The notes beneath the pieces were generated by a model. The model did not search any database and was not told the origin of the DNA. It saw nothing but the letters and a program-made list of their open reading frames with translations. A stretch of 64,000 nucleotides of DNA from Methanotrichaceae archaeon (lineage in GTDB: Archaea > Halobacteriota > Methanosarcinia > Methanotrichales > Methanotrichaceae): assembly GCA_963803145.1 (NCBI GenBank), contig CAWDLW010000008.1:480001-544000 (forward strand). The letters are read 5' to 3'. Of this stretch, positions 1 to 64,000 are shown in pieces. Numbering within the stretch: the first letter of the stretch is position 1; each line of letters begins with the position of its first letter. The translations under genes and the position numbers were made by a program.

Positions 1-793
1 TGATTCAGTGACAAGGCAAGTAATTGCGGAGGATCTTTTCGATTCGAAAGATGCCGACACCATCGAAAGTTTCCTCAGACGAAACCTCGATATTCATAAG
101 CCGATATTTATTGTCACAGACCTATACAGGAGATATAGTGATATCTTTAAGAAAGTCTTCGGCAATAAAGTGATCCACCAGTTATGCTTGCTCCACTTGA
201 ATAAGCTCATAGTTAACGATTTTCCTCGGAAAACAAGTATCAGACAGGAACTGGTTAAATACAGCTTACTTAATATTTTTTATAATCGTGAGCTTGAGAT
301 TGAGTTTCTTTCCTGCTTAATCGAAGAAGAGAAAGCCATGAGACAGAAGAGCGGCAAGGAGTATAAAGCCTGGATTAAGGAGGCGAAGCATGCATTTCAG
401 GACTTCGTTCACAATTTGGAATTGAAACGCAGAAGAGAAGATGGAAAATTGGAGCAGAGAAGTTATCATGATGCTTTAAATAATTTCAAATGCTTGATGA
501 AGGAATTCGACTCCTTCGAGATGACTGTAAGAAAGAGACTATTGAAAATCGAGGAGCACTGGCCAAATCTTACAGCGTTCTACTTTGTCGATAACGCTCC
601 AGCTACAAACAATCCCATAGAAAATTATTATTCAACGAGCCTCAAGACTCATAGAAAGAAGCAATTAGAGGAGCCAGGAATTGAAGACCTGATGAAACTC
701 TCAGCATTGAAAAGGTCTGGATTTTTTGGAAGACCTGAAAGAACGTTACTCGAAGCATTCTTTATGTTCATTCCTTTTCTAGATACTGGTTAA
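1..793 (+). mobile_element. DDE-type transposase, C-terminal part (probably cut by window start)
   Basis: IVTD...HQLCLLH (D plus CxxH) and TNNPIENYY motifs typical of DDE transposases; family not resolved. Confidence 0.7.
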
Positions 794-971
794 GTGGCGC
801 ATGGCCTATCAACCTAAATTAAAAACACTAGCCTTAGCCATTATCATTTAATAGAATGACTGTACTCTCCAACTTTTTCATAGCTTTATATTTATAGTTA
901 TATTTTCTTTTACCATTAAAATTAATTCTTGATACAAAATAGATTTATTTATAAAAGTATTTTACTATGTC

Positions 972-1304
972 ATGATCAAATTAGTTAAGATTCCATTACA
1001 GTTAGAGCCATTTCTAAAAGAATTTAAAGATTTATTCACCATACCGAGCTATAATTCTTTCTGTGATATGATTTCAGCACTGAGCGTATGTGATAAATCT
1101 AAGACCATCGCACACCTTAGTGATGCTATGGCAAAGGATCGAGAAGGTACGAAATCACGCTCTTCCTATAATTGGTTCTTTAGTGATGCAATCTGGGATG
1201 AGAACGAAGTAGCTCAGCGCAGTGCGGATCTATTTATAGAAGCTCTTCAGTTAAGTGCAAGGGACAAAATATTATTAATTATAGACGATACATATTTTCT
1301 TTAA
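972..1304 (+). pseudogene. IS701/IS4-like transposase N-terminal fragment
   Basis: Ends just after the first catalytic motif LLIIDDT; FFSDAIWD resembles IS701-type N-termini; only 110 aa. Confidence 0.6.
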
Positions 1305-1430
1305 TTGATTAACAAGGAATCTCTGGAAAGCGAAAGCAAAGGTCTGATTATTCAGATCAAAAGATCTGGATTAGGAAAATTAGATGATTTTCTAGATTTC
1401 GAAAACCGTTCGGAGTGCGACAAGAAGCAT

Positions 1431-1454
1431 GCCCCACCCTAAAGGGTGGGATTC
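1431..1454. repeat. Orphan IS200/IS605-type subterminal hairpin
   Basis: cccaccct-aa-agggtggg, same style as the tnpB element hairpins at 31558 and 32832. Confidence 0.4.
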
Positions 1455-1686
1455 TTGATTATAGGAAAGTCTTAAAATTTAAAACGTTTGTTACAGAGCA
1501 CTAATATTGTTTATGACATCATCAGATGCAAATTGGCGGAAGGATCCTAATGAAGAAGCATATATGGCTGATAACCCTCTCAGGTATACCTCAAGAGGTC
1601 CTTTGCGGAGAACCTATTGGAACGTACACCTTAGAGATTGGACATACACTTAAGACATATAAAATTTGTCAATTTTGGGGTTTTGT

Positions 1687-2949
1687 TCATAGGCTCGCGT
1701 AATAAAGACCCATTCCCTCAGCATTCGACCTATCATACACTCTTCTAGGATCAATTAATACAAGCTTCTCCTCTGTCAGATTTTTTAGTTCCTCAAGCCT
1801 AACTCTCTCAAATTCATTATGTTTTACCGTAACAATAATACAATCAAACTTAATATTTGGTTTTAGATCTTCAAGAGGTTTTACGCCGAAATTCTCTACT
1901 GTTTCTAACCCAATCAAAGGGTCGTACCCATAAACATCAGCATTATAGCTTTTTAGCTCATTTATCATCTCTCTAGCGGGACTTTCCCTTATATCCGGCA
2001 CATTCTCCTTATATGTTAATCCCATAATTAATATCTTCGATCCCTTTATCGCCTTTCCCACTTCATTTAGCCCCCTAATTGCTAGCTCTGCGATATGTTT
2101 GGGCATATAGTCATTCGTAGCCCTTCCAGCCAATATTACCTGGGGATGGGTCCCAAGCTCTCTGGCTTTGTAAACTAAATAATATGGATCCACAGGGATA
2201 CAATGCCCGCCAACCATTCCAGGATTAAGCCTTATAAAATTCCACTTTGTCCCAGCAGCCTTCAGCACCTCTTGAGTATCTAGCCCCATCTTTCCAAAGA
2301 TCGTGGCTAGCTCATTTATTAACGCTATGTTTATGTCTCGTTGTATGTTCTCAATCACCTTAGCTGCTTCAGCTGTCTTGATATTTTTAGCTACGTAGAC
2401 CTGAGTTACCAGACTATATAGCTCAGCTAGCTGGCTAGTGCTCTCATCATCCATGCCTGAGACTATTTTGGTTATCTTATCTAAGCTATGAGCTTCGTCT
2501 CCTGGGTTTACGCGTTCTGGGGAATAGCCCACCTTGAAATCTTGTCCGCATACCATACCTGACATCCGCTCAAGGATAGGCACAAGTATCTCCTCGGTAA
2601 CGCCTGGATAAACTGTGGACTCCAAGACTACTATTGCCCCCCTCTTCAAATTCTTACCTACCACCTCGGCTGCAGATCTTATTGGAATTAGATCGGGTTC
2701 CTTGTGCTTTGTAACCGGTGTTGGCACGCAAATTAAGATAAAATCAGCTTCTTTGATAAATGAAGGATCATCTGTGCATATAAGGCCGCCATTATGCCTA
2801 TTATAATTTTTGATTCTATTAATCTTCGACTGATCTATATCAAAGCCGATAGTTCGCAAATGCTTCGAAAAAGACTCAGCTAATGGCTGGCCAACATAGC
2901 CTAAACCAATAACACATACTATTTTACCCTCAAATTTTCCTGAAACCAT
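1687..2949 (-). CDS. UDP-N-acetyl-hexosamine (nucleotide-sugar) dehydrogenase, WecC/TviB/WbpO family
   Basis: GLGYVG Rossmann motif, CVPTP, ESTVYPG, YSPER, GGHCIPVDP (catalytic Cys), YKENVPDIRES. Confidence 0.93.
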   Translation of the reverse strand: MVSGKFEGKIVCVIGLGYVGQPLAESFSKHLRTIGFDIDQSKINRIKNYNRHNGGLICTDDPSFIKEADFILICVPTPVTKHKEPDLIPIRSAAEVVGKNLKRGAIVVLESTVYPGVTEEILVPILERMSGMVCGQDFKVGYSPERVNPGDEAHSLDKITKIVSGMDDESTSQLAELYSLVTQVYVAKNIKTAEAAKVIENIQRDINIALINELATIFGKMGLDTQEVLKAAGTKWNFIRLNPGMVGGHCIPVDPYYLVYKARELGTHPQVILAGRATNDYMPKHIAELAIRGLNEVGKAIKGSKILIMGLTYKENVPDIRESPAREMINELKSYNADVYGYDPLIGLETVENFGVKPLEDLKPNIKFDCIIVTVKHNEFERVRLEELKNLTEEKLVLIDPRRVYDRSNAEGMGLYYASL

Positions 2950-3866
2950 TGTATAGTCTCCCTTAATCCTAAATCTATATCATAACTGGGCTCATATCCC
3001 AAGTTTCTGCTAGCGGATGATATATCTGCTAAAGAATCTTTAATATCCCCAGGCCTAGGTTTATCATAGATTATATCTAAATGGTTGCCCGTAATCTCCA
3101 TTATCTTAAGGGCAAGCTCATACAAGCTTATTTGCCTCTGACAGGCTATATTAAATATGCCCTGAGTTTCGCTTTTGATTGCAAGAAGGTTTGCTTTTAC
3201 TACATCCTTAACAAATGTGAAGTCTCTAGTCTGACTGCCATCGCCGTAAATTGTAGGCGATTGATTATTTAGAATTCTTGTAATGAATATCGGTATTACT
3301 GCAGCATATTGTGACTTTGGATTCTGCTTAGGGCCAAACACATTGAAATATCGCAGACAAGTAGCGTGCAAACCATAAACCTCAGAAAAAACCCGGCAGT
3401 AGTGCTCACCAGTAAGCTTTGTCACTGCATAAGGTGATTTTGGATTAGGTTTCATATCCTCTTTTTTGGGTAAAGTTGGAGTATCGCCATACACCGATGA
3501 GGAGGAAGCAAAAATAAATTTCTTTACTCCACAGTCCTTAGCTGCCACAAGAGCGCTCAGCGTTCCATCGATATTCGCTACATTTGATGATATAGGATCG
3601 CTTACGGAACGCTGAACCGAAGGAAGGGCAGCCTGATGGAATACGCACTCCGCATCAATGAACGCCTGCTTAAGCATGTTCAGGTCAGTTATGGAGCCCT
3701 TAATAAACTGGATATTTGATATGCCTTCGAGGTTCTCAATTCGGCCTGTTGAGAGGTCATCAATTACTATGACATCATATTGGGCAGATAACTCCTGTAC
3801 TAGATTAGAACCTATGAATCCGGCTCCACCTGTTACGATTACTTTTTTTCGTATCAATAAGATCAC
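2919..3866 (-). CDS. NAD-dependent epimerase/dehydratase (UDP-GlcNAc 4-epimerase-like)
   Basis: TGGAGFIGS, FASSSSVYG, YAVTK (YxxxK), LRYFNVFGP; overlaps the dehydrogenase start. Confidence 0.93.
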   Translation of the reverse strand: MILLIRKKVIVTGGAGFIGSNLVQELSAQYDVIVIDDLSTGRIENLEGISNIQFIKGSITDLNMLKQAFIDAECVFHQAALPSVQRSVSDPISSNVANIDGTLSALVAAKDCGVKKFIFASSSSVYGDTPTLPKKEDMKPNPKSPYAVTKLTGEHYCRVFSEVYGLHATCLRYFNVFGPKQNPKSQYAAVIPIFITRILNNQSPTIYGDGSQTRDFTFVKDVVKANLLAIKSETQGIFNIACQRQISLYELALKIMEITGNHLDIIYDKPRPGDIKDSLADISSASRNLGYEPSYDIDLGLRETIQWFQENLRVK

Positions 3867-4077
3867 TATTAATCTAATTTAAATCGTTCGCTGGATCAAG
3901 GAAATATCATCCCTCACACCCTGTTCTTGCGCTCATACACCGTTCTGAAAACCACAGACGCCGCAAGGATAATCAAGCGATACTCAACACCCCAGCCTCG
4001 GGAATATTATAAAAATCCGCCTTATATCCCTAAGGCCCCATCAAAACCCTAGACCCAGTTTTCCTCATAGCCAGTGG

Positions 4078-4440
4078 TCATAGGAACCGATACCTATCGC
4101 TTTGAACCAGTGCATCCAGTACGAAATGTGCCCCGAACCCATAGCCGAAAAGACAAATAAATCCATAAACCTGACTCCAAGAGGATGCAGCAGAAATGAG
4201 ACCCCACTGCATAATCATTAGCATAGTCAGTGCATGGAAGTCGCCATGTGATATGGGCGATCCGTAGATAAGCAATGTGATCCCTGCCTTCCTCAGCAGG
4301 CCATGTGCAATGACACCGATATCCGGCGCATAGGCGCTGAGAATGATGACCCAGGAGTACTCCCTCTCGGTGGGCCCTCCGTTGATCATGCCGAAGAAGA
4401 TGGCGATTGCAATGGAGTAGATCGGGTGTTCAAAAAGCAA
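4078..4440 (-). pseudogene. Membrane metal-dependent hydrolase (YdjM-like), short or degraded
   Basis: APD..., HGDFH and H..LD motifs; a related fragment lies at about 18355-18508. Confidence 0.55.
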
Positions 4441-4568
4441 TCAATTTGTCTCCTCACATTTCCGCTTCCTTCCAGCCATTTCATCCGTGTTTATACTTTT
4501 TAGTTTATCGCTTGTTTACAGATGGATGCACTCTTCCATAGTAGTGGGAATCGTCCATCTTATCCTCA

Positions 4569-4733
4569 TCAATCTCACCACTTATATTTCTGGAATCTTC
4601 TTCCGGAGAAGAGTTAGGAGCAGCCCCACGGGCGTTGTAGGGCGCTAGTAAAGCCTTTAGCATTAGCCCCAGATAGGAAATGTAGTATCTTAAATTAGCT
4701 GCAGCCCCCAAACGTAAAATCAGGATGGTTCTA
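4569..4733. repeat. Repeat R copy 0 (degenerate)
   Basis: tcaatctcacca...gagttaggagcagccccacgggcgttgtagggcgctagtaaagcc...ttagccccaga aligns to the R consensus. Confidence 0.7.
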
Positions 4734-4838
4734 TAATATCATCTTGGATTGAATTCTCTTGAAGAACGTTATTTTGTGAATTAATAAATATTTAGGAACT
4801 AAGAGCAGAAAAATATACAATAAAAAAATTAGTGAAGC

Positions 4839-5678
4839 TTAAAGCTGCATAAATATCGCTATAGCATCATTCATCTTCTTGAGCCCAAGTAGCGCATTCA
4901 TCTTATTTATTTGTGCCTGGCTGTTAGACGGATCGATTGTTAGCGTGGCATTAAACGCCTGTATAGCATCAGCGTAATTTCCGGCTGCCATTAGAGCGAA
5001 ACCTTCAGCGTTATACGCCTGTGTATAGTTTCGATCAATCTTCAGAACCTGATCGAAGTTCTGCACTGCCTTGGCGGATTCACCTGCGGCCATAAGTGAG
5101 ACACCTTGCTTATAAAGGGCATCTTTACTCTTCGGATCAAGAGCTAGGACCTGATTGTATCTCACGATGGACTCGTTGTACCTTCCTAATTTCTGAAGAA
5201 GATTGCCCTCCCTTTGCCAATTGGCCTTATTATTTGGTGCTAGCATCGTTGTTTCGTTTGCTGCTGTATAAGCGTTGGAATAATCCTTGAGTGCATTATA
5301 ATCAGCATATAAGCCTGACCAGGCATCCGCATTGTTTTTATCGATCGTCGCGGCCTTGCTGTATGATTGCACAGATGCATTATAATTTTTCAAAGCCCTC
5401 TGAGCATCGCCCATATGTACCCAGCCATCTGTGTAGCTGGCATTTTGAGCAACTGCCTTACTAAAGTACTCAAGGGCACCTGTATAGTTGTTGGCTGCAT
5501 ACAGCTTACCTCCCTTCCAATCAAAGTAGTCTGCCTCCTGAGCAAAACAGATAGCACTCAAGATACAAAAGCACACCATTACACCTAATATTTTCAAGAT
5601 AACTCCTCCTGAACCTCCTATAGGGTCCAAGTGTTTGGATAATATTGAATGCATATTAAGCCTTCGGCTATAACTCAA
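4839..5678 (-). CDS. Secreted TPR-repeat protein
   Basis: Signal-like segment (CILSAICFA) then TPR repeats; paralog of 26241-27002 and 27046-27804; true start probably downstream of the ORF start. Confidence 0.85.
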   Translation of the reverse strand: MSYSRRLNMHSILSKHLDPIGGSGGVILKILGVMVCFCILSAICFAQEADYFDWKGGKLYAANNYTGALEYFSKAVAQNASYTDGWVHMGDAQRALKNYNASVQSYSKAATIDKNNADAWSGLYADYNALKDYSNAYTAANETTMLAPNNKANWQREGNLLQKLGRYNESIVRYNQVLALDPKSKDALYKQGVSLMAAGESAKAVQNFDQVLKIDRNYTQAYNAEGFALMAAGNYADAIQAFNATLTIDPSNSQAQINKMNALLGLKKMNDAIAIFMQL

Positions 5679-5890
5679 TTGCTAACCTTATAAGCCATTA
5701 TGACCCGAGTATATTGTCAAAGTTATCCGCCTCCTGAGCTATACAGATAGCGCTCAGGAGGAAAAGCATATAATTACGCATAACATCTTTAGGACTTACC
5801 CTCTACAATTTAGCCATGTTCTTTATAGCCCCTAAGCTTAACATCAATGATATTAGCCCATTATGCAACACAGCATCCTGGAGTGAAATC

Positions 5891-6262
5891 TCACGATATA
5901 TGCCTTAGCGGTCTATTCGCTATTGTAAAACTTCGTCCATTTTCGCCGATCATTTTCAGAGCTTTAGCAGCACTTAACCGCACGTTGCTATCTTTATCTT
6001 TTGCGAGCACCTGGAGCAGTGGCATTCTAGCTTTTGTATCTACAATCTCCCCAAGAGCATCAGCAGATCCACCTCGAACTGCGCTATTATCGTTTTGGAG
6101 TGCCTGAATCAACGGATCTATTGCAGGTTTTCCAATTCCTGCGAGAGCTTTGTAGCTGCTATTCGAACATCGCTATCGTTATCCCCTAGCACCCGAATTA
6201 AAGGATCGATAGCTCTAATATCTTGTATATTCCCAAGCGAATGTGCAGCCTCCGCTCGCACT
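5891..6262 (-). pseudogene. HEAT/PBS-repeat protein C-terminal fragment
   Basis: Nearly identical to the C-terminus of 25013-26158 (IQALQN.NSAV.GG.ADALGEI); frameshifted, N-terminus absent. Confidence 0.8.
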
Positions 6263-6489
6263 TTATTAAACAGCTGAGTTATGCTTATCTTATATCAGCT
6301 AGTTAGTTTTTCTTTGTGCCTTGCTATGAAAAACATTCGATTATCGCTATCTAGCGACCATTTTTCATTCTTCGGGCACGATTCAACCCTTACCTGAGAA
6401 TCATAGTGTTTTGTGTCTTCGTGGTGATCGTCCGTCGTTTATTTAACTGCCAAGCCAACAGCATTTCACCATTTAGCCTTGGCACAACC

Positions 6490-7233
6490 TCAAAGAGAGA
6501 AACCCTCCAGATTTATCTCATCCAACCGGACCGACCCATTGACCGCCTTGGCGCTCATCTCATATTTCCCGGATGGAAATCCCGTCATATTAACGCCAAT
6601 GTTGAAGTTGCCGTTCACGATCACCTTTTTGATCAGCGTCATGGTCAGGTTCACCCTGGAAGCATTCTCCGCAGCATCACCGAAGATTTTGATCTGATAG
6701 CCCCCAGGCGATAGCATATCGTTAGTAGTAGTCGCTGTGCCGTTACTACCTGCCTCGACCTGCGAGGTGACCCATATTCTCGTGAATTCAGGCTTAAAGA
6801 CCATGCTCGAGTTCTGATAGCTTCCCTGATCCATCTGTTCACCAATGTTCAGGTTCTTCACCTTGCTTGCAGATACTGCAAAGTTGTTGGGCTTTCCAGG
6901 AATGTAGACGCCGGGGAGAGTATAGCTATAGCCGCTTTTGCCTGGGTTTGAGGTCACATTGAAGCCCTCGATGGGAGGAATGTGGATGCCGACAAGGTCG
7001 TAGCTGTAGCTGCCCTCGAATACCGGGGTTGTATCCTGGATTGTGAAGTTTAGGAGAAGCTCGCCTGAGCCTACTCCCGAGATCCTCATCTCGCCGGGTG
7101 TGAGTCCCACGCATGAGAGCAGGATGCAAATTACTGCCAATGACCTCAGGATTGTAGGGCGCTGCCTGCTTTTCAAAGCTGTCGCTTGCCGGCTGTTGCG
7201 ATCATCTTCGTTTCGTCTCCATATTCCCTTCAA
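6490..7233 (-). CDS. Secreted hypothetical protein (paralog of 23832-24590)
   Basis: Signal-like segment LAVICILLSCVG; long near-identical stretches with 23832-24590; 5' end abuts repeat R1. Confidence 0.75.
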   Translation of the reverse strand: MKGIWRRNEDDRNSRQATALKSRQRPTILRSLAVICILLSCVGLTPGEMRISGVGSGELLLNFTIQDTTPVFEGSYSYDLVGIHIPPIEGFNVTSNPGKSGYSYTLPGVYIPGKPNNFAVSASKVKNLNIGEQMDQGSYQNSSMVFKPEFTRIWVTSQVEAGSNGTATTTNDMLSPGGYQIKIFGDAAENASRVNLTMTLIKKVIVNGNFNIGVNMTGFPSGKYEMSAKAVNGSVRLDEINLEGFSL

Positions 7234-7340
7234 CCTTATCGCCCTTATTTCAGGAAACCTTCCCCCAGCGAGGGGCTAGGGGTAGCCCGTCCGGCGACTG
7301 AGGATGCTTGGAAACCCCTAGTTATAGCCCCAGAAGATAA
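7230..7340. repeat. Repeat R copy 1
   Basis: tcaaccttatcgcc...ccttcccccagcgaggggctaggggtagcccgtccggcgactgaggatgc...gttatagccccaga. Confidence 0.9.
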
Positions 7341-7374
7341 CCTTACAGTGCCAATCTGAAAAGCTAAGAAATAC

Positions 7375-7609
7375 TCATGTTGCTGAGAGCCAATCCTCAC
7401 GAGAGATTCCGCCTTCGTGGAGGATCTGGAGTAACAGCTTCACACCGATGTCTTTCCCATGGTGTGGATTTGGGATGCTGACATACACCCGCCCTTCGGC
7501 CAGCTCTCTGACCATATAGGCATGATCCGACCCAGGATAAGGTCCCTGAAAACCTAACTTCCTGAGCCTTCGGATAAGCTCATTTCTGGTAACAGGAAGA
7601 AGCCTGAGA
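7375..7609 (-). pseudogene. hicA: HicA toxin lacking an obvious start codon
   Basis: Manual translation LRLLPVTRNELIRRLRKLGFQGPYPGSDHAYMV...IPNPHHGKDIGVKLLLQILHEGGISREDWLSAT*; no in-frame start codon found just upstream. Confidence 0.75.
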
Positions 7610-7856
7610 CTTTGGCTATCGGCTCCGTAGAGACATCAATAGTGATGCCATCTATAGCGGGAACTGTATCACCCATCTTAAGCCGGAGAGCTATCCAACC
7701 TTCGATAACCCCAATGAGGTCCTCGCGGCATTCCTCGATTGTGTCACCTATAGCTATCACACCCCGAAGGCCATCTACAGTGGCCATATAGGTGCCGTCC
7801 TCAAGCGTCTCATATTTAGCATGTCTTAAAGCTGCCTGAATGTATTCTGCAAACAT
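7554..7856 (-). CDS. hicB: HicB antitoxin (runs on into hicA)
   Basis: EDGTYMATVDGLRGVIAIGDTIEECREDL HicB signature. Confidence 0.85.
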   Translation of the reverse strand: MFAEYIQAALRHAKYETLEDGTYMATVDGLRGVIAIGDTIEECREDLIGVIEGWIALRLKMGDTVPAIDGITIDVSTEPIAKVSGFFLLPEMSLSEGSGS

Positions 7857-8315
7857 ATCAAGATCTTATTGTACCTCGAAGGGATTTAACATTGATTGCC
7901 CTTTATGAATTGTGGTTGATAGTTCGTCGTTTGTTTAGTTGTTACGCCAGTAGCCTTTCACAGCACGGGTATAAAGAGATAATTCCTCACTAATATGTTA
8001 GTTAAATTCGTTCGTCTTTGTGCCTTCGTGGTGATCATCCGTCTTTGTTTATATATAATCCAATGTTTTTCGTCGTTCTTGGTGTCTTTGTGCCTTTGTG
8101 TTTGGCTGTCACTGAACGCTCACCACAAAGACACGAAGGCACAAAGAACTGAATTGGGAGCTTGAATTTATTGGGCGATTAGTCAAAAGAAAGACTATAA
8201 TTCCTGCAAGAGCTTTTGTGGCTGCCTTATGAACACAGGTATCATTATCTTCTGGTGCCCTTTCCGGCAAAGTCGACCTCAATTTAAAGATCCGGTATCT
8301 TTGCGATTACGAATT

Positions 8316-8409
8316 CACTACAGAGACTCAAAGGCGCAGAGAGACTTTAACATTATCTGGACTCTCTCCAAGCGTTTCGTTCTCTGTGTCTCCGTGCCTC
8401 TGTGGTGAG
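8316..8409. repeat. Palindromic CACAGAG(G/A)CACAGAG-type element
   Basis: cactacagagactcaaaggcgcagaga ... tctctgtgtctccgtgcctctgtggtg; relatives at 8080-8146, 8474-8606, 15140-15232, 16495-16572, 21711-21738. Confidence 0.7.
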
Positions 8410-8580
8410 CTTGTTCGTTCTGCTGTTGATTAAAGTAGGCTGTATGTTTGATAACTGAGCTAACGACTTCTCATCACAAAGGCACAAAGACACAAAGGAC
8501 GCGAGAAAGAACTATTATCTTGACATTTTGTCTTGGCTATGTTCCTTTCTTCCAGCTAAATCGTCGTCTTTGTGAGTTCT

Positions 8581-8766
8581 TTGTGCCCTTTGCGTCTTCG
8601 TAGTGATCGTTCGCTGTTTGCTTATAATTCTGAATGGTTGTCATTCCATACGGCCGGAAATCACTAATCCAGTTCCAATCAACCTTATCGCCTATATCCA
8701 GAACCTTCCCCCGGATAGGGGGTAGGGGCTAGGGGCAAACTGCCAGGGCGATTGAGCGCGCTATTA
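8581..8766. repeat. Repeat R copy 2 (left arm plus core, right arm missing)
   Basis: tcaaccttatcgcc at 8679, ccttcccccggataggggg, ggcgattgagcgcgcta; directly abuts the PIN gene stop codon. Confidence 0.85.
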
Positions 8767-8767
8767 T

Positions 8768-9196
8768 TCAATCGTCTATGTCCAGAATCTCTGCGATAGC
8801 TTTCGTGATACCCCATACCTTGATTATCTCTGCTTCCCGAATCGTCCTGAAATGGTTATCGTTGGTTATCAAGATGGCACCAGTCTCAAGACAAGTGGCA
8901 GCATGAACTATATCGGCATACTGGCCTTCAGGAAAGAACGGCCGGCAGGCCTCTAGGCTCTTATGTGAGGGATCTACAAGGCGAGTTCTGTTATGAATGA
9001 GCTCATAGAGATGATAGAAACCAAGGAATCTATGAATATACTTCTCATATTCAAGCAGGAGCTCATCGTTCACAAACAGCTCTGCATCGCTCAGCAATAG
9101 AGCCGTAAGTAGATCCGTGCTTCTAGTCCAGCCGCTCTTTACAGCTGCAATGACCAGATTGTTATCTAGAACGAACCTCGAATCTCTTCTTAGCAA
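8768..9196 (-). CDS. PIN-domain (VapC-like) toxin
   Basis: FVLDNN, E, D..H and ITNDNHF PIN motifs; overlaps an AbrB gene. Confidence 0.85.
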   Translation of the reverse strand: MLRRDSRFVLDNNLVIAAVKSGWTRSTDLLTALLLSDAELFVNDELLLEYEKYIHRFLGFYHLYELIHNRTRLVDPSHKSLEACRPFFPEGQYADIVHAATCLETGAILITNDNHFRTIREAEIIKVWGITKAIAEILDIDD

Positions 9197-9425
9197 GACG
9201 ATTGCTTTCCTCCTCGATATCTTGCTCGATCTTGCCGTGATCCATGCCTTTTGCCTTTTCTATGGCCTCCTCAAGCATAGATCTTAGATCAATCTTCTTG
9301 ACGATGAATGTGCCTTCTCCCAAAGAGTCTATAGCGAACTCGTCTCCCTCCTTCAGATTCGCCTTCCGTCTGAGATCGCTCGGCAGCAGGATTCTCCCTT
9401 TATCATCTAGCTTTGTAACTGGCAT
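9162..9425 (-). CDS. AbrB/MazE-family antitoxin
   Basis: KLDDKGRILLPSDLRRKANLKEGD AbrB signature. Confidence 0.9.
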   Translation of the reverse strand: MPVTKLDDKGRILLPSDLRRKANLKEGDEFAIDSLGEGTFIVKKIDLRSMLEEAIEKAKGMDHGKIEQDIEEESNRLAKKRFEVRSR

Positions 9426-9620
9426 ATGAGATAATCACCATTTCTCCCACATATGGACTTTATGGTATAAGAAGATATCAGCATGAGATATACATGAAGA
9501 TAATTTCATTCATCTTTGTGGCTGATAGTTCGTTGTTTAGTTGTTATGCCAATTACCTTTCATAATACAGGTATAATGAAATGATTCCTCTCCAATATGT
9601 TATTTAAATTCGCGCACCTT

Positions 9621-9860
9621 TGTGCCTCTGTGCCTTCGTGGTGATCATCCGTCTTTGTTTATAATCACAGCCAGACATCCTCTTCCATACAGGCAAGAAT
9701 CTTGTCCCCGTCAACCTTATTGCCCTTATTTCCGGAAAACTTCCCCCAGCGAGGGGTTATGGGCAACCCGTGGGTTGCGGGTAGCCCGTCCGGCGATTGA
9801 GGACGCCAGTAAAACCGCTAGTAGTAGACCCAAACGAGAAAGCCAGCGCAATTCTGTAAT
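9621..9860. repeat. Repeat R copy 3 (near-full unit)
   Basis: Left arm gtgccttcgtggtgatcatccg...cagccagacatcctcttccatacaggcaagaat, core from 9711, right arm cccaaacgagaaag. Confidence 0.9.
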
Positions 9861-9861
9861 T

Positions 9862-9970
9862 TTAGAAAATCTTTACATGTATTACCAAAAGCTGGATGTT
9901 CGAAAGCCGAATATAGAAATATATTAGTATCGATGAAAATTCTCTCGCCTGGTGGGACTTCTGATAGCAT
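9862..9970 (-). pseudogene. PIN/VapC toxin truncated at repeat R3
   Basis: Manual translation MLSEVPPGERIFIDTNIFLYSAFEHPAFGNTCKDFLK, then runs into R3. Confidence 0.75.
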
Positions 9971-10158
9971 TAGTCCCATATCTCCATATCTATGATCTCG
10001 TCTGCGAGCTCTTTGGGGATCTTCATCTTGCCGTGAAATTCTTCAACGGGATTCTTTTTAACTTCTATTTCGACCTCTTCACCTTCCTTCAAGTTCAGAT
10101 CTCCAAGCGGCCTTAATATATTGCATTCGTAGACGGCTCTCACTTTCATGAAAATCAC
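9970..10158 (-). CDS. AF2212-like (DUF104) antitoxin
   Basis: VRAVYE..ILRPL..LNLKEGEEVEIEV; translationally coupled to the truncated PIN gene. Confidence 0.85.
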   Translation of the reverse strand: MIFMKVRAVYECNILRPLGDLNLKEGEEVEIEVKKNPVEEFHGKMKIPKELADEIIDMEIWD

Positions 10159-10228
10159 GCTATAAATTATCGCCCTGGTAGTTCTTAAAGCATTTGGCAG
10201 TATTCAGAAATCAATCATCAAGTCCAGT

Positions 10229-10324
10229 TCGACCTTGAAGCATATGTTCCTGGAACCTTTTGCCGTCGAGGGGTTAGGGACAGCCCGCACGGGCGTTGGA
10301 GCGCGCTAGTAAAACCATTATTTT
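10229..10324. repeat. Repeat R copy 4, left part (interrupted by IS110)
   Basis: gaggggttagggacagcccgcacgggcgttggagcgcgctagtaaaaccatta; resumes at 11858 with ttttagcctcagaaga. Confidence 0.85.
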
Positions 10325-10362
10325 CCCATGAAAAACCTTCCTCAATTAAAAGAAATGGTGTG

Positions 10363-11622
10363 CTATCCACCCCCTACCGAATGTCTATTCTTCAAGTGAT
10401 AAAAGGCGTCTACGATAGCAGCCACTCCATCCTTTAATCGCTCATTTTTGGATAGATAGAGGAGGTCCCTTTTGACTGGTTTTGATGCAGCTGTAGTGCA
10501 GTTGTTCTCTTGATATAGCTCTTGATTAATCAACAGATGATAAATTATTGTGATTAATTTCCGTGCTAAAGCAACGACCGCTACATTGTAGCTCTTTCTG
10601 GCCGACAATCTATGGAAGTACCTTGAGAGCTTGTTCTTGTTATTTCTCATCTTAGCTATCACTTGAGCTATCTCGACAAGAATAGTTCTTAGACTCTTGG
10701 ACCCCTGTTTCGTAATACCACATTGCTTCTTTTTCCCTGCAGATTCGTGTAGTCCAGGAACCAGTCCACACCATTTGGCGATTTGTTCTGGGGTTTGGAA
10801 ATCGCGATAGTCACCGATTTCTGCCAAGATGGTCGACCCTGATCTAAAACTTATTCCTGGAATTGACATAACTATTGCCAGATCTTTAGCGCTTTTCTGA
10901 AATCTGCTAAGCACTTCAAGACTTGTTTTATCTATCTTCTTTTTCAGAAGATCAAGGAGCTCTAGATTATCCTTAACAAGCATTCTCGAAGTATCATCAA
11001 GACCGTTTGCAAGAGCCGCTTTGATGACGTCTCGCTTTTTCTTGATCTTCTTTGAAGTGATTCTGTCCAGGATCGAGTCTGCATCCTTGCCTTCAACCAG
11101 GCCATCCAAGATAATCCTGCCTGATTTACCAAAGATGTCTGAAATACAAGAACTCAGCTTTATGCCGCAAAGTGCTAGATACTTATGAACTCGATTCCTA
11201 AGCTGAGTTTGAGTCTTTATATATCCTGATCTGGCACGGGTCATCATTCTGAGGGCTCTATCCTCATTGGAAAAGACTCTTGATCTCTTGATTTTGCCAT
11301 CCAAGCAGTTACCTGCAATCCTCTTAGCGTCATGAGAATCCGACTTATCCCCTACAAGTCCTTTGACCATCCATGGATTTGCTACAATTGTATCAATCGA
11401 TGGACTCAGGCAATCGTAGACTGGAAACCAGTAAACACCTGTAGCTTCAAATGCTACTTGCTCGCAATTATTGGCTATGAGCCAATTCCTGAATCTCTCT
11501 AGCTCCGAACGAGTCGTGCCAAACTGTTCCTGGATTTCAGTCCCATCTGCATCTTCGATCGTGGCTACTATGAGATCTTTATGGACATCTGCTCCGCAAA
11601 CTCTATTTCTTCGTTTGCCCAT
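10363..11622 (-). CDS. IS110-family DEDD recombinase/transposase
   Basis: GADVHK, FEATG, KSDSHDA, SIPGI, GLVPGLHESAG (catalytic Ser), VALARKL. Confidence 0.95.
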   Translation of the reverse strand: MGKRRNRVCGADVHKDLIVATIEDADGTEIQEQFGTTRSELERFRNWLIANNCEQVAFEATGVYWFPVYDCLSPSIDTIVANPWMVKGLVGDKSDSHDAKRIAGNCLDGKIKRSRVFSNEDRALRMMTRARSGYIKTQTQLRNRVHKYLALCGIKLSSCISDIFGKSGRIILDGLVEGKDADSILDRITSKKIKKKRDVIKAALANGLDDTSRMLVKDNLELLDLLKKKIDKTSLEVLSRFQKSAKDLAIVMSIPGISFRSGSTILAEIGDYRDFQTPEQIAKWCGLVPGLHESAGKKKQCGITKQGSKSLRTILVEIAQVIAKMRNNKNKLSRYFHRLSARKSYNVAVVALARKLITIIYHLLINQELYQENNCTTAASKPVKRDLLYLSKNERLKDGVAAIVDAFYHLKNRHSVGGG

Positions 11623-11635
11623 ATATGTCGCTATC

Positions 11636-11788
11636 CTGATATGGGCAGATGATTAAGATTAATCCCTTATAGGGGGTAATTTCCCATGCGCGTTCAACGA
11701 CGCAGCCCCGTATTCACGGGATTATTGGCCAGTTTTAGCCGCGAGATCATGATCTCAAAAATAAAGCTGCCTTCACTGCCCATATCAG
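11636..11788 (-). ncRNA. Candidate IS110 bridge RNA
   Basis: 13-bp perfect IR (11636-11648 / 11776-11788) encloses the target match agttttagcc, the hairpin gagatc-at-gatctc, aaaaataa and the donor match tttcccatg. Confidence 0.6.
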
Positions 11789-11857
11789 ACTAATCATAGT
11801 TGGCCATGAATGTGAGGTTTTTCATCCGCCACGTATGACCCTTAAGGATCATGGGCG

Positions 11858-11930
11858 TTTTAGCCTCAGAAGAAGTGTTGGCTTTGAATTATATAAGCAG
11901 GCCCAAACGAGAAAGTGATAGTTATTCTTG
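11858..11930. repeat. Repeat R copy 4, right part
   Basis: ttttagcctcagaagaagtg...gcaggcccaaacgagaaag matches the right arms of R3, R5 and R9. Confidence 0.8.
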
Positions 11931-11936
11931 ATTACT

Positions 11937-12461
11937 TCAAGGCATGCCCAAGCGTTCCTTAATAGATTCAATATCTTTCTGCATTTGCCTGAACTGTATT
12001 GAAAACCCTGGCTGAAGCTCATCTCTCATGCCCTTCATCTCTTCCAAGACTTGGGGAATTGCATCCGTATTTCCCTTTACTGCCTTTAGGTCACCTTTCA
12101 TCTCCTTCAGATCATCTTTCATCTCAAGCAGAATCGGTATAGCCTTATTCATTTGTGTTGCGGAATTTATGTTGGCGAACTGCCAGAGGGGCATGACATC
12201 GCCGGTGAACTCCTCAGAGTTTATATTATCTACCCTGGCAAGCTGAGGACGTTCTTTCATGGCTAAGTTATAGAGCCTCGTGACTCTTTGTTCATCGCCT
12301 TCAATAAGAGCTATGACAACCTGCTTCCCATTCTCTTCATCATTGTAGACTTCAAAGCCTCTGAGAGCTAAACGCATAGCTAACTCCGTAAGATAGGGCC
12401 TATATCCTACATTGTGGACTTGAGAGCCGGTTATCGTGACCTTGAGTTTCATTTTCCTCAA
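11937..12461 (-). CDS. Acylphosphatase-domain protein with C-terminal coiled coil
   Basis: GSQVHNVGYR...GFEVYN; heptad-rich C-terminus. Confidence 0.85.
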   Translation of the reverse strand: MRKMKLKVTITGSQVHNVGYRPYLTELAMRLALRGFEVYNDEENGKQVVIALIEGDEQRVTRLYNLAMKERPQLARVDNINSEEFTGDVMPLWQFANINSATQMNKAIPILLEMKDDLKEMKGDLKAVKGNTDAIPQVLEEMKGMRDELQPGFSIQFRQMQKDIESIKERLGMP

Positions 12462-12529
12462 TTGATCTTATTGTTCTTGATCTACTTCATTATTTCTATT
12501 GCTGATGGGCGAACTTCCACGCCCTTTTT

Positions 12530-12770
12530 GGTTGGTAGTTCGTCGTTTGTTTACGATTACGGATATCCTCTTTCACAAAGGAGGAAATCGATAATCTAGT
12601 CCCCATCAACCTTATCGCCTCTATTTACCAAATCCTTCCCCCGAAGAGGGGTTAGGGGTAGCCCGTCCGGCGATTGAGGACGCTAGGAAACCATTAGTGT
12701 TAGCCCCAGAAGAAAGTGCAGTTTTTAGAATTAGAAGGAGCTCCCAATGCGAAGTCAGAGCAGTTCGGGA
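12530..12770. repeat. Repeat R copy 5
   Basis: Core from 12606: tcaaccttatcgcc...ccttcccccgaagaggggttaggggtagcccgtccggcgattgaggacgctagg...tgttagccccaga. Confidence 0.9.
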
Positions 12771-12787
12771 ATTTGCACCATAGAGAA

Positions 12788-13122
12788 TTAGGTATTATCT
12801 ATAAGCTGCATAAGCTCTTCCTTGCTGATCTGAGTATCCTTAGCGATCCGTTGTCTAATAATCTGAAAGCCTATCTTTGCTAAAGCCTTAACAACTCTTT
12901 CACCCTCAACCGGCCTCAGCTTCGACAACCTGAACACCTATGAACTCAGGGATTTCTATATCTTTCTCAGCCTCAAGGTAGGCCTCTTCGCCTCTTTTGT
13001 CCTATCCAGCAGATCATCCAAGGCTCCTTTGCCTGAGTGTGGCAACCAGGAAGCGATGGGACGGTAGCTACATAATAGCCATCTTCGTCTTTTTCTACTA
13101 AAACGCTGAACTTCTTTTTCAT
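12788..13122 (-). pseudogene. Degraded hicBA operon
   Basis: HicB MKKKFSVLVEKDEDGYYVATVPSLPGCHTQAK... is frameshifted; HicA LSKLRPVEGERVVKALAKIGFQIIRQR|IAKDTQISKEEL lacks the central GSH segment. Confidence 0.75.
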
Positions 13123-13133
13123 GCGTATACACT

Positions 13134-13529
13134 TTAATTCTGCATCTGAAAATGTTTATCGTTAGTCCATATAGGACAGCGCAGTTGCATAGCCAGGGCG
13201 AGAATTGGCGCATCTTTTTCATCGATTTTCTTCATGACCTCAAAAGCATCTTTCATCATGGGGAGGTACAGATCACGGGGCACAACTTGAATAGCTTTCA
13301 AAATGAAACTCTTTGCATATTCGAACGATAGAGACTGAGAACTTTTCTTCCTTTTGGCCTCGATGTAAGCAAGGTAGCCATTTATCTCAATCATCCCGTA
13401 TTCGAGGAAGTACAAATTAAAATATCCCGATTTTATTAACCTTGCATTTATAGAATGGTCTTTGAGGAGAGCCGCAATTAGAATATTGGTATCAACTACA
13501 AGCCCAGCTTCTTCTTCTCTTCCAGCCAT
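13134..13529 (-). CDS. PIN-domain (VapC-like) toxin, C-terminus apparently frameshifted
   Basis: VVDTNILIAAL, DEKDAPILALA, IWTNDKHF; the expected tail IKVYT lies in another frame. Confidence 0.85.
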   Translation of the reverse strand: MAGREEEAGLVVDTNILIAALLKDHSINARLIKSGYFNLYFLEYGMIEINGYLAYIEAKRKKSSQSLSFEYAKSFILKAIQVVPRDLYLPMMKDAFEVMKKIDEKDAPILALAMQLRCPIWTNDKHFQMQN

Positions 13530-13705
13530 ATTCTCTCACGCACTTCCTCCAAGCCCTCCAGATCGGACTCGTTGAGATCAAGCTCCTCTATTGCCCTTTC
13601 AAAGAGCACCCATCTAGCCTCTTCCTCTTTTACCAGCTCATCGATTTTCTTTTTGAGAGGCTTTAAGGGAATACCTTCAGGAACCTCTACTTCGATAGTG
13701 CCCAC
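13496..13705 (-). CDS. Putative antitoxin of the adjacent PIN toxin
   Basis: Small acidic protein overlapping the PIN gene start. Confidence 0.7.
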   Translation of the reverse strand: MGTIEVEVPEGIPLKPLKKKIDELVKEEEARWVLFERAIEELDLNESDLEGLEEVRERIWLEEKKKLGL

Positions 13706-13779
13706 GAAACCACCAAATGGTCTTTTATTCTTATTGTTCTTAAAGCCTTTCTCGATATTTAGAAATTAGTTTTCATACC

Positions 13780-13960
13780 TTTGTGCCTTTGCGTCTTCGT
13801 GGTGATCATTCGGCCCCGCTGTTTATGCAGCCGGACATCCCCTTCCATATAGGCAGAACCTTGTCCCGTCAACCTTATCGCCTGCGTGTTCAAACTTCCC
13901 CAGCGAGGGGTTAGGGGAGCCCGCGGGCGAGAGCGGCTAGTAAACCATTAGTTTTAGCAG
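13780..13960. repeat. Repeat R copy 6
   Basis: Left arm plus core from 13869, ending taaaccattagttttagc. Confidence 0.85.
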
Positions 13961-14029
13961 AAAACGTGTGGGTTTCAATTGTTTTGTAAAGTTATCAGTT
14001 ATTGACTTATTATATCGAAAACCGCCCGC

Positions 14030-14250
14030 CATGCGAAATAATATCCAAAGAGTTGACAGAACCGTTTAGAGCTGCCACCTGAAATGGGTCAAAGCCTATC
14101 TTCCCAGCCAAATCCTCTTATCATCCATTCAATTTAGATAATGGCCGGTTCATGAAGTGCAGGCATCTTCAATTACTTATTTCAAGTTCCATCATCTTTC
14201 TTTTATACGGAAGATTGGCAGAAGGTTAAAAAGTTATCGTTTATTGAGCC
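14030..14250. repeat. Conserved element B copy 1 (others at about 15283, 16690, 21810, 34030)
   Basis: Shared core gccaaa(c/t)cctcttatcatccattcaatt(c/t)agat(t/a)atggc. Confidence 0.7.
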
Positions 14251-15498
14251 TGGAATTCTTGCGTAATAGCAGCGTGTCTTAGTGCATTCACGGTGAGCTA
14301 TCTAGGAAGTTTGGTACCTATCGATATTACTGAGATTTGGTAAGGGATTTAGTGCAGGTTTGGGAGTTCACAAAGTGGTTTACGCGCACAAAGAGTCCCC
14401 GCCAAAATATTGACGAGAGAAGATCACTGCTATGATCTACGTTCCTCTTCCTATCTTGATATAGTTGATCTTATCCTGCGGCACAGGTTTTACAACCACA
14501 ATCAAAACCTCTTGTTGCGCAAGGTTGCGATCCACGTATACACGAGCCCATTTTATCGATTCGCTTGTACATCGGATCAACTAGAGTCTCTCTCTTTTCT
14601 CCAGCTATCTGTATCTCCATATCACAATTCACCGGCTCATTCATCGTCATGATCGTAGTTATATCTAATCTCCATGTATGGCTAACTATGATAGTATAAT
14701 TAGCCATATTAGCGACAAAATGGTTATATATCCTTAAGTCATCATTAAAGTTGGTGAATTGAGCATGACAGGAATCGATGAGACCAAATGCGGCCACTCG
14801 ATAAAAACCGCAGCCGCCACTGGCACATGTAAAGATGATCTGGTAATGATTATTGAGAGCATTGACCTCGTGGATTGCGAGTTGAATAAGACTCGCAGGG
14901 TTGCATTAGGTCTATTGGAACAGGTTGAATCAAAGGAGATTGTATAAGGATAATTACGAATGTGATTCTCTATACTTGGCTTCGGCTTCATCTCCAACTT
15001 ATCGTTCTGCACTTGAATGATAGAGCTGAATCCTATCGTCTCATGGATAGTTCATCGTTTGATTATGACTACAGCTAGTGCCCTTCCCAGCAAAATCGGC
15101 CTTAATTTAAATATCTAGTATCTTTGCGATTACGAAACTCATCAAAGAGACACAGAGGCACAGAGAGACTTTAATATTATCCAGACTCACCCCAAGAGTT
15201 CCGTCTCTCTTGTCTCCGTGCCTCAGCTGCGAGTTTCGTTTTATCCAGCAATAGCCGAACGAACCAAGAATCCCATTTCATTCGCCAAACCCTCTTATCA
15301 TCCACTCAATTAAGGTTATAGCGATCTCAAATCTATGGCCTCTGGATGAGACCATTTTGATATACCTTGGCAAAATGATAAGGCCTTCAGGAATTAATAA
15401 ACTTACCGTTTGCGCTGCAATGCCTGTTCCACGAAACAAACGGATCAAATCAGCCACACCACCTGCTTTTAATACTCAAAGCTCATATTAAATTCAAG

Positions 15499-16109
15499 AT
15501 GAAGCTCAGGGCGAGGATAGAAGGTCCGCGGGTCCACCGAGTAGGTTACCGGTTGTTTCTGGCCACCAGGGCCATAGATCTGGATCTTCCAGGATTCTCA
15601 GCTCAGAACCTGTAAAGGACGGACGACAGGTAATGCTTGCCTTCTTCGAGGGTGACCAGGGCCAGATTGAGGAGTTCAAAAGGTTTATTGAGGCAGATAA
15701 GCCTCCTGAGGCTGCCGTATCCTCGATCTCCTTCCAGGAATACGAAGGGCCGGTTGGAGATACAATGCTCTTTTACCAGAAGATGAGTTCGCAGCATCTA
15801 GGCAAAGGTATAGATGCCAAACTTAGAATGGAGAAGAAATAGAATAAAATGCTTGAGAACCAGGATACGACATCAGTATATTGAAAGAGGTTAAAGAGGA
15901 TACATCATCTATTCGCGATCTGCAGGCCCAGATGCTTGATAAGCAAGATCTGACCATAGGTTTGAAAGAGGTCAAGGAGGATACATCCTCCATGGCTCCG
16001 AACTCAAGAAAGACACTATGGATTCTATCCTGGAGAAATACTTAGAGCTCAGCCAAGAGATCGCTGAGATAAAGGCGACACTCTCAGAAATCAAGCAAAG
16101 GTCGCTTAA
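15499..16109 (+). pseudogene. Acylphosphatase-coiled-coil pseudogene, inverted relative to the array
   Basis: MKLRARIEGPRVHRVGYRLFL...; premature TAA near 15613, TAG near 15840 and frameshifts. Confidence 0.8.
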
Positions 16110-16199
16110 AAACCGGATTAATGCTGTCAACCAAGCCTGAAGGGCAAGGAGTTCAAGGTTGAGAGAACCGGATGAGCAATTTCACCTTTGTGAGCGCTG

Positions 16200-16352
16200 A
16201 CTCAATGGATCTATTGAGGTTTCCAATTTCTGCGAGAGCTCTTGTAGCCGCAGTTCGAACATCGCTGTCATTATCCCCTAGTGCATGAATCAATGGATCA
16301 AAGCCGCAGTATCTTGCAAATTCCTGAGCGAATATGCAGCCTCCGTTCGCAC
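16200..16352 (-). pseudogene. HEAT-repeat gene fragment
   Basis: Matches 6105-6262 and about 25222-25380, with the same breakpoint as the copy near 6260. Confidence 0.7.
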
Positions 16353-16934
16353 TTTACTAGACAGCTGAGTTATGCTTATCTTATATCAGCCAGTTAGTTC
16401 GTCTTTGTGCCTTTGTGTCTTCGTGGTGATCATCTGTCGTTTATAATTGGCTCTTCGCTGTTTCGTGTGAGTAAGGTAAAGCACTTATGACTTAACCACA
16501 GAGGCACAGAGACAAGAGAGAAAAAAAATAATAATGTTAAAATCCCTCTGTACCTCCGTGTCTCTGTGGTGAACGTACTCTAAGCTCCACTCGAAGGCAC
16601 AAAGTCTCTCAGGCCTATCTTGAATCTCCCCTATTGAATTGTAATCTCTTGATGAATGCAATCTTATGACTTATCTATCAATAACCAGACATGCGAATAA
16701 TATCCAAAAAGTTCCAGAGCCGCTACCTTCCAATATTTCCGCCAAACCCTCTTATCATCCTCTCAATTCAGATTATGGCGTCCTCAAACCCGGGGCTTTG
16801 ATACCACATTGTTTGGATTCAGCTGAATTACGTTTCAATCATCCTGCTCTGGCCAGATGATAACAATCCTCAAGGGCTTAAAAGCTTCCCCTGCCTATGT
16901 GATCAATTCCTTATTGCTGTCAATCCTTCTGGAT

Positions 16935-17190
16935 TGTGGTTGATCGTTCGCTGTTTGCATGTAGTTCGAGATGATTGTCCGTCCATGCGGCCGGAAATCG
17001 CCAGCTCCCATCAACCTTATCGCCTAAATCTAGAGCCTTCCCCCAGCGAGGGGCTAGGGGTAGCCCGTCCGGCGATTGAGGACGCTAGTAAAACCGCTAG
17101 TTTTACCTCCAGAAGAAAGTGTAGTCTTTTATAAATTATAATAGCAGATCCAAATGCGAATTTAGAACGGTTCTGGAATGTACGTTCTTG
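16935..17190. repeat. Repeat R copy 7
   Basis: Core from 17011: ccttcccccagcgaggggctaggggtagcccgtccggcgattgaggacgctagtaaaaccgctagtttta. Confidence 0.9.
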
Positions 17191-17272
17191 AGTATATCTA
17201 GTGCCCCTTCCAGCGAAGTAGACCTTAATTCCGAACTTTGAGGAGAACTTAACTTGAACGGGCAGTGGTTCA

Positions 17273-17605
17273 CTACAGATATGGATATAGACTATTTATT
17301 CTTTTAAGCAGCTCGACAGTATGATCTTTCTGAATGATCTCTGTGGTCTTACCATATACCTCATCATGATGAGCCACATACAAAAACACAATGCAATTAC
17401 CTATAATCATATAAGCAATAACAAAGGGATCAACATGAACCCCTCTCACGCCCTTCAGGCCATAGCTTTTAGGTTCACCCATCTCAGGATTGATTAGAAT
17501 TTGACCAAGTTTATTGATCAATCTGTCTTTAAGGGCTTTATCCTTCTTGGTCAGTTTTGAAAATTGCTTATCAAATTCAGGAACCCTGTGATATCTATAA
17601 GCCAT
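17273..17605 (-). CDS. RelE/ParE-family toxin
   Basis: FDKQFSKL...ILINPEMGEP..GLKGVRGVHV..FVIAY...AHHDEVY; likely start ATG at 17605. Confidence 0.8.
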   Translation of the reverse strand: MAYRYHRVPEFDKQFSKLTKKDKALKDRLINKLGQILINPEMGEPKSYGLKGVRGVHVDPFVIAYMIIGNCIVFLYVAHHDEVYGKTTEIIQKDHTVELLKRINSLYPYL

Positions 17606-17615
17606 AAAAGAGGGG

Positions 17616-17789
17616 TTAGAGGTCACTAAGAGAATTCAAAAACTCTTCTTTGCTATCATAGGTTTTGCCTTTTCCAGCCTTAAATTCCTTGATACCTCTG
17701 ATGACTCCTGCTGCAAACTCATTAGAAAGGAGGGCTTCAATATCTTCTGATTCTTCTTTCTTTGGAGCAGTATGAGCTACCTTTCCCAT
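17616..17789 (-). CDS. Antitoxin partner of RelE (57 aa, absent from the ORF track)
   Basis: Manual translation MGKVAHTAPKKEESEDIEALLSNEFAAGVIRGIKEFKAGKGKTYDSKEEFLNSLSDL*. Confidence 0.7.
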   Translation of the reverse strand: MGKVAHTAPKKEESEDIEALLSNEFAAGVIRGIKEFKAGKGKTYDSKEEFLNSLSDL

Positions 17790-17940
17790 TTAAATTAAGC
17801 CTCCATCGCAATATTGCGTGATAGGGATATTTAAGATTTCGCCCAAAGGATATTTTCTGTCTAGCTGGATACCATCCGGAAGGAAATTTCGGACTAATTA
17901 TGCGGAGGGATCTACAAGGCGAGTTCTGTTATGAATGAGC

Positions 17941-18060
17941 TCATAGAGATAATGGATGGTAATAAATGCAATGACTTCCTGTTGTTCTATCGAGAATAAA
18001 TCCAGCTTTCTCCAAAGCCCTGGCGAGCTTCTGTGGAGAGATAGAGGGCAGCTTAGGCAT
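17941..18060 (-). pseudogene. hicA: Truncated HicA toxin
   Basis: MPKLPSISPQKLARALEKAGFILDRTTGSHCIYYHP, then fused to PIN-derived DNA. Confidence 0.8.
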
Positions 18061-18289
18061 TGGCCTCCATTTCAACGGTTTGTTCAATGACAGTATTATC
18101 TGTGGGAACTTCTTCACCATGGGCAATAAGCGTCTCCACGTAACCTTTGATGGCATCCCTGACCATACACAGAGCTTCATCGATGGTCTTTCCAAAGGTT
18201 ACGCATCCTGGTAGAGTTGGAACCCATACGGTGTAAACCTCATCATCAGGCTCCCACCTAAGCATGACATGATACTTCAGTACATTCAT
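18053..18289 (-). CDS. hicB: HicB antitoxin
   Basis: YTVWVPTLPGCVTFGKTIDEAL..V.DAI. Confidence 0.9.
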   Translation of the reverse strand: MNVLKYHVMLRWEPDDEVYTVWVPTLPGCVTFGKTIDEALCMVRDAIKGYVETLIAHGEEVPTDNTVIEQTVEMEANA

Positions 18290-18507
18290 CGGTATCTAAT
18301 GTGCTCCTTCAATATATCTATTCTCTGCTACTATTGATTGAGGACGACTCGACGAGAGGTGCCCCGAATCCGACGATCGAAAAGATCAGAGAATCCACAA
18401 ACCTGATCCCAAGAGGATGCAATAGAAAGGAAACGCCCACAGCATAAAGCACCAGCACAGCCAGTGTATGGAAGTCGCCGTGATGGATGGGCGAGCCGTA
18501 GACAAGC

Positions 18508-18688
18508 ATGTGTTCTAGGTGTGGTCTAATAGTCAAAAAGGATCTCTCTGAAAGAATCCATAGCTGCTCGGAATGTGGCTTGTCTATGGATAGAGATCTG
18601 AATGCAGCAATCAACATTCTGAGATTGGGGATGCAATCTCTTCGCAAAAGCGACAGAAGCCCCGCATTTTAGGGCGGGGAGCGTTCAC
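18508..18688 (+). mobile_element. tnpB 3' fragment with IS605 right end (omega-RNA region)
   Basis: CSRCG...HSCSECGLSMDRDLNAAINI, hairpin ccccgc-attttagg-gcgggg, terminal TCAC at 18688. Confidence 0.85.
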
Positions 18689-18700
18689 AGATAACGAAAT

Positions 18701-19075
18701 TCAGATCTCCATTCGCTTGAACTCTTCAAGCTCTTCGGGCGTAAAATATTCATGCCATGCTTTTGGCTTGACTATGAGCACTGCCCTACCGTTCTTTTCC
18801 GCTTTTTCTACGTGCACCATCCCTGCGCGCTCAAGCCTTCGTGCAGCAGTATAAGTCTTGCCCGTCGTCCAGCCCATCTCTTTCGCCAACTGATATATGC
18901 TGTTCCCCGGGATCGCCTCTATTTTGTCGTAAAGCTCCAGGTCAGTATCGACGCCTTTTTCTTTCACGGCTTCAATAGCATGCTGGATATTTCTTCCGCG
19001 CATGCTATCATAACTGTCTTGGAATCTATTTAAAGATGGAAGCAAATCTGCGCAAGTTCCAAGGCCGTATTTCAT
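18701..19075 (-). CDS. Winged-helix HTH protein
   Basis: PGNSIYQLAKEMGWTTGKTYTAARRLERAGMV. Confidence 0.75.
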   Translation of the reverse strand: MKYGLGTCADLLPSLNRFQDSYDSMRGRNIQHAIEAVKEKGVDTDLELYDKIEAIPGNSIYQLAKEMGWTTGKTYTAARRLERAGMVHVEKAEKNGRAVLIVKPKAWHEYFTPEELEEFKRMEI

Positions 19076-19373
19076 GAAAAAGTTCCAGGAAAATAAGCAT
19101 CAAATGAAACAGGCTGAAAAAACGCTGAAATCGCTTCTCGCGCGTGGATACATATATCCACATCCGACTCGGGACGAGATAACATACCAAATGACTCAGA
19201 TGGGATGGGAAGAATGCCGGAAGATGAAAGAGCAGGCTCTTTCAGAACTTTAGACCTTGATTGATACTGCATTTTACAAGGCGTTCTTCAGACGTGCGTT
19301 TAATATGCTCCCTGGGTTGGTAATTCTTGATAAAATTTTGAGATTTAGAATTCATTTTTAATTGAACGAAGGT

Positions 19374-19937
19374 CTATACATCAAATTGCGTATAGTTATA
19401 AGCATAAGTTCTATTCGAATCATTCAGCCTCTGGCATATCAGCATCCCGGAATATGATGATCCTCTGCTCAGAACCAGATCCCCTAGGCGATAATATCTG
19501 CTTGCTCCATGCCTCCGTATGGTCTTGCCGTCGAAATTTAAGGCCATCCTGTATTCTCCAATAGAAAAGTTCCTGTGATCTATGGACCAGGCCACCTCTT
19601 TGCCGTTGCTATCGAGCAGATATCCGTTCAAGCTGTACTCGCCGGGAGCAAACACATCAACTACGGCCTCGATTGTGAGATATTCATACAGCCCATCATG
19701 ATCTACATCCACTCCATGATCTGTGAAGTTTCCCGTAAGAGATGCTAGGCCAGCTCCTGGATCTTGTCCGCATGCATTCAAGCTGAGGCATATTGCCAAA
19801 AGGAGCGAAAGGAGCAAAGGAAACAGAGAAGGCATAGTTGGCGGCTCATCTAATGGTTTATCAGAGGAAATGCCTGAGGATTTATCCGATGTGCTCATGA
19901 TTGTATAAAAGAAAGTGAAGACATGAAATGCCTTCAT
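19374..19937 (-). CDS. Secreted protein with a DxDxDG motif
   Basis: Signal peptide from MPSLFPLLL (probable true start); DVDHDGLYEYL; collapsed paralog at 24616-24885. Confidence 0.75.
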   Translation of the reverse strand: MKAFHVFTFFYTIMSTSDKSSGISSDKPLDEPPTMPSLFPLLLSLLLAICLSLNACGQDPGAGLASLTGNFTDHGVDVDHDGLYEYLTIEAVVDVFAPGEYSLNGYLLDSNGKEVAWSIDHRNFSIGEYRMALNFDGKTIRRHGASRYYRLGDLVLSRGSSYSGMLICQRLNDSNRTYAYNYTQFDV

Positions 19938-20528
19938 TTAGGGCGGCGTTGGTTCGTTCTGTTCAAACTTACCGTTATTGGAGCAGAAAGTGGTTCCTCC
20001 CCCTGTGGGCTTATAAATCGGCGGGCTGGTTATATTGCCCTGCTTGTCTACATTCAAGGTCAACGACTCTCCTGTTCCAAGATTATGCAATACTTCCTGG
20101 CTGCTTCCATCTGTGTTATAAGTTACTTCCAAGCCGTCATTGTTTCGAGTATTCGCGTAGGATTCGGACTGTATTTGCTGGGTGTTAGGATCGTAAATTG
20201 TTGTCAATATTTCATTATTGTTTCCTAGCATAACGATGCTTTTGACCAGATTGCCATTGGAATCCCTATATTCAAGAAGCCTGTTGCCGGCATTATCTTT
20301 GTAATCGGAAACCGTTAAATTTCCCGCATCGGTTTTGACAATATATGATGTCGATGTAGCTCCTGAACTAGTTTTAATAAATGTTCGCTCCTGTGCAAGG
20401 ACCTCTTTCTCTGACTTCAGCTGTTCCCTCGTTCCCATCAGACTGTTTTGGTCTGCAGAGACAATAGTTGCGCCTAAGATACAGGTGAGTATAACGAGAA
20501 TTAATGCTGCGCTAATAATTTTCCTCAT
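19938..20528 (-). CDS. Secreted hypothetical protein
   Basis: Signal peptide MRKIISAALILVILTCILG; Asn/Thr/Gly-rich. Confidence 0.7.
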   Translation of the reverse strand: MRKIISAALILVILTCILGATIVSADQNSLMGTREQLKSEKEVLAQERTFIKTSSGATSTSYIVKTDAGNLTVSDYKDNAGNRLLEYRDSNGNLVKSIVMLGNNNEILTTIYDPNTQQIQSESYANTRNNDGLEVTYNTDGSSQEVLHNLGTGESLTLNVDKQGNITSPPIYKPTGGGTTFCSNNGKFEQNEPTPP

Positions 20529-20643
20529 CTTTTCCCTCCATTACAGTATTTTCTTCATGAAATGGCTCATACGCCGTTATAATTATTATCATCTTATCGC
20601 ATGATATTCGCTGAATCCGCAGCATATTATCATGCAGTTCCAG

Positions 20644-20876
20644 TCAACCTTATCGCCTGTTTTTCAGAAGCCTTCCCCCGGAGAGGGGTCAGGGGCAGCC
20701 CGTCCGGCGATTGAGGACGCCACTCCCCCTTGAGGGGGTTGGGGGGTGGATATTCTTTCAAGCCGCTATCCGCAGGCGGAATCCGTAAGTGACAGCATCG
20801 CCAATCAATTGAGCCATTAAGCAGCCTCCCAGGGCGTTTGGGAGCGCTAGAAAGCTATTAGTTTTAGCCCTAAAAA
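20644..20876. repeat. Repeat R copy 8 with an internal insertion and a duplicated second hairpin
   Basis: Core to 20721, about 100 bp of extra sequence, then gcagcctcccagggcgtttgggagcgctag...ttagttttagccc. Confidence 0.85.
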
Positions 20877-20897
20877 TTTTTGCTCCAGCTGAATTCA

Positions 20898-21491
20898 TCA
20901 AGGCATCCCCAAACGCTCTTTTATTGCTGCAATGTCCTTTTGCATCCGATGAATTTGAATCGAAAATCCAGGCTGTAGCTCCTCTTTCATCCCCTTAATC
21001 TCTTCCAGGATATGAGGTATTGCGCCCGTGTTCGCTTTTATAGCATCAGTGTTCGCTTTGATAGCTGGCAGGATATCAGTGTTCGCTTTGATAGCTGGCA
21101 GGATATCAGTGTTCGCTTTGATGGCTGGCAGGATATCAGTGTTCGCTTTGATGGCTGGCAGCTCATCAAGACGTTGAATGCCCTTAGCCAACTGCGCGTT
21201 CATGTTCACAATTGAAGTTTTGGTGATATCTGGCACTCGACCCTCAAAATTCTCAGATTTGATATTTGTAACCTGTGCTTTTTGGGGCCTTTTGGCCTTT
21301 ACTGCTTCCATGAACTCCCTGAACTGCTCATCATCGGCTTCGAGCCTGGCGATAACTGCCTGTTCGCCCCCTATAACATCATTTTTTACCCCAAATCTCT
21401 CAATATCGCAGTCGTCAGCTAACGCGATCAGAAATGGCCTGTAGCCAACATCGTGAACTTTGGGTCCGCTGATTATGATTTTAATCTTCAC
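20898..21491 (-). CDS. Acylphosphatase-domain protein with a 10-aa tandem-repeat tail
   Basis: GPKVHDVGYR...FGVKN; LPAIKANTDI repeats; C-terminus nearly identical to 11937-12461. Confidence 0.85.
   Translation of the reverse strand: MKIKIIISGPKVHDVGYRPFLIALADDCDIERFGVKNDVIGGEQAVIARLEADDEQFREFMEAVKAKRPQKAQVTNIKSENFEGRVPDITKTSIVNMNAQLAKGIQRLDELPAIKANTDILPAIKANTDILPAIKANTDILPAIKANTDAIKANTGAIPHILEEIKGMKEELQPGFSIQIHRMQKDIAAIKERLGMP
21045..21161. repeat. 30-bp coding tandem repeat, about 4 copies
   Basis: atcagtgttcgctttgat(a/g)gctggcaggat. Confidence 0.95.
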
Positions 21492-21609
21492 CCTTCACCC
21501 TCCTATCAGGCACAAAGCTCATCAAAAGATCATGCCAGGTTCGATTGCCCTTAACCTTTTCCAGCTCTTCAGCTTCCCAATCTTCGAGCGTGACATGGAC
21601 GTGTTTCAT
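21481..21609 (-). CDS. Small ribbon-helix-helix-like protein (42 aa)
   Basis: MKHVHVTLEDWEAEELEKVKGNRTWHDLLMSF...; overlaps the acylphosphatase start. Confidence 0.55.
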   Translation of the reverse strand: MKHVHVTLEDWEAEELEKVKGNRTWHDLLMSFVPDRRVKGED

Positions 21610-22294
21610 TGTATCATAGTATGTATGATAGTATTTATAGGGCTCCTCTCTATTTCCAGTGGGTATACTCAAGAGGGGTCTGAGCCTACCAGGAAAACGA
21701 TTAAGAATCGCTCTGTGTCTCCGTGCCTCAGTGGTGAATTTCGTTTTGTCTAGCAATAGCCGAACGAACCAAGAATTGGATGCTCAAATAACAATCAACA
21801 TCCCATCGCCAAGCATACAAAGAATATTCAAGAAGTCCCGGAGCCTCCAAATTCCAACATCTCCGCCAAACCCTCTTATCACCATTCAATTCAGATTATG
21901 GCGCACTCAAATCTATAGCCCGGAATGAGCCCGCTTTTGATCATGCCTTTTCTGGATTCCTCTTCCGGATTCAGCCTATGCCTTTCGATCATCAAGCTCT
22001 CTGCCATAAGCAGGTGCTAACAAGCCTTCAGGGATTAAAAACTTACCGCTGTGTTAATTATATCAATTCCTTATTGCTGCCATTCGTCCTGGACCTTTGT
22101 TATCTCCCTACACAGCTTCAGTCCATCCCCGACAAGCTGATATGTCATCTCTCCCCTGGCAGGATGCATCTGTACATATCCAAGTAAAGCCTTTTTTACC
22201 CCATTTCCTCCTGCGGGAACTCTTCTGGCAAAGGCTCTCTCCGGTACATGGCGCCGATTTGCTGAGATGGGCGGCTCTGCAGATGCTCAATCAA

Positions 22295-22532
22295 TTATGA
22301 GTTATACGAACGTATAAGCGAACATCCCGGTCTGAGCGCATACGAATACGCAAAGGTTTCCGGCTGGTCGATTGGGAGAACTCACTCCTCCATCAAAAGG
22401 CTGGAGAGTCAAGCTTATCGCCAGGCCTAAGCCGTGGCAGGAGTTCTTCACAAAGGAAGAGCTGGAAGAGATGAAACAGTCAGATTTCTGGGATGAGCTA
22501 GAGACTATAGTGACGAGCGATAAAGAGTTGTA
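22295..22532 (+). pseudogene. Remnant of a winged-HTH gene homologous to 18701-19075
   Basis: YELYERISEHPGLSAYEYAKVSGWSIGRTHSSIKRLE...PKPWQEFFTKEELEEM. Confidence 0.65.
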
Positions 22533-22577
22533 AACGGCCGATCTCTGCTCGTCTTTTATCGTCTAGATTCATCTTTT

Positions 22578-22842
22578 TACCTTTGTAGTGATCAGCCGTC
22601 GTTTGTTTATAATTACAGCCAGACACCCTCTTCCATATAGGCGAGAATCCTTGTCCAGTAAACCTTATCGCCTGCATTTCCAGAAACCTTCCCCCGAAGA
22701 GGGGTTAGGGGCAGCCCGCCCGGGCGTTTGAGTGCGCTAGAGCGCTGTTATTGTTAGCCCGAAAAGGAAGTTTAGTCTCTTGAATTAGAAGCAGCCCCAA
22801 ACGCAAAGTCAGAGCAGTTCTGGATTGTCCCGCTCTTACGAG
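22578..22842. repeat. Repeat R copy 9 (full unit)
   Basis: Left arm, core from 22660, right arm gcagccccaaacgcaaagtcagagcagttctgga. Confidence 0.9.
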
Positions 22843-22866
22843 TTCAATTTTAACTTGGATATGCTT

Positions 22867-23427
22867 TCAGATAATTCCCTTCTCTTTCAATGCCATCTTC
22901 ATCTCTTTCAGCTCTTCCAGATCGGCTTCAATACGCTCGAACTTCATATCCATATAGCTCTTCAGGTCTACCCTCAGTCCCCGAATTTCTCCTGTGGTCG
23001 CATCCTGCTTGTCGAGCATTTGGTCTTGCTTGTTGAGCATTTGGTCTTGCTTGTCGAGCGTTTGGTCTTGCTTGTCGAGCGTTTTATTGAGACTGCCAAC
23101 CAATTCTTTCAATAACTCTATTCCATCATCAAGACGTTCCCCGACCTCTTCAGGACCGGTGATCTTCTTGAAGCTCGAGTATTGGCCGGACCCTTGAGAG
23201 TACTGCGTATCGACGTTTTCAACATCTATTATGGCGTTCTTGATCCGGAGAGCTGATGTGAAATTCTCTAAATCGTTCCTCTCACCTTCCGCGATCACCA
23301 GCACCTGGCCATCCGGGCGGTTCTGAACCAACCCCACCAAATTCATCTCATGAGCCAGAGATACTACTTTAGCACGGTATCCTACTCTCTGAACTCTCCC
23401 TGAGATATACGCAGTTAGTCTGATCAT
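22867..23427 (-). CDS. Acylphosphatase-domain protein with a heptad-repeat coiled coil
   Basis: GRVQRVGYR...GLVQNRPDGQV; L(D/N)KQDQ(T/M) repeats. Confidence 0.88.
   Translation of the reverse strand: MIRLTAYISGRVQRVGYRAKVVSLAHEMNLVGLVQNRPDGQVLVIAEGERNDLENFTSALRIKNAIIDVENVDTQYSQGSGQYSSFKKITGPEEVGERLDDGIELLKELVGSLNKTLDKQDQTLDKQDQMLNKQDQMLDKQDATTGEIRGLRVDLKSYMDMKFERIEADLEELKEMKMALKEKGII
23003..23083. repeat. 21-bp coding tandem repeat, 4 copies
   Basis: tcttgcttgt(c/t)gagc(a/g)tttgg. Confidence 0.9.
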
Positions 23428-23459
23428 TACCGTAAGTAGTTAGTGTGATCTATGTATAA

Positions 23460-23492
23460 GTGACTTCCTCCCCGGCCTAAAAGACCGGAGTT
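23460..23492 (-). mobile_element. Orphan IS200/IS605 right end
   Basis: Reverse complement reads ccggtcttttaggccggggaggaagtcac, the same gggaggaagTCAC terminus as at 32849-32861. Confidence 0.65.
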
Positions 23493-23831
23493 TGCGCCCT
23501 GAACTTTTCTATCATCTCCGCCTTATTGTAATGGCGAAGAATATCCTAGCTCTTCATAGCAAGGATGTTTGCCTTCACCTTTGAGGCAGCCCAATATCTG
23601 ACGATGTATCCTTTAGAACGATCCTGCCCCTGAGCGGATACAATAAACAGTGAAATCAGAATAAAGCTAAATACAGGGTTGCGTATCATTTTATCTCCTT
23701 TGATCTTGAGATAAACTGGGAAGAGATTTTGATTATAAATATTATTTTATATGATTTTGTGGTTGATCAAAGTATCCTGTATGTTCAATAACTGTGCCAA
23801 CGGCTTCTCACCACTTAGCCTTGGCACAACC

Positions 23832-24590
23832 TCAAAGAGAGAAACCTTCCAGATTTATCTCATCCAATCGCACTGATCCATTGATCGCTTTGGCGCTCAT
23901 CTTATATTTCCCGGATGGAAATCCTGTCATATTAACGCTTACATTAAAGCTACCCTTCACGATCACCTTTTTGATCAGCGTCATGGTTAGGTCCACCCTG
24001 GAGACATTCTCCGCAGCATCCCCGAAGATCTTAATCTGATAGCTTCCAGGCGAGAGCATATCATTAGTAATAGTAGCTGTGCCGTTATTATCTGCCTCGC
24101 TTTGTGAGGTGACCCATATTCTCTCGAATGTAGGCTTCCAGACCATGCTCGAGTTCTGATAGCTTCCCTGATCCTTCCGAACACCAATGTTCAGGTTATT
24201 CACCTTGCTTGCAGATACTGTAAAGTTGTTAGGCAAAGCGGGGATAAAAATGCCTCCAGCATCGTATGCATACCCAGAGACATCTAATCCTTGGATATTT
24301 TTTCTGATATATGGATAAGAGATGTTGAAATCAGATGAGATAGGAGGGATGTGGATGCCGACAAGATCGTAGCTGTAGCTGCCTGAGAATACCGGGGCTG
24401 TATCTTGAATGGTGAAGTTAAGGAGAAGCTCGCCTGAGCCTACCCCCGAGATCCTCATCTCGCCGGGTGTGAGTCCCACGCATGAGAGCAGTATGCAAAT
24501 TACTGCCAATGACCTCAGGATTGTGAGGAGCTGCCTATTGGCCATATCTATCGCCTGCCGGCTGTTGCGATCATCTTCGTTCGTCTCCAA
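23832..24590 (-). CDS. Secreted hypothetical protein (paralog of 6490-7233)
   Basis: Shared N- and C-terminal blocks with a divergent central segment. Confidence 0.75.
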   Translation of the reverse strand: METNEDDRNSRQAIDMANRQLLTILRSLAVICILLSCVGLTPGEMRISGVGSGELLLNFTIQDTAPVFSGSYSYDLVGIHIPPISSDFNISYPYIRKNIQGLDVSGYAYDAGGIFIPALPNNFTVSASKVNNLNIGVRKDQGSYQNSSMVWKPTFERIWVTSQSEADNNGTATITNDMLSPGSYQIKIFGDAAENVSRVDLTMTLIKKVIVKGSFNVSVNMTGFPSGKYKMSAKAINGSVRLDEINLEGFSL

Positions 24591-24615
24591 ACCAGGGTAA
24601 TTGCTTTAAAGTGTA

Positions 24616-24960
24616 CTACATTTTATGTTTTAATATCAAATTGCGTATAGTTATAAACATAAGTTCTAGCAGATATCCGTTCAAGCTGTACTCGCCGGGA
24701 GCAAATATATCGACTCCTGCCTCGATCGTGAGAAACTCGTACAGCCCGTCGCCATCCATATCCACTCCGTGATCCGTGAAGTTTCCTGTAAGAGATGCTA
24801 GGCCAGCTCCTGGATTTTGGCCGCATGCATTCAAGCTGAGGCATATTGCCAAAAGAAGCGAAAGGAGCAAAAGAAACAGATACACGTGAGTAATACGAGA
24901 ATTAATGCCGAATTAATTATTCTCCTCATTTTTCCCTCCCAACGTACGAGATTTTCTTCA
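24616..24960 (-). pseudogene. Collapsed copy of the 19374-20560 two-gene unit
   Basis: 24616-24885 matches 19374-19830 with an internal deletion; 24886-24960 matches about 20485-20558. Confidence 0.7.
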
Positions 24961-25012
24961 CTATCGTTTGTTTAATTATCAAGCAAATGGCATTTCACCG
25001 CAATCTCACGAT

Positions 25013-26158
25013 TCATATATTTAGCGCTCTTTTCGGTATTATGAAACTATGTCCTTCTTCGCCGATCTTTTTTAGAGCTTTAGAAGCGCTTAACCGTACA
25101 TTGCTATCTTTATCATTTGAGAGCACCTGGAGCAGTGGCAATCTGGCTTTTGAGTCTCCAATCTCTCCAAGAGCATCAGCAGCTCCCCCTTGAACTGCGC
25201 TATTTCCGTTTTGGAGCGCCTGAATCAATGGGTCTATTGCAGGTTTTCCAATTCCTGCAAGAGAGTTTGTGGCTGCCGTTCGAACATCGCTGTCATTATC
25301 ACCTAGCGTCTGAATCAACGGCTCTATAGCTCCGGTATCTTGCGAATTCCCGAGCGAATATGCAGCCTCTGCCCGAACATTTTTGTCATCATCCCCAAGT
25401 GCCTGAATTAACGGCTCCACGGCCCTCTTATCATTAATCCTTCCCAGAGCCCATGCCGCACTTTCCCTGCCGCTTTTATCTTCTCCCTTCAGGATTCCGA
25501 TCAATAAATCGTAAGTCTCGGCACCTTTGATGGCTCTGAGAGCCCATAGAGCCTCTCCTCTGGCGTCTATGTTGTCATCCTTAAGTGCATTGATCAGTGG
25601 ATCAACAGCTCGATTATCTTTGATCATTCCGAGAGACACAGCAGCCCAATATCTGACATCGCTGCTGTTATCCCTGAGCGCAAGCATCAGAGGATCTGAT
25701 GCTCTGGTATCGTTGATCAAGCCCAGCGCAGCCGTTGCCTCCCATCGAACCAGGCTATCGTTATCTTTCAGGGCCTGGATCAATGGGTCAACTGATGGCT
25801 TCCCGATCTTTACGAGCGCGAGAACTGCCCACTCTCGGACGTTGCTGTCATTATGCTTCAATACCTGGATCAAAGGATCGATGGCGCTAACATTGCCGCT
25901 CTTTCCAAGCGCCCAGGCAGCTTCCATTTTGACGCTGTTATCTTTATCCTTTAGAGCCTGAATCATTGGGTCTATGGCCCTGGTATCACCGATCTTTGCA
26001 AGAGCCTGTATAGCGCTTATCCTGACTTTGCTGCTGTCGTTATGTTCGAGCTGCTGAATGTAAGTCTCTATGGATGTGTCTTTAGTATGATCCTGTCCCA
26101 GAGCAGGTACAATAAGCAGTGAAATCAGAATAAAGCTAAATACAGGGTTGCGTATCAT
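25013..26158 (-). CDS. Secreted HEAT/PBS-repeat protein
   Basis: Signal peptide; repeated DPLIQALKD.D..VR..AA.ALG. Confidence 0.92.
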   Translation of the reverse strand: MIRNPVFSFILISLLIVPALGQDHTKDTSIETYIQQLEHNDSSKVRISAIQALAKIGDTRAIDPMIQALKDKDNSVKMEAAWALGKSGNVSAIDPLIQVLKHNDSNVREWAVLALVKIGKPSVDPLIQALKDNDSLVRWEATAALGLINDTRASDPLMLALRDNSSDVRYWAAVSLGMIKDNRAVDPLINALKDDNIDARGEALWALRAIKGAETYDLLIGILKGEDKSGRESAAWALGRINDKRAVEPLIQALGDDDKNVRAEAAYSLGNSQDTGAIEPLIQTLGDNDSDVRTAATNSLAGIGKPAIDPLIQALQNGNSAVQGGAADALGEIGDSKARLPLLQVLSNDKDSNVRLSASKALKKIGEEGHSFIIPKRALNI

Positions 26159-26240
26159 TTTGTCTCCATTGTTCTCGAAATTAACCGCAAAGATATGTAG
26201 CGCATGAATACGATTTAATATGATTTAGAAGGGAAAATGC

Positions 26241-27002
26241 TCAGAGATTCATGAATATTTTCATGGCCTCGTTTCCCTTACCAAGCGCCAGCAATGCATG
26301 CATCTTGTTATTCAGAGCCTGACTCCACTTCGGGTCTATCTTCAAAGCATTATTGTAAGCATCCAGAGCCTCGGAGTATCTCCCTGCATGCATCAGCGCA
26401 AGGCCCTCCGCATTGTAGGCATACTTATTCTTAGAATCTTGAGAAATCACCTGATTTAGAAGATCCATTGCCTGAGAATCGTTTCCAAGCGAAATGTCAG
26501 TTAAAGCTTTTCCATATAATGCATCCTTATAATTAGGATCTAAAGCCAACGCACCATCGAACTTGGCGCTAGACTCAGAGTATCTTCCCTGGAGCTGCAG
26601 GAGTTGCCCTTCTTTATACCAGCTGCCCTTATCCTTTGGGTTTAATTTGGTGATCGCTGATGCAGCTATGGAGGCATTGGCATAATCCTTGTTAGCTGAG
26701 TATGCATCAATCAATCCCGACCAGACAGCAGCTGTTTTATTATTAGCCTTCAGGCCCTGATTATACGATTCAATTGATCCATTGTAATTCCTAAGAATTT
26801 TCTGTGTATCCCCTTTGTGAACCCATGCGTTAACATAACCCGGATCCTGATCTATTGACTTGTTGAAGTAATCCAGCGACTCAGTGTAGTTTCTGTAATT
26901 ATAGAGCTTGCTTCCCAAATCATCAAAATAAGCAGGTGCCGTGTCAGCAGCACAGATGGTACTCAGGATAATGAAGCATAATGCCAGGGTAAATAGTCTC
27001 AT
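26241..27002 (-). CDS. Secreted TPR protein
   Basis: Signal peptide plus TPR repeats. Confidence 0.88.
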   Translation of the reverse strand: MRLFTLALCFIILSTICAADTAPAYFDDLGSKLYNYRNYTESLDYFNKSIDQDPGYVNAWVHKGDTQKILRNYNGSIESYNQGLKANNKTAAVWSGLIDAYSANKDYANASIAASAITKLNPKDKGSWYKEGQLLQLQGRYSESSAKFDGALALDPNYKDALYGKALTDISLGNDSQAMDLLNQVISQDSKNKYAYNAEGLALMHAGRYSEALDAYNNALKIDPKWSQALNNKMHALLALGKGNEAMKIFMNL

Positions 27003-27045
27003 GTCGATGCCCTCTGGATCTCATAGTGCTTCGAGCTTGTCATCA

Positions 27046-27804
27046 TCAAGCCACCATGAATAGATCCATCGCTTCTTTCGACTTGCCTGAGATCATCAGA
27101 TCATTCATTTTGTTAACCGAAGTCTGGCTCCATCGGGGATCAATCTCCTGTGCCATATCGTAAGCCGACTTAGCCTCTGCATACTTTCCTTCTCCCTCTA
27201 GAGCTAAACCCTTGGCGTTATAGGCGTATTTGTTTTTGGGGTCGATAGCCAATACTTGATCGAAAAGCTTTATAGCACCAGTATCATTGCCTGTTGCAAT
27301 AAGAGAGATTCCCTCTTGATATAACGCATCCTTATATTGAGGATCTAAGTTCAATGCGCCATCATATTTTTGCAGGGATTCCTTAAACTTTCCCTGCGTC
27401 TGGAGGAAACTTCCTTCACGAAGCCAGCTTGCTTTATTCTTTGGGTCGAGCTTCGTAACCTCAGCGGCAGCAATAGTAGCGTTGGCGTAATCGTTGAGAG
27501 TCGTATATACAGTTATCATCCCAGACCATGCCGCTTTGCTGCTGTTGTCCAACTGTACAGCATGATTGTATAACGCCAGGGAGGTACTGTAATTTTTCAT
27601 AGCCATTAGGGTGTCTCCCTTGTGCACCCATGCATCCACATATTTGGGATCCTGCTTGAGCGCCTTATCGAAGTAGATCAGAGCTCCGGTGTAGTTCTTG
27701 GATGAAGATAGTTTGCAGCCCTTCCAGTCGAAGTACTCTGTCTCCTCTGCTGCACAAACTGCAATTAGGAGAAGAAAACATAATGCAAGGATGATTATCT
27801 TCAT
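27046..27804 (-). CDS. Secreted TPR protein
   Basis: Signal peptide plus TPR repeats; tandem paralog. Confidence 0.88.
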   Translation of the reverse strand: MKIIILALCFLLLIAVCAAEETEYFDWKGCKLSSSKNYTGALIYFDKALKQDPKYVDAWVHKGDTLMAMKNYSTSLALYNHAVQLDNSSKAAWSGMITVYTTLNDYANATIAAAEVTKLDPKNKASWLREGSFLQTQGKFKESLQKYDGALNLDPQYKDALYQEGISLIATGNDTGAIKLFDQVLAIDPKNKYAYNAKGLALEGEGKYAEAKSAYDMAQEIDPRWSQTSVNKMNDLMISGKSKEAMDLFMVA

Positions 27805-27839
27805 TGAACCCCTTATTATTTGATTGAATTATCCGTTTA

Positions 27840-27956
27840 CTTATGTTAGTTAAATTCGTCCGTCTCTGTGCCTTTGTGTCTTCGTGGTGATCATCCGCCG
27901 TTTGTTTATTTGCAGCCAGACATCATTTTCCATACAGGCAAGAATCTTAGCCCCAA
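27840..27956. repeat. Repeat R partial copy (core deleted)
   Basis: Left arm ...cagccagacatcattttccatacaggcaagaatc joined directly to ttagcccca. Confidence 0.7.
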
Positions 27957-28376
27957 ATGAAAGTATTGTCCTTAAGCCGTTCTCGATGCGTCATCCTGCT
28001 TTGGCTCCTCATGGATCGCCAGTAACCCCAGAGCTTCCTCTTTGCTAAGGGTTTATCTACTCTTCTGGTCCTCCCATAGCTTTCTGAAGAAGTAGAAGTA
28101 CTCGTAAAGCTCCAGGATATCTTTTGCATACACAACCACTCCTTCTTCTATCACTGCCATCTTCAGGTAGAGTGGCATCATCGAGAATAGTATTATTTAG
28201 GCCCTCTATCACTAACAGCCTGATCTCTTCAAGACCCAAGCCTCGATCATCTCTTGGAAGGCCTTGTAGGTGGCGAGCTTTGTTTTATCATCGCCGAGGA
28301 ACTGATCAGGCGGAATATCCAGAGCCCACATCTTTATCTGGTCTGCTCTTTTTAGTATTATATTTGCTTTATCTTC

Positions 28377-29514
28377 GAGGATTCCTATAAACCTACCCCC
28401 TGCTTTAGCATCGAAAGTGTTAAATACAGCAAATAGTATTTATTGTTATGGATTCTTTTACTACTTGGGTATTGAAAGGTCTAAATGCAAAGCAAGAGGA
28501 GTCTAAATTAGCTCAAGTATCTGGATTGATCAATTGGGTTCCCTTTCGTCCTCTTCTGGAAGGGATGTATACTAATAAGACCGAGAAGGGAGGAAGGCCC
28601 AACTGTGATGTTATTCTAATGTTCAGGATCCTGATTCTCCAGCAGTGGTATGGCCTGAGCGATCTGGCTGTTGAACGGCAAATGGCTGATCGCATATCAT
28701 TTATGGCATTTCTTGGTTTTCCTGATCAGTTCCCTGATTCCAGAACTATATGGTCATTCAAAGAACGAATGGCGGAGACAGGAACAGATAGGCTTGTTTG
28801 GGCTGAACTTCAAAGACAGTTGGATGCAAAAGGATTGAAGATCAGACGCGGAATTGTTCAGGATGCTACCTTTATAGAAGCAGATCCAGGATCATCGGAG
28901 TCAAAGAAACCACGTGGCGATGAGGCTAAGACACGTCGCAGCAAGGATGGCACATGGGCTAAGAAAGGCAATGAAACTCACTTCGGATATAAGTTACATC
29001 AAATAACTGATATCGATTACAGCCTAATACGTGATATAGAGACCTCGACTGCATCACTGCATGACAGTCAGGTTGATCTCTCTATCCCTGGCGTGCCAGT
29101 TTTCAGAGATAGAGGATATTTCGGTGTGAAGGCCAAAGGTATTGATTTTACAATGAAGCGCAGGACTACTGATAAACCTCTTTCTGATCTTGATAAAGAA
29201 CGCAATCAGTTGATCAGTATCCTCAGATCGCCTGGCGAAAGGCCCCATGCTGTAATCAAGAGGGTTTTCGAGGCTGGAAGAGTGCTTGTTACATCAGTCA
29301 GAAGAGTGCATGTGAAAATGATAGTTACCGCTTTCGCTTTTAACTTGTATCAGCTTTGTACTCTTAAAAAGGCAAATGTCATTTAGGGATAGCGGATGCT
29401 ATCGAGAATTAACTGAAAAAAAACAGGTTAGACCAAGAATAGCGAACATCGTAAGGCAAATCTAGAGTCGATTTAAAAAAACCGCCCTTAGGATACAAGT
29501 AAATAGGAATCCTC
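28377..29514 (+). mobile_element. IS5-family insertion sequence
   Basis: TIRs gaggattcctat / ataggaatcctc; 4-bp TSD CTTC at 28373-28376 and 29515-29518. Confidence 0.92.
28448..29386 (+). CDS. IS5-family transposase
   Basis: LQQWYGLSD, VQDATFI, FGYKLH, DRGY, R...ER. Confidence 0.93.
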   Translation: MDSFTTWVLKGLNAKQEESKLAQVSGLINWVPFRPLLEGMYTNKTEKGGRPNCDVILMFRILILQQWYGLSDLAVERQMADRISFMAFLGFPDQFPDSRTIWSFKERMAETGTDRLVWAELQRQLDAKGLKIRRGIVQDATFIEADPGSSESKKPRGDEAKTRRSKDGTWAKKGNETHFGYKLHQITDIDYSLIRDIETSTASLHDSQVDLSIPGVPVFRDRGYFGVKAKGIDFTMKRRTTDKPLSDLDKERNQLISILRSPGERPHAVIKRVFEAGRVLVTSVRRVHVKMIVTAFAFNLYQLCTLKKANVI

Positions 29515-29670
29515 CTTCATATCTTTTTATTCTATTTATATCCATGTGGGTCCTCTGGGCAACTTTCCTATTCTTTTCTTTCAGCAGCCCATCTTTTGCC
29601 TTCGTGTTTCCAATTCATAGGCATTTTTGGATTTTGGCAAACAGCGCCCACAACATTGATATTAATATTT

Positions 29671-30909
29671 TCATCTTCTGCGTCGAACAAGCAGCAATGC
29701 CGTCAGCATACTAATAGCTGCGCAATCTCCTCCGAGCCCGGGAATAGCCCGATTCGAGCCTCCCATAAGCTCCAGGGGAGCCATTCCTGCCCATTGGAAA
29801 TCCTTAGGCCCTGTATATCCCAGCTTTTCAGCCTGGCTGAACGCCTCTTTGGCCTTTGCCTCAAATCCAAGCTCCTGCAGGGCTAAGCCACCGTTGATCC
29901 AAGGCTCAGCATATTTCTGGTTCAAGTCGATCGCATCTCTGAAGCATTCCAGGGAGCTGTTCTGCTCTCCGACCTTGACCAACGCCAGTCCCTTATTATT
30001 CCAGGTTTGAGATGAATAATAATCGTCCTCGATCGATCTGTTATAACAGTCGAGAGCATCTTTGTATCGATTCAAATTTGAAAGCACTACTCCTTTGTTG
30101 TACCATGCCCTGGCATTTCCCTGGTCTTGGAGGCACGAACGGTTCAGGCAGTCTAACGCCTCGCCCGTTTTTCCGAGGTTGTATAAGGCTATACCCTTGT
30201 TGTTCCAGGGATCGCTGTTGCCCTGGCTTATATTGATCGCCTTATCGTAAGCGTTCACTGCCTCTTCGTTTCTGCTCAGGGATGCGAGAGCTGCACCCTT
30301 GTTGTTCCAGGTTTCCGCACGAGATTGATCTTGGGCGAGAGATTTATCATAGAAAAACAGGGATTTATCATAAGCTCCCTTATTGAAGAGCTGGTCGCCG
30401 GACGTCCTCCAGGTCTCTGCACCAACTGGATTATCCCCTGAATAATATTGAGCCGAACTCAGGGCATGTCTCCTTGCGGCATCAGAAACCTTAACTGTCG
30501 AGTTCAGCAGCTTGATGACCGTGCCAAGCTCCGAGTCAAGCTGGTCCTTTGCGGTGGGATCGAACTTGAGCGAGCTTCCGATCTGGATGCTGCCATCTGA
30601 GAAGACTATAGCAGTATCTGATTTACTTGCGCTGCCCAGGCGCCAGCGCAAGTGTTCGCTGTCACTTTCCACTACTTTATAAGTGCTCGTGGAATTGACC
30701 TTTTGGTACAGAGAGCCGAGATTCGGCTGAAGCCCAATGTCCGTAAAGACACTTGACCCAAATCCTTTTGCTAATGTTGTTTCTCCTGAGGCCATGGATA
30801 TGCTCAATAAAAGCATGATTCCAACTGCTACAACCACAATTGGTATCTTGCCTCTATTCATGCTTTTACGACCTATTGAAGATAAATGTACATCCGTAGT
30901 TATAGCCAT
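29671..30909 (-). CDS. Surface TPR protein with a PGF-CTERM-like anchor
   Basis: Signal peptide, WNNKG TPR repeats, C-terminal IPGLG-hydrophobic-RRRR. Confidence 0.85.
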   Translation of the reverse strand: MAITTDVHLSSIGRKSMNRGKIPIVVVAVGIMLLLSISMASGETTLAKGFGSSVFTDIGLQPNLGSLYQKVNSTSTYKVVESDSEHLRWRLGSASKSDTAIVFSDGSIQIGSSLKFDPTAKDQLDSELGTVIKLLNSTVKVSDAARRHALSSAQYYSGDNPVGAETWRTSGDQLFNKGAYDKSLFFYDKSLAQDQSRAETWNNKGAALASLSRNEEAVNAYDKAINISQGNSDPWNNKGIALYNLGKTGEALDCLNRSCLQDQGNARAWYNKGVVLSNLNRYKDALDCYNRSIEDDYYSSQTWNNKGLALVKVGEQNSSLECFRDAIDLNQKYAEPWINGGLALQELGFEAKAKEAFSQAEKLGYTGPKDFQWAGMAPLELMGGSNRAIPGLGGDCAAISMLTALLLVRRRR

Positions 30910-31045
30910 CCCAGCAATTATTCTTGTTGCGAACGTTTGTGCTCTGTGTCTTAATGGATGATAATAGGAATTCTATGATTCATTTAGTATCTGAGGTAAT
31001 ATCTATTAGGAATTGCCCCAGTAAAAAAATAATATCGAGGATACA

Positions 31046-31396
31046 TCAGCTCTTTGCTATCGATCCAAGCGCCACAGTTCCAGGCATTGTCGTGATCCCT
31101 TCAGGGGTCGCACTGGCTCCGGATGGCAGCTTTATGGAGTAGGACGATACTCCTCCAACCTTTATGGAGTATGGGACTTGAGTGACCGTGACCGCCGATG
31201 TCGGGGAAGCCTCCGGCGGAATCGAACCTGGCGTGATATTTTGGGCAGGCTCACCCATACTTATCGAATAATTGACCGGCGTCGACCCAATGCTGTAGGA
31301 CTGATTGCTTCCAGACTGGAAGGTGAACCCTACTGCAGGCGATAAAATAGCTGCCGCAAACATAAGGGCTATAGTTATTGCCAAAACGTTTTTCAT
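31046..31396 (-). CDS. Secreted Ser/Thr-rich protein
   Basis: Signal peptide; repeated YSI motifs. Confidence 0.65.
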   Translation of the reverse strand: MKNVLAITIALMFAAAILSPAVGFTFQSGSNQSYSIGSTPVNYSISMGEPAQNITPGSIPPEASPTSAVTVTQVPYSIKVGGVSSYSIKLPSGASATPEGITTMPGTVALGSIAKS

Positions 31397-31539
31397 CTAA
31401 GATTGCCTCCTGATTCCTCTAGTCCTCTTTAACCGCTTTTATATGTCTCATTCACGAGGTTAGCAACTGATCTTGTACATACTTCCCTTTGGAGAGACTT
31501 GGGCTTTTCTAGTTACTCTTCTTATTTATAGGCTTTTAT

Positions 31540-32861
31540 AGGAAAACAGGCAGAAGACCCGCTCCCTTCAGGGGGCGGGATGAATGCCGTACGCTTTCCA
31601 GATTACTTTCGCTCCGTGCTCCATAGCTCTATATTCAAGCGCACTTAGAATAAAAACGAAATGAAGACTGCCTATAAGTTCAGAATGTATCCAACCAGGC
31701 GCCAAGAAGCTATGTTGGACCTGACACTCGAAACTTGTAGACATCTCTATAACCTAGCTTTGGCAGATAGGAAGAATGCCTATGAAGTTGAAGGCATTAG
31801 CAGAACCTATGAGGCTCAAGCTGCAATGCTGACGACTGATAAGAAGGACGGTAATTTCAAGGGTGTCTTCTCCCAGGTGCTTCAAGATGTTCTGAGAAGA
31901 TTAGACAAGTCCTTCAAGTCATTCTTCCGAAGGGTCAAGGCAGGGGAAAAACCTGGATACCCTAGATTCAAGGGCCAAGGCTGGTATAAGTGTTTAATAT
32001 CCTCAAAGTCGTTTACATATCCTCAAGTCGGATTCAAGCTCGAAGGCTCAAAGCTGACTCTCTCCAAGATCGGATCTATCAGGATATTCAAGCATCGAGA
32101 AGTCGAAGGTAAGATCAAGACTTGTACCATCAAGAAAGATAATCTAGGTCATTGGTATGCGATCTTAATATCTGAGATAAAAGATGTGCCTCAGATTGAG
32201 CCAAAGACCGCCATTGGTGTAGATGTGGGCTTGAACAGCCTAGTTGCTCTTTCCACAGGTGAAACCGTTGAATATCCACGGTACTATGTCAAAGCTGAAA
32301 GTAAGCTTGCAGCAGCCCAAAGAGATCTTTCCAGGAAGAAGAAAGGATCAAGCAATAGACGGAAAGCCAAGGCCAAAGTCGCCAAGCTTCACCAGAAGGT
32401 CCAGAACCACAGAGACGAGTTCCTGCATCAAGTATCCAGAAAGCTCGTAGATTCAGTAGATATAATCGTATTTGAAAACTTGAATATCCAGGGAATGTTG
32501 AAGAATCATCATCTAGCTAAGCACATTCAAGATCATGCTTGGGGCAAGTTAATCCAGTTCACAGAGAGCAAAGCTGCGAAGGCTGGCAAAGTGGTAGAAC
32601 TGGTAGATGCGAGATATACATCTCAGAAATGCTCCCAGTGCGGTATCATGGTTCCCAAGCAGCTGGCAGATCGAGTCCATCACTGCCCTAAATGCGGACT
32701 GGTGATGGACCGAGATCTCAATGCCAGCTTGAACATTCGCACCCTCGGACTGAGGGGAAGTGCCTATCAAGATTCGACCCCTACTTTGAGCAAACTATCA
32801 AAGCAAGTCAGATCGATGACGTAGGAAGCCCTGCCCCTTCAGGGGCATGGGAGGAAGTCAC
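31540..32861 (+). mobile_element. tnpB-only IS200/IS605 element (IS1341-type)
   Basis: Left hairpin cccgctccc-ttca-gggggcggg, right hairpin tgcccc-ttca-ggggca, terminal TCAC at 32861; TTTAT just upstream (left boundary inferred). Confidence 0.85.
31661..32824 (+). CDS. tnpB: RNA-guided endonuclease TnpB
   Basis: AYKFRMYP, GVDVG (RuvC-I), FENL (RuvC-II), TSQKCSQCG/CPKCG zinc finger, DRDLNAS (RuvC-III). Confidence 0.95.
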   Translation: MKTAYKFRMYPTRRQEAMLDLTLETCRHLYNLALADRKNAYEVEGISRTYEAQAAMLTTDKKDGNFKGVFSQVLQDVLRRLDKSFKSFFRRVKAGEKPGYPRFKGQGWYKCLISSKSFTYPQVGFKLEGSKLTLSKIGSIRIFKHREVEGKIKTCTIKKDNLGHWYAILISEIKDVPQIEPKTAIGVDVGLNSLVALSTGETVEYPRYYVKAESKLAAAQRDLSRKKKGSSNRRKAKAKVAKLHQKVQNHRDEFLHQVSRKLVDSVDIIVFENLNIQGMLKNHHLAKHIQDHAWGKLIQFTESKAAKAGKVVELVDARYTSQKCSQCGIMVPKQLADRVHHCPKCGLVMDRDLNASLNIRTLGLRGSAYQDSTPTLSKLSKQVRSMT

Positions 32862-32961
32862 AGCCAAAGGCGACTGTACTGAAATGGATATCCGGTATTA
32901 CCTCAAAATCTTTTGGCGAGCATTCAGCCCAAAAAATATTGATTTACATTCAAGTCAATAT

Positions 32962-33855
32962 TTAATATAAAATTTCGTCTACACCTTCCCGAAGCGAATA
33001 CTTGGCCTTAAATCCTAGACTATTTATTTTCGCCGTATCCGCCAGAGTGTGCATAACATAGTTCTTTATCGGGTTCTCTTTGTATTCAGGCTTGAGATCC
33101 TTTCCAAGCATTTCATTCAGCAGATCCGCAACTTGATTGAAGGTATATGACCTTCCAGTCCCTACATTGAATATTCCCGTGCCCTTCTTCGATGCGAGGG
33201 CCAGGGCATCAACAACATCTTTCACATAGGTGAAGTCCCTGGTTTGCATCCCATCGCCGAATATCACAGGCGCATGTCCCTCTCTCATGCCCCACAGGAA
33301 CTGTGTGATCATATTGGCGTAAGCCTTCTTGGCCTCCTCATGGGGACCGTAGACAGAGAAGAACCTCATCCCTGCATAATCGATGCCGTAGAGCTTATAG
33401 TACAGCTCAGCTATGCGTTCTATGGCCAGCCTGGCCTCAGTATAGTAATCCGTAACCTGAATTATCGCATCCTCTCTATGAGGAACTGGAACACCATTGT
33501 ATAACGAGGAGGACGATGCAAATACAACCTTTTGGCTGCTAGAGCGCCGGGCAAGCTCCATTATAGATATCATGCCGTTGATCGCCTCGCCGACAAGGTT
33601 GGGATTCTTCTTATACATAGGAGAAGAGGACGGGATTCCCAAATGAAAGATAACATCCGGCTCCAGGTCAAGGGAGAGACAGTCGTTACAAGATCCTTCT
33701 ATAACTCTGATATCCTTGGCGACCTTCTCAAGGTTCTTGATGCTTCCTGTGTGGAGGTTGTCGAGCACTGTTACCTCATAGTCATTCACCAGCGTCTCGA
33801 CTAAGTTTGAGCCGATGAACCCTGCGCCGCCTGTTACCAATGCTTTCATTTGCAA
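32962..33855 (-). CDS. NAD-dependent epimerase/dehydratase
   Basis: TGGAGFIGS, FASSSSLY, RFFSVYGP, QTRDFTYV. Confidence 0.92.
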   Translation of the reverse strand: MQMKALVTGGAGFIGSNLVETLVNDYEVTVLDNLHTGSIKNLEKVAKDIRVIEGSCNDCLSLDLEPDVIFHLGIPSSSPMYKKNPNLVGEAINGMISIMELARRSSSQKVVFASSSSLYNGVPVPHREDAIIQVTDYYTEARLAIERIAELYYKLYGIDYAGMRFFSVYGPHEEAKKAYANMITQFLWGMREGHAPVIFGDGMQTRDFTYVKDVVDALALASKKGTGIFNVGTGRSYTFNQVADLLNEMLGKDLKPEYKENPIKNYVMHTLADTAKINSLGFKAKYSLREGVDEILY

Positions 33856-34614
33856 TTCCCTCTGAAATAAGCTTTAAAGGCTATCTTAGGCTTACCTGCT
33901 ATCTACTTGTTGCTTGAAAATAAACTTTTACGCGCCCTTCATATCTCCGCGCTTTGTTATACTTGCTGGATAGTTATACAATCCCTAAGAAACCGATGAC
34001 AAGGAATAAACGGCAGAAACTAGATCAAAGCCTCCGCTATTCCGCCAGGTCCTCTTATCACCGATCAATTCAGATACTGGCCAGCGGAGACCCAATTATA
34101 GGCCGAGTTTTGGTTTAGTTCCTATGCCTTAAAATCTTATCCTTTCCTTGACGTAATCTCAAGTAGCCCTGCCGAAAATTTAGATACATAGATTAAAACA
34201 GTCACGAAGATAAAATACTAATCTAAGTTAATTACTCGTGATAAGTATTATAGCTCTTCCTTTTTTATGTCAAATGATATTGTAGCATCGAACGGTAGGG
34301 CACCCTCGGTAGTAGGGATAAAACAGCTTCAGAACCAAATCGCTCAGACGCAGGGGGACAAAACAGCTTACTGAAGGCATGAGATTCAGCAATGAATCCA
34401 GGTGATCGTATGATAGATGAACCTCCTTTCGGTAAGTGGAGTGCCAGCGAGCTAATTCATTGGCGAGTAGTTGACTGTGACCACAACTTCTTCTTGCAAT
34501 CAAATTAAAGAGACCTGATTAAGGCAAGAGATATTCCGCTTTCCAGTTCTCTCCTATAGGTTAAATACATCTGAGGATAACATAGATCCAGTATACCATT
34601 GAGGCCGACCGGAA

Positions 34615-35049
34615 ATGCCGAACGAAATACACTATCAGGAGGAACCAATGAATAGAGCAGTACGTCTTGTATCCGAGGATGATGTCTTCAAATCAATGAC
34701 CTATGCAGCCATGAAGATAAAGGCAGGCAAGCTTAAGCCCGGCGAGATTGTAGTTATCGGCAACCATGAATTCACTGTAGCCGAAGACGATGAGGGGACA
34801 GGGATAACTGTACAAATGATTCTGAGCAGGCAGTTTATCGAAAGCTTGGCAGAAGTCAAGGCCAGTAGTGCCGGCCTGGACCTGAAGGACTTAGATGATC
34901 GCACTCATAGCGAGAGGATGGAACAATTTCTAAGCATGCTGAAGGAGACACTTCGGAAATGGCATGAGACCGAGATGCGCTCGGGCCCTGGAGATAACCT
35001 GACCTTCATCAGGATGGTTTATAAATGGAGCTATGGTAACTGGAAATAG
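34615..35049 (+). CDS. Hypothetical protein
   Basis: 144-aa ORF with typical composition. Confidence 0.6.
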   Translation: MPNEIHYQEEPMNRAVRLVSEDDVFKSMTYAAMKIKAGKLKPGEIVVIGNHEFTVAEDDEGTGITVQMILSRQFIESLAEVKASSAGLDLKDLDDRTHSERMEQFLSMLKETLRKWHETEMRSGPGDNLTFIRMVYKWSYGNWK

Positions 35050-35254
35050 CACCTACGAATCGGAATGGCCCATAAACTGGAAAGACCTATGGCTGGAAAT
35101 AGTATTTAGGGATCGGGAATAGCGCCGATATTCTGAATAAAGGATTAATTGTGTTTCCAGAGGGACTAAGAACATCGAGAATATCAGCGCTATAGCCCAA
35201 ACGAGGATAGCCGATGATTAATATGATCAGTAATATGACGGGATATCAGGAACG

Positions 35255-36190
35255 ATGGATTTCTTTACTCATATCCTGATAGGCCTAATCATTGCGTCAT
35301 TGGCCGATGGCTCCAACACTAATATTTACATTGCTTCAGGCATCTTCATGAGCCTACTCCCGGACCTCGATTTTCTTATGGCCCCTCTATGGAAGAGGCT
35401 TCCCTTCACGGGACATCATGGGATAACTCACACTCTAGTCTTTATTATTGCCGTCTCCGTTTTTATCTACGAAGCCCTTTCATCCCTGTTAGTTCTGACT
35501 GAAGCCTCGGATAAAAGGCTGCTCTTGGTTATTTTCCTGACAGGATTTTCCCATATCCTGGGCGATCTTCTGGGCACAGGAGGTGTGCCTCTTTTCTATC
35601 CTCTCAGTAAAAGGTACTACAAGCTGAACATAGATCTGGGCATCAATCCCGTGCTGACTCTTTTCTCCTTCATTGGAATTGCAGTGCTCTCTTCCGCCTA
35701 CATTGGCTTCACTCACTTTATTGATGCAAGGGGCGCTGCAATGCTGCTTGGATCGGTATTTGTCATTTACTATGCATTCAGAGCTGCACTGAAGATCCGT
35801 GAGGAGATGGCCGAAGAGAATAAAGGCTTTGCTGCCCTCCCTACGGTCAGGCCATATAGATGGAAGTTTGCGAAGAGGACTGAGACACCGGAGGCCATTG
35901 AGATCGCTCTCAAGACATCAAATGGAATCAGAACTTACAGAATCCCTAAGGACAGACGAGATAAAATAGAGCGTTGTGAGGATCTTGCATATACATATTG
36001 GCACCCTCAGGTACAGGGAGAGATGCGCTTCTTCGAATATCCTTGTTATAGGACAAGATGCGAGGAGGGCAGGATGGAGATAACCTGGAACTCGGCTGAA
36101 GCTGGAAAGTTCATTGAGATCAAGGTTATCTGCGAGAAGGGAGATCTAAATTACTGCAAGCTACTTCGCGGCAGAAAAACATGGTTCTAA
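35255..36190 (+). CDS. Membrane metal-dependent hydrolase (YdjM-like)
   Basis: MDFFTH, LPDLD, HHGITHT, SHILGD. Confidence 0.85.
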   Translation: MDFFTHILIGLIIASLADGSNTNIYIASGIFMSLLPDLDFLMAPLWKRLPFTGHHGITHTLVFIIAVSVFIYEALSSLLVLTEASDKRLLLVIFLTGFSHILGDLLGTGGVPLFYPLSKRYYKLNIDLGINPVLTLFSFIGIAVLSSAYIGFTHFIDARGAAMLLGSVFVIYYAFRAALKIREEMAEENKGFAALPTVRPYRWKFAKRTETPEAIEIALKTSNGIRTYRIPKDRRDKIERCEDLAYTYWHPQVQGEMRFFEYPCYRTRCEEGRMEITWNSAEAGKFIEIKVICEKGDLNYCKLLRGRKTWF

Positions 36191-36219
36191 TTCCTACCAA
36201 AGAATTATAGTATTTTATG

Positions 36220-36325
36220 GGTGATAGTTCATCGTTTATTTATTTTGGGAGTGCGCTAGTAAAACCACTAGTTTTAGCACCAAAAGTAAAGTCAGAGCGG
36301 TTCCAGGATGGACGTTCTTGAATTG
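36220..36325. repeat. Repeat R outlier, partial
   Basis: gagtgcgctagtaaaaccactagttttagc...aaagtcagagcggttccaggatggacgttcttga. Confidence 0.7.
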
Positions 36326-36497
36326 TAGTCAATAGTAAGCTCTATGTCGATTATCCAATCCAGCGACGTTTCACTACAAAGGCACAAAAACATCAAAAAC
36401 GAACATGGCGACATTTACCTTAAGCTGATGCTTGCAAGGGTCAATCGCAATGGAAGGAAAGGATTTTCAGATCAATTGCTCTCGATTGGAATAATAT

Positions 36498-38570
36498 CTA
36501 TTTTTCTTGGCTGCATCTCCCTTGAGCTGAATAATCTGCCCAGCTCTTGAAGATGCTGTAAACATTTGTTGCCCCCATAATAGGTTCATCCGGGATGCTC
36601 AATGAATTAGGGAACAAGATAAACGGCTGAGTCTGAGTTCCGCCCAAGCCGCCATGTGAGCCCACTAGCTCCTCAAAGGCAGCAATCTCGCCAGTCTCAG
36701 GGTTATAGAAGCTGTTCACCAGTATATCGGGACAATCTTGAAAGCCGTCCTCACGGACGAGATGTCTTGCAGCATTCGGCCCGAATACTTTCAGGGGATT
36801 TTCGCCTTCTATATGATTTTTCTCAATGAAGTATATGCCCTTTTTTCCAAGTACCATTCCCCCATGCTCTTTTGAGTGGACCATAATAAATCCGACACCC
36901 TCATGCTGTACCAGCCCAGGAAGAAGCAGGGGAAAGCGCTGGCTTATCTCCTCAAAATTCAGCCTATACAGCCAGTCTGCGAAGTAGATCAGCCCCAGGT
37001 TGCCCGATGCAGTAACGATGATATTGGCCCCTTTAACTTCAGCATTCTTGTTGCATTCCTTGCAAACAATCTCATGATCAGGTCCCATCGTGATAGTTCC
37101 CTCATAGGTCCTTGGCTTGAATGCATGGCGAAACGCCTTAGCCGAGAGTCCCTCCTCGTTTCTGATGGCATCGTTCAGAAGATCATTGAAATGCATCCAG
37201 GCGTCAGTTGCTGCCGTAATCTCTTCTACACTCAGATCCTTTGAGATCAGGCTTTTAACCAGGTCCTTGAGGCTCAGACCATAGCGCTGCCTGAAGGTCG
37301 CACCCTGGGATTGGCCGTGATCAGATAGAACGACAAAGCGGTAGGGCCTGGGTGCTCTCTTGGATATCCTTTCCAGACGAGCAAACTGTTTATCTAAGCG
37401 GCGCAGCGTTCCTAGCGCATCTTTGCGTTCGATGCCGGAGTGGTGGGCCACCTCGTCATAGCTGCTGAAGGTGGCGTAGGCTGCAGGTATCCCAGCAAAC
37501 ATGTCGCCCATCAAAGTTGCAACATCGATATCTGGTAGAAAAGCTGTGACAGCAGCCCTGATGAAGGGATAAATTCCAAGTCTGCGGATTCGGGGTTTCT
37601 CATTCCGGAGCAGCTGGCTTAGACTATATCTCAGCTCAACGAGCAAATCCCAGAGAATGAGACCTAAACTGCGAGAGAGGTTATAGGGATTCAGGAAATA
37701 GGCATAGAACTGGCGCGCCTGAATCTTGGATGTATTGAAGAGTGAGCTTGTGGTGATCATGACATTGGGCGCATCCCCTGAGAACATACTCGTTCTACTG
37801 GCCCCATCACTAACGAGAAGACCATTTCCATTTGTGATCATATTCTCTATCCTGGCAGCTGAAGGGGGATGACTGGATATTACCTTCCTTTTCTCGGACT
37901 TTATGTAATATGAAAAGCCGGGAATGTTTGTATTGTTGCCGTGAAGTATTCCAGCCTGGCTTGCCGATGTCTGCGATGAAAGATCCGTCTCCCATCCAAT
38001 CAACCTATGGCTGCCGCCTTCCAGCCAGCGCTTCAGAGTGGGCATAAAGCCTTTCTGCAATGCTTTTTGCAAAATTGGCTCGGCTAGGCCATCGATCTCA
38101 AGAAATATGATGCCCGGAATCTCAGTCTTCAATAATCTCCTGTCCTTTTGGATCTGCCTCTGAACAACCATGCTGTACCATGAGTCATCTTCATCGATGG
38201 AAAGCATTCCACCCAGGCCCGATGTTATGAGCGACATTCCTATGGCTACTCCCATCGCTGAGGCCAGCCCATGAACGAAGAAACCTGGCACAAAATTGCT
38301 AGACAGCTGAATCATCAAGCCATTCAAGATTAACACGAAGGTGCCGAAGGTGTAGATGGCAACTGGGAGAGCAAGGCGGATTAAGGCTGGCCAGATGAGG
38401 GCATTGAGCAGCCCGATTGTTGCTGCTGCAATTATGGGCGTATACCAGAACTCAATGGTAAGATTCTTAGGAAAAAGCACAGCAATGATTATCAGAGATA
38501 AGGAGGCAATAGCCCAGATGGCCAGCATGCGGCCCATGAACCTCAAGGAGGATATCTTCAGTTTTCTCAT
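36498..38570 (-). CDS. 4-TM holin-like (YvlD-type) domain fused to an alkaline phosphatase/phosphodiesterase domain
   Basis: N-terminal GLLNALIWP..TFG.F.LILNG; EIDGL, SQTSASQAGILHG, YDEVAHH, LSDHGQ, GSHGGLGG. Confidence 0.85.
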   Translation of the reverse strand: MRKLKISSLRFMGRMLAIWAIASLSLIIIAVLFPKNLTIEFWYTPIIAAATIGLLNALIWPALIRLALPVAIYTFGTFVLILNGLMIQLSSNFVPGFFVHGLASAMGVAIGMSLITSGLGGMLSIDEDDSWYSMVVQRQIQKDRRLLKTEIPGIIFLEIDGLAEPILQKALQKGFMPTLKRWLEGGSHRLIGWETDLSSQTSASQAGILHGNNTNIPGFSYYIKSEKRKVISSHPPSAARIENMITNGNGLLVSDGASRTSMFSGDAPNVMITTSSLFNTSKIQARQFYAYFLNPYNLSRSLGLILWDLLVELRYSLSQLLRNEKPRIRRLGIYPFIRAAVTAFLPDIDVATLMGDMFAGIPAAYATFSSYDEVAHHSGIERKDALGTLRRLDKQFARLERISKRAPRPYRFVVLSDHGQSQGATFRQRYGLSLKDLVKSLISKDLSVEEITAATDAWMHFNDLLNDAIRNEEGLSAKAFRHAFKPRTYEGTITMGPDHEIVCKECNKNAEVKGANIIVTASGNLGLIYFADWLYRLNFEEISQRFPLLLPGLVQHEGVGFIMVHSKEHGGMVLGKKGIYFIEKNHIEGENPLKVFGPNAARHLVREDGFQDCPDILVNSFYNPETGEIAAFEELVGSHGGLGGTQTQPFILFPNSLSIPDEPIMGATNVYSIFKSWADYSAQGRCSQEK

Positions 38571-38788
38571 AAATCCTCGATATATTAGAGCCAGTATGCA
38601 TCCCTAAAATCTTTTACGATGTACTCTATTGGATCAAATTGAAACTGCGTTCGAACTATCTTATGAAAATACATAATACGAATTGCATATATGAAAGGTT
38701 TATAAATAGATAGATTAGATAGCGATCTGATGTTATAGAATCGGCGAGTAATTAATCGCAGTAGAGCAGCAAATATGGAGGTCTATGC

Positions 38789-39517
38789 TTGGAAAAGAGA
38801 TATGTGGTTCTCCTAATATCGTTCGTATTACTTTTCACGGCTGGTTTATCATCATGTCAAGATAATTCCCAAGCAGACAACGGTCCTATCCTGGGGAACC
38901 AAACGGCACCTGCATCAATGAGCACAATTAGCCAAGCAAATGCAGCTCGAGTGGCAACCGTCGCGAATATCAATGCTACAGCAGCCCAAAACTTGAAGTA
39001 TATCTGGACAATAACCGGCATCGAGAACGATCCAGTCACTATGGCCTTGGATCAGGATGGACAAGACCTCTTTGGCCGGGCTAAGTACGCGCCTGATAGC
39101 GGCGAGCCCTGGAACGGGAACGTCGCAGGAGTCACCTCCGGAAATGAAGTGCATCTTGTTATAACTGCTCTGAAAGGCGATAAACAGGTTTCAACAGTGC
39201 TTGACGGCATCTTTGACGATGGAGGAATTACAGGCAAATTCTTCCAGACCAGTGAGGGCGAGATATCCAATCGTGGCGAGTTTAACGCCATGTGGATAAA
39301 CCCAGATTTGTCTAGCTATACACCCGTCGAGATCAAAGACAACAATACAGAGATGCAAGCTCAAACGGCCAACGCTATCGCACCTGCTGATGTAAATCAG
39401 ATATCTCAGCAGAAGTCCATATACCATGATGTTCATCAAGATGCAGATAGAGTCTTGACAGGAGTAGGTGATATAAGCCAGATACCTATAGGAATGGGCG
39501 GCAGCGGCTTACCTTGA
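38789..39517 (+). CDS. Secreted hypothetical protein
   Basis: Signal peptide with Cys. Confidence 0.7.
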   Translation: MEKRYVVLLISFVLLFTAGLSSCQDNSQADNGPILGNQTAPASMSTISQANAARVATVANINATAAQNLKYIWTITGIENDPVTMALDQDGQDLFGRAKYAPDSGEPWNGNVAGVTSGNEVHLVITALKGDKQVSTVLDGIFDDGGITGKFFQTSEGEISNRGEFNAMWINPDLSSYTPVEIKDNNTEMQAQTANAIAPADVNQISQQKSIYHDVHQDADRVLTGVGDISQIPIGMGGSGLP

Positions 39518-39717
39518 ATTCTTAATAGGGTTCAGATGTTGTCGATATCGAAGCTCATTCTTGTTCCCTACATACTCCCTAGCAATCACAACCTACTTAG
39601 GGACGACTCCCGGTTCTACGTATTAATAAGAGTTCTTAGGTAGGAAGGCCTTTTATTCCAACACATAGCTTTAAGAGAATGTACTAACACCATACTAAGC
39701 TAAACAGGGGGGTAACC

Positions 39718-40167
39718 ATGAATCGAGGATTTAACGAATTTAAAGAGAGTATATTGGGCGTGAAGAGAGAAGTTGAATCCAATAGTAGGAGCCATTGTGT
39801 CGGTGAAGGCTCACTGCTCACATGTAGTTTACTGATAATGTTAATTTCCATAATAGCTATGCTTGTTATTACCCTACCGGCATGCTCAAAGGCCGATTTC
39901 AACCAGAACGCGAGTTCTGGCGCTGATTCAAACACCAGCCAGACCGCATACCTCAAAGGGTTCGATGAAGGCTACTATCTGGGGGGTCTGTACGTCCTCG
40001 CACAGAGCAATGCTACCATTGCAGAGGAGTACGACGTCCTGGTTCAGCAACATAACGATCTGCTAAACAAAACTCTAAGTGAGGAAAATGCAGAATCCAA
40101 TTTGCTCGCCAAGGTGCCCATTCCTGCTATAGCTCCGCGGAAGCCGGTTGACCCATGGGAGCTATAA
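39718..40167 (+). CDS. Membrane or secreted hypothetical protein
   Basis: Hydrophobic segment followed by a polar domain. Confidence 0.6.
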   Translation: MNRGFNEFKESILGVKREVESNSRSHCVGEGSLLTCSLLIMLISIIAMLVITLPACSKADFNQNASSGADSNTSQTAYLKGFDEGYYLGGLYVLAQSNATIAEEYDVLVQQHNDLLNKTLSEENAESNLLAKVPIPAIAPRKPVDPWEL

Positions 40168-40247
40168 GCTAAAGCATAGCATGCTAGTAGTAGCATGCTT
40201 AGGTTTTCCAAAGGGACAGCCCTTTGGGAATCACTTTCTAAATCCCT

Positions 40248-40529
40248 TCAAATACTGGGAACCCACCCTCCATAATCATTATCTAACAATTGCTGTACTG
40301 GGATCAGCTGTCCGGATGAATTCAGTGCATAACCCATCGGAGTTTTGCCCCAAGTCCAGAGACCCGGCATCGCTGTGGTGTTGGTGGTTTGTGACGGGCC
40401 AGCTATCTGCGCCAGAATAGTCTGACCGCTGGCTCCACTGAGCTGCACCGGCTCGACAGCATTAGAGCCCAACGCCAATAACAAAACAACCAAGACGCAT
40501 ATCAATAGAGTTTTCATAGTATCTCCCAC
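40248..40529 (-). CDS. Small secreted protein
   Basis: Signal peptide; LWTWGKTPMGY motif. Confidence 0.65.
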   Translation of the reverse strand: MGDTMKTLLICVLVVLLLALGSNAVEPVQLSGASGQTILAQIAGPSQTTNTTAMPGLWTWGKTPMGYALNSSGQLIPVQQLLDNDYGGWVPSI

Positions 40530-40753
40530 TTTAAACTGACTTATACCAGGTGGCTGTAGTATCGAAGCTTGAATAGATATAAAGATGTAGTATGCCGGTA
40601 CTGCTGCGTATAGAGCTGCTGCGGCAAAGATTGTGTTAAAGGGATTCAGTTATCAAAAATATCTAATAGTCTCCCTTATCGCTAAGATATTTGATAAAAA
40701 GGGAGCCTAAAGGCATTATTCGCTGAGCTTGCCTTCAGACTAACGATCAGTTC

Positions 40754-41812
40754 CTAATCGCAATAGAACTCTGCTATCGGTTGAGGATAACCATGTTCAA
40801 TCATGGTATTTATGCATTGAGCCCTATCATAATTAGGACTCATCCTCGAAGTACTGCCCTCAAACTCCAGCCAGCCCTGTGATGCAGTTACGCCAGTTTT
40901 TTTGGCCACGCTATTTCCGCCAATGCTTTTTGCCCTGCTATCAAAGAATATGTCAGATTTGACCACGGCATCCGGCATAAAGGGATATTGCCAATATTTT
41001 GTCGAGGTAGCACCATTTGAATTCAGAGTTGCATAGAGCCATTTAGTCTTTGGGGCTTGATCCAATCTAACTTGAACATCTTTGTTCACGCCATCTGAAA
41101 CAGCCTCATAGCCCAGGATATTTTCGTCTTCATCGAAGACAACTACGAACGAAGGCCCTTTGCTGATTACTTGAGGAAGTATTACTATGCCAGCAGGATC
41201 ATCGCCAGTTTGAGTCCTGACCATGATCGATGGAGGCTGAATTGTTGCAGCCTTTGTCTCCAGTATGATGTTCCCTTCTGTCAAATGGAATGTATTCAAC
41301 ATATCCTTGGTCATATTATCTGGCAGCTGGAGGATCATCTCAACTTTCGTCTTTCCTACAAGGAAGTCATAGCCCTCAATCTTCTTGCTGTCCAGCCAGA
41401 CCTCAACAGCACTGCTATTGGCTGTTTTATTATCCATGGCTCCAGATAATGTTGTTGATATCATCTGTCCAACTTTTCCATCGATTGTAGGATAAGATAC
41501 GCTGAAGTTACTGATCGTAGGATCATTTTCCAGATAGAGCTGCTGCCAGAATGTACACGGGAAGTCTGCAAGTTGCCAGTTATTGTATTTTATTATGCCC
41601 ACAGCAGCCCTTGTATCATTGTCAAACCTTACTTCAAACATATAGCTTGAAGAATTGTTTTCAATAGATTCGGGGTGCAGTGTTATACTATAATTCCTTG
41701 TGGTGTTCAGATCAAAGGAAGCGTTATATGGACCTGCCGATATCTCTTCATGCTTTGCCAAAGCAGATGTGACAAGCAGGGCCATCACGGCTAAGATAAA
41801 CAACGCTTTCAT
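40754..41812 (-). CDS. Secreted hypothetical protein
   Basis: Signal peptide; GPYNASFDL. Confidence 0.75.
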   Translation of the reverse strand: MKALFILAVMALLVTSALAKHEEISAGPYNASFDLNTTRNYSITLHPESIENNSSSYMFEVRFDNDTRAAVGIIKYNNWQLADFPCTFWQQLYLENDPTISNFSVSYPTIDGKVGQMISTTLSGAMDNKTANSSAVEVWLDSKKIEGYDFLVGKTKVEMILQLPDNMTKDMLNTFHLTEGNIILETKAATIQPPSIMVRTQTGDDPAGIVILPQVISKGPSFVVVFDEDENILGYEAVSDGVNKDVQVRLDQAPKTKWLYATLNSNGATSTKYWQYPFMPDAVVKSDIFFDSRAKSIGGNSVAKKTGVTASQGWLEFEGSTSRMSPNYDRAQCINTMIEHGYPQPIAEFYCD

Positions 41813-42238
41813 ATTTTATCCCTCCGGATTCCTAAAGGATTTTTAGGATATTTCCTCCCAACGATTGTTGCAAGCATATAAATCTTTTCAGTTTCTAAAA
41901 GCATTTTGCGTATAGAATGATATATGTAGAAAACAAATGAAAATAAAATTGTTACACGATTATATTCCCTCAATTTATGTGGAGGTTTAGGGGAGGAAAG
42001 GGCTGTAAAGCGAAGAGTATGCCATCTAATGCCACTCTAGCGGCTTCCACCTGCCTACATCCCCTCCAAGCGGCCAATTCATAATCGAACGATTCTCTAT
42101 TTGACCTGCTCATAGATTGCTCAGGCATTGATTTTGCTACGAGCACAATCAGAGCAGCCGCTATCTGTCGCGTTTTTTTATCATTTACCCCTATTTTGGT
42201 CCAGTAATTAAACGCTGTCTTTTGAGGAACACTCCCAT

Positions 42239-43534
42239 TCACATCAGCTGAATTGGATTAGCTGGCTCAGGCTGCGGCTCAGGATAAGGTTGAGGTTGAG
42301 GTTGAGGTTCAGGCATTAGATTAATCGGCTGAATTGCAACCTCTCCCACTTCAATATATGCACTATCTCTTGCACAACCTCCATCATTACATGCCGATAG
42401 AGTGAAAGCTGTGCTATATGATGGACTGACAGAAATCGAGCCGCTTGAGCCTACGCGTCTGCCGTTGATATCCACTCCATCGGCCCCAGAAACGCTCCAG
42501 CTCAAAGTAGTGCTGTCTCCTCTTGAAATAACACCTTTGCTGGCGCCGAAATAATTGATTACAGGCGGCCGCGGTCTTGGCGTCACTGATATCTGTGCAG
42601 TGGCGGCAGTGCTTCCAGCATCGTTTGATGCAGTTAAAGTATAGGTAGTTGTAGAAGAAGGTCTAATGAGGCGTGAGCCTGTTGAGGGAACAGGACCTAT
42701 TCTATCTATCGCTATATTGGAGGCGCCCGAAACGCTCCAGTATAAGGTAGTGCTCTGTCCGTCTATAATACGCCTTGAATCGGCATAAAAGGAATTGATC
42801 ACAGGCTTGCTTTGGGTCGGCCTCTCAACAGCCACGACTGTGTGTGCTGTAACCACCTCTCCAGCGTTTTTGGCTGCAAGGACATAGGTGGTTGTACCAA
42901 CAGGCATTATAGCCATCGATCCCTTGAGAGCTACCTTCCCAAGACCAGATATTGTGACCTCTGTAGCATCGGAGACCGACCACGAGAGCGTAGTGCTTTC
43001 TCCATTCTTTATTGTAGATGGTGTTGCCTGGAAGTATCTGATCACAGGTTGTGTTATCACTGGTTGCTTGATTTCTCTCGGCATCGCCAGGCTTTTGTTT
43101 ACAATCACACTCGTATTGGCGGTGGTATTTCCGACTGCGTTTTCGGCGATCAAAGTATAGTTCGTGCTGTTGATCGGGCGAACGAAAATGGAGCCGTTAA
43201 TCTCCGATATGCCTGATGAGCTGTTCCCAAGGTTGAGGATGATTCCTCCAGGATCTACGAATAGGATATCTGCGCGAGAGACTGTCCAATTTAGGGTGGC
43301 ATTCCCTCCGGAATTCACTATGCTCGGGCTCGCCTCAAAAAGATGAATGACCGGCCTGCCGGAGACGCTATCCACTGCGGGAGATGCCATACAGGGCATA
43401 GCCTGCAGAATAAGTGCCGTGATTAAGATCCCTGAAATTAAGAATGCCAGTGACCTATGGCTTCCAATATTTATCGGCAAAAAGCTCTTACATATCATTT
43501 CGCCACTTCTGCTGGCGACATCTACTTTATTCAC
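42239..43534 (-). CDS. Surface protein with PKD/Ig-like repeats
   Basis: Four PVI..F.A...G.S.TL.WSVS...YTL.A.N..G repeats; PQ-rich tail. Confidence 0.8.
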   Translation of the reverse strand: MNKVDVASRSGEMICKSFLPINIGSHRSLAFLISGILITALILQAMPCMASPAVDSVSGRPVIHLFEASPSIVNSGGNATLNWTVSRADILFVDPGGIILNLGNSSSGISEINGSIFVRPINSTNYTLIAENAVGNTTANTSVIVNKSLAMPREIKQPVITQPVIRYFQATPSTIKNGESTTLSWSVSDATEVTISGLGKVALKGSMAIMPVGTTTYVLAAKNAGEVVTAHTVVAVERPTQSKPVINSFYADSRRIIDGQSTTLYWSVSGASNIAIDRIGPVPSTGSRLIRPSSTTTYTLTASNDAGSTAATAQISVTPRPRPPVINYFGASKGVISRGDSTTLSWSVSGADGVDINGRRVGSSGSISVSPSYSTAFTLSACNDGGCARDSAYIEVGEVAIQPINLMPEPQPQPQPYPEPQPEPANPIQLM

Positions 43535-43945
43535 AATTTATCCCTCCTACTATCTATGTTCGTTTATAAGCGCAAATCGTAAATGTTTCGAAAAACGCTG
43601 GACCAATAGTATAAATTAATATCGACGAGTCATATCCAGATTATTTGGGCCCCTTCGAATTAATAGCTAAAGGATGGAAGTGAGATTCACCGATTGTATG
43701 TTGAACATTCAGAGGGTGGAAGACGGTTGAATGCATAAAAGCATCTGAGCTCTATTTGAGCTCTGTTTCCTGGGCCATGGTTGATCAACTTAAAGCTTGG
43801 GTGCTCCTCGGCAATCTCAGCTATCTCTTGCATAGGAACCTTTGCACAGGCGTGCCTATCAAAAGTATTTAACCAGTGAGATAACAAACATATGCTAACC
43901 TAAGAGGAATAGCATGGATAGTGTAACTGAATCCAAAATACAGGA

Positions 43946-44407
43946 ATGGTGGTGATAGAGATGGCCAAGGTTCTGATCGTATATCATACCTTATCCGGAA
44001 ACACTGAGAAGATGGCAAAGGCATTCGCTGAAGGTGCCAGAAGCGTCCCGGGCACTGAGGCCGTTCTTAAGAAGGCATTAGATGCAGGCTTGGAGGATCT
44101 TCTAAGATGTGACGCCGTAGCATTTGGATCTGCCGATTACTTCAGCTATATAGCAGGAGCGCTCAAAGATTTCTTCGATCGCACTTACTACCCTTCTCAG
44201 GGTAAGGTGGCAGGGAAACCATATGCTGCATTTGCAACTGGAGGAAGAGGTGGAGATACAGCTCTTGCAGTGCTCGATCGCCTGTGCGGCGCATTCAAGC
44301 TCGAGAAGTCGGTAGACAGCATATCTGTCTCAGGAGCGCCGTCCTCAGATGTTTTGGCTAAATGCAAAGATGCAGGAGAGAAATTGGCGAAGATTGTCTC
44401 GAAGTAA
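43946..44407 (+). CDS. Flavodoxin-like protein
   Basis: IVYHTLSGNTEKMA FMN-binding loop. Confidence 0.88.
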   Translation: MVVIEMAKVLIVYHTLSGNTEKMAKAFAEGARSVPGTEAVLKKALDAGLEDLLRCDAVAFGSADYFSYIAGALKDFFDRTYYPSQGKVAGKPYAAFATGGRGGDTALAVLDRLCGAFKLEKSVDSISVSGAPSSDVLAKCKDAGEKLAKIVSK

Positions 44408-44697
44408 TTGTGACTGCTTGGCGCTGCTCAAACATAGGCTCAAACATGGCATCTGAAAAAACGATGTAGCATACACTATTTACCGTTGAGTCCTCAGCAG
44501 CCTAGTTCAACTGTCTACCAAATGTGCGGAAATCTTGCTTCCGCACATATTTAGCCATCTATCCCTTATCACTCTGCCATATCGCTATCATCTTCCTTCA
44601 TTCCTCCATTAGCACCGCATGTATTGATCATGCCCCGCCATGTTTTCCAGGGGAACATATTCTCTCTTTTTATACTAGAACAGTATTCCCATTTTTC

Positions 44698-45300
44698 ATG
44701 ATAGATTCCAGCATTCTGGCAGGATTTGTGCCCTGGATAGTCTTTGCAATAGCATCCGGCTTTGTAGGCACGAGGATGGCCGCGTTCATTGGCCTGGCCC
44801 TGACACTAATCCTCTTCCTACCGCGTGCTCTGAAAAGGATTTATACTTCCATGGACCTCTTCGGTGTAGTCTTCTTCTTGCTCCTGGCATTATCTAGCCT
44901 TACTCTTAGCGATAGTAACCTTGAGCGCCTTAAGATCTGGTCAGGAGTGCTGATCTACGGCGGCCTCTCGGTCTTTTCCTGGGCCACCATCTTGAGAGGC
45001 GATCCCTTCACAAGAGAGTATGCAAGACGCATGGTTCCCAAGGAGTTCTGGCAGAGCAGCCTATTCTTGAACTCCACTAAATCCATTGCTCTCGGATGGA
45101 GCGCTGCCTTCCTGGGAGCCACTGTCATTTCTTTGGCAGGCGTTCTGATGGGCTTCAGAAGTTCGCTTATTTACTCTCTGGGCATCGGGTGCATGATCAT
45201 TGCTATCCTCTGGCATAGGAGGGTGTACGCTGCTACTCAAGCTGAAGGGAAACGGTTGAGAGATGCTGGCCATAAGGATAGAGCGCTTCAGCCACCCTAG
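44698..45300 (+). CDS. Integral membrane protein
   Basis: Multiple TM segments, PFTREYAR; likely start MIDSS. Confidence 0.7.
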   Translation: MIDSSILAGFVPWIVFAIASGFVGTRMAAFIGLALTLILFLPRALKRIYTSMDLFGVVFFLLLALSSLTLSDSNLERLKIWSGVLIYGGLSVFSWATILRGDPFTREYARRMVPKEFWQSSLFLNSTKSIALGWSAAFLGATVISLAGVLMGFRSSLIYSLGIGCMIIAILWHRRVYAATQAEGKRLRDAGHKDRALQPP

Positions 45301-45550
45301 CTATTTTTGATATTCCGCAGAGATCAATTACTGCATCATTCGCTTGGCTGTCTTCGGCCTTGCGATTAAATGCGATTACTTTCATAATGCTATGCCTCTA
45401 AGGGGTGGCTCAAAGCCGGACTATTTATACCCTTCTTAAGGATATCGAAAGCTCTCCGAGCCTGCCATTGAGATCTGAATTCCAGATTGATTTCATAGGC
45501 CTTTCAGCATTTTCGCATAAGATGAAGCCTGAATAAGCCGATAACAGAAA

Positions 45551-45610
45551 AAGGTTTTGAGTAGGGCTATGGTGGCTTGAACGCCGGTCACAAGACACTC
45601 AAGATTGTAG
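45551..45610 (-). repeat. Degenerate copy of the tRNA-Pro 3' half (candidate att site)
   Basis: ttgaacgccggtcacaagac (45577-45596) is identical to 62067-62086; flanking aaggttttg and ttgtagg are also shared. Confidence 0.75.
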
Positions 45611-45677
45611 GCAATTGGGGCGTCTCATGATCTTAAGTCCCCACGATTGCCTCTATAAAGGTGAAAGCGTTCTTATC

Positions 45678-46283
45678 CTAATTTCTCACCCTACACCGTC
45701 CCATTTCTCTGCCGAATTTCCCAGAGTTCGCCAGGATCAGTGCATCGTATTTGCCACTGAAATTGCCGCTATTCATGGTTAGCTTACCCTGCCCTACAAG
45801 GCTATTTTCAAGGATCGTGAAATCCAATGAGATATGGCCTACAACTGCTGTACTGTTGTTTATATTAGCGAGTGTTATTGGACCTGCTATATCTGCTCCT
45901 ATGTTTGAATTATTATCATCTTCAGTCTTAGATGTAATATTGGACAGCTTATAGAGGTTACCTCCAAGAACTAAGCTTCCATTATAGGATGCATCATCCA
46001 TCTCAGTCATTACCTGATCCTTTATGTCGGATTTAATCTGTCCAAGGGTCTTGTTATCGGAAATGAGCTTGCCGATTTTTGCAGGATCGAACTCGGCTAT
46101 GCCCAAAATCCCTATCTTGAGAAGGTGGACTTCGCTGCCGTTTATGGCAAAGCCGCTGCCAGAATGCTGGACTAGCAAGATCAACGAGGAGGACTGATTC
46201 GACGGTGCACAAAGAGCTGGCATGACTAAGAGGCAAAGAGCCATAGCTGCAGCCAGTATTAAGGATTTGGTTGAATGTTTCAT
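45678..46283 (-). CDS. Secreted hypothetical protein
   Basis: Signal peptide. Confidence 0.7.
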   Translation of the reverse strand: MKHSTKSLILAAAMALCLLVMPALCAPSNQSSSLILLVQHSGSGFAINGSEVHLLKIGILGIAEFDPAKIGKLISDNKTLGQIKSDIKDQVMTEMDDASYNGSLVLGGNLYKLSNITSKTEDDNNSNIGADIAGPITLANINNSTAVVGHISLDFTILENSLVGQGKLTMNSGNFSGKYDALILANSGKFGREMGRCRVRN

Positions 46284-46583
46284 ATTTCACATATCTCCCT
46301 TTAGTTTCTCACCTAATGGCGTATGAAGCCTATTAGATGACTTATTTCCCCAAGCCTACTATTGCCGATTCTAATTATATAAAGCTTGCTAAGTCATGCA
46401 AAAATAAGCCGAATTAATTATCATTAGTAATATTCTGGACATAGCATTCAGTTGATGCAGATGTAGGAATCATCTCATAATGCTATCGATTATTAGTTGT
46501 CCCACACATGGGAAACCACGGGAAATTGGGGAAATCGATAAATCCTCAACTACCCCAATTTTCCCATTATCTCAGACTCACAC

Positions 46584-47219
46584 CTAAGATAGATTTACGT
46601 TTGTATCTGTTGCTAATGAGTTCATCAAATCTAAATCAACCTTACCATTCTCATTCCAGAGCACATAGAAATCGATCCTATCGTCGTGATTGAAATCGAA
46701 GGTTCGCATAGACCTAGTGATGTATTTTGATGCGCGCATCATATGACCCGTCGCAACATAATCGCCATTATCCAGCTTATAGATAGATGGATTAGTGTAC
46801 AGGTTGCCGTCTGCATCATGGTTCCAAAGCTTCTGTATGTTGTCTAGGGAGGTATCTCTCGACTCCCAGGTAGAGGGGCTGTGCGGCAAAATGAATAAGC
46901 TATCCCCAGTGCTCAAGTCCACTGTTATCAGCTTTCCAAGTTCGTTATTAGTTCCATTAGTCGTTCCATTATTAGCCCCAGCGCCCCATTGAACATTCGC
47001 AGTAACTGTAGGCGGTGTAGAGAAGCTAATCTCAAACGTGCTGTATTTATGACTGTATTCTTCACCTGCTACAATTCCGGCGGTAATTGCCAGTGCAAAT
47101 ATTATGCAGAGCATAATTTTCATGACCAATTCATCCCCTTCATAATTAAGTATTTTAGTAAGTAATAAAAAGCTTTTGGTGAAACTATTTAAGGAACTGA
47201 TATGTACTTCTTCAGGCAT
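46584..47219 (-). CDS. Secreted hypothetical protein
   Basis: Signal peptide from MKIMLCIIF (true start likely near 47123). Confidence 0.65.
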   Translation of the reverse strand: MPEEVHISSLNSFTKSFLLLTKILNYEGDELVMKIMLCIIFALAITAGIVAGEEYSHKYSTFEISFSTPPTVTANVQWGAGANNGTTNGTNNELGKLITVDLSTGDSLFILPHSPSTWESRDTSLDNIQKLWNHDADGNLYTNPSIYKLDNGDYVATGHMMRASKYITRSMRTFDFNHDDRIDFYVLWNENGKVDLDLMNSLATDTNVNLS

Positions 47220-47360
47220 TAATTACCGAAATGGTTTATAATTTTGGTGTAAGTTAATTTATAAAAAAAGGTGGGCGGCTATCTGGCTGAGCACTCATAG
47301 GCCCACCCTTATAAACCGCCATTATTTACTACCCTTTGTAAGCCACTCTTGTAAGCAATT

Positions 47361-49358
47361 CTAGCTTAAAGTTCCATTATTCAGCTCATCCAGCTGATTC
47401 ACCCTGAGCTTTACTATATCCATGGCATCCTCGAAGAGCTTCCTGTTGATCTCCAGCCCGAAGTACTTCTTGAGCTTCTCAGGCGGAGTCATAGTAGTGC
47501 CTGCCGAAAGATATGCAACATAGTTCTTGTTGAACTCCTGAGGATTCTCTTTGTACATCTTGAAGAGTGACAGGGTTATGGCCTCAGACAGAGCATAGTT
47601 GAAGGTGTAATAGTTATCTGTGAAGTAGATATGGCTAATATAAGTCCACCTCTGCTCGCTCTGAGGGTAGTAGGCAACTTCATTGCTCTTGTATTCATTC
47701 TCAAGGCTGCCCCAAAGGGCATTCAGATCTGAACCGCTAACGTTTGCCTTCTGGTTTGCCTCTTTGCTAACAAGTTGATGGGCATTATGCTCAAACTCAG
47801 TGATCATGGTCTGGAATGTGAATTCATTGGCATAATCGCTGATATGATTGGCCAAGACTGCCGTGGCTGTATCTTTATCGTAGTTCTTGATGGCATAATC
47901 CATGAAGAGCTCCTCATCGAAGGTGGAAGGTATCTCCATCTCGTATATGGTGCCTCCGCAATAGATGTAATCCAGAGACTGCCCCATGAGGTAGAAGTCG
48001 ATGGCGTGGCCCATCTCATGGGCTATGGTGGATTTGTCATCAATCAGCCCTTTATAGTTCAGGAATACGAGCGCGGGACGCTTCAGAGCGCAGAGATCCT
48101 GTGTATATTGTATGGTTTGCTTTTCTGGATTCGGATAAACATCTACAGAGTTGCTTGTGACGGTCTTTATGAATGCCTGATCGAATGCCGGATCCATCTG
48201 GGAAAGTGATCCCTCGATCTCCTTTACGGCATCAATATAGCTAGTTTTCTTGTTAGGATCCTTCATGAGCTGAAGGAAGAGATCGTATGGTGCAAGCTTT
48301 TCGACGCCCATCTTCGCTCTGCGGAACTCATAATATCCGTCGAAGTCTCCTTTTCGCTCCTTGAATACCTGGTTCATCTCATCTATCTGTGATGCGTTTA
48401 GATATGATTCAAACATCATGGCATCATAAGCATCTGAGTAGTTCAGCTCCCGGGCATATTTATCATCGAGCTTCGATTTATTGACATAGAGGGACCCCAT
48501 CTCGTTCGATTCGTTAAGCAGATGGCGGTAACGCAGATCGTAGCAGTTCTTCCGATCGCTTCTATTTGTGTTGGTCATGAGAAGATCGTAGTAAGATGTG
48601 GAATTGACGGCGAACTGCTGTCCGTTTGCAAGAGTTATGTTCCCTGCTTGGGTTACATTATTGGTGATCAACTTCTCGGCTGTGGTATCAAGCTTCATGA
48701 GCTGATTGGAAAGATCTGCCAGATATGCAGCTTGCGTCTCATTCCTGGGGCGGTGATCAACAAAGCGGATATAGCTCGCCTCCAGATAGGGACGGTATTT
48801 CTCCAACCGAGGCTCCCCAGCAAATAGCCTGTCCCACTCCGATCTTGGCAGCGACTTCAGCTTCACATCGGCAAACGAAGTGGCCTTAGTATAATTAGTG
48901 GACAGGTTCTGGACATCGGAGAGGAATGCCTGATAGAACATATCATTGACATCTAGGCTGTTCTGTGCATTTGCATAAGCATATAGGACGTTCAATGACT
49001 TAGAGAAGTTTTCATCACTTTGGATATAATCAAGCAGCACTGTTCCTGTCAGGTTATTGAACCTCGGCCGGAAGGTCTGGTTGACCTGTTCTATTGTTAG
49101 ATTCAGCTTCTGATACTCGAGCTTAGCAGCATCCTTGTCCTTATAGAGAAATGACAGATTCCAAGAGGTGGTGATCTTGCTGGCATCAAGGCTTGGTGCA
49201 GTGACGTTTCCTGAGGCGTTCAACGGCTGAGCAGCTTCTGCGGAAGCAACCAGAATGGCTGCCGTAACCGTAGATATGATGACTGCTATGCCGACTAGTA
49301 CTAAATGGTTCATCTTCTTACTCCCTTTAGATATGAGATTTTGATCACTATAGCCCAT
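47361..49358 (-). CDS. Oligoendopeptidase F (M3B) with a signal peptide
   Basis: WNLSFLY, TIAHEMGH zinc motif, EIPSTF.E, W..ISH.Y..YY. Confidence 0.9.
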   Translation of the reverse strand: MGYSDQNLISKGSKKMNHLVLVGIAVIISTVTAAILVASAEAAQPLNASGNVTAPSLDASKITTSWNLSFLYKDKDAAKLEYQKLNLTIEQVNQTFRPRFNNLTGTVLLDYIQSDENFSKSLNVLYAYANAQNSLDVNDMFYQAFLSDVQNLSTNYTKATSFADVKLKSLPRSEWDRLFAGEPRLEKYRPYLEASYIRFVDHRPRNETQAAYLADLSNQLMKLDTTAEKLITNNVTQAGNITLANGQQFAVNSTSYYDLLMTNTNRSDRKNCYDLRYRHLLNESNEMGSLYVNKSKLDDKYARELNYSDAYDAMMFESYLNASQIDEMNQVFKERKGDFDGYYEFRRAKMGVEKLAPYDLFLQLMKDPNKKTSYIDAVKEIEGSLSQMDPAFDQAFIKTVTSNSVDVYPNPEKQTIQYTQDLCALKRPALVFLNYKGLIDDKSTIAHEMGHAIDFYLMGQSLDYIYCGGTIYEMEIPSTFDEELFMDYAIKNYDKDTATAVLANHISDYANEFTFQTMITEFEHNAHQLVSKEANQKANVSGSDLNALWGSLENEYKSNEVAYYPQSEQRWTYISHIYFTDNYYTFNYALSEAITLSLFKMYKENPQEFNKNYVAYLSAGTTMTPPEKLKKYFGLEINRKLFEDAMDIVKLRVNQLDELNNGTLS

Positions 49359-49712
49359 CGATGGGCAGGGCTGAATCTGTAAGCACTTCTTCTTAAAACC
49401 TTTTGTTTAGAAATCAGTTCTCGAAAAACGACTGATCTGATTAAAATACTGCTACTTGGGAGAGATCTGAATTGAAAATAAAAAACGATAATTTTAATTA
49501 TCTATCGAAGAGCTTATTTGAAGCATCACAGATCGTTCATAAGAAATGCCGATACGAATATTTTTTACAATCAGAGTATTCTTAACACCCATATTGATGG
49601 CCTTTTCTTATTTGAGTTTAACTTTATTTTATTAGAGAATAGACTGTATTAGTGTTAATTTTGAGCTAGTAATTGGTCTTTCATTTTGGGGAAGATATGG
49701 AGGCAGGTTGTT

Positions 49713-50660
49713 ATGAGAAGTCTGATTATTATAGTTTTGGGCCTGATGCTGCTTGTATCTACTGCAGCAGCCCTAGGTAACGAAAATAACGGGATTGTAA
49801 CGGTAAATGAAGAAACGACAGGCACGCTGATTACAGGAGCGAATCTTGCCCAGGTGGACGATATCAGTGCCAATCTAATAGGCAGCAATATCTTTGCTGG
49901 CCAGATTGCAGGCTTAATGATCGATGATGGCAACCTCGTAGGACAAAACGATGGCAAGACGAACGCCATACAGGTGGCCAATCTGATGCTCAATGATACA
50001 GGCAGCGCAAATGTTGATTCGCAGTTTGTAGCAATCGATCAGGATGAGAACGATCTGACAATTGGGAACATAACTCAGTTGACTGCGCTGGAAGCTGATG
50101 ATATAGCTTCCGAGAACTCCATAGATCAATCGTCCTCATCCTCTGCAGGTAACTTTTTTGGATTCATGGAGCCAAACTTACTGACAAATAGTGATTTGAA
50201 ACAGACATCTATTCTCGATGCATGTGTAAATGGAAATATCAACAATGTAGTCCAGGGGACTGATCAGTTTATCACAGATAATACCCTGACCAGCTCCAAG
50301 CTCTATGAACAGGCAAACATCAACGCCAATATCCTTGGCAACGAAAACAATTTAGGTCTTGGTAGTCAGGGCGTCTTCCAGATTGCCGACAGCAACCTTC
50401 TGACCGGTTCCTCGGCCAGCCAGCGGATATATCTGGATGAGCAATCCTCAGGAAGCCTCAATGATGTAAGCCAGCTTGCCAGACCATTTCTCTTTGATAA
50501 CACTCTAACTTCGAGCACAGCGTTACAGAGCATCGATGTGGAGACCAGAACATTAGGAGATAGCAACACCTTTGGTCAGAATGTTGATCTCCTAAGTCAG
50601 GGTAATAGTGCAGTTGGCGGTCAACTGGTACAGATTACCAATATCGAAACCAACAGCTAA
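49713..50660 (+). CDS. Secreted Asn/Gln/Gly-rich curlin-like repeat protein
   Basis: Signal peptide; recurring N.LT.S...Q and G..N..Q units; very few basic residues. Confidence 0.6.
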   Translation: MRSLIIIVLGLMLLVSTAAALGNENNGIVTVNEETTGTLITGANLAQVDDISANLIGSNIFAGQIAGLMIDDGNLVGQNDGKTNAIQVANLMLNDTGSANVDSQFVAIDQDENDLTIGNITQLTALEADDIASENSIDQSSSSSAGNFFGFMEPNLLTNSDLKQTSILDACVNGNINNVVQGTDQFITDNTLTSSKLYEQANINANILGNENNLGLGSQGVFQIADSNLLTGSSASQRIYLDEQSSGSLNDVSQLARPFLFDNTLTSSTALQSIDVETRTLGDSNTFGQNVDLLSQGNSAVGGQLVQITNIETNS

Positions 50661-50975
50661 AAGGCGAGAGCTATCTCGCCTCAAATTGTATTTCAAGCAG
50701 TCTGATTATCACATCAGCTTTATTTCAAAAGCAACCGCAGCTGATCAATCGTCATGGTATTTAATCAATTTATAGTGATTCTCCTAGCTTCTTACCCAAA
50801 CAGTTCTGGCCATCGGTCCTCTCAATGCTGATTCTATCGGGGAGTATATGTTAAAGGATGCACTATATACCGACTGGTAATATGATTCTTACACAAACCA
50901 TGAAATCATGATGACACTTCTCCGAGGTTTGAGCAATGGTAAAGAATATCTGCGATCTCTACAATTAAGGAAAGA

Positions 50976-52463
50976 ATGACATTCTCAAATGATAGTCATG
51001 ACTGTGCGATCTTACAGGATATCGCAAAGAGGGCAATGCTTGAAAGAGGATTGCTACCATACTTTTCTGCAGAAGCGCTTACCGAGCTTAATAATATCCA
51101 AGCACCTGCAACAATCGACAGCGATAAGGCACGCGATTTAAGAGATCTCCTATGGTCTTCCATCGATAATGACGACTCCCGCGACCTTGACCAGCTAACT
51201 GTCGCTGAAGTGATGCCGGATGAAAAGCTAAAGATTAGAGTCGCAGTAGCAGATGTGGACTCACTTGTCAAAAAAGGATCAGCCATTGACGAACAGGCAC
51301 GTCACAACACTACATCAGTCTATACTCCGGGCCAGATATTTCCGATGCTTCCGGAAAAGCTCTCTACCGATCTCACATCATTAAATTTCAATCAAGATCG
51401 TCTGGCAATTGTCATAGAGATGGTGGTTGGTACAGATGGATCGATTCAAGATTCAGATGTCTACCGTGCGGTAGTTCGTAACCATGCAAAGCTTGCATAC
51501 GCCCGCGTTGCCGCATGGCTGGAAGGTAGCACAGATATGCCTTTGGAGATTGTGGCCGTAAAAGGACTGACAGAAAATCTACGCCTGCAAGATAGAGCCG
51601 CACAAAGCATGAAGAACCTTCGGCGTATCAAAGGTGCTCTGTGTCTTGAAACCATCGAAGCCAAACCGATATTTGAAGACAACAGCATCATCGATTTGCG
51701 CATTGAAGAAAAAGACCGTGCCAAAGACATTATTGAGGAATTTATGATTGCAGCAAATGGAGCAATAGTCAGGTATCTTGCTTCAAAAAATCTTCCATCA
51801 ATTCGCCGTGTAGTTCGCGTTCCAAAAAGATGGAATCGAATCGTAGAGATTGCTGCACAACATGCATTCAAGCTTCCCAAAAATCCAGATTCGAAAGAAT
51901 TGGGATTGTTTTTGATAATGGAGAAAAAGGCCGATCCTCTTCGATTCCCGGACCTATCTCTCGCCATTATTAAGCTACTAGGATCAGGCGAATATGTTGC
52001 GGAATTTCCAGGAAAGGATGCCACAGGACACTTTGGTCTTGCCGTCAAGGACTATACCCATTCAACAGCTCCCAATCGCCGATATCCTGATCTAATTACT
52101 CAACGCTTGCTAAAAGCTGCAATCGATGCAAGACCTATGCCTTATACCAAGGATGAACTGGACGATCTGGCGGCTCATTGTACAGAACAAGAGGATGAGG
52201 CAGTAAAAGTTGAGCGTCAAGTAGGTAAATCTGCTGCGGGTCTTCTTATTAGATCCAGAATCGGTGAGCAGTTTGATGCCCTGGTTACAGGTGCATCCCC
52301 AAAGGGTACCTGGGTTCGGCTTCTAGAAATGCCTATTGAAGGGATGCTGAAAACCGGATGCCATGGCATTGATGTTGGCGATCGTATTCGTGTGCGACTG
52401 ATATCTGTAGATGTCGAGCAAGGCTTCATTGATTTTGAGAGAGTTGGCCAGCCACAACACTGA
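50976..52463 (+). CDS. RNB-domain ribonuclease (RNase II/R family)
   Basis: SIDNDDSRDLDQ, IEEFMIAAN, HFGLA..YTHSTAPNRRYPDL. Confidence 0.92.
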   Translation: MTFSNDSHDCAILQDIAKRAMLERGLLPYFSAEALTELNNIQAPATIDSDKARDLRDLLWSSIDNDDSRDLDQLTVAEVMPDEKLKIRVAVADVDSLVKKGSAIDEQARHNTTSVYTPGQIFPMLPEKLSTDLTSLNFNQDRLAIVIEMVVGTDGSIQDSDVYRAVVRNHAKLAYARVAAWLEGSTDMPLEIVAVKGLTENLRLQDRAAQSMKNLRRIKGALCLETIEAKPIFEDNSIIDLRIEEKDRAKDIIEEFMIAANGAIVRYLASKNLPSIRRVVRVPKRWNRIVEIAAQHAFKLPKNPDSKELGLFLIMEKKADPLRFPDLSLAIIKLLGSGEYVAEFPGKDATGHFGLAVKDYTHSTAPNRRYPDLITQRLLKAAIDARPMPYTKDELDDLAAHCTEQEDEAVKVERQVGKSAAGLLIRSRIGEQFDALVTGASPKGTWVRLLEMPIEGMLKTGCHGIDVGDRIRVRLISVDVEQGFIDFERVGQPQH

Positions 52464-52527
52464 CTAACTCTTCGTGATACATCTAATAGCTCGCCACCTG
52501 AGTTTAGGATAACCTAAAGGGCTATTA

Positions 52528-52764
52528 TCAGTGATCCAGCGAAGTATTAGAACAGCGGCGATAACTGTCTTTAAATTCAGACCCCCCCCCAAGAACGGCA
52601 AAGGATAAAACTATCACAAAGAAGAGGCTTGATCTATCCACTGCTGCCACCTTGAAGACATCGCCAACCCTGAGGGCGGCAAAGAAGGCATCCAGTAGGG
52701 CCAAGATAAGCCAATTTACCTCTGCCACCTTTATGCTATCCCTCAACTTTGTAGATTTGTGCAT
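52528..52764 (-). pseudogene. EamA/DMT transporter fragment
   Basis: FFAALRVGDVFKVAAVDRSSLFFVIVLS. Confidence 0.55.
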
Positions 52765-52766
52765 GT

Positions 52767-53543
52767 CTATGTACGCGGCTTTATAGCAATACGATTTTCA
52801 GGATATGCTATCCTGCTCCGCTTGCAAATGAAAGATTCGTCTAAGTCGGCGGCCATCTGCTGAGCAAGAGCTATAGGAATTCCCATGATCATCAGCTCAG
52901 GCGGCAGCCATGAGTTCCCCGTAGGATCTGTCGGACCAACATAAGCAGAGTCCTTCGGCGCATTCTCTGCCATGCTCGCTGGAAATGTAATCATTGTAGA
53001 ACAAGTAGCTCCGGCTGGTATTACCGTCTTAGAGAACGGGTCAGAGCTATTGAACTGCGCCAGGCCACACAAGTTCCTGATCTGCTCACTGCCCGCGAAG
53101 AGGATGAGCGACCTAATATTGTCCGGTTTAATATCATCAGTACAAGGCCCGATCACAATGTATTTGCCTGGCGGGGTGACTTTGCCGGCTCGCTTCCTCT
53201 GCTCTTCAAAGAGCTCTGGTGTCGCCTTCAAATGCTCGGCAGCGCCGCCATGGAACTCTGGCGTACCAATGGTCACGAAATATTTCAGCATAGGGTGAGG
53301 TTCATCGAACCCCATCCAGACCATTCCGCCAGGGCAGCACTGGTCATGGCTCGCATCTACATACAGCTGCGGAGTCTCCTCATAGAGAGCAGCAGTGTAG
53401 ACCGCCTTCGCTATACAGCGATCTATAATGTATGATGGCATTGCGCTCTGTGGTATCTCCTCTGCGCCATAGACGCATAGAGGACGAAGCTTCAGCCTGC
53501 CAGCCTTGACAAGCTTTTTTCCTAACTCTTGAACGCTTAACAT
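52767..53543 (-). CDS. DUF169-like protein
   Basis: C..., CCPGG..WMG and TCS motifs. Confidence 0.6.
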   Translation of the reverse strand: MLSVQELGKKLVKAGRLKLRPLCVYGAEEIPQSAMPSYIIDRCIAKAVYTAALYEETPQLYVDASHDQCCPGGMVWMGFDEPHPMLKYFVTIGTPEFHGGAAEHLKATPELFEEQRKRAGKVTPPGKYIVIGPCTDDIKPDNIRSLILFAGSEQIRNLCGLAQFNSSDPFSKTVIPAGATCSTMITFPASMAENAPKDSAYVGPTDPTGNSWLPPELMIMGIPIALAQQMAADLDESFICKRSRIAYPENRIAIKPRT

Positions 53544-55706
53544 GGCACAACCTTTATAGTAAAATCACTTTTATGAGATATACGCTTTGTCTAATCCATT
53601 CTAACCAGCATCAGTAATTATGGTCCAATGTTTCTTTATTGGCCACAGCTCAGTATAGATGGAGCTCCAGACAGTGTCTATCAGTACCCGTCTCTCCAAG
53701 CACCTGTCTCGCCAGGCTTGCGATCCCTCTGCCTGTCAAAAAAGATGAATAGTCGGAAAAGACACTATATTCTCTGATTATTCATATAGGGTCATATGCT
53801 ACCGATCTTTCATCAATCGCCACCTTTAAATATCGGCGATTTACGTATATAGTATAAGGCAAAAGTCGATACATGTTATAGCCTGTCTCTACCTCTTGAC
53901 TTTTGCCTCCCTCTTCGTTATGCAATGTTGTGATTTATCCATTAGGTCTGCGTTTCCCATGATTCTAAGCCTTATATGGATGAGGAGAGAATTGTCCAGA
54001 GGCTATCCCGATGACACCGAGGAGCCAGACTATGCGGGACGAAATCCACACAGAACTTGTTGAAGCCTTATCATTTATCGCCAATAGAATTTTTAAAATA
54101 TTCCCACCCCAAAGTAGAGATATAATCGACAAATACGAAGCCTTATGCCCCGCGTCCGCTAGCTTGGAAGATCTCAACGGCTGGCTATCAATGGTTTTAT
54201 TTACAGCAGTAATCAGTCAGACGATGAGTGGGCACCCCATATAGCATAAGGTATTGGTCATGAAGGGCTAGAAGGCAAGCCGCTAAACATTGAATTTTCA
54301 ATCTAAATAAAACTCTTGCGGCCAATCCACCTTTTCCTCATAACGCTGCTTGAGCATTTCATCAACCTCTGAGGTTCTGATGCCGAAGACTTCAGCCAGG
54401 ATCTCTTTGGCTGCCTGGAGCTGCAGGGCCTTTGGATTAGTCCCGGGCATGGACGCATTACAGCCTATCAGTTGCCTCTGAGGTTTCCTTAACTGCTCAA
54501 GAACTCCTGCCATAGTATGCCTATTGGCCGTGTGAAGATAAGTAATTTGGCCGGAAATCAATATCATTAGAGCATTTTTGCAGTAAGGGATTAGAAGAAT
54601 TACATAAAAAGAGAGGTGTTTTAGATAAAATGGATTAACTGGGTTCTTCGGGTGACCGACATCGAAAGGCTAGAGTGGAGAGCAGTTCTGGGAATAATAA
54701 GGCAAATTAAAATTTGCGAAATGACCGAACGCCGATTGAATTAATATATACTTATCGATATTAATATCTTGGCTGCCAGCAGGTATCTACAATCGCCTCT
54801 AAGAATTGGTGATGCAACCGATGAAGATAAGACTCCCTAAAGGAGGTGAGAATACCAGACCGAGTATTTTTATAAGATCTATTTTTATATGCTAGCTATT
54901 TAAAATGGCCTAGGATCGACGACCTCAGGGCCATGACCATATCCAAAGGAAACATCCTAGGGGCTGCCTGTAGATGGCTTGAAGACTAATGGATAGGCTT
55001 AGGATGGAGAGGAGAGAAATAGTCAGGATACATGAGCGAAGGGATGAGACAGGAGGATTATAGCTGAGTCAACTGTCTATTTAACGAGTAACCCTTCGCA
55101 ATCTATCTATAATGATTATAAGGGTAAATAATTATCCCTTGTAGATAGATCGCCCGAAGGTTGATAGATAGACTTGGAAGGTGGAGTTGCGATAGTGTCT
55201 CCATTCAAGAACTACCAAAGCAACCCAATACGATAGTCACAGCAAGAGGTACTTAACGCCATTGGTTGGCAGGATACCTCTAGGATCATACTCACAATAC
55301 CAGTCCAATCCTGCAAATGCAGGTATCAACTCCCTATGGATAAAAGGATCAACAGCTTGGGCACAGTACGCTGTGGTTCCTCTAGGATCAACCGTATCAC
55401 TCCTGGCGATGTAGAAGCAGAGATGATAGGCGGATGCTGGAGCTTGTAAGCCTCTTATCTCTACTCCACAGCTCAACATTGCCCTTGTAGTAGCAATCGA
55501 ATATCCACGTACTTTCCCTCTTACCCCTAGCAAATCGCCCAAATCAAGAATATGGCAGGGCTGAGAGTAAAAATGTCAGGCATGTGCGCAGAGTGAAAGT
55601 AAAGAAGAAAAATGTGACCTGGCGCAGACCATCAGCATGGCTTAACGCTAATGATTCTCATGTCACTACGCTAGTGAGATTTCCATTCAATGCACCTGCT
55701 AACCGC

Positions 55707-56477
55707 TCATATTGGTGGCAGAATTGTACCTTGTGGATAGGGCTGAACCGGCGGAATCGGAGTTGGATATTGATAAGGCTGTGTATATGGTACTACATAT
55801 ATCGTAATTGAATTGCTTATCTGGCCATTGATAATGAAGTGCAGTATGTGCTGCCCTACTGTATCAGCGTTGAATGCTATCTGGTTGCCGCCAGGGAAGA
55901 AGTAAAAGCTGTTTGTAGATAGTGTTCCATCGGGTCTTGTTTCGTATAGATATCCATTGCCGCCCATAGAAGAGATCGCCAATAGAGAAAGACTTGATCC
56001 TTGTGGAACTTGAACATACTGTGTCCAAGCTGTTGTCCCTTGAATCCACAGAGAGTTTCCTCCTGTGTTTGCAGGGTAGGTCTGATATTGAGCATAAGGT
56101 ACTGCTTGCATTTGAGAGTTGAAGAACACCGTAGATGGTATCTCATGTGTTATTTCATGTTTCTTTGGTGCCCCAATATGCTTCTTGAAGCCGAAACCCT
56201 TGTTAAACGAGTAGTATTGGGAGAATTTCATATAGTTTGAGCCGAAGGATGGTGGATTGCCTCCAACCCAAGCATGGCCGATTCCATGATTGAACAGGTT
56301 TTCTGCTGCAGCTTCCCCAGGCCGCATCTCAACACCGTTTTCTGTATCCAGTGCTAATGCACACCCCATCAACGACGTGACAAGGATGACTGTTATAAGA
56401 ATCTTATTCATTATCGTGTAATCCCCTTTTCTTCTGTATGCACTCATCTTTGCAGGGAGGAAGTTGGTTTTCCTCAA
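55707..56477 (-). CDS. Secreted hypothetical protein; related fragment at about 55237-55480
   Basis: Signal peptide; LWIQGTTAWTQYVQVPQGS echoed by LWIKGSTAWAQYAVVPLGS on the + strand near 55335-55390. Confidence 0.7.
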   Translation of the reverse strand: MRKTNFLPAKMSAYRRKGDYTIMNKILITVILVTSLMGCALALDTENGVEMRPGEAAAENLFNHGIGHAWVGGNPPSFGSNYMKFSQYYSFNKGFGFKKHIGAPKKHEITHEIPSTVFFNSQMQAVPYAQYQTYPANTGGNSLWIQGTTAWTQYVQVPQGSSLSLLAISSMGGNGYLYETRPDGTLSTNSFYFFPGGNQIAFNADTVGQHILHFIINGQISNSITIYVVPYTQPYQYPTPIPPVQPYPQGTILPPI

Positions 56478-56910
56478 AGAACCATCTATAGCTAAAGGAT
56501 AAGACTCTATCTTTCATATGGGATTAACATTGGCCCCACGTATGCAAAAATCATTATTATTGCTGTATTCGCATGTTAATTGACCCTTGCATACTGATTA
56601 TGCCTATATGTCTTCGATATCTGCGGGTATCCTGTTTAGACTTACCCGCAAAAGGCTTAAAAACAGCATCTGTGGAATCGCCGCAATCACCGCAGATGGA
56701 CATAGTGCAATGGATGCCATCTCCCTCGCCTCCCATACCACAATCCATCACCTCCCAATCCGCCTGCCTTCTAAGGGCTCCAATTTCAGACCTGCTGGCA
56801 GACCTCAAGATTCAGCTTATTCTATGCGGGATGGCAAAATGATTTCTTGAATTCTGTATGGCGAGATCCGATGCCACGATTTGAATTTCAAGAGTTTTAT
56901 CTTCTAATTT

Positions 56911-59838
56911 TTATTCTGGAGTGGGGGCGGTAATATTCCGCAATAATGTGGCAAGATCATCTAGTTTCACAGGCTTTGCGATGTAGCCATCCATGCCTGC
57001 TTCAAAACATTTCTCTTGATCTCCGTCCATGGCAAAGGCTGTAATAGCCACTACCTTCGGCCCGTTATCGGGCCAGAGCTTGCGTATCTCCCTGGTAGCG
57101 GTGAGACCATCCATCTCTGGCATACGGATATCCATGAAAATCAGATCATATGGCCGGATTTGAAGCGCCTGAAGAACCTCACACCCATCAGCAACAGCAT
57201 CGGGCCTGTAGCCTAGGCGTTTTAGCATCTCGACGAGCACTTTCTGGTTTGAAGGATTATCCTCAGCAACAAGGATCGACAGAGGCTTTTGAGGCGAGAT
57301 GTTCTCATATGCGACAGCTCTATCCTTCTGGTCTAAGTCCAATTGCTTTCCTGAAATAGTCTCTGCCTGAATGGTGAATCTGAATGTAGAACCCTTGCCT
57401 TCCTCGCTTTCAGCCCAAATCTCACCGCCCATAAGCTCGACAAGCTCCTTGCAAATGGCGAGTCCAAGTCCAGCGCCATCACGCTTGCGGCTCAGGGTGT
57501 ACTCAAGCTGTGTAAATGGCTGGAAGAGCCTGTCCATCTTATCCTGGGGCATACCTATGCCTGTATCACTGACTGCAAATGTTATCCGGCGCTTGTTGCC
57601 TTCAATGACTTTGGAGGAGACAGACACTGATATATCCCCTTCATCCGTGAACTTGACAGCATTGGAAAGCAAATTGACCAGAATCTGCCTGAGCCTTCCA
57701 GGATCTCCAATGATAGTATCAGGTGTACCATAGCTAACGGTATAAGCGAGGTTCAAGCCTTTATCGTTGGCCTGAGCTGCCACCATGCCCATTGATTCCT
57801 CAATGAGGCACTTGAGACTGAGAGGTTGAAGCTCCAGCTTTACTTTCTCCTTTTCAGCTCTCGAAAACTCAAGGATATCGCTGATGATTGATAGGAGAGC
57901 CTCGCCACCGTTTCTGATTCTCTCAATGTCCTCCTTCTGCTCTTCTGTGAGATTATCAGACAAGAGAAGGCTTGAGAAACCTATAACGGCGTTTAGGGGT
58001 GTCCTAAGCTCATGGCTCATATTCGCAAGGAAGGCAGCCTTTGCCCTGACCGACTCTTCGGCGGCATCTTTCGCCTTCAGAAGCTCTTCATTTGCTTTTA
58101 CAAGATCGGCGGTCCTTTCCTGGACCCTCAGCTCTAGCTCATCCTTGGCCTTCTGTAGCGCCTGTTCCATCAATCTTTGCTGAGTGATGTCACGTTGCAC
58201 ACCCCAAGCCCTTACCAGATAGCCATTTTCGACAATACCGGTGAAGCTGTTCAATAAATAATGGATATTGCCCTGAATGTCAATCTCATGTGACTCGTTA
58301 TCTACCAGCCGGTAGCCGGAACGGATGAAGGCTCGTAAGTGCTCAATATTGCGCTGGTCAGTTCGGGGGAAGATATCTTTCGACCGTGCACCGATGATAT
58401 CCTCAGCTTTGGTCAGGCCATACATGTGGGCGTAGGCATCGTTGCACTCAGCAACATAGGCATGCTGTAAGAAATACTCAATCTGGTCATCTTCCGATAA
58501 CATGATTGGCATAGGTTGATCACCTTCACACCGCCAGATGCCCTCTGAGCTTTGGGTAATAAAGGCACGGTAGCGTGCTTCGCTCTCCTGCAGGGCTTCT
58601 TCGGCCTGCTTGCGATCGGTGAGGTCCAGGATCGATGCAATCCAACCGATCACCTGCCCCTGTTCATCCTTGTCCGGCACGTAAGCGACATGTAAGAAAC
58701 GTGACCCGATTCCTTTGAAATGAACCGGCGCCTCATATTCGACCGGTTGCCCTCGTAAGGCGGCTTCGATGTGCGGATGGATAGTCTCGAAGCCATCTTC
58801 ACCCATAATTTCAAGGATCGGTTTGCCAGCAATCTGATCGGGAGTGCGTCCGATCATTTGGGCGTAAGCGCGACTGGCATACAGATAGTGCAGGTCACGA
58901 CTGCATCGAGTGAGAAAGAATGGCGTTCGGTTGAGGATCACCTCAAGCTCCGTATCTTTGGCACGTAACGCTTCTTCAGCCTTCTTGCGCTCCGTGATGT
59001 CCAGTCCGTAGATGCGGATGGCCTGGGTATTAGGAACGAGGTACATCGACTGCTGGTACCACCTATTATCTATGAGCAGATCTCGGACAAAAGTGCTCGT
59101 TCCGCTCTTACGGAAAATCTGCACCACCTGTGCCCAATCAGTCAACCAGGGGTGGTTGCATCCACTTTCCTTGAGGTTGGGAAACAGCTCTTTGGCTGCG
59201 GGGTTGAGGAAATGAACACGTCCTTCCAGGTCAACTTCCGTGATTGGGTTCGGATTGATCTTTGGGAAGGACGCTAGCTGTTCCAACTCAGCTTCCATCT
59301 TCTTGCGCTCAGTGATGTCCCTATTGCTTGCCCTACGACCGAGCCACTCCCCATTTCTTCCGAATACTGGTTGGCACATGTGGCTGATCCATCGGGTTTC
59401 TCCTTTTGCTGTTATAATACGATAATCGATATGCGCATTGCCAGTCTGCTCATTGAGATGGCGATTTCTATGCTGTTCAAAAGCTTCTCTATCATCTGGA
59501 TGCGCTATGGCTGGGGAAAGATGAGGATTCTTTATGAATTCCTCAGCACTATATCCAGTTATTCGCTTGCAGGATGGCGAAACATGAATATATTTACCAT
59601 CTGGGCCCATCCAGGCTTCCCAATCATAAGTGAAATCGATGAACAGTCGGAACTTTTCTTCACTTTCTTTCAGCGCCTTCTCAGCGTCCGATAGCTCCTC
59701 AATGCTGGCTTGCAAGCTCTCCAATGCGTCGGATAGAACTTCGGACGCATTTGCTGGATCACTCACACATTTTATCTGGAGTTCCTTAAATCGCTCTGAA
59801 AGCTCGGATACCCTTTGGGAAAGGTTGTCAGCGGTCAT
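56911..59838 (-). CDS. Multi-PAS hybrid sensor histidine kinase
   Basis: PAS/PAC repeats, FLANMSHELRTP, NLLSNAVKFT, DTGIG, GLGL, receiver domain DLIFMDIRMP. Confidence 0.95.
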   Translation of the reverse strand: MTADNLSQRVSELSERFKELQIKCVSDPANASEVLSDALESLQASIEELSDAEKALKESEEKFRLFIDFTYDWEAWMGPDGKYIHVSPSCKRITGYSAEEFIKNPHLSPAIAHPDDREAFEQHRNRHLNEQTGNAHIDYRIITAKGETRWISHMCQPVFGRNGEWLGRRASNRDITERKKMEAELEQLASFPKINPNPITEVDLEGRVHFLNPAAKELFPNLKESGCNHPWLTDWAQVVQIFRKSGTSTFVRDLLIDNRWYQQSMYLVPNTQAIRIYGLDITERKKAEEALRAKDTELEVILNRTPFFLTRCSRDLHYLYASRAYAQMIGRTPDQIAGKPILEIMGEDGFETIHPHIEAALRGQPVEYEAPVHFKGIGSRFLHVAYVPDKDEQGQVIGWIASILDLTDRKQAEEALQESEARYRAFITQSSEGIWRCEGDQPMPIMLSEDDQIEYFLQHAYVAECNDAYAHMYGLTKAEDIIGARSKDIFPRTDQRNIEHLRAFIRSGYRLVDNESHEIDIQGNIHYLLNSFTGIVENGYLVRAWGVQRDITQQRLMEQALQKAKDELELRVQERTADLVKANEELLKAKDAAEESVRAKAAFLANMSHELRTPLNAVIGFSSLLLSDNLTEEQKEDIERIRNGGEALLSIISDILEFSRAEKEKVKLELQPLSLKCLIEESMGMVAAQANDKGLNLAYTVSYGTPDTIIGDPGRLRQILVNLLSNAVKFTDEGDISVSVSSKVIEGNKRRITFAVSDTGIGMPQDKMDRLFQPFTQLEYTLSRKRDGAGLGLAICKELVELMGGEIWAESEEGKGSTFRFTIQAETISGKQLDLDQKDRAVAYENISPQKPLSILVAEDNPSNQKVLVEMLKRLGYRPDAVADGCEVLQALQIRPYDLIFMDIRMPEMDGLTATREIRKLWPDNGPKVVAITAFAMDGDQEKCFEAGMDGYIAKPVKLDDLATLLRNITAPTPE

Positions 59839-60244
59839 TCTCTACCTGGCCTAAACTGCCATAGATAATCGCGTTTTACTATCTATAATTTCCCTTCGGC
59901 TATTATTATTGGCCGGTAATAGATTAGGAGAAAACTAAGAGATTTAACAATCGTCATCATCTGCGGAACTTTGTTTTGCTATGGCCTGACCCCCTTTCCT
60001 TCATCAACTCAACCATCATCGAAAATACCGGCGCCTCAAGGGGATCATCCATCGCATAGAATGCTTCGCTTGAATGCTTCCTGGCCTATTTCGGCGATCA
60101 TCTGGCTAGTATATCTGGTCCTCTTTCTTGAGCGCCCTTGAAGCCTTCAGCCGCCTGGCAGAAAGATCCTTCACGGCCATCCTCACGCTCTCGAAGCTCA
60201 AGCCTATGAAAAAAGATGAATAGTCAGAAGATGCACTATAATCT

Positions 60245-60916
60245 ATGAATGTCACAGATGCCTTGAAATCTCGTTTCACCTGTCGGGCTTTTGAACCGGA
60301 TGCGGTGGATAGAGAAACGGTCATAAAAATACTGGATGCTGCGACACGCGCGCCTTCATGGGGGAATACCCAGCCGTGGGAGATATTCGTTGCTGATGGA
60401 CCTGTTCTGGATAAAATTCGCCAGGGTTACATGGAAAACTTTAAAAAAGGGGTTCCTTCCAAGCTGGAAATTCCAGCGCCGCTAAATTGGCCTCCTTACA
60501 TAGCCCAACGCACTAAAGATCTCTTATCAGAGCGTTTTAGCGCCATGGGAATAGACCCCAACGATAAGGAAGCTATGAATGTATTTAGAGAGGCGAATTT
60601 TAGATTTTTCGGGGCACCAGTTGTAGTTTACCTATGTATGGATAAGACCCTAACAACCTGGTCGGTATTTGATTTGGGATCGCTATCTCAGAGTATTATG
60701 CTGGCGGCTCAGGAGTACAATTTAGGATCAGCCGTTGCAGCAATGCTGGTGATTTATCCTGACTTAATTCGGGAAACGCTTGGTATTCCAAAAGACCTTT
60801 CAATCGTAATTGGAATAGCCCTCGGATATTGCAATAAGCAAAGCCCACAAAATAAGTTCAGAAGCTCCAGAAGATCCATCCAGGAGATCATTCACTTTAA
60901 CACCTCCGTGCCATAG
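60245..60916 (+). CDS. Nitroreductase
   Basis: R.TCRAF, APSWGNTQPW, FFGAP, IALGY. Confidence 0.92.
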   Translation: MNVTDALKSRFTCRAFEPDAVDRETVIKILDAATRAPSWGNTQPWEIFVADGPVLDKIRQGYMENFKKGVPSKLEIPAPLNWPPYIAQRTKDLLSERFSAMGIDPNDKEAMNVFREANFRFFGAPVVVYLCMDKTLTTWSVFDLGSLSQSIMLAAQEYNLGSAVAAMLVIYPDLIRETLGIPKDLSIVIGIALGYCNKQSPQNKFRSSRRSIQEIIHFNTSVP

Positions 60917-61014
60917 GGTCAAAGCATGCAGAATTTGGGGCAAAGCCGGAAGTATGGCGAAAGCAAGAATCCCTTATTGCTGCGGGTATTGCGGGGATTC
61001 GAACGCTATTGGTT

Positions 61015-61960
61015 TTACCCATTTTGCGGGTCTCCGAGCCTTTTACCCAAGGCTGTAGACCCAACTACATCAGTGAATACAATTGCCAGTGTTACTTTTT
61101 CAAGTGCATGGACTCCACGGCGTTGACATGCCAAGCGTAATGCTCGATCCCAATGGTTGACTCCTGCCAAAGGGTCTGTTTCACTTCGTGCATCGAAACA
61201 TACTAGCGCAAGAGATACTTCATTTAGATGCAATTGATGGATAACTCGATATCCTGGTTGTCCAGCCAAATCCCATAGGAGTGTCTCACGCGTTTGCCTT
61301 CCTTTGCCATTCAATTCTATTTCATACGTATCAAAGGTCCAAACATTCCTACCATGTGTTGATTCCGTCGCAATGAATGGTTGCCCAGTGTGGACAAGGC
61401 CAAGTCCTGTCTTACCAACCCCTGTATCTCCAACAAGAAGAGCTTTGGCGTTAACATAATGTCTGGTTGAGGTTGTAGCCTCCGCTTTCTGTAGCTTGGC
61501 TAGATCTATGTCCCAAATATCAACCGAGCCTTTTATTCTACCTGGCAAAATAATCATAGGAGATAATAGGTCAGAAACGATGTTAGTCATTGTACTTGGG
61601 TTACACATTTTATTTATTCGTAATACTTCAATCCATCCATCTGTTTTCCAGATGGACAGGGTACCTTATACTGAAAGTGAGGCGATAAACTGGCCAGCAT
61701 TAAAGAAACATATAGAGATTACCGGATCTGTATGTGTTTCTAGTACATGAGTTTGTTTTTTCCTAGTTATATCCCATATTTGGATAGTACCATCACTTAA
61801 TCCAATAGCAAGGATTTTCTCCCCAGGTGACCAAGCCATACAATTAACAGAGCCGAAATCAGACGTATCCGTCGGTATTTTTTCATCTAATGCCAAAAGA
61901 CAGAGTCCATCGTGTACTGATGCAAGGATAAATTCATCTGATATCCAAGCAACGATAGAT
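61015..61960 (-). pseudogene. WD40 + Roc GTPase + cyclase-start pseudogene
   Basis: WD40 (MAWSP..LAIG.SDGTIQIWD), in-frame TAA at 61666, GDTGVGKT, ESTHG, WDLAGQ, then AIVFTDVVGST. Confidence 0.75.
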
Positions 61961-62048
61961 TGTCGGGAAAGCTTATATTCAAAATAGCCAACTTATAGCT
62001 AAAGATACGGAGAAGTAATACATCTGAAATCAGCGTCGGTAAAGGTTT

Positions 62049-62124
62049 TGGTGGGGCCACGGCGATTTGAACGCCGGTCACAAGACCCCCAGTCTTGTAG
62101 GATACCAGGCTACCCTATGGCCCC
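62049..62124 (-). tRNA. tRNA-Pro(GGG)
   Basis: GGGGCCA...CAAGA-CTGGGGG-TCTTG...GTTCAAATC...TGGCCCC-A-CCA; encoded CCA. Confidence 0.95.
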
Positions 62125-62219
62125 AGGCGCAACTTAGGATGCATACGTGGCATATAAGGATTTCCTAAGGATTTCATACTCACAGCCATTATCTGCAACA
62201 ATAAAATCAACAACAAGAA

Positions 62220-62483
62220 TCATCTGCCTTTCCCTGCCGGCTTCTTGAGCCCAACAAGCGCCATCCAGGCCCCCACAATGATTGTGCTTCCGAAGAGAAT
62301 GATGCTCTGAGGCTGAAGCCCACTCGGATGATTCATGAGAACATCGATGCCCATAATAATGCTTCCTGCGCCTATGCCTATAACACTCAACCTAGCAGAA
62401 AAGGGATACAAGAGCATACCTATAGCTACCAGAGCAGCGGCGACGAGCAATGTGGGCGAGAACAAAGGGATGGATAAGATCAT
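62220..62483 (-). CDS. Small membrane protein
   Basis: Three hydrophobic segments. Confidence 0.65.
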   Translation of the reverse strand: MILSIPLFSPTLLVAAALVAIGMLLYPFSARLSVIGIGAGSIIMGIDVLMNHPSGLQPQSIILFGSTIIVGAWMALVGLKKPAGKGR

Positions 62484-62624
62484 GATTCATTCTCGGGCGG
62501 AAGTATACTTATAGTTTATTACTATTAATTAACAACCCATAATAATTCAGGCATTATCCCATTTGCCATTTATTGGACGTTGGTTCGCCATTTATTTACC
62601 CCTTCAACTCCCAACTTCTTCCCG

Positions 62625-63785
62625 ATGAAGAGGATCTACATGGATCATTCGGCCACAACGCCCGTGGCGCCCGAGGTTCTGGAGGCCATGCTGCCATATT
62701 TTTCGGAGAAGTTCGGCAACGCCTCCAGCCTCCACAGCTTCGGGCTTGAGGCCAAAGAGGCTCTGGAGACCAGCCGTGAAAAGGTCGCAAAGCTCTTGGG
62801 CGCGAACACAGAGGAGATAATCTTCACTTCGGGCGGCACTGAGTCTGATAATCTCGCGCTGAAGGGCATAGCCTACAGAAACAAAGAGAAAGGGAAGCAT
62901 ATAATCACAACAACTATTGAGCATCCTGCCATCCTGGAGGTCTGCCATAAGCTGGAGACCTTAGGATTTGAGGTAACATATCTGCCAGTTACAAACAAAG
63001 GCTTTGTCGATCCCGCGATGCTCGAATCAGCAATATGCAAAGATACAATACTGATCTCAGCCATGCATGCTAACAACGAAATAGGCACCATCCAGCCGCT
63101 GAAGGAAATAGGGAAAATAGCCGCTGAGAGGGATATCTACTTCCATACGGATGCTGTCCAGAGCGCCGGCAAGATTCCGATTGATGTAAATGATATGGGG
63201 CTTGATCTTCTCTCGCTGTCTGCTCATAAGCTCTATGGGCCGAAGGGCGTTGGAGCGCTGTATGTCCGCAAGGGCGCGAAGCTTGAGAGCATCACCCAGG
63301 GCGGTGGGCATGAGAGGAACCTGCGCTCAGGCACTGAGAATATCTCAGGTATTGTAGGCCTTGCCAAAGCTGCTGAGCTGGCCCAGCAGGTCATGGGCGA
63401 AGAAGCAGAACGGCTGACTAAGCTGCGCGATAGGCTCGCAAAGCTTGTTTTGGATAATGTGAAAGAGTGCTGGATCAACGGCTCAATGACGAACAGGCTT
63501 CCCTCAAACTTGAACTTCAGCTTCAAATATATCGAGGGCGAATCGCTGCTGCTCTTCCTCGACTCAAAAGGGATTGCTGTTTCAACAGGCTCAGCCTGCT
63601 CGTCAAAGAAGCTTGAGCCTTCTCATGTGCTCCTGGCGCTTGGGTTAAGCCCTGTGGATTGCCACGGCTCGCTGAGAACCACATTAGGGAGATCAAACAC
63701 AGAAGAAGACATAGATTATGCAGCCGGAGCCATTAAAGAGGCAGTCGAGAGGTTCAGAAGCATCTCTGCATTGGGGAGATCTTAA
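62625..63785 (+). CDS. nifS: Cysteine desulfurase
   Basis: YMDHSATTP, FTSGGTESDN, SAHK (PLP Lys), STGSAC. Confidence 0.95.
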   Translation: MKRIYMDHSATTPVAPEVLEAMLPYFSEKFGNASSLHSFGLEAKEALETSREKVAKLLGANTEEIIFTSGGTESDNLALKGIAYRNKEKGKHIITTTIEHPAILEVCHKLETLGFEVTYLPVTNKGFVDPAMLESAICKDTILISAMHANNEIGTIQPLKEIGKIAAERDIYFHTDAVQSAGKIPIDVNDMGLDLLSLSAHKLYGPKGVGALYVRKGAKLESITQGGGHERNLRSGTENISGIVGLAKAAELAQQVMGEEAERLTKLRDRLAKLVLDNVKECWINGSMTNRLPSNLNFSFKYIEGESLLLFLDSKGIAVSTGSACSSKKLEPSHVLLALGLSPVDCHGSLRTTLGRSNTEEDIDYAAGAIKEAVERFRSISALGRS

Positions 63786-63907
63786 TGCTCGTAATAGATA
63801 ATGGTCGTGATCGACCATAAATCGTAGGCTGTTGATATTGGTTATTGGTGGCAGCAATCATCTGTGCCAATAACCATTAACTATATCCATTAGTCACCGG
63901 TCGCACT

Positions 63908-64000
63908 TTAGTCTTCAGCTGCTCTGCGTGTGAGAACTGCAACGCCTCTCTTCATCGCAAGCATCTCCTCCGGTGCGAGAACTGCCTTGCCAGTAGCCAG
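63908..64000 (-). CDS. C-terminus of a PUA-domain-like protein (partial)
   Basis: LATGKAVLAPEEMLAMKRGVAVLTRRAAED*. Confidence 0.5.
   Translation of the reverse strand: MATGKAVLAPEEMLAMKRGVAVLTRRAAED

Follow-up and report, generated by a model that had tools for sequence, protein, structure and literature searches.

The archaeal genome analyzed here carries a family of structured intergenic repeats (hereafter R), which is a lineage-specific repeat of a Methanotrichaceae archaeon. We read R, with a probability of roughly 0.58, as a mosaic intergenic repeat resembling REP/BIME and BOX elements that provides homology for the shuffling of small gene modules and is targeted by an IS110-family element. 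Arrays of R mark shuffled toxin-antitoxin (TA) modules on both sides of a glycan-biosynthesis island, and R is a tractable case of how TA modules move without an obvious vehicle and of how the variable flanks of archaeal surface-glycan islands are built. To our knowledge, few small structured intergenic repeats are known from methanogenic archaea, while bacterial ones are well studied, and no description of the R family was found in full-text searches of the literature. Below, the window is the whole stretch of 64,000 nucleotides analyzed, G000 is the genome holding it, G019 represents a sister species, and E is a companion repeat module.

Copies of R in the window

A preliminary description of this DNA had reported ten co-oriented copies of R with cores from 4569 to 22660. 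These cores (4569, 7230, 8679, 9711, 10229, 12606, 13869, 17011, 20644, and 22660) were recovered in the direct-repeat families D2, D4, D9, and D10, and a covariance model placed all ten on the minus strand. An 18-nt core motif matched nine times at ≤3 mismatches, where 0.04 matches were expected and none of 100 shuffles reached nine. The start-to-start distances range from 518 to 3,631 bp, in agreement with the spacing of 0.5-3.6 kb given earlier. Most copies had also been said to lie 2-100 bp downstream of the stop codons of minus-strand cargo genes; such a placement was seen, but the gap from stop to core is about 18-175 nt and becomes shorter if the less conserved left extension is included. 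Pfam searches corroborated the proposed cargo of HicAB, VapBC, RelBE, and acylphosphatase genes, with PIN plus MazE-type, HicA/HicB, ParE/RelE-type, UPF0150, AF2212-like, TPR, and HEAT domains and three acylphosphatase-domain paralogues. The intervals between the copies hold 1 to about 8 genes, i.e., not one gene per repeat.

All the copies detailed here are on the minus strand. A divergent copy at 4542-4690, detected by the covariance model (116 bits) and nhmmer, is downstream of a TPR gene (4839-5678). The copy at 7203-7344, of the stem subtype TCC/GGA, is downstream of a 46-aa ORF (7375-7515), which looks HicA-like by eye, and a UPF0150/HicB-like gene (7554-7856), while that at 8652-8803 overlaps the 3' end of a PIN gene (8768-9196) making a VapBC-like pair with 9162-9425. 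The copy at 9684-9850 bears an 18-nt internal insertion and is downstream of an AF2212-like gene (9970-10158). The next one is split by the IS110-family element; its right part is found at 10202-10347 and its left extension (about 11860-11936) directly after the stop of an acylphosphatase gene. The copy with the top score (160.9 bits; subtype TCC/GGA) occupies 12579-12726, upstream of the acylphosphatase gene at 11937-12461, and the one at 13842-13980 is upstream of a PIN_2 TA pair (13134-13705). Another copy of subtype TCC/GGA (16982-17129) is downstream of a ParE-type gene (17273-17626). A short form at 20622-20722, which covers model positions 43-143 and has its left module replaced, is downstream of the acylphosphatase gene at 20898-21491, and the copy at 22632-22780 is downstream of the acylphosphatase gene at 22867-23427.

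Two partial copies suggested near 27840 and 36220 were located as well. The former was read by eye at about 27855-27975, where a left part ending GGGGCTAA is fused straight to modules of the right flank with no core between them (direct-repeat family D5). The latter is a covariance model match at 36216-36301 (E-value 0.0051) downstream of a gene at 36498-38570; it consists of left modules only and ends just before the TCAATCGCC loop. Module E, with its reference copy at 16394-16442 (direct-repeat family D5), is present eight times in 1-40 kb of the window (6392, 7999, 8571, 9609, 13770, 16394, 22556, and 27855) and occurs elsewhere in the genome in either orientation relative to R.

Genome-wide distribution and lineage range

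A profile search of the genome yielded 91 copies of R scoring ≥40 bits, which are spread over some 27 contigs and found on either strand; none of them overlaps a called gene by >40 nt. Thirty-one of the 91 copies belong to four separate co-oriented arrays of 7-10 copies each, and the other 60 are dispersed outside the arrays, all in intergenic regions. Judged from the calls of a simple codon-score gene caller, on which the orientation statistics rest, the dispersed copies are randomly oriented to their neighboring genes (17 same/same, 19 opposite/opposite, 13 convergent, and 10 divergent). Dispersal in random orientation was what the preliminary description had named as counting against its own proposal; it was found for two thirds of the copies (60/91) but not for those in arrays. 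The clustering and local co-orientation expected earlier were observed: pairs of R ≤6 kb apart share the orientation in 34 cases and are opposite in 7 (p = 2.5e-5), and gaps of ≤6 kb number 41, where random placement gives 10.8 on average.

R was found in all of the three genomes of the genus, with 44 to at least 51 matches each. In the rest of the family, only 7 of the 58 genomes searched gave any match, and five of those seven, when re-searched, had 2-9 matches each. R is expanded about ten-fold in one genus, and its covarying hairpin is conserved at the level of the archaeal family. What is matched in other genera is mostly model positions 43-94, the core, and the AT-rich left module has its place taken there by an inverted repeat rich in GC.

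Architecture of R

The conserved core of R, about 50-90 nt long, contains two hairpins; together with the variable modules attached on its left and right, whole forms measure about 150-250 nt. Hairpin 1 consists of a 5-bp stem, CGNNC/GNNCG, and a conserved 9-nt loop, TCARTCGCC; hairpin 2 is CCCC/GGGG. In the stem, pair 59-77 is CG in 77 cases and UA in 29, and pair 60-76 is GC in 61, CG in 25, and AU in 14. Altogether, 98 cells were changed on both sides, as compared with 38.6 ± 5.0 in shuffles (0/500 reached 98) and 6-23 in slid controls, and five compensatory stem types were recognized across genomes. Pairable mismatches in the two hairpins, with the rows summed by hand, number 43 on the strand opposite to the cargo versus 22. 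Such strong conservation of the core and loop, along with stems altered in a compensatory way in many copies, implies recognition of the hairpin of R by some factor. A passive substrate of homologous recombination would have no need of this, which counts against the explanation proposed below.

Outside the two short hairpins, RNAalifold found little consensus structure. The outer inverted repeat described earlier, TCAACCTTATCGCC/GGCGATTGA, is present in the copies of the window but is not conserved genome-wide; the outer arms show no covariation, and the 3' arm varies. The consensus of this mosaic element is sharply bounded on the right and fuzzy on the left. Short and partial forms are seen repeatedly, and many full copies are preceded by a half-copy at a distance of about 140 nt. 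Several truncated copies stop at GCTAT^AAGG or no more than about 2 nt from it, which could be a preferred breakpoint.

Arrays of R and the glycan-biosynthesis island

Two of the four co-oriented arrays flank a ~40-kb glycan-biosynthesis island, and these two arrays are convergent. The stem subtype TCC/GGA is confined to them (9/9), being absent from the dispersed copies and the other two arrays, and this restriction to one locus speaks for local duplication, not transposition. Two units of R and a 5' fragment of an epimerase gene precede one in which R is followed by the full-length epimerase gene. A HepT/MNT-like module has R adjacent in one fixed configuration in 8 of its 17 copies, and in two sets of four copies the homology spans both R and the module.

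Module order differs between two species, as had been anticipated. The syntenic arrays of G019 share modules with those of G000 in another order, with orientation kept and no inversion. Co-oriented arrays and re-ordering free of inversion are also expected from a directional site-specific system. A module of 1,610 bp (8016-9625), comprising the VapBC-like pair, R at 8652-8803, and about 520 nt, is bounded by two 32-nt direct repeats (8016-8047 and 9626-9657; family D5). It is skipped in some metagenome contigs of runs X1 and X4 (records 1 and 23), where the junction coincides with the edge of the two 32-nt repeats; the four runs searched are all of one sample, possibly the source of the assembly itself, and only one junction at the population level is well supported.

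Breakpoints at a fixed position in R, as proposed earlier, did not emerge from the few events examined, in which the junctions lie at the edge of module E, after GGCTAT in the middle of R, and 6-250 nt away from R. The sites L071, L081, and L085 differ from G000 in the presence or absence of R between species. In three filled/empty comparisons with G019, which are diverged intergenic alignments read by eye, the ends of the extra segments differ and neither consistent termini nor a consistent target duplication was found.

An IS110-family element inserted in R

The IS110-family insertion sequence of the window is on the minus strand at 10322-11859 (ends approximate to 2 nt) and encodes a transposase of 419 aa (10363-11622) with the Pfam domains DEDD_Tnp_IS110 and Transposase_20. 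It sits inside R at ...GGGGCTAA^ACTAA.... Seven copies of the element have both junctions inside R (...GGGGCTAA^...^ACTAAYGG), an eighth conforms at the right junction, and a ninth is at a look-alike site, GGGCTAA^A. The element uses one fixed sequence in R as the insertion target. Its 5' non-coding region carries GGCTAAAACT, which equals the target sequence across the insertion point (a match of 10 nt was reached in 48 of 5000 shuffles), and the targeting is probably RNA-guided by analogy with bridge-RNA-guided IS110 elements. Copies at 89-100% identity were detected only in G000; the best relative in G019 is 43% identical, and G004 has a fragment at 75%. Both G019 and G004 have R arrays and high copy numbers of R.

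Proposed explanation and alternatives

R is scattered over the genome as about 90 intergenic copies in either orientation. We propose that, in hypervariable regions, chiefly the two flanks of the glycan island, it multiplied locally along with small gene modules (TA pairs, acylphosphatase-like genes, and gene fragments). The direct repeats, i.e., R and companions such as E, would then offer homology for ordinary recombination, which would delete, duplicate, and re-order the modules while keeping their orientation, and this retention of orientation would give rise to the look of a cassette array. R shares hallmarks of REP/BIME-type repeats, namely a short palindromic hairpin outside genes, a high copy number (91 copies with none in genes), and compensatory stem changes.

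The preliminary description had taken the arrays for an integron-like system or a gene-carrying MITE. Clusters, co-orientation, TA-rich cargo, re-ordering, and the presence/absence of the 1,610-bp module are in line with the former, but the dispersal, the integrase search, the folding, and the junctions are not. A site-specific cassette system, in which the folded single-stranded hairpin of R is the site for an archaeal enzyme encoded elsewhere, is in our view unlikely; we are just as doubtful of its detailed version, in which the hairpin with the loop TCARTCGCC on the strand opposite to the cargo would be the signal, a putative structure-specific enzyme, whose gene is not at the arrays, would take up, excise, and rearrange TA and other small modules at the two island flanks, and the dispersed copies would serve as secondary sites or be relics. 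If such a dedicated enzyme exists, R would point to a second way, besides integrons, of building gene-cassette arrays. The four co-oriented arrays, the orientation-keeping re-ordering between species, the compensatory stem changes with a conserved loop, the about twofold excess of still-pairing mismatches on the strand opposite to the cargo, and the truncations recurring near GCTAT^AAGG would fit such a system, as would the TA-rich small-gene cargo, which matches what is reported for archaeal integron cassettes (PMC9668308). Against it stand the 60 dispersed copies in random gene orientation, the outer arms lacking covariation, the intervals of 1 to about 8 genes, and the differing junctions. 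No integron integrase exceeded the cut-off, the best of 18 matches to TIGR02249 in the genome scoring 48.8 bits versus the cut-off of 265 and none falling within C8:425-510 kb. CALINs by definition lack an integron integrase. A linked tyrosine recombinase was not found, as no PF00589 match lies in or beside the four arrays of G000 or in the syntenic region of G019 (C1:95-215 kb), and searches for serine recombinases came up empty in both genomes. R folded as DNA is no better than shuffles on 8 of 8 strands (z from -0.91 to +0.28), and its ends, CCTCAAT ... GGTTGAYG, are by eye a near-miss to the attC consensus RYYYAAC...GTTRRRY. In the explanation proposed here, R is not an integron site.

The gene-carrying MITE is unsupported because no terminal inverted repeats of ≥10 nt were found in three copies with flanks, and a consistent target duplication is missing as well. 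We regard it as unlikely that R is a non-autonomous element (a REPIN or hairpin-type MITE) moved in trans as single-stranded DNA by an HUH/Y1-like or other enzyme, with arrays as preferred landing zones. The high, genus-specific copy number, the intergenic location of all copies, the stem subfamilies expected from master-copy amplification, the presence/absence at L071, L081, and L085, and the sharp right boundary agree with this idea, while the lack of terminal inverted repeats, the three comparisons with inconsistent ends and target duplications, the fuzzy left boundary, the mosaic build, and the single-locus subtype TCC/GGA disagree. Furthermore, a linked HUH transposase did not emerge: the only Y1 matches (PF01797) are three identical copies and one decayed copy of an IS200-type element 617 bp long, the hairpins at its ends bear no relation to R, and these copies are neither flanked by R nor matched by its profile. 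It is comparably improbable, if not slightly more so, that R is a functional RNA, i.e., a small RNA gene or a cis-acting UTR structure affecting the stability or expression of its neighbors and transcribed from its own or a neighboring promoter. The covarying hairpin with its conserved loop and, by eye, a three-hairpin layout kept in other genera despite a different first-hairpin sequence and, in the left extension, an A/T-rich TATA-like box (AATTYAAGAG) that precedes GGGGCTAA by about 25 nt are suggestive of an RNA. Nevertheless, the sense strand has no G-U excess over A-C in the two hairpins, consensus structure is slight beyond them, and R is randomly oriented to neighbors that are functionally unrelated; no Rfam 15 family reached its gathering score in the window, and the only two sub-threshold matches, both weak (20.5 and 16.6 bits versus cut-offs of 40 and 45; E-value about 0.1), are at chance level. 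Finally, an RNA-guided IS110-family recombinase could recombine copies of R at GGCTAA^AACT, which is in every R, and so drive the shuffling, as the fixed insertion point, the guide-like 10-mer, and the partial copy near 27947 that breaks exactly after GGGGCTAA might suggest. We hold this to be very improbable, since close copies of the element were found only in G000 yet G019 and G004 are rich in R and arrays, module variants are already seen in relatives free of it, and most of the examined junctions are not at GGCTAA^AACT.

Comparison with known systems

The BOX repeats of Streptococcus pneumoniae, ERIC, and Correia-type repeats are dispersed intergenic elements with separable boxes, variable forms, and the potential to fold. 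R is alike in these respects of general build, but they have terminal inverted repeats or a defined box order, whereas R has no inverted repeats of ≥10 nt.

The arrays of R share with attC arrays and CALINs, including those of Archaea, their co-orientation, content that varies between relatives, homogeneity within a lineage, and a TA-rich cargo of small genes mostly appearing promoter-less; the arrays reported from Archaea mostly have no integrase, and TA systems make up 10.5% of the cassette proteins with a functional prediction (PMC9668308). Unlike them, R lacks IntI and a long imperfect palindrome (z about 0), also occurs as single dispersed copies in random orientation, and has several genes per interval and junctions that do not share one nucleotide position.

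As in IS621, ISPpu9, and ISPpu10, which are REP-targeting members of the IS110 family, the element studied here inserts at a fixed sequence in a multicopy intergenic repeat and has a matching 10-mer in its non-coding region. It differs in its archaeal host, its target repeat, and a guide RNA that is putative.

The REP/BIME elements and REPINs of Proteobacteria are treated in PMC2817692 and PMC3184786. R resembles such sequences in its high copy number and strictly extragenic location, its small G+C-rich hairpin with compensatory stems among subfamilies, its mosaic combination of motifs, and its targeting by the IS110 family. R is archaeal, a RAYT-type (Y1) transposase with R on its flanks was not detected in the genome, and in contrast to REP/BIME, R is longer (core, 50-90 nt; whole forms, 150-250 nt), contains a second hairpin as well as a conserved loop of 9 nt, and builds up into long arrays of one orientation in which gene modules separate the copies.

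Copies of R and Their Cargo in the Window

The preliminary description had placed ten cores of the intergenic repeat R in the window, and all of them were confirmed: direct-repeat families covered the ten, the 18-nt core motif gave 9 matches at no more than 3 mismatches against 0.04 expected in the window, and a covariance model of R matched all ten copies on the minus strand. The same model matched weakly a partial copy at 36216-36301. The spacing of the window copies was measured to be 518-3,631 bp, in agreement with that description, and the intervals comprised one to about eight genes each. The cargo proposed earlier was likewise recovered by Pfam as PIN/MazE-type, HicA/HicB, ParE-type, UPF0150, and AF2212-like genes, together with three acylphosphatase-domain paralogues and TPR and HEAT proteins. 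The stop codon claimed at 7375 indeed terminates an ORF of 46 aa, which appeared HicA-like by eye only. We considered the acylphosphatase-like neighbours of R as an HUH-like enzyme but rejected this candidate, as the aligned proteins bear a conserved V-G-Y-R motif, similar to the acylphosphatase signature, and then a repeat-rich tail; these proteins are cargo.

Tandem 30-nt and 21-nt repeats were found within two acylphosphatase-domain genes (21015-21164 and 23003-23105). Metagenome contigs from three runs skipped 42 nt (two 21-nt units) at 23018-23061, and the repeat number is therefore variable in the population. The array and its immediate surroundings contain segmental duplicates of 87-90% identity (5905-7212 versus 23796-25263, and 16220-16413), which include HEAT-repeat and 247/252-aa genes. 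A YdjM-type membrane protein is encoded at full length (311 aa; 35255-36190) beside the partial R and as a 120-aa fragment (4078-4440) beside the first R in the array, a further case of a gene fragment duplicated at an R. Two TnpB (IS605 OrfB/Cas12f-like) genes, one at 31661-32824 and the other on contig C15 of the same genome (12433-13578), received equal Pfam bit scores for two domains and nearly equal ones for a third, and are probably copies of one element.

Genome-Wide and Family-Wide Distribution

When one genome of each species was searched with a 24-nt core pattern, 55 matches were obtained, all in two records of Methanotrichaceae archaeon. In the genome carrying the window at C8:480001-544000 (G000; 4.13 Mb in 51 contigs, 45% G+C), the profile of the ten window copies gave 122 matches at E<1 and 91 at 40 bits or more, and the matches were spread over approximately 27 contigs on both strands. 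According to our own simple codon-score gene caller, which was used for the orientation statistics (3,933 calls, 79% coverage), an overlap of more than 40 nt with a gene was seen for none of the 91 copies. Outside the arrays, the 60 copies displayed no preference in orientation to the neighbouring genes (17 same/same, 19 opposite/opposite, 13 convergent, 10 divergent, and one without a neighbour), and the genes next to them were only a little below the genome median in size (193 versus 224 aa; p = 0.017). No genome-wide association of R with toxin-antitoxin genes was established beyond the arrays and the HepT/MNT family described below. The contamination of this assembly is 6.77%, and it is larger than the other genomes of the family (1.6-3.6 Mb); some of its contigs may thus be foreign to the organism.

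Dispersal in random orientation, which the preliminary description took to speak against a cassette array, was found for two thirds of the 91 copies, and the rest were clustered and locally co-oriented. Gaps of 6 kb or less between copies numbered 41, whereas random placement gave 10.8 on average and at most 22 in 2,000 simulations. The co-orientation claimed earlier stood firm for pairs within 6 kb (34 same versus 7 opposite; p = 2.5e-5), and the pairs beyond 20 kb numbered 9 same and 11 opposite. The arrays are located at C8:432-440 kb (plus strand, 7 copies), C8:484.5-502.6 kb (minus strand, 10 copies; the window array), C15:5-21 kb (7 copies), and C23:47-57 kb (7 copies).

Among 61 Methanotrichaceae genomes, the three of this genus (G000, its sister species G019, and G004) had at least 44-51 matches each, while any match was detected in only 7 of the other 58; 5 of these 7 were searched again and had 2-9 matches each. 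Because of the high counts in three genomes and the few matches elsewhere, we regard R as an old, family-wide element with an expansion in one genus. Outside the genus, mostly the 52-nt core of R was matched, and its neighbours were unrelated housekeeping and small genes. By eye, a GC-rich inverted repeat stands before the core in other genera, in the position of the AT-rich module of this genus.

Anatomy and Folding of R

The alignment of 72 full copies with 300-nt flanks revealed a mosaic with approximately 240 conserved nt, sharply bounded on the right and fading gradually on the left. Many copies are preceded, approximately 140 nt upstream, by a half-copy; truncated forms recur, and the short forms begin at model position 43. 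A second repeat module, E, comes after R in the window array and is found in either orientation elsewhere. R has no terminal inverted repeats of 10 nt or longer, and the suggestion of a gene-carrying MITE was thus not borne out.

One helix in R is well supported, namely a 5-bp stem (CGNNC/GNNCG) with the loop TCARTCGCC. In an alignment to the model of 119 copies, drawn from six genera, its pair 59-77 occurred as CG 77 and UA 29 times and its pair 60-76 as GC 61, CG 25, and AU 14 times, and the stem types seen were TCC/GGA, CGC/GCG, CCC/GGG, CAC/GTG, and TGC/GCA. The 18 named pairs of R had two-sided changes in 98 cells versus 38.6 +/- 5.0 after shuffling (0 of 500 shuffles reached 98) and 6-23 with the partners slid, although these counts overstate independent events because the copies are related. 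A second hairpin (CCCC/GGGG) is nearly invariant. Summed over both hairpins, A-C pairs, which are G-U on the other strand, outnumber sense-strand G-U pairs (43 versus 22); this hints weakly that the opposite strand folds, if either does. RNAalifold predicted short hairpins only, and the single-stranded DNA of four copies folded no better than shuffles on both strands (z from -0.91 to +0.28). An attC-like outer stem, with TCAATCGCC paired to GGCGATAAGGTTGA, was rejected, as its 3' side is freely variable across the genome. The right arm was inspected by eye for a C/D-box sRNA (TGATGA ... CTGA), and the boxes were not conserved among the copies. No Rfam family matched R.

Two Arrays Flank a Glycan Island

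The two arrays on C8 point at each other across approximately 40 kb. This stretch encodes family 2 and family 1/4 glycosyltransferases, epimerases, a UDP-GlcNAc 2-epimerase, a flippase-type protein, sugar-nucleotide enzymes, a carbamoyltransferase, and several IS elements, and is a cell-surface glycan island. The glycan-biosynthesis genes occupy C8:441-480 kb (L093 and L094), just left of the window, and each half is transcribed toward the middle. As in the window array, R is followed by small modules in the left array (HicA, HicB, UPF0175 with DUF3368-like partners, DUF4258/DUF2283, and acylphosphatases). There, R with an N-terminal epimerase fragment occurs twice (63 and 118 aa; L064:3313-3504 and 4328-4684) ahead of R with the full-length epimerase of 309 aa (L064:5323-6252), and the fragments resemble scars left by recurrent insertion or duplication. 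The stem subtype TCC/GGA was found in 9 of 9 cases in the two arrays flanking the island and nowhere else in the genome, which argues for local amplification or conversion.

How the Arrays Change

In the sister species G019, arrays occupy the corresponding position within conserved flanks shared with G000 (C1:106.8-134.5 kb, plus strand, six copies; C1:173.9-200.5 kb, minus strand, ten copies), and the central island is largely different in sequence. About ten gene modules common to the window array and G019 retain the same orientation in a different order. Such a difference in order between two species agrees with the preliminary description, but the junctions examined did not share a fixed position of R: at one closely examined junction, R was cut after GGCTAT, which is not its end, and joined to the leader of a PIN_2 module, and the other module homologies stop 6-250 nt from R. 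Three sites possess R in G019 but not in G000 (L071, L081, and L085), with extra segments whose ends differ from case to case, and two sites share an orthologous R (L073 and L080).

Two runs of a single sediment sample gave contigs (859 and 324 nt, few mismatches) that skipped window 8016-9625; the skipped segment comprises a VapBC-like pair, a single R, and 520 nt, and the junction lies at the edge of a pair of 32-nt direct repeats belonging to module E. Most metagenome joints between two R copies were short-sided (21-63 nt); these probably derive from other R copies or other organisms and were left out of the analysis, as were 'go-back' joints at 16425/16427, inside module E, with extra letters in between. 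A HepT/MNT-like module, so labelled by homology to a Pfam-annotated pair at L065:5337-5956, has 17 copies in G000 with 74-88% nucleotide identity (e.g., C8:123539-124382, C15:6437-7004, and C43:8871-9626). In 8 of them, the toxin gene is abutted at its 3' end by R, always in a single arrangement, and in two sets of four of these 8, the homology spans both R and the module over approximately 1 kb.

Recombinases and the Nature of R

No integron integrase was detected, the best score with the integron-integrase model being 48.8 bits against a cut-off of 265. Both G000 and G019 encode tyrosine recombinases, the nearest to the arrays at C8:76.9 kb and C1:269 kb, respectively, but none lies in or beside the arrays of G000 or the syntenic arrays of G019; no serine recombinase was found in either genome. 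The Y1 (HUH) transposases are those of an IS200-type element of 617 bp, whose end hairpins bear no relation to R; as the R profile gave no match on it either, an origin of R from this element was rejected. The element encodes the Y1 transposase only and is present in three identical copies (C13:56914-57530, C15:365000, and C33:17366); a decayed copy lies inside the glycan island (C8:469441-469810).

R is a true repeat family, neither an integron nor a gene-carrying MITE, and we regard it as a hairpin-bearing mosaic intergenic repeat that is dispersed genome-wide and has been amplified locally, together with small gene modules, at the island flanks. There, its copies most likely serve as homology for the deletion, duplication, and re-ordering of modules, as suggested by one population indel and one cross-species comparison. 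We consider it improbable that an undescribed site-specific system lies behind the arrays.

An IS110-Family Element Inserts Into R

In G000, an IS110-family element is present in seven intact copies (97-100% protein identity) and in two that are interrupted (on C15 and C25). The copy within R in the window spans 10322-11859, with its transposase identified by Pfam at 10363-11622. Seven copies have both junctions at one point of R, CTTCTGGGGCTAA^[IS]^ACTAAYGG; an eighth, at a contig end, has its right junction at the same point, and the ninth lies in a look-alike site (GGGCTAA^A). The 5' non-coding region of the element contains GGCTAAAACT, a 10-mer that matches the target exactly across the point of insertion, as would be expected of a guide RNA; this 10-nt identity was reached in 48 of 5,000 shuffles. 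R is interrupted by the element and continues on both sides, and its derivation from IS110 ends was rejected. The best relative in G019 is 43% identical and G004 has a 75% fragment; because close relatives are absent from these two genomes, the element exploits R and does not explain it. By eye, the R core at L098 and L101 of another genus (G015) abuts a 55-nt stretch like the left end of the window element in reverse, which may represent a fragment of an IS or mark another insertion point.

Altogether, we place R, as a new archaeal form, among repeats of the REP/BIME/BOX kind. Its IS110-family element parallels the known IS110 elements that enter REP sequences under RNA guidance.

Follow-up and report, generated by a model that had tools for sequence, protein, structure and literature searches.

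Guided IS110-family elements and the element in the window

RNA guidance has been shown experimentally for IS110-family DEDD recombinases, as the available portions of the published accounts state. IS621/ISEc21, of the IS110 group, combines a DEDD + Ser recombinase with a long non-coding end upstream of the gene, and its left-donor guide reads the right end of the element plus the core. The excerpts of the IS621 description further place two strand-specific guides around a stem-loop, both covering the core, with the left guide (A50-U58) before the right guide (G77-G80), the catalytic serine at S241 and the insertions in a host intergenic repeat (REP-like sites). Insertion into a host intergenic repeat is also described, in the corresponding excerpts, for ISPpu9 and ISPpu10; all insertions of ISPpu10 (IS110 group) lie in one repeat with a GC-rich hairpin beside the base-paired target, a stem-loop that acts as a second specificity layer and a 5' extension. 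In the IS1111 group (ISEc11, ISKpn4/IS5075, ISPa11), the seekRNAs have the guide that pairs with the top strand first, the non-coding region usually lies downstream of the gene, and some members are directed to repeated recombination sites (attC, Tn21 ends), as far as the available parts of those sources go. Elements of this group carry subterminal inverted repeats of 7-17 bp and terminal extensions of 7 and 3 bp. Among archaeal members of the family, ISC1229 of Sulfolobus is described in the available text as having binding sites for the CRISPR-repeat-binding protein Cbp1, which hint at repeat-like sequence inside an IS110 element; the likeness to our case is one of description, that text offering no guide interpretation.

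The window, that is, the 64,000-nucleotide stretch of DNA analysed here, contains an element of about 1.53 kb that splits a copy of a repeat, R. In all likelihood, it is an autonomous IS110-family insertion sequence (IS) of a Methanotrichaceae archaeon. Its gene and ends are as follows.

10325-11857, minus strand: IS body without the flanking core T/A run, 1533 bp, with ends common to nine copies
10363-11622, minus strand: transposase/recombinase of 419 aa, IS110 family (DEDD RuvC-like + Transposase_20 domains), from the ORF and domain matches
10246-10324, plus strand: R copy split by the IS (R4), left part; the right one begins at 11858 (ttttagcctcagaag)
11835-11857, minus strand: left-end terminus CG-CCCATGA and terminal hairpin (ATGATCCTTAAGGGTCAT), from junction and homologue comparison
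11815-11825, minus strand: left-end internal inverted repeat (ATGAAAAACCT, transposase sense), which pairs with the right-end terminus at 10328-10338
10325-10338, minus strand: right-end terminus (..AGGTTTTTCATGGG, transposase sense), whose reverse complement is left-end CCCATGA with the internal repeat

At the left junction, ...aaaaccatta-tttt (10321-10324) is followed by cccatg (10325-10330), and at the right junction catgggcg (11850-11857) is followed by tttt (11858-11861)-agcc. Empty copies of R read ..TAGTTTTAGCC.., giving TAG-TTTT-AGCC as the empty site, and the run common to both junctions, AAA in transposase orientation, is the core. The sequence-only reading had R4 split at these same junctions, and all the features that it described were found in the sequence.

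Membership of the IS110 family is established by both domains (PF01548, E 1e-18; PF02371, E 1.9e-23), by the catalytic motifs and by site- and orientation-specific insertion with a short shared core, and the protein reaches 253.4 bits with NF033542, 'IS110 family RNA-guided transposase', for which the cut-off is 140. In an alignment to the transposase of IS621 (8wt6), the protein retains the D, E, D..D and ES motifs (element/IS621: GADVHKD/GIDTAK, FEATG/IEATG, DKSDSHDAK/NKTDTVDAR and HESAG/YESGS); the D, E, D and D of this alignment are those that we take to be catalytic, by their presumed numbering. The distant match to IS621 (phmmer, E 4.7e-12, 48.6 bits) and the full-length alignment to the IS5075 transposase (BLASTP, 25% over 365 aa, 82 bits) are pairwise scores from different programs.

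The two ends of the element are related. When reverse-complemented, the 14 nt of the right end read as left-end CCCATGA together with the internal ATGAAAAACCT, forming a subterminal inverted repeat of 14 bp that is interrupted in the left end and falls within the IS1111 range, and the terminal extensions are 2 bp + core and 0 bp + core. A covarying end-to-end match of 9-15 nt is found in 12/12 representatives, and in 11 of the 12 the internal repeat, also covarying, is offset by 31-38 from the left end; the left end of the twelfth (L019) was not placed by the script. The terminal hairpin is kept, with other sequence (TGAGCCC..GGGCTCA), in class-3 homologues.

A predicted RNA scaffold and its guide segments

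The non-coding DNA amounts to 235 nt upstream of the ORF versus 38 nt downstream. Most probably, and judging by what the recombinase family does, the upstream part encodes a conserved RNA scaffold, about 150 nt long, which a 13-bp stem closes and which presents a target-binding loop. Its predicted parts are as follows.

11776-11788, minus strand: 5' arm of the outer 13-bp stem (predicted RNA CUGAUAUGGGCAG), invariant in 29 homologues
11767-11771, minus strand: 5' strand of the target-loop basal stem (predicted RNA GGCAG), pairing with 11727-11732 (CUGGCC, one bulged G)
11757-11766, minus strand: right-target guide (predicted RNA CUUUAUUUUU), antisense to core and right flank (AAAAATAA in this copy)
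11743-11756, minus strand: stem-loop between the two target guides (predicted RNA GAGAUCAUGAUCUC; consensus GRGA-loop-UCYC), from the homologue alignment
11733-11740, minus strand: left-target guide (predicted RNA GGCUAAAA, up to GGCUAAAACU at 11731), sense to left flank and core
11690-11703, minus strand: stem-loop directly 5' of the donor guide (predicted RNA GCGUCGUUGAACGC), its stem invariant in 29/29 and its loop variable
11680-11688, minus strand: left-donor guide (predicted RNA CAUGGGAAA), equal to element right end CATGGG plus core AAA
11636-11648, minus strand: 3' arm of the outer stem (predicted RNA CUGCCCAUAUCAG), 13 nt upstream of the transposase ATG

On the plus strand, ctgatatgggcag (11636-11648) and ctgcccatatcag (11776-11788) form the perfect 13-bp inverted repeat that had been read from the sequence, and between these arms lie tttcccatg (11680-11688), agttttagcc (11731-11740), gagatcatgatctc (11743-11756) and aaaaataaag (11757-11766). 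In 29/29 aligned homologues the outer stem stays invariant or near-invariant; since it never varies, covariation neither supports nor opposes it. In the basal stem of the target loop, two of the four predicted pairs (columns 22-64 and 23-63) are changed on both sides (GGCUG/CAGCC, GGUUG/CAACC, GGCCG/..GGCC), and at columns 36/48 the inter-guide stem-loop goes from G-C to A-U on both sides. A hairpin had indeed been proposed at this last place, but with a 6-bp stem and a 2-nt loop, which cannot form; what homologues conserve is a 4-bp GRGA/UCYC stem around a loop of about 6 nt. Across the alignment of 29 non-coding ends, 53 columns are invariant and those of the guides hypervariable, and the end of the element folds more stably than shuffled versions of it (z -3.75 and -3.95). 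An Rfam scan of positions 9000-13500 at E<=1 gave three sub-threshold matches, none of them in the non-coding end. By eye, long-range pairing between the flanks of the donor segment looks possible in several families, with no single consensus structure, and is not counted here.

Two of the internal segments match opposite halves of the R target, as had been proposed, one in the sense orientation (left flank + core) and one antisense (core + right flank); both cover the A-run core and they flank the small hairpin. The window has exactly two occurrences of AGTTTTAGCC, one within the IS and the other at 20860, where it lies in the right part of an R copy. Against typical R sites, the right guide matches at 8/10 positions, and in seven of the eight R insertions the position immediately following the core is mismatched. 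The third segment, tttcccatg, does correspond to the right end of the element itself, together with the core. Of the bridge-RNA layout that the sequence-only reading had envisaged, the two target guides and the left-donor guide stand; the order of the guides is not that of IS621. Three of the four expected guides are seen, since neither an antisense search nor a covariation scan of left-end positions, which gave no clear complementary signal, found a right-donor guide, and the 5' strand of the putative donor loop lacks consistent complementarity to the left end. Two candidates for this guide were rejected: the 5' arm of the outer stem (AUAUGGGCAG, resembling the antisense of GCCCAT) is unchanged where the left end becomes CCCTCATGA or CAATCATGA, and a 10-nt antisense match in one homologue, L025 (GAGGGUUUUA), is absent from relatives that share the segment and have other left ends.

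The element resembles IS621 in its recombinase type, the position of its non-coding end, its paired guides around a stem-loop, its left-donor guide and its insertion into a host repeat, and differs from it in the core (CT in IS621, AAA here), in the invariant 13-bp stem that closes the RNA region, in the right-donor guide not found, in the archaeal host and in having the right guide first. The long left end, short right end and upstream RNA region are those of the narrow, IS621-like IS110 group, in which, however, the bottom-strand (left) guide lies 5' of the top-strand guide; here the top-strand guide is 5', as in the IS1111 seekRNAs. Placement upstream of the gene in turn sets the element apart from most of the IS1111 group, but the available part of the source names a few exceptions in the IS1111 cluster with an upstream region (ISMtsp17), so this arrangement may not be unprecedented.

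Guide-target covariation among homologues

Relatives at E<=1e-40 are present in 53 of the 105 genomes of the order, and homologues with 40-83% aa identity occur across Methanotrichaceae and in metagenomes; the titles of the relatives (Methanotrichaceae/Methanosaeta) agree with the archaeal host that had been suggested. Among these homologues the scaffold is near-invariant, and only the guide segments vary, in step with the flanks. Agreement of the left guide with the left flank of the same element reaches 8/9 or better in 17 of 22 guide classes, which, the homologues being related, are not fully independent, as against 8 of 462 cross pairings; none of 2000 permutations reached 17, the maximum being 5. 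The five classes below 8/9 include a subfamily with flank ..CAC against guide ..AAC. For the right guide, hypervariable at its position in homologues and complementary there to their right flanks, a match of 7/8 or better to the own right flank is found in 6/12 classes and in 6.1% of 132 cross pairings. An unbiased column-by-position scan had the left-guide columns (alignment columns 53-56) as its top signals, and the donor guide covaries with five right-end types (AUGGGAAA, AUAGGAAU, AUGUGAAG, AUGCGAAA and AUGGCAAU). Covariation of guides and targets, which the sequence-only reading had named as a check, is strong and exceeds both the cross-class and the permutation controls.

In favour of chance, or of a fragment of R captured inside the IS, the matches to R within the element span just 8-10 nt and are rich in A/T. 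Yet relatives carry, at the same scaffold positions, other sequences that match their own flanks, beyond what cross-pairing and permutation controls yield, and the two halves, being in opposite senses and split by a conserved hairpin, are not a copy of R; we give this explanation next to no weight. Another explanation is that the segments act as DNA, either as subterminal guide DNA that pairs with the DNA of the target or of the ends in a single-stranded intermediate, as in IS200/IS605, or as target-like protein-binding sites. The evidence gathered here is all at the DNA level, and the covarying inverted repeats between the ends could be protein or DNA sites. On the other hand, the protein belongs to a family of DEDD recombinases in which RNA guidance has been demonstrated, compensatory changes mark the stem-loop scaffold in which the guides lie, as is the case for RNA guides, and one guide is sense and the other antisense, both over the core, as in bridge RNAs. 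Action as DNA is, in our view, very unlikely.

We propose with considerable confidence that the insertion site is chosen via a bridge-RNA/seekRNA-type guide encoded in the left, upstream non-coding end, because the scaffold is constant, the guides covary with the flanks and the donor segment covaries with the right end. The scaffold would present a target-binding loop, its right guide antisense to core and right flank and its left guide sense to left flank and core. The donor segment CAUGGGAAA would read the right end and core as joined in an excised circle, CATGGG-AAA-CGCCCATG (predicted junction ..TTTTTCATGGG-AAA-CGCCCATGATCC); we infer both the formation of this circle and the place where the right-donor end is read. 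The DEDD/Ser recombinase would exchange strands at the core and place the IS in one orientation in R, between TAG-TTT and T-AGCC. The mechanism is a known one, that of bridge RNAs and seekRNAs, of which this would be an archaeal example.

Repeat R, CRISPR arrays and possibly reprogrammed guides

The genome contains nine copies of the IS, 97-100% identical, on nine contigs. Further copies in R had been put forward as a check, and eight of the nine do lie at one position of R, in the same orientation and with R on the right-end side; the left-end junction shows R in seven of these eight, the C9 copy running off its contig. The ninth (C25) is in non-R DNA, and its flanks (GGGCTAAAA and AAATAAAGCG) match both guides over 14 contiguous nt (GGCUAAAA plus the complement of GCUUUAUUUU). 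The 8-mer GGCTAAAA occurs 207 times, eight of these being left junctions of the IS. The pattern used left 178 sites unclassified, at least six of which look by eye like empty R copies, and only one of the 178 coincides with an insertion, where the right flank matches too. Among R copies whose left half is perfect, about 18 hold no IS.

R itself is a repeat dispersed genus-wide. At least 84 copies lie on 21 contigs, and the two sister genomes have it too; the earlier claim that the guide is aimed at R holds, and the view of R as solely an array repeat does not. Copies of R follow one another in the same orientation at distances of 1-5 kb, with small variable genes, e.g., toxin-antitoxin pairs, between them. 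R also contains a GC-rich, covarying hairpin (CGCGC..GCGCG / CGTCC..GGACG) about 20 nt from the insertion point; it resembles the hairpin of the ISPpu10 repeat, but is situated on the side of the right flank. R was rejected as an integron attC-like hairpin: the folds of two R copies, on both strands, did not exceed shuffled sequences in stability (z -0.23, 0.43, 0.40 and -1.53). We saw no match in R to what we take to be the attC core motifs, and no match to an integrase family was obtained among 39 ORFs chosen from the 80 listed in positions 1-40000.

In one sister clade, the guide is GAUUGAAAC and the insertions lie inside CRISPR arrays; the target segments of a class-3 relative are GAUUGAAAC / CAAGUUU, for which ATTGAAAC would be the expected sites. 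Rearranged junctions are seen at sister elements in CRISPR arrays of other genomes. They are the one observation that bears on the suggestion that such elements recombine R copies, which finds no support in this genome. The same junctions, together with the runs of R between small variable genes, could also fit a domesticated host recombinase, in place of a selfish IS, the element or some of its copies serving to shuffle R-bounded cassettes. The near-identical copies dispersed over the contigs, however, make the pattern of a mobile element; two of them are broken by other ISs and a mini derivative without the gene exists, related genomes have R and not this IS, and suitable R copies stand empty. 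Domestication is accordingly a highly improbable reading, and we retain that of a guided, mobile IS.

More tentatively, and with rather less than even confidence, we suggest a distinct Methanotrichaceae clade of bridge-recombinase elements with a permuted RNA (upstream, top-strand guide first, invariant closing stem, no recognisable right-donor guide), the guides of which may have been naturally reprogrammed many times onto repeat families, namely R and, in the sister clade with guide GAUUGAAAC, the 3' end of the CRISPR repeat. Such elements might colonise arrays and rearrange them, CRISPR included, via guide-directed or IS-IS recombination.

The locus offers a worked archaeal example of probable bridge/seekRNA guidance and a natural reprogramming series, in which one near-invariant scaffold comes with at least 22 left guides and the targets can be read from the flanks. 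Its IS110-type position and IS1111-type guide order bear on the relationship of the two groups and on the permutability of the RNA architecture. A preprint, in its available part, links the IS110 recombinase to archaeal Nop5, and archaeal members with readable RNAs are therefore useful comparison material. Targeting a lineage-specific repeat, or CRISPR repeats in relatives, would be a way to abundant safe sites in archaeal genomes, and it points to a possible route by which such elements could remodel repeat arrays.

The element and its host repeat

On the minus strand at 10325-11857, the insertion sequence splits R4, a copy of the dispersed host repeat R. Both junctions, the perfect inverted repeat of the non-coding end and the matches that it encloses are as the sequence-only reading had described them. 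That reading had also placed a hairpin with a 6-bp stem and a 2-nt loop between two guides; the segment is present, but this stem-loop cannot form, and relatives instead have a 4-bp stem and a loop of about 6 nt. A slash marks a junction here and below.

Features of the element (window positions)
10325-10330, plus strand: cccatg, at the left-hand junction aaaaccatta-tttt/cccatg
10363-11622, minus strand: sole long ORF within the element, 419 aa
11636-11648 and 11776-11788: arms of the perfect 13-bp inverted repeat
11680-11688: tttcccatg, match to the element's own end, between the arms
11731-11740, plus strand: agttttagcc, between the arms
11743-11756, plus strand: inter-guide hairpin segment gagatcatgatctc, read from the sequence
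11757-11766, plus strand: aaaaataaag, between the arms
11850-11857, plus strand: catgggcg, at the right-hand junction catgggcg/tttt-agcc

The transposase possesses both IS110-family domains (PF01548, E value of 1e-18; PF02371, 1.9e-23) and scores 253.4 bits with the NCBIfam equivalog "IS110 family RNA-guided transposase", above its cut-off of 140. It is distantly related to the solved recombinases of IS621 and ISCro4 (E values of 4.7e-12 and 7.8e-9), and the catalytic D, E, D..D and ES motifs are retained in the alignment with them.

Nine copies of the element, 97 to 100% identical, were found in the genome (4.13 Mb, 51 contigs), of which the window represents C8:480001-544000. Six are full length, the copy on contig C9 is truncated by the contig end, and those on C15 and C25 are broken by other multicopy insertion sequences of 1084 bp (C15:17411-18495; matched at 28 other places in the genome, at some only in part) and 1227 bp (C25:148493-149720; matched at 11 other places), respectively. 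Eight of the nine copies sit in R at the same position and in the same orientation, the left part of R abutting the same end of the element (..GCGCGCTAG[GT]AAAACC[AG]TTAGTTT/CCCATG), and the other junction reads CATGGGCG/TTTTAGCCCCAGAAG in all seven R-borne copies where it is visible. The ninth, on C25, lies outside R between GGGCTAAAA and AAATAAAGCG in transposase orientation. Comparison with empty R copies (TAG-TTTT-AGCC) shows that both junctions share an A/T run of three bases, from which the target in transposase orientation is GGCT-A-AAA-CTAAYGG and the junction of a putative circle intermediate would be CATGGG-AAA-CGCCCATG. By eye, a T/A-rich, TATA-like stretch lies at 10339-10362, 12 to 22 nt inside the right end, the short end downstream of the gene (TTCTTTTAATTGAGG in transposase sense), and similar stretches occur in the right ends of relatives (TTTTATG, TTTTTTTAAG, TTTTATTTAG); it could drive outward transcription into the flank, or transcription across the circle junction. 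A mini derivative of roughly 88 bp beyond the window (C8:285877-285965) comprises only a related left and right end (CGCCCATGACC...GGTTTTTCATGGG); AAAA/AAA flanks it, and its site, immediately behind an R copy (..TTAGCCCC), does not match the present guides.

R is about 95 to 130 nt long and, by a fuzzy core match, has at least 84 copies; these are spread over 21 contigs, occur in both orientations, and frequently form same-orientation runs with copies 1 to 5 kb apart. Within the window the core is matched nine times, always on the plus strand, with a single compound copy accounting for two of the matches; the copies (4586-22766 and 36249-36289) are 0.5 to 5 kb apart. Small variable genes encoding PIN/MazE, PIN_2, ParE, HicA, acylphosphatase-domain, TPR, and HEAT proteins lie between them; the minus strand carries most of these genes, which include toxin-antitoxin pairs and three acylphosphatase-domain genes, and the layout looks like a cassette array. 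None of the 39 window ORFs scanned matched an integrase family. A small GC hairpin within R shows compensatory variation (CGCGC..GCGCG, CGTCC..GGACG, CGCCC..GGGCG), and the repeat as a whole does not fold better than shuffled sequences. Full-length R also occurs in both of the other genomes that represent the genus, and three further genera have its core, which makes 8 of 105 genomes in all; the other R-bearing genomes lack this class of element. Tandem 30-nt repeats (21015-21164) lie within the ORF of an acylphosphatase-domain protein (20898-21491). The window further carries an IS66-type fragment (8-793, plus strand) and, near the element, genes for a DDE_Tnp_1/DUF772 transposase (28448-29386, plus strand) and a TnpB-like protein with OrfB_IS605 and Cas12f1-like TNB domains (31661-32824, plus strand).

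Guide segments and their covariation with the target

In transposase sense, the left end, the long non-coding end upstream of the gene, reads ..GGCAG-C-UUUAUUUUU-GAGAUCAUGAUCUC-GC-GGCUAAAA-CUGGCC... The 3' segment, or left guide, is identical to the top strand of the left flank plus the AAA core, and at R sites the identity is two bases longer (10/10). The 5' segment, or right guide, is antisense to the core plus the right flank: it pairs contiguously with AAAAATAA at the window copy; at typical R sites, 8 of 10 positions pair and the base that follows the core is mismatched; and at the C25 site it pairs with AAAATAAAGC at 10 of 10, so that all 14 nt are specified there by the 5' segment and GGCUAAAA. 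A single base in this segment separates two subtypes of the element: the C8, C34, and C25 copies have CUUUAUUUUU and the other six CUUUAAUUUU. A donor segment, CAUGGGAAA, lies 3' of the target guides and is identical to the right end together with the core. As a whole, the non-coding end folds more stably than shuffled sequences (z of -3.75 for 236 nt and -3.95 for 166 nt), and no Rfam family matches it.

Relatives of the transposase (E value of at most 1e-40, 31 to 83% identity) were found by protein search in 53 of the 105 genomes of the order, this one included, the close ones belonging to Methanotrichaceae/Methanosaeta. A common scaffold lies upstream of each gene: 29 different aligned non-coding ends share 53 invariant columns, which include the outer stem GAUAUGGGCAG and CUGCCCAUAUC, UGAAGG, and the stem-loop UGCGUC..GAACGCG, and the hypervariable parts are both target segments and the donor segment. 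Besides the outer stem and the invariant stem-loop, RNAalifold recovered a fourth hairpin as well as the hairpin and basal stem of the target loop; double-sided changes occur in 4 of the 28 pairs, the invariant stems being uninformative either way.

The variable segments go with the flanks: CCCUAAAC with CCCTAAA/C, GAUUGAAAC with ATTGAAA/C, CUGCGGAAAC with TGCGGAAAC, CACAAAGA with the same sequence, CACAAAGA, and CAUAGAAAG with CATAGAAAG. An exact-motif scan of metagenome contigs gave more than 119 stretches; 80 were retrieved, and the 36 of these that could be parsed yielded 28 distinct guide pairs. The guide-target covariation expected under the sequence-only reading was found across 22 left-guide classes (one representative per distinct left guide with a usable left flank), which are kin and thus not fully independent: 17 classes had at least 8 of 9 matching positions between the guide and its own flank, and 20 had at least 7. 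Of 462 cross pairings, 8 reached 8 positions, and none of 2,000 permutations reached 17 classes (maximum, 5). Right guides reached 7 of 8 positions against their own flank in 6 of 12 classes, versus 6.1% of 132 cross pairings. Single-base cases are informative as well, GGGAAG accompanying the target GGGA at locus L029 and GGGTAG accompanying GGGT at L034, and the donor segment changes in step with the right end, five versions being seen (ATGGGAAA, ATAGGAAT, ATGTGAAG, ATGCGAAA, and ATGGCAA). When all alignment columns were blindly scanned against all left-junction positions, the strongest signals fell on left-guide columns 53 to 56. The misses comprise one subfamily with flanks ending in ..CAC and guides in ..AAC; L033, L034, and L036 lie in poorly matching sites.

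The proposal of a bridge-type element whose target loop matches the array repeat is well supported at the sequence level: the element is a real, mobile, guide-carrying member of the IS110 family with its target loop set to the host repeat, and its non-coding end would act as an RNA guide. Only 8 of the 207 occurrences of GGCTAAAA in the genome are left junctions of the element, so that a matching left half alone does not attract it; 9 others are guide DNA within copies, 12 are empty R copies by pattern, and 178 were classed as other, among which 6 further empty R copies were recognized by eye, so that many suitable R copies are unoccupied. For ISPpu10, a repeat hairpin has been reported to add specificity, and the GC hairpin of R may do likewise.

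Sister elements in CRISPR arrays

Sister elements with the left guide GAUUGAAAC and 61 to 66% amino acid identity (L044, G076:C12:107000-117600; L049, G034:C1:2744000-2751300; L017, L022, and L051) are located within CRISPR arrays (37-nt repeats, period of about 73), always directly after the repeat 3' end (..ATTGAAAC). Three different repeat families are involved, and one array holds as many as three full elements and a partial one. At L017 (G079:C5), the repeats upstream (..CCGATAGGGATTGAAAC, 18 units) and downstream (..AAAACAAGGATTGAAAC) are of different types, pointing to a fusion of two arrays at the element; ordinary homologous recombination between copies of the element could also have produced this mixed array. 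At L044 (third copy, position 5802), the right end of one copy is joined to another exactly after the latter's own left-guide DNA (flank AAACAGGCCAAGATCC), so that guide-coding DNA acted as a target or recombination site; approximately the first 124 nt of this other copy are missing. The two junctions suggest rearrangement at such elements; as for the suggestion that R copies recombine with each other, nothing in our data shows such events.

Relation to IS110 and IS1111 systems

The IS621-type bridge RNA has a fourth guide, antisense to the core plus the left end. No such right-donor guide was found by searching the non-coding end or in the covariation scan. An arm of the outer stem resembles the left end yet does not covary with it, and a 10-nt antisense match to the left end, seen in one family, does not hold generally. 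The left end may be read in another way, an option favoured by the covarying inverted repeat of the ends, or the sampled left ends may vary too little and too closely with phylogeny to show the guide. The inverted repeat matches the last 14 nt of the right end to left-end CCCATGA together with a site 31 to 38 nt inside; the match is present in 12 of 12 representatives (the offset is uninformative for L019, whose left end is unplaced), against about 5 nt on average in shuffled controls.

In the published IS621 target loop, the order is stem, left guide (A50-U58, bottom strand), stem-loop, and right guide (G77-G80, top strand), with the core covered by both guides. The seekRNA paper places the top-strand complement first in IS1111-type RNAs and reverses this order in the IS110-type ISEc21; it locates the non-coding region upstream of the gene in IS110 types and downstream of it in IS1111 types, ISMtsp17 being one of a few exceptions. 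Judged by its sequence, our element is a mosaic, sharing the upstream RNA region and long left end with the IS110 type and the top-strand guide in first position and subterminal inverted repeats with the IS1111 type. The transposase of IS5075, of the IS1111 group, aligns over its full length with the element's protein (25% over 365 aa, 82 bits), a higher pairwise score than that of IS621, although the two scores come from different programs.

Archaeal IS110 recombinases are already known, a preprint counting 662 in 2,835 archaeal genomes, and homing of IS110 elements to REP-like repeats is well known. No paper linking Methanothrix with IS110 turned up in full-text searching, and the literature searched on IS110, bridge RNA, archaea, and CRISPR repeats described no such guides in archaea; the supplementary tables of the 2024 surveys, outside that search, may list some. 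The element adds an archaeal member to the known guided type of the IS110 family, with a predicted RNA layout that mixes features of both described groups.
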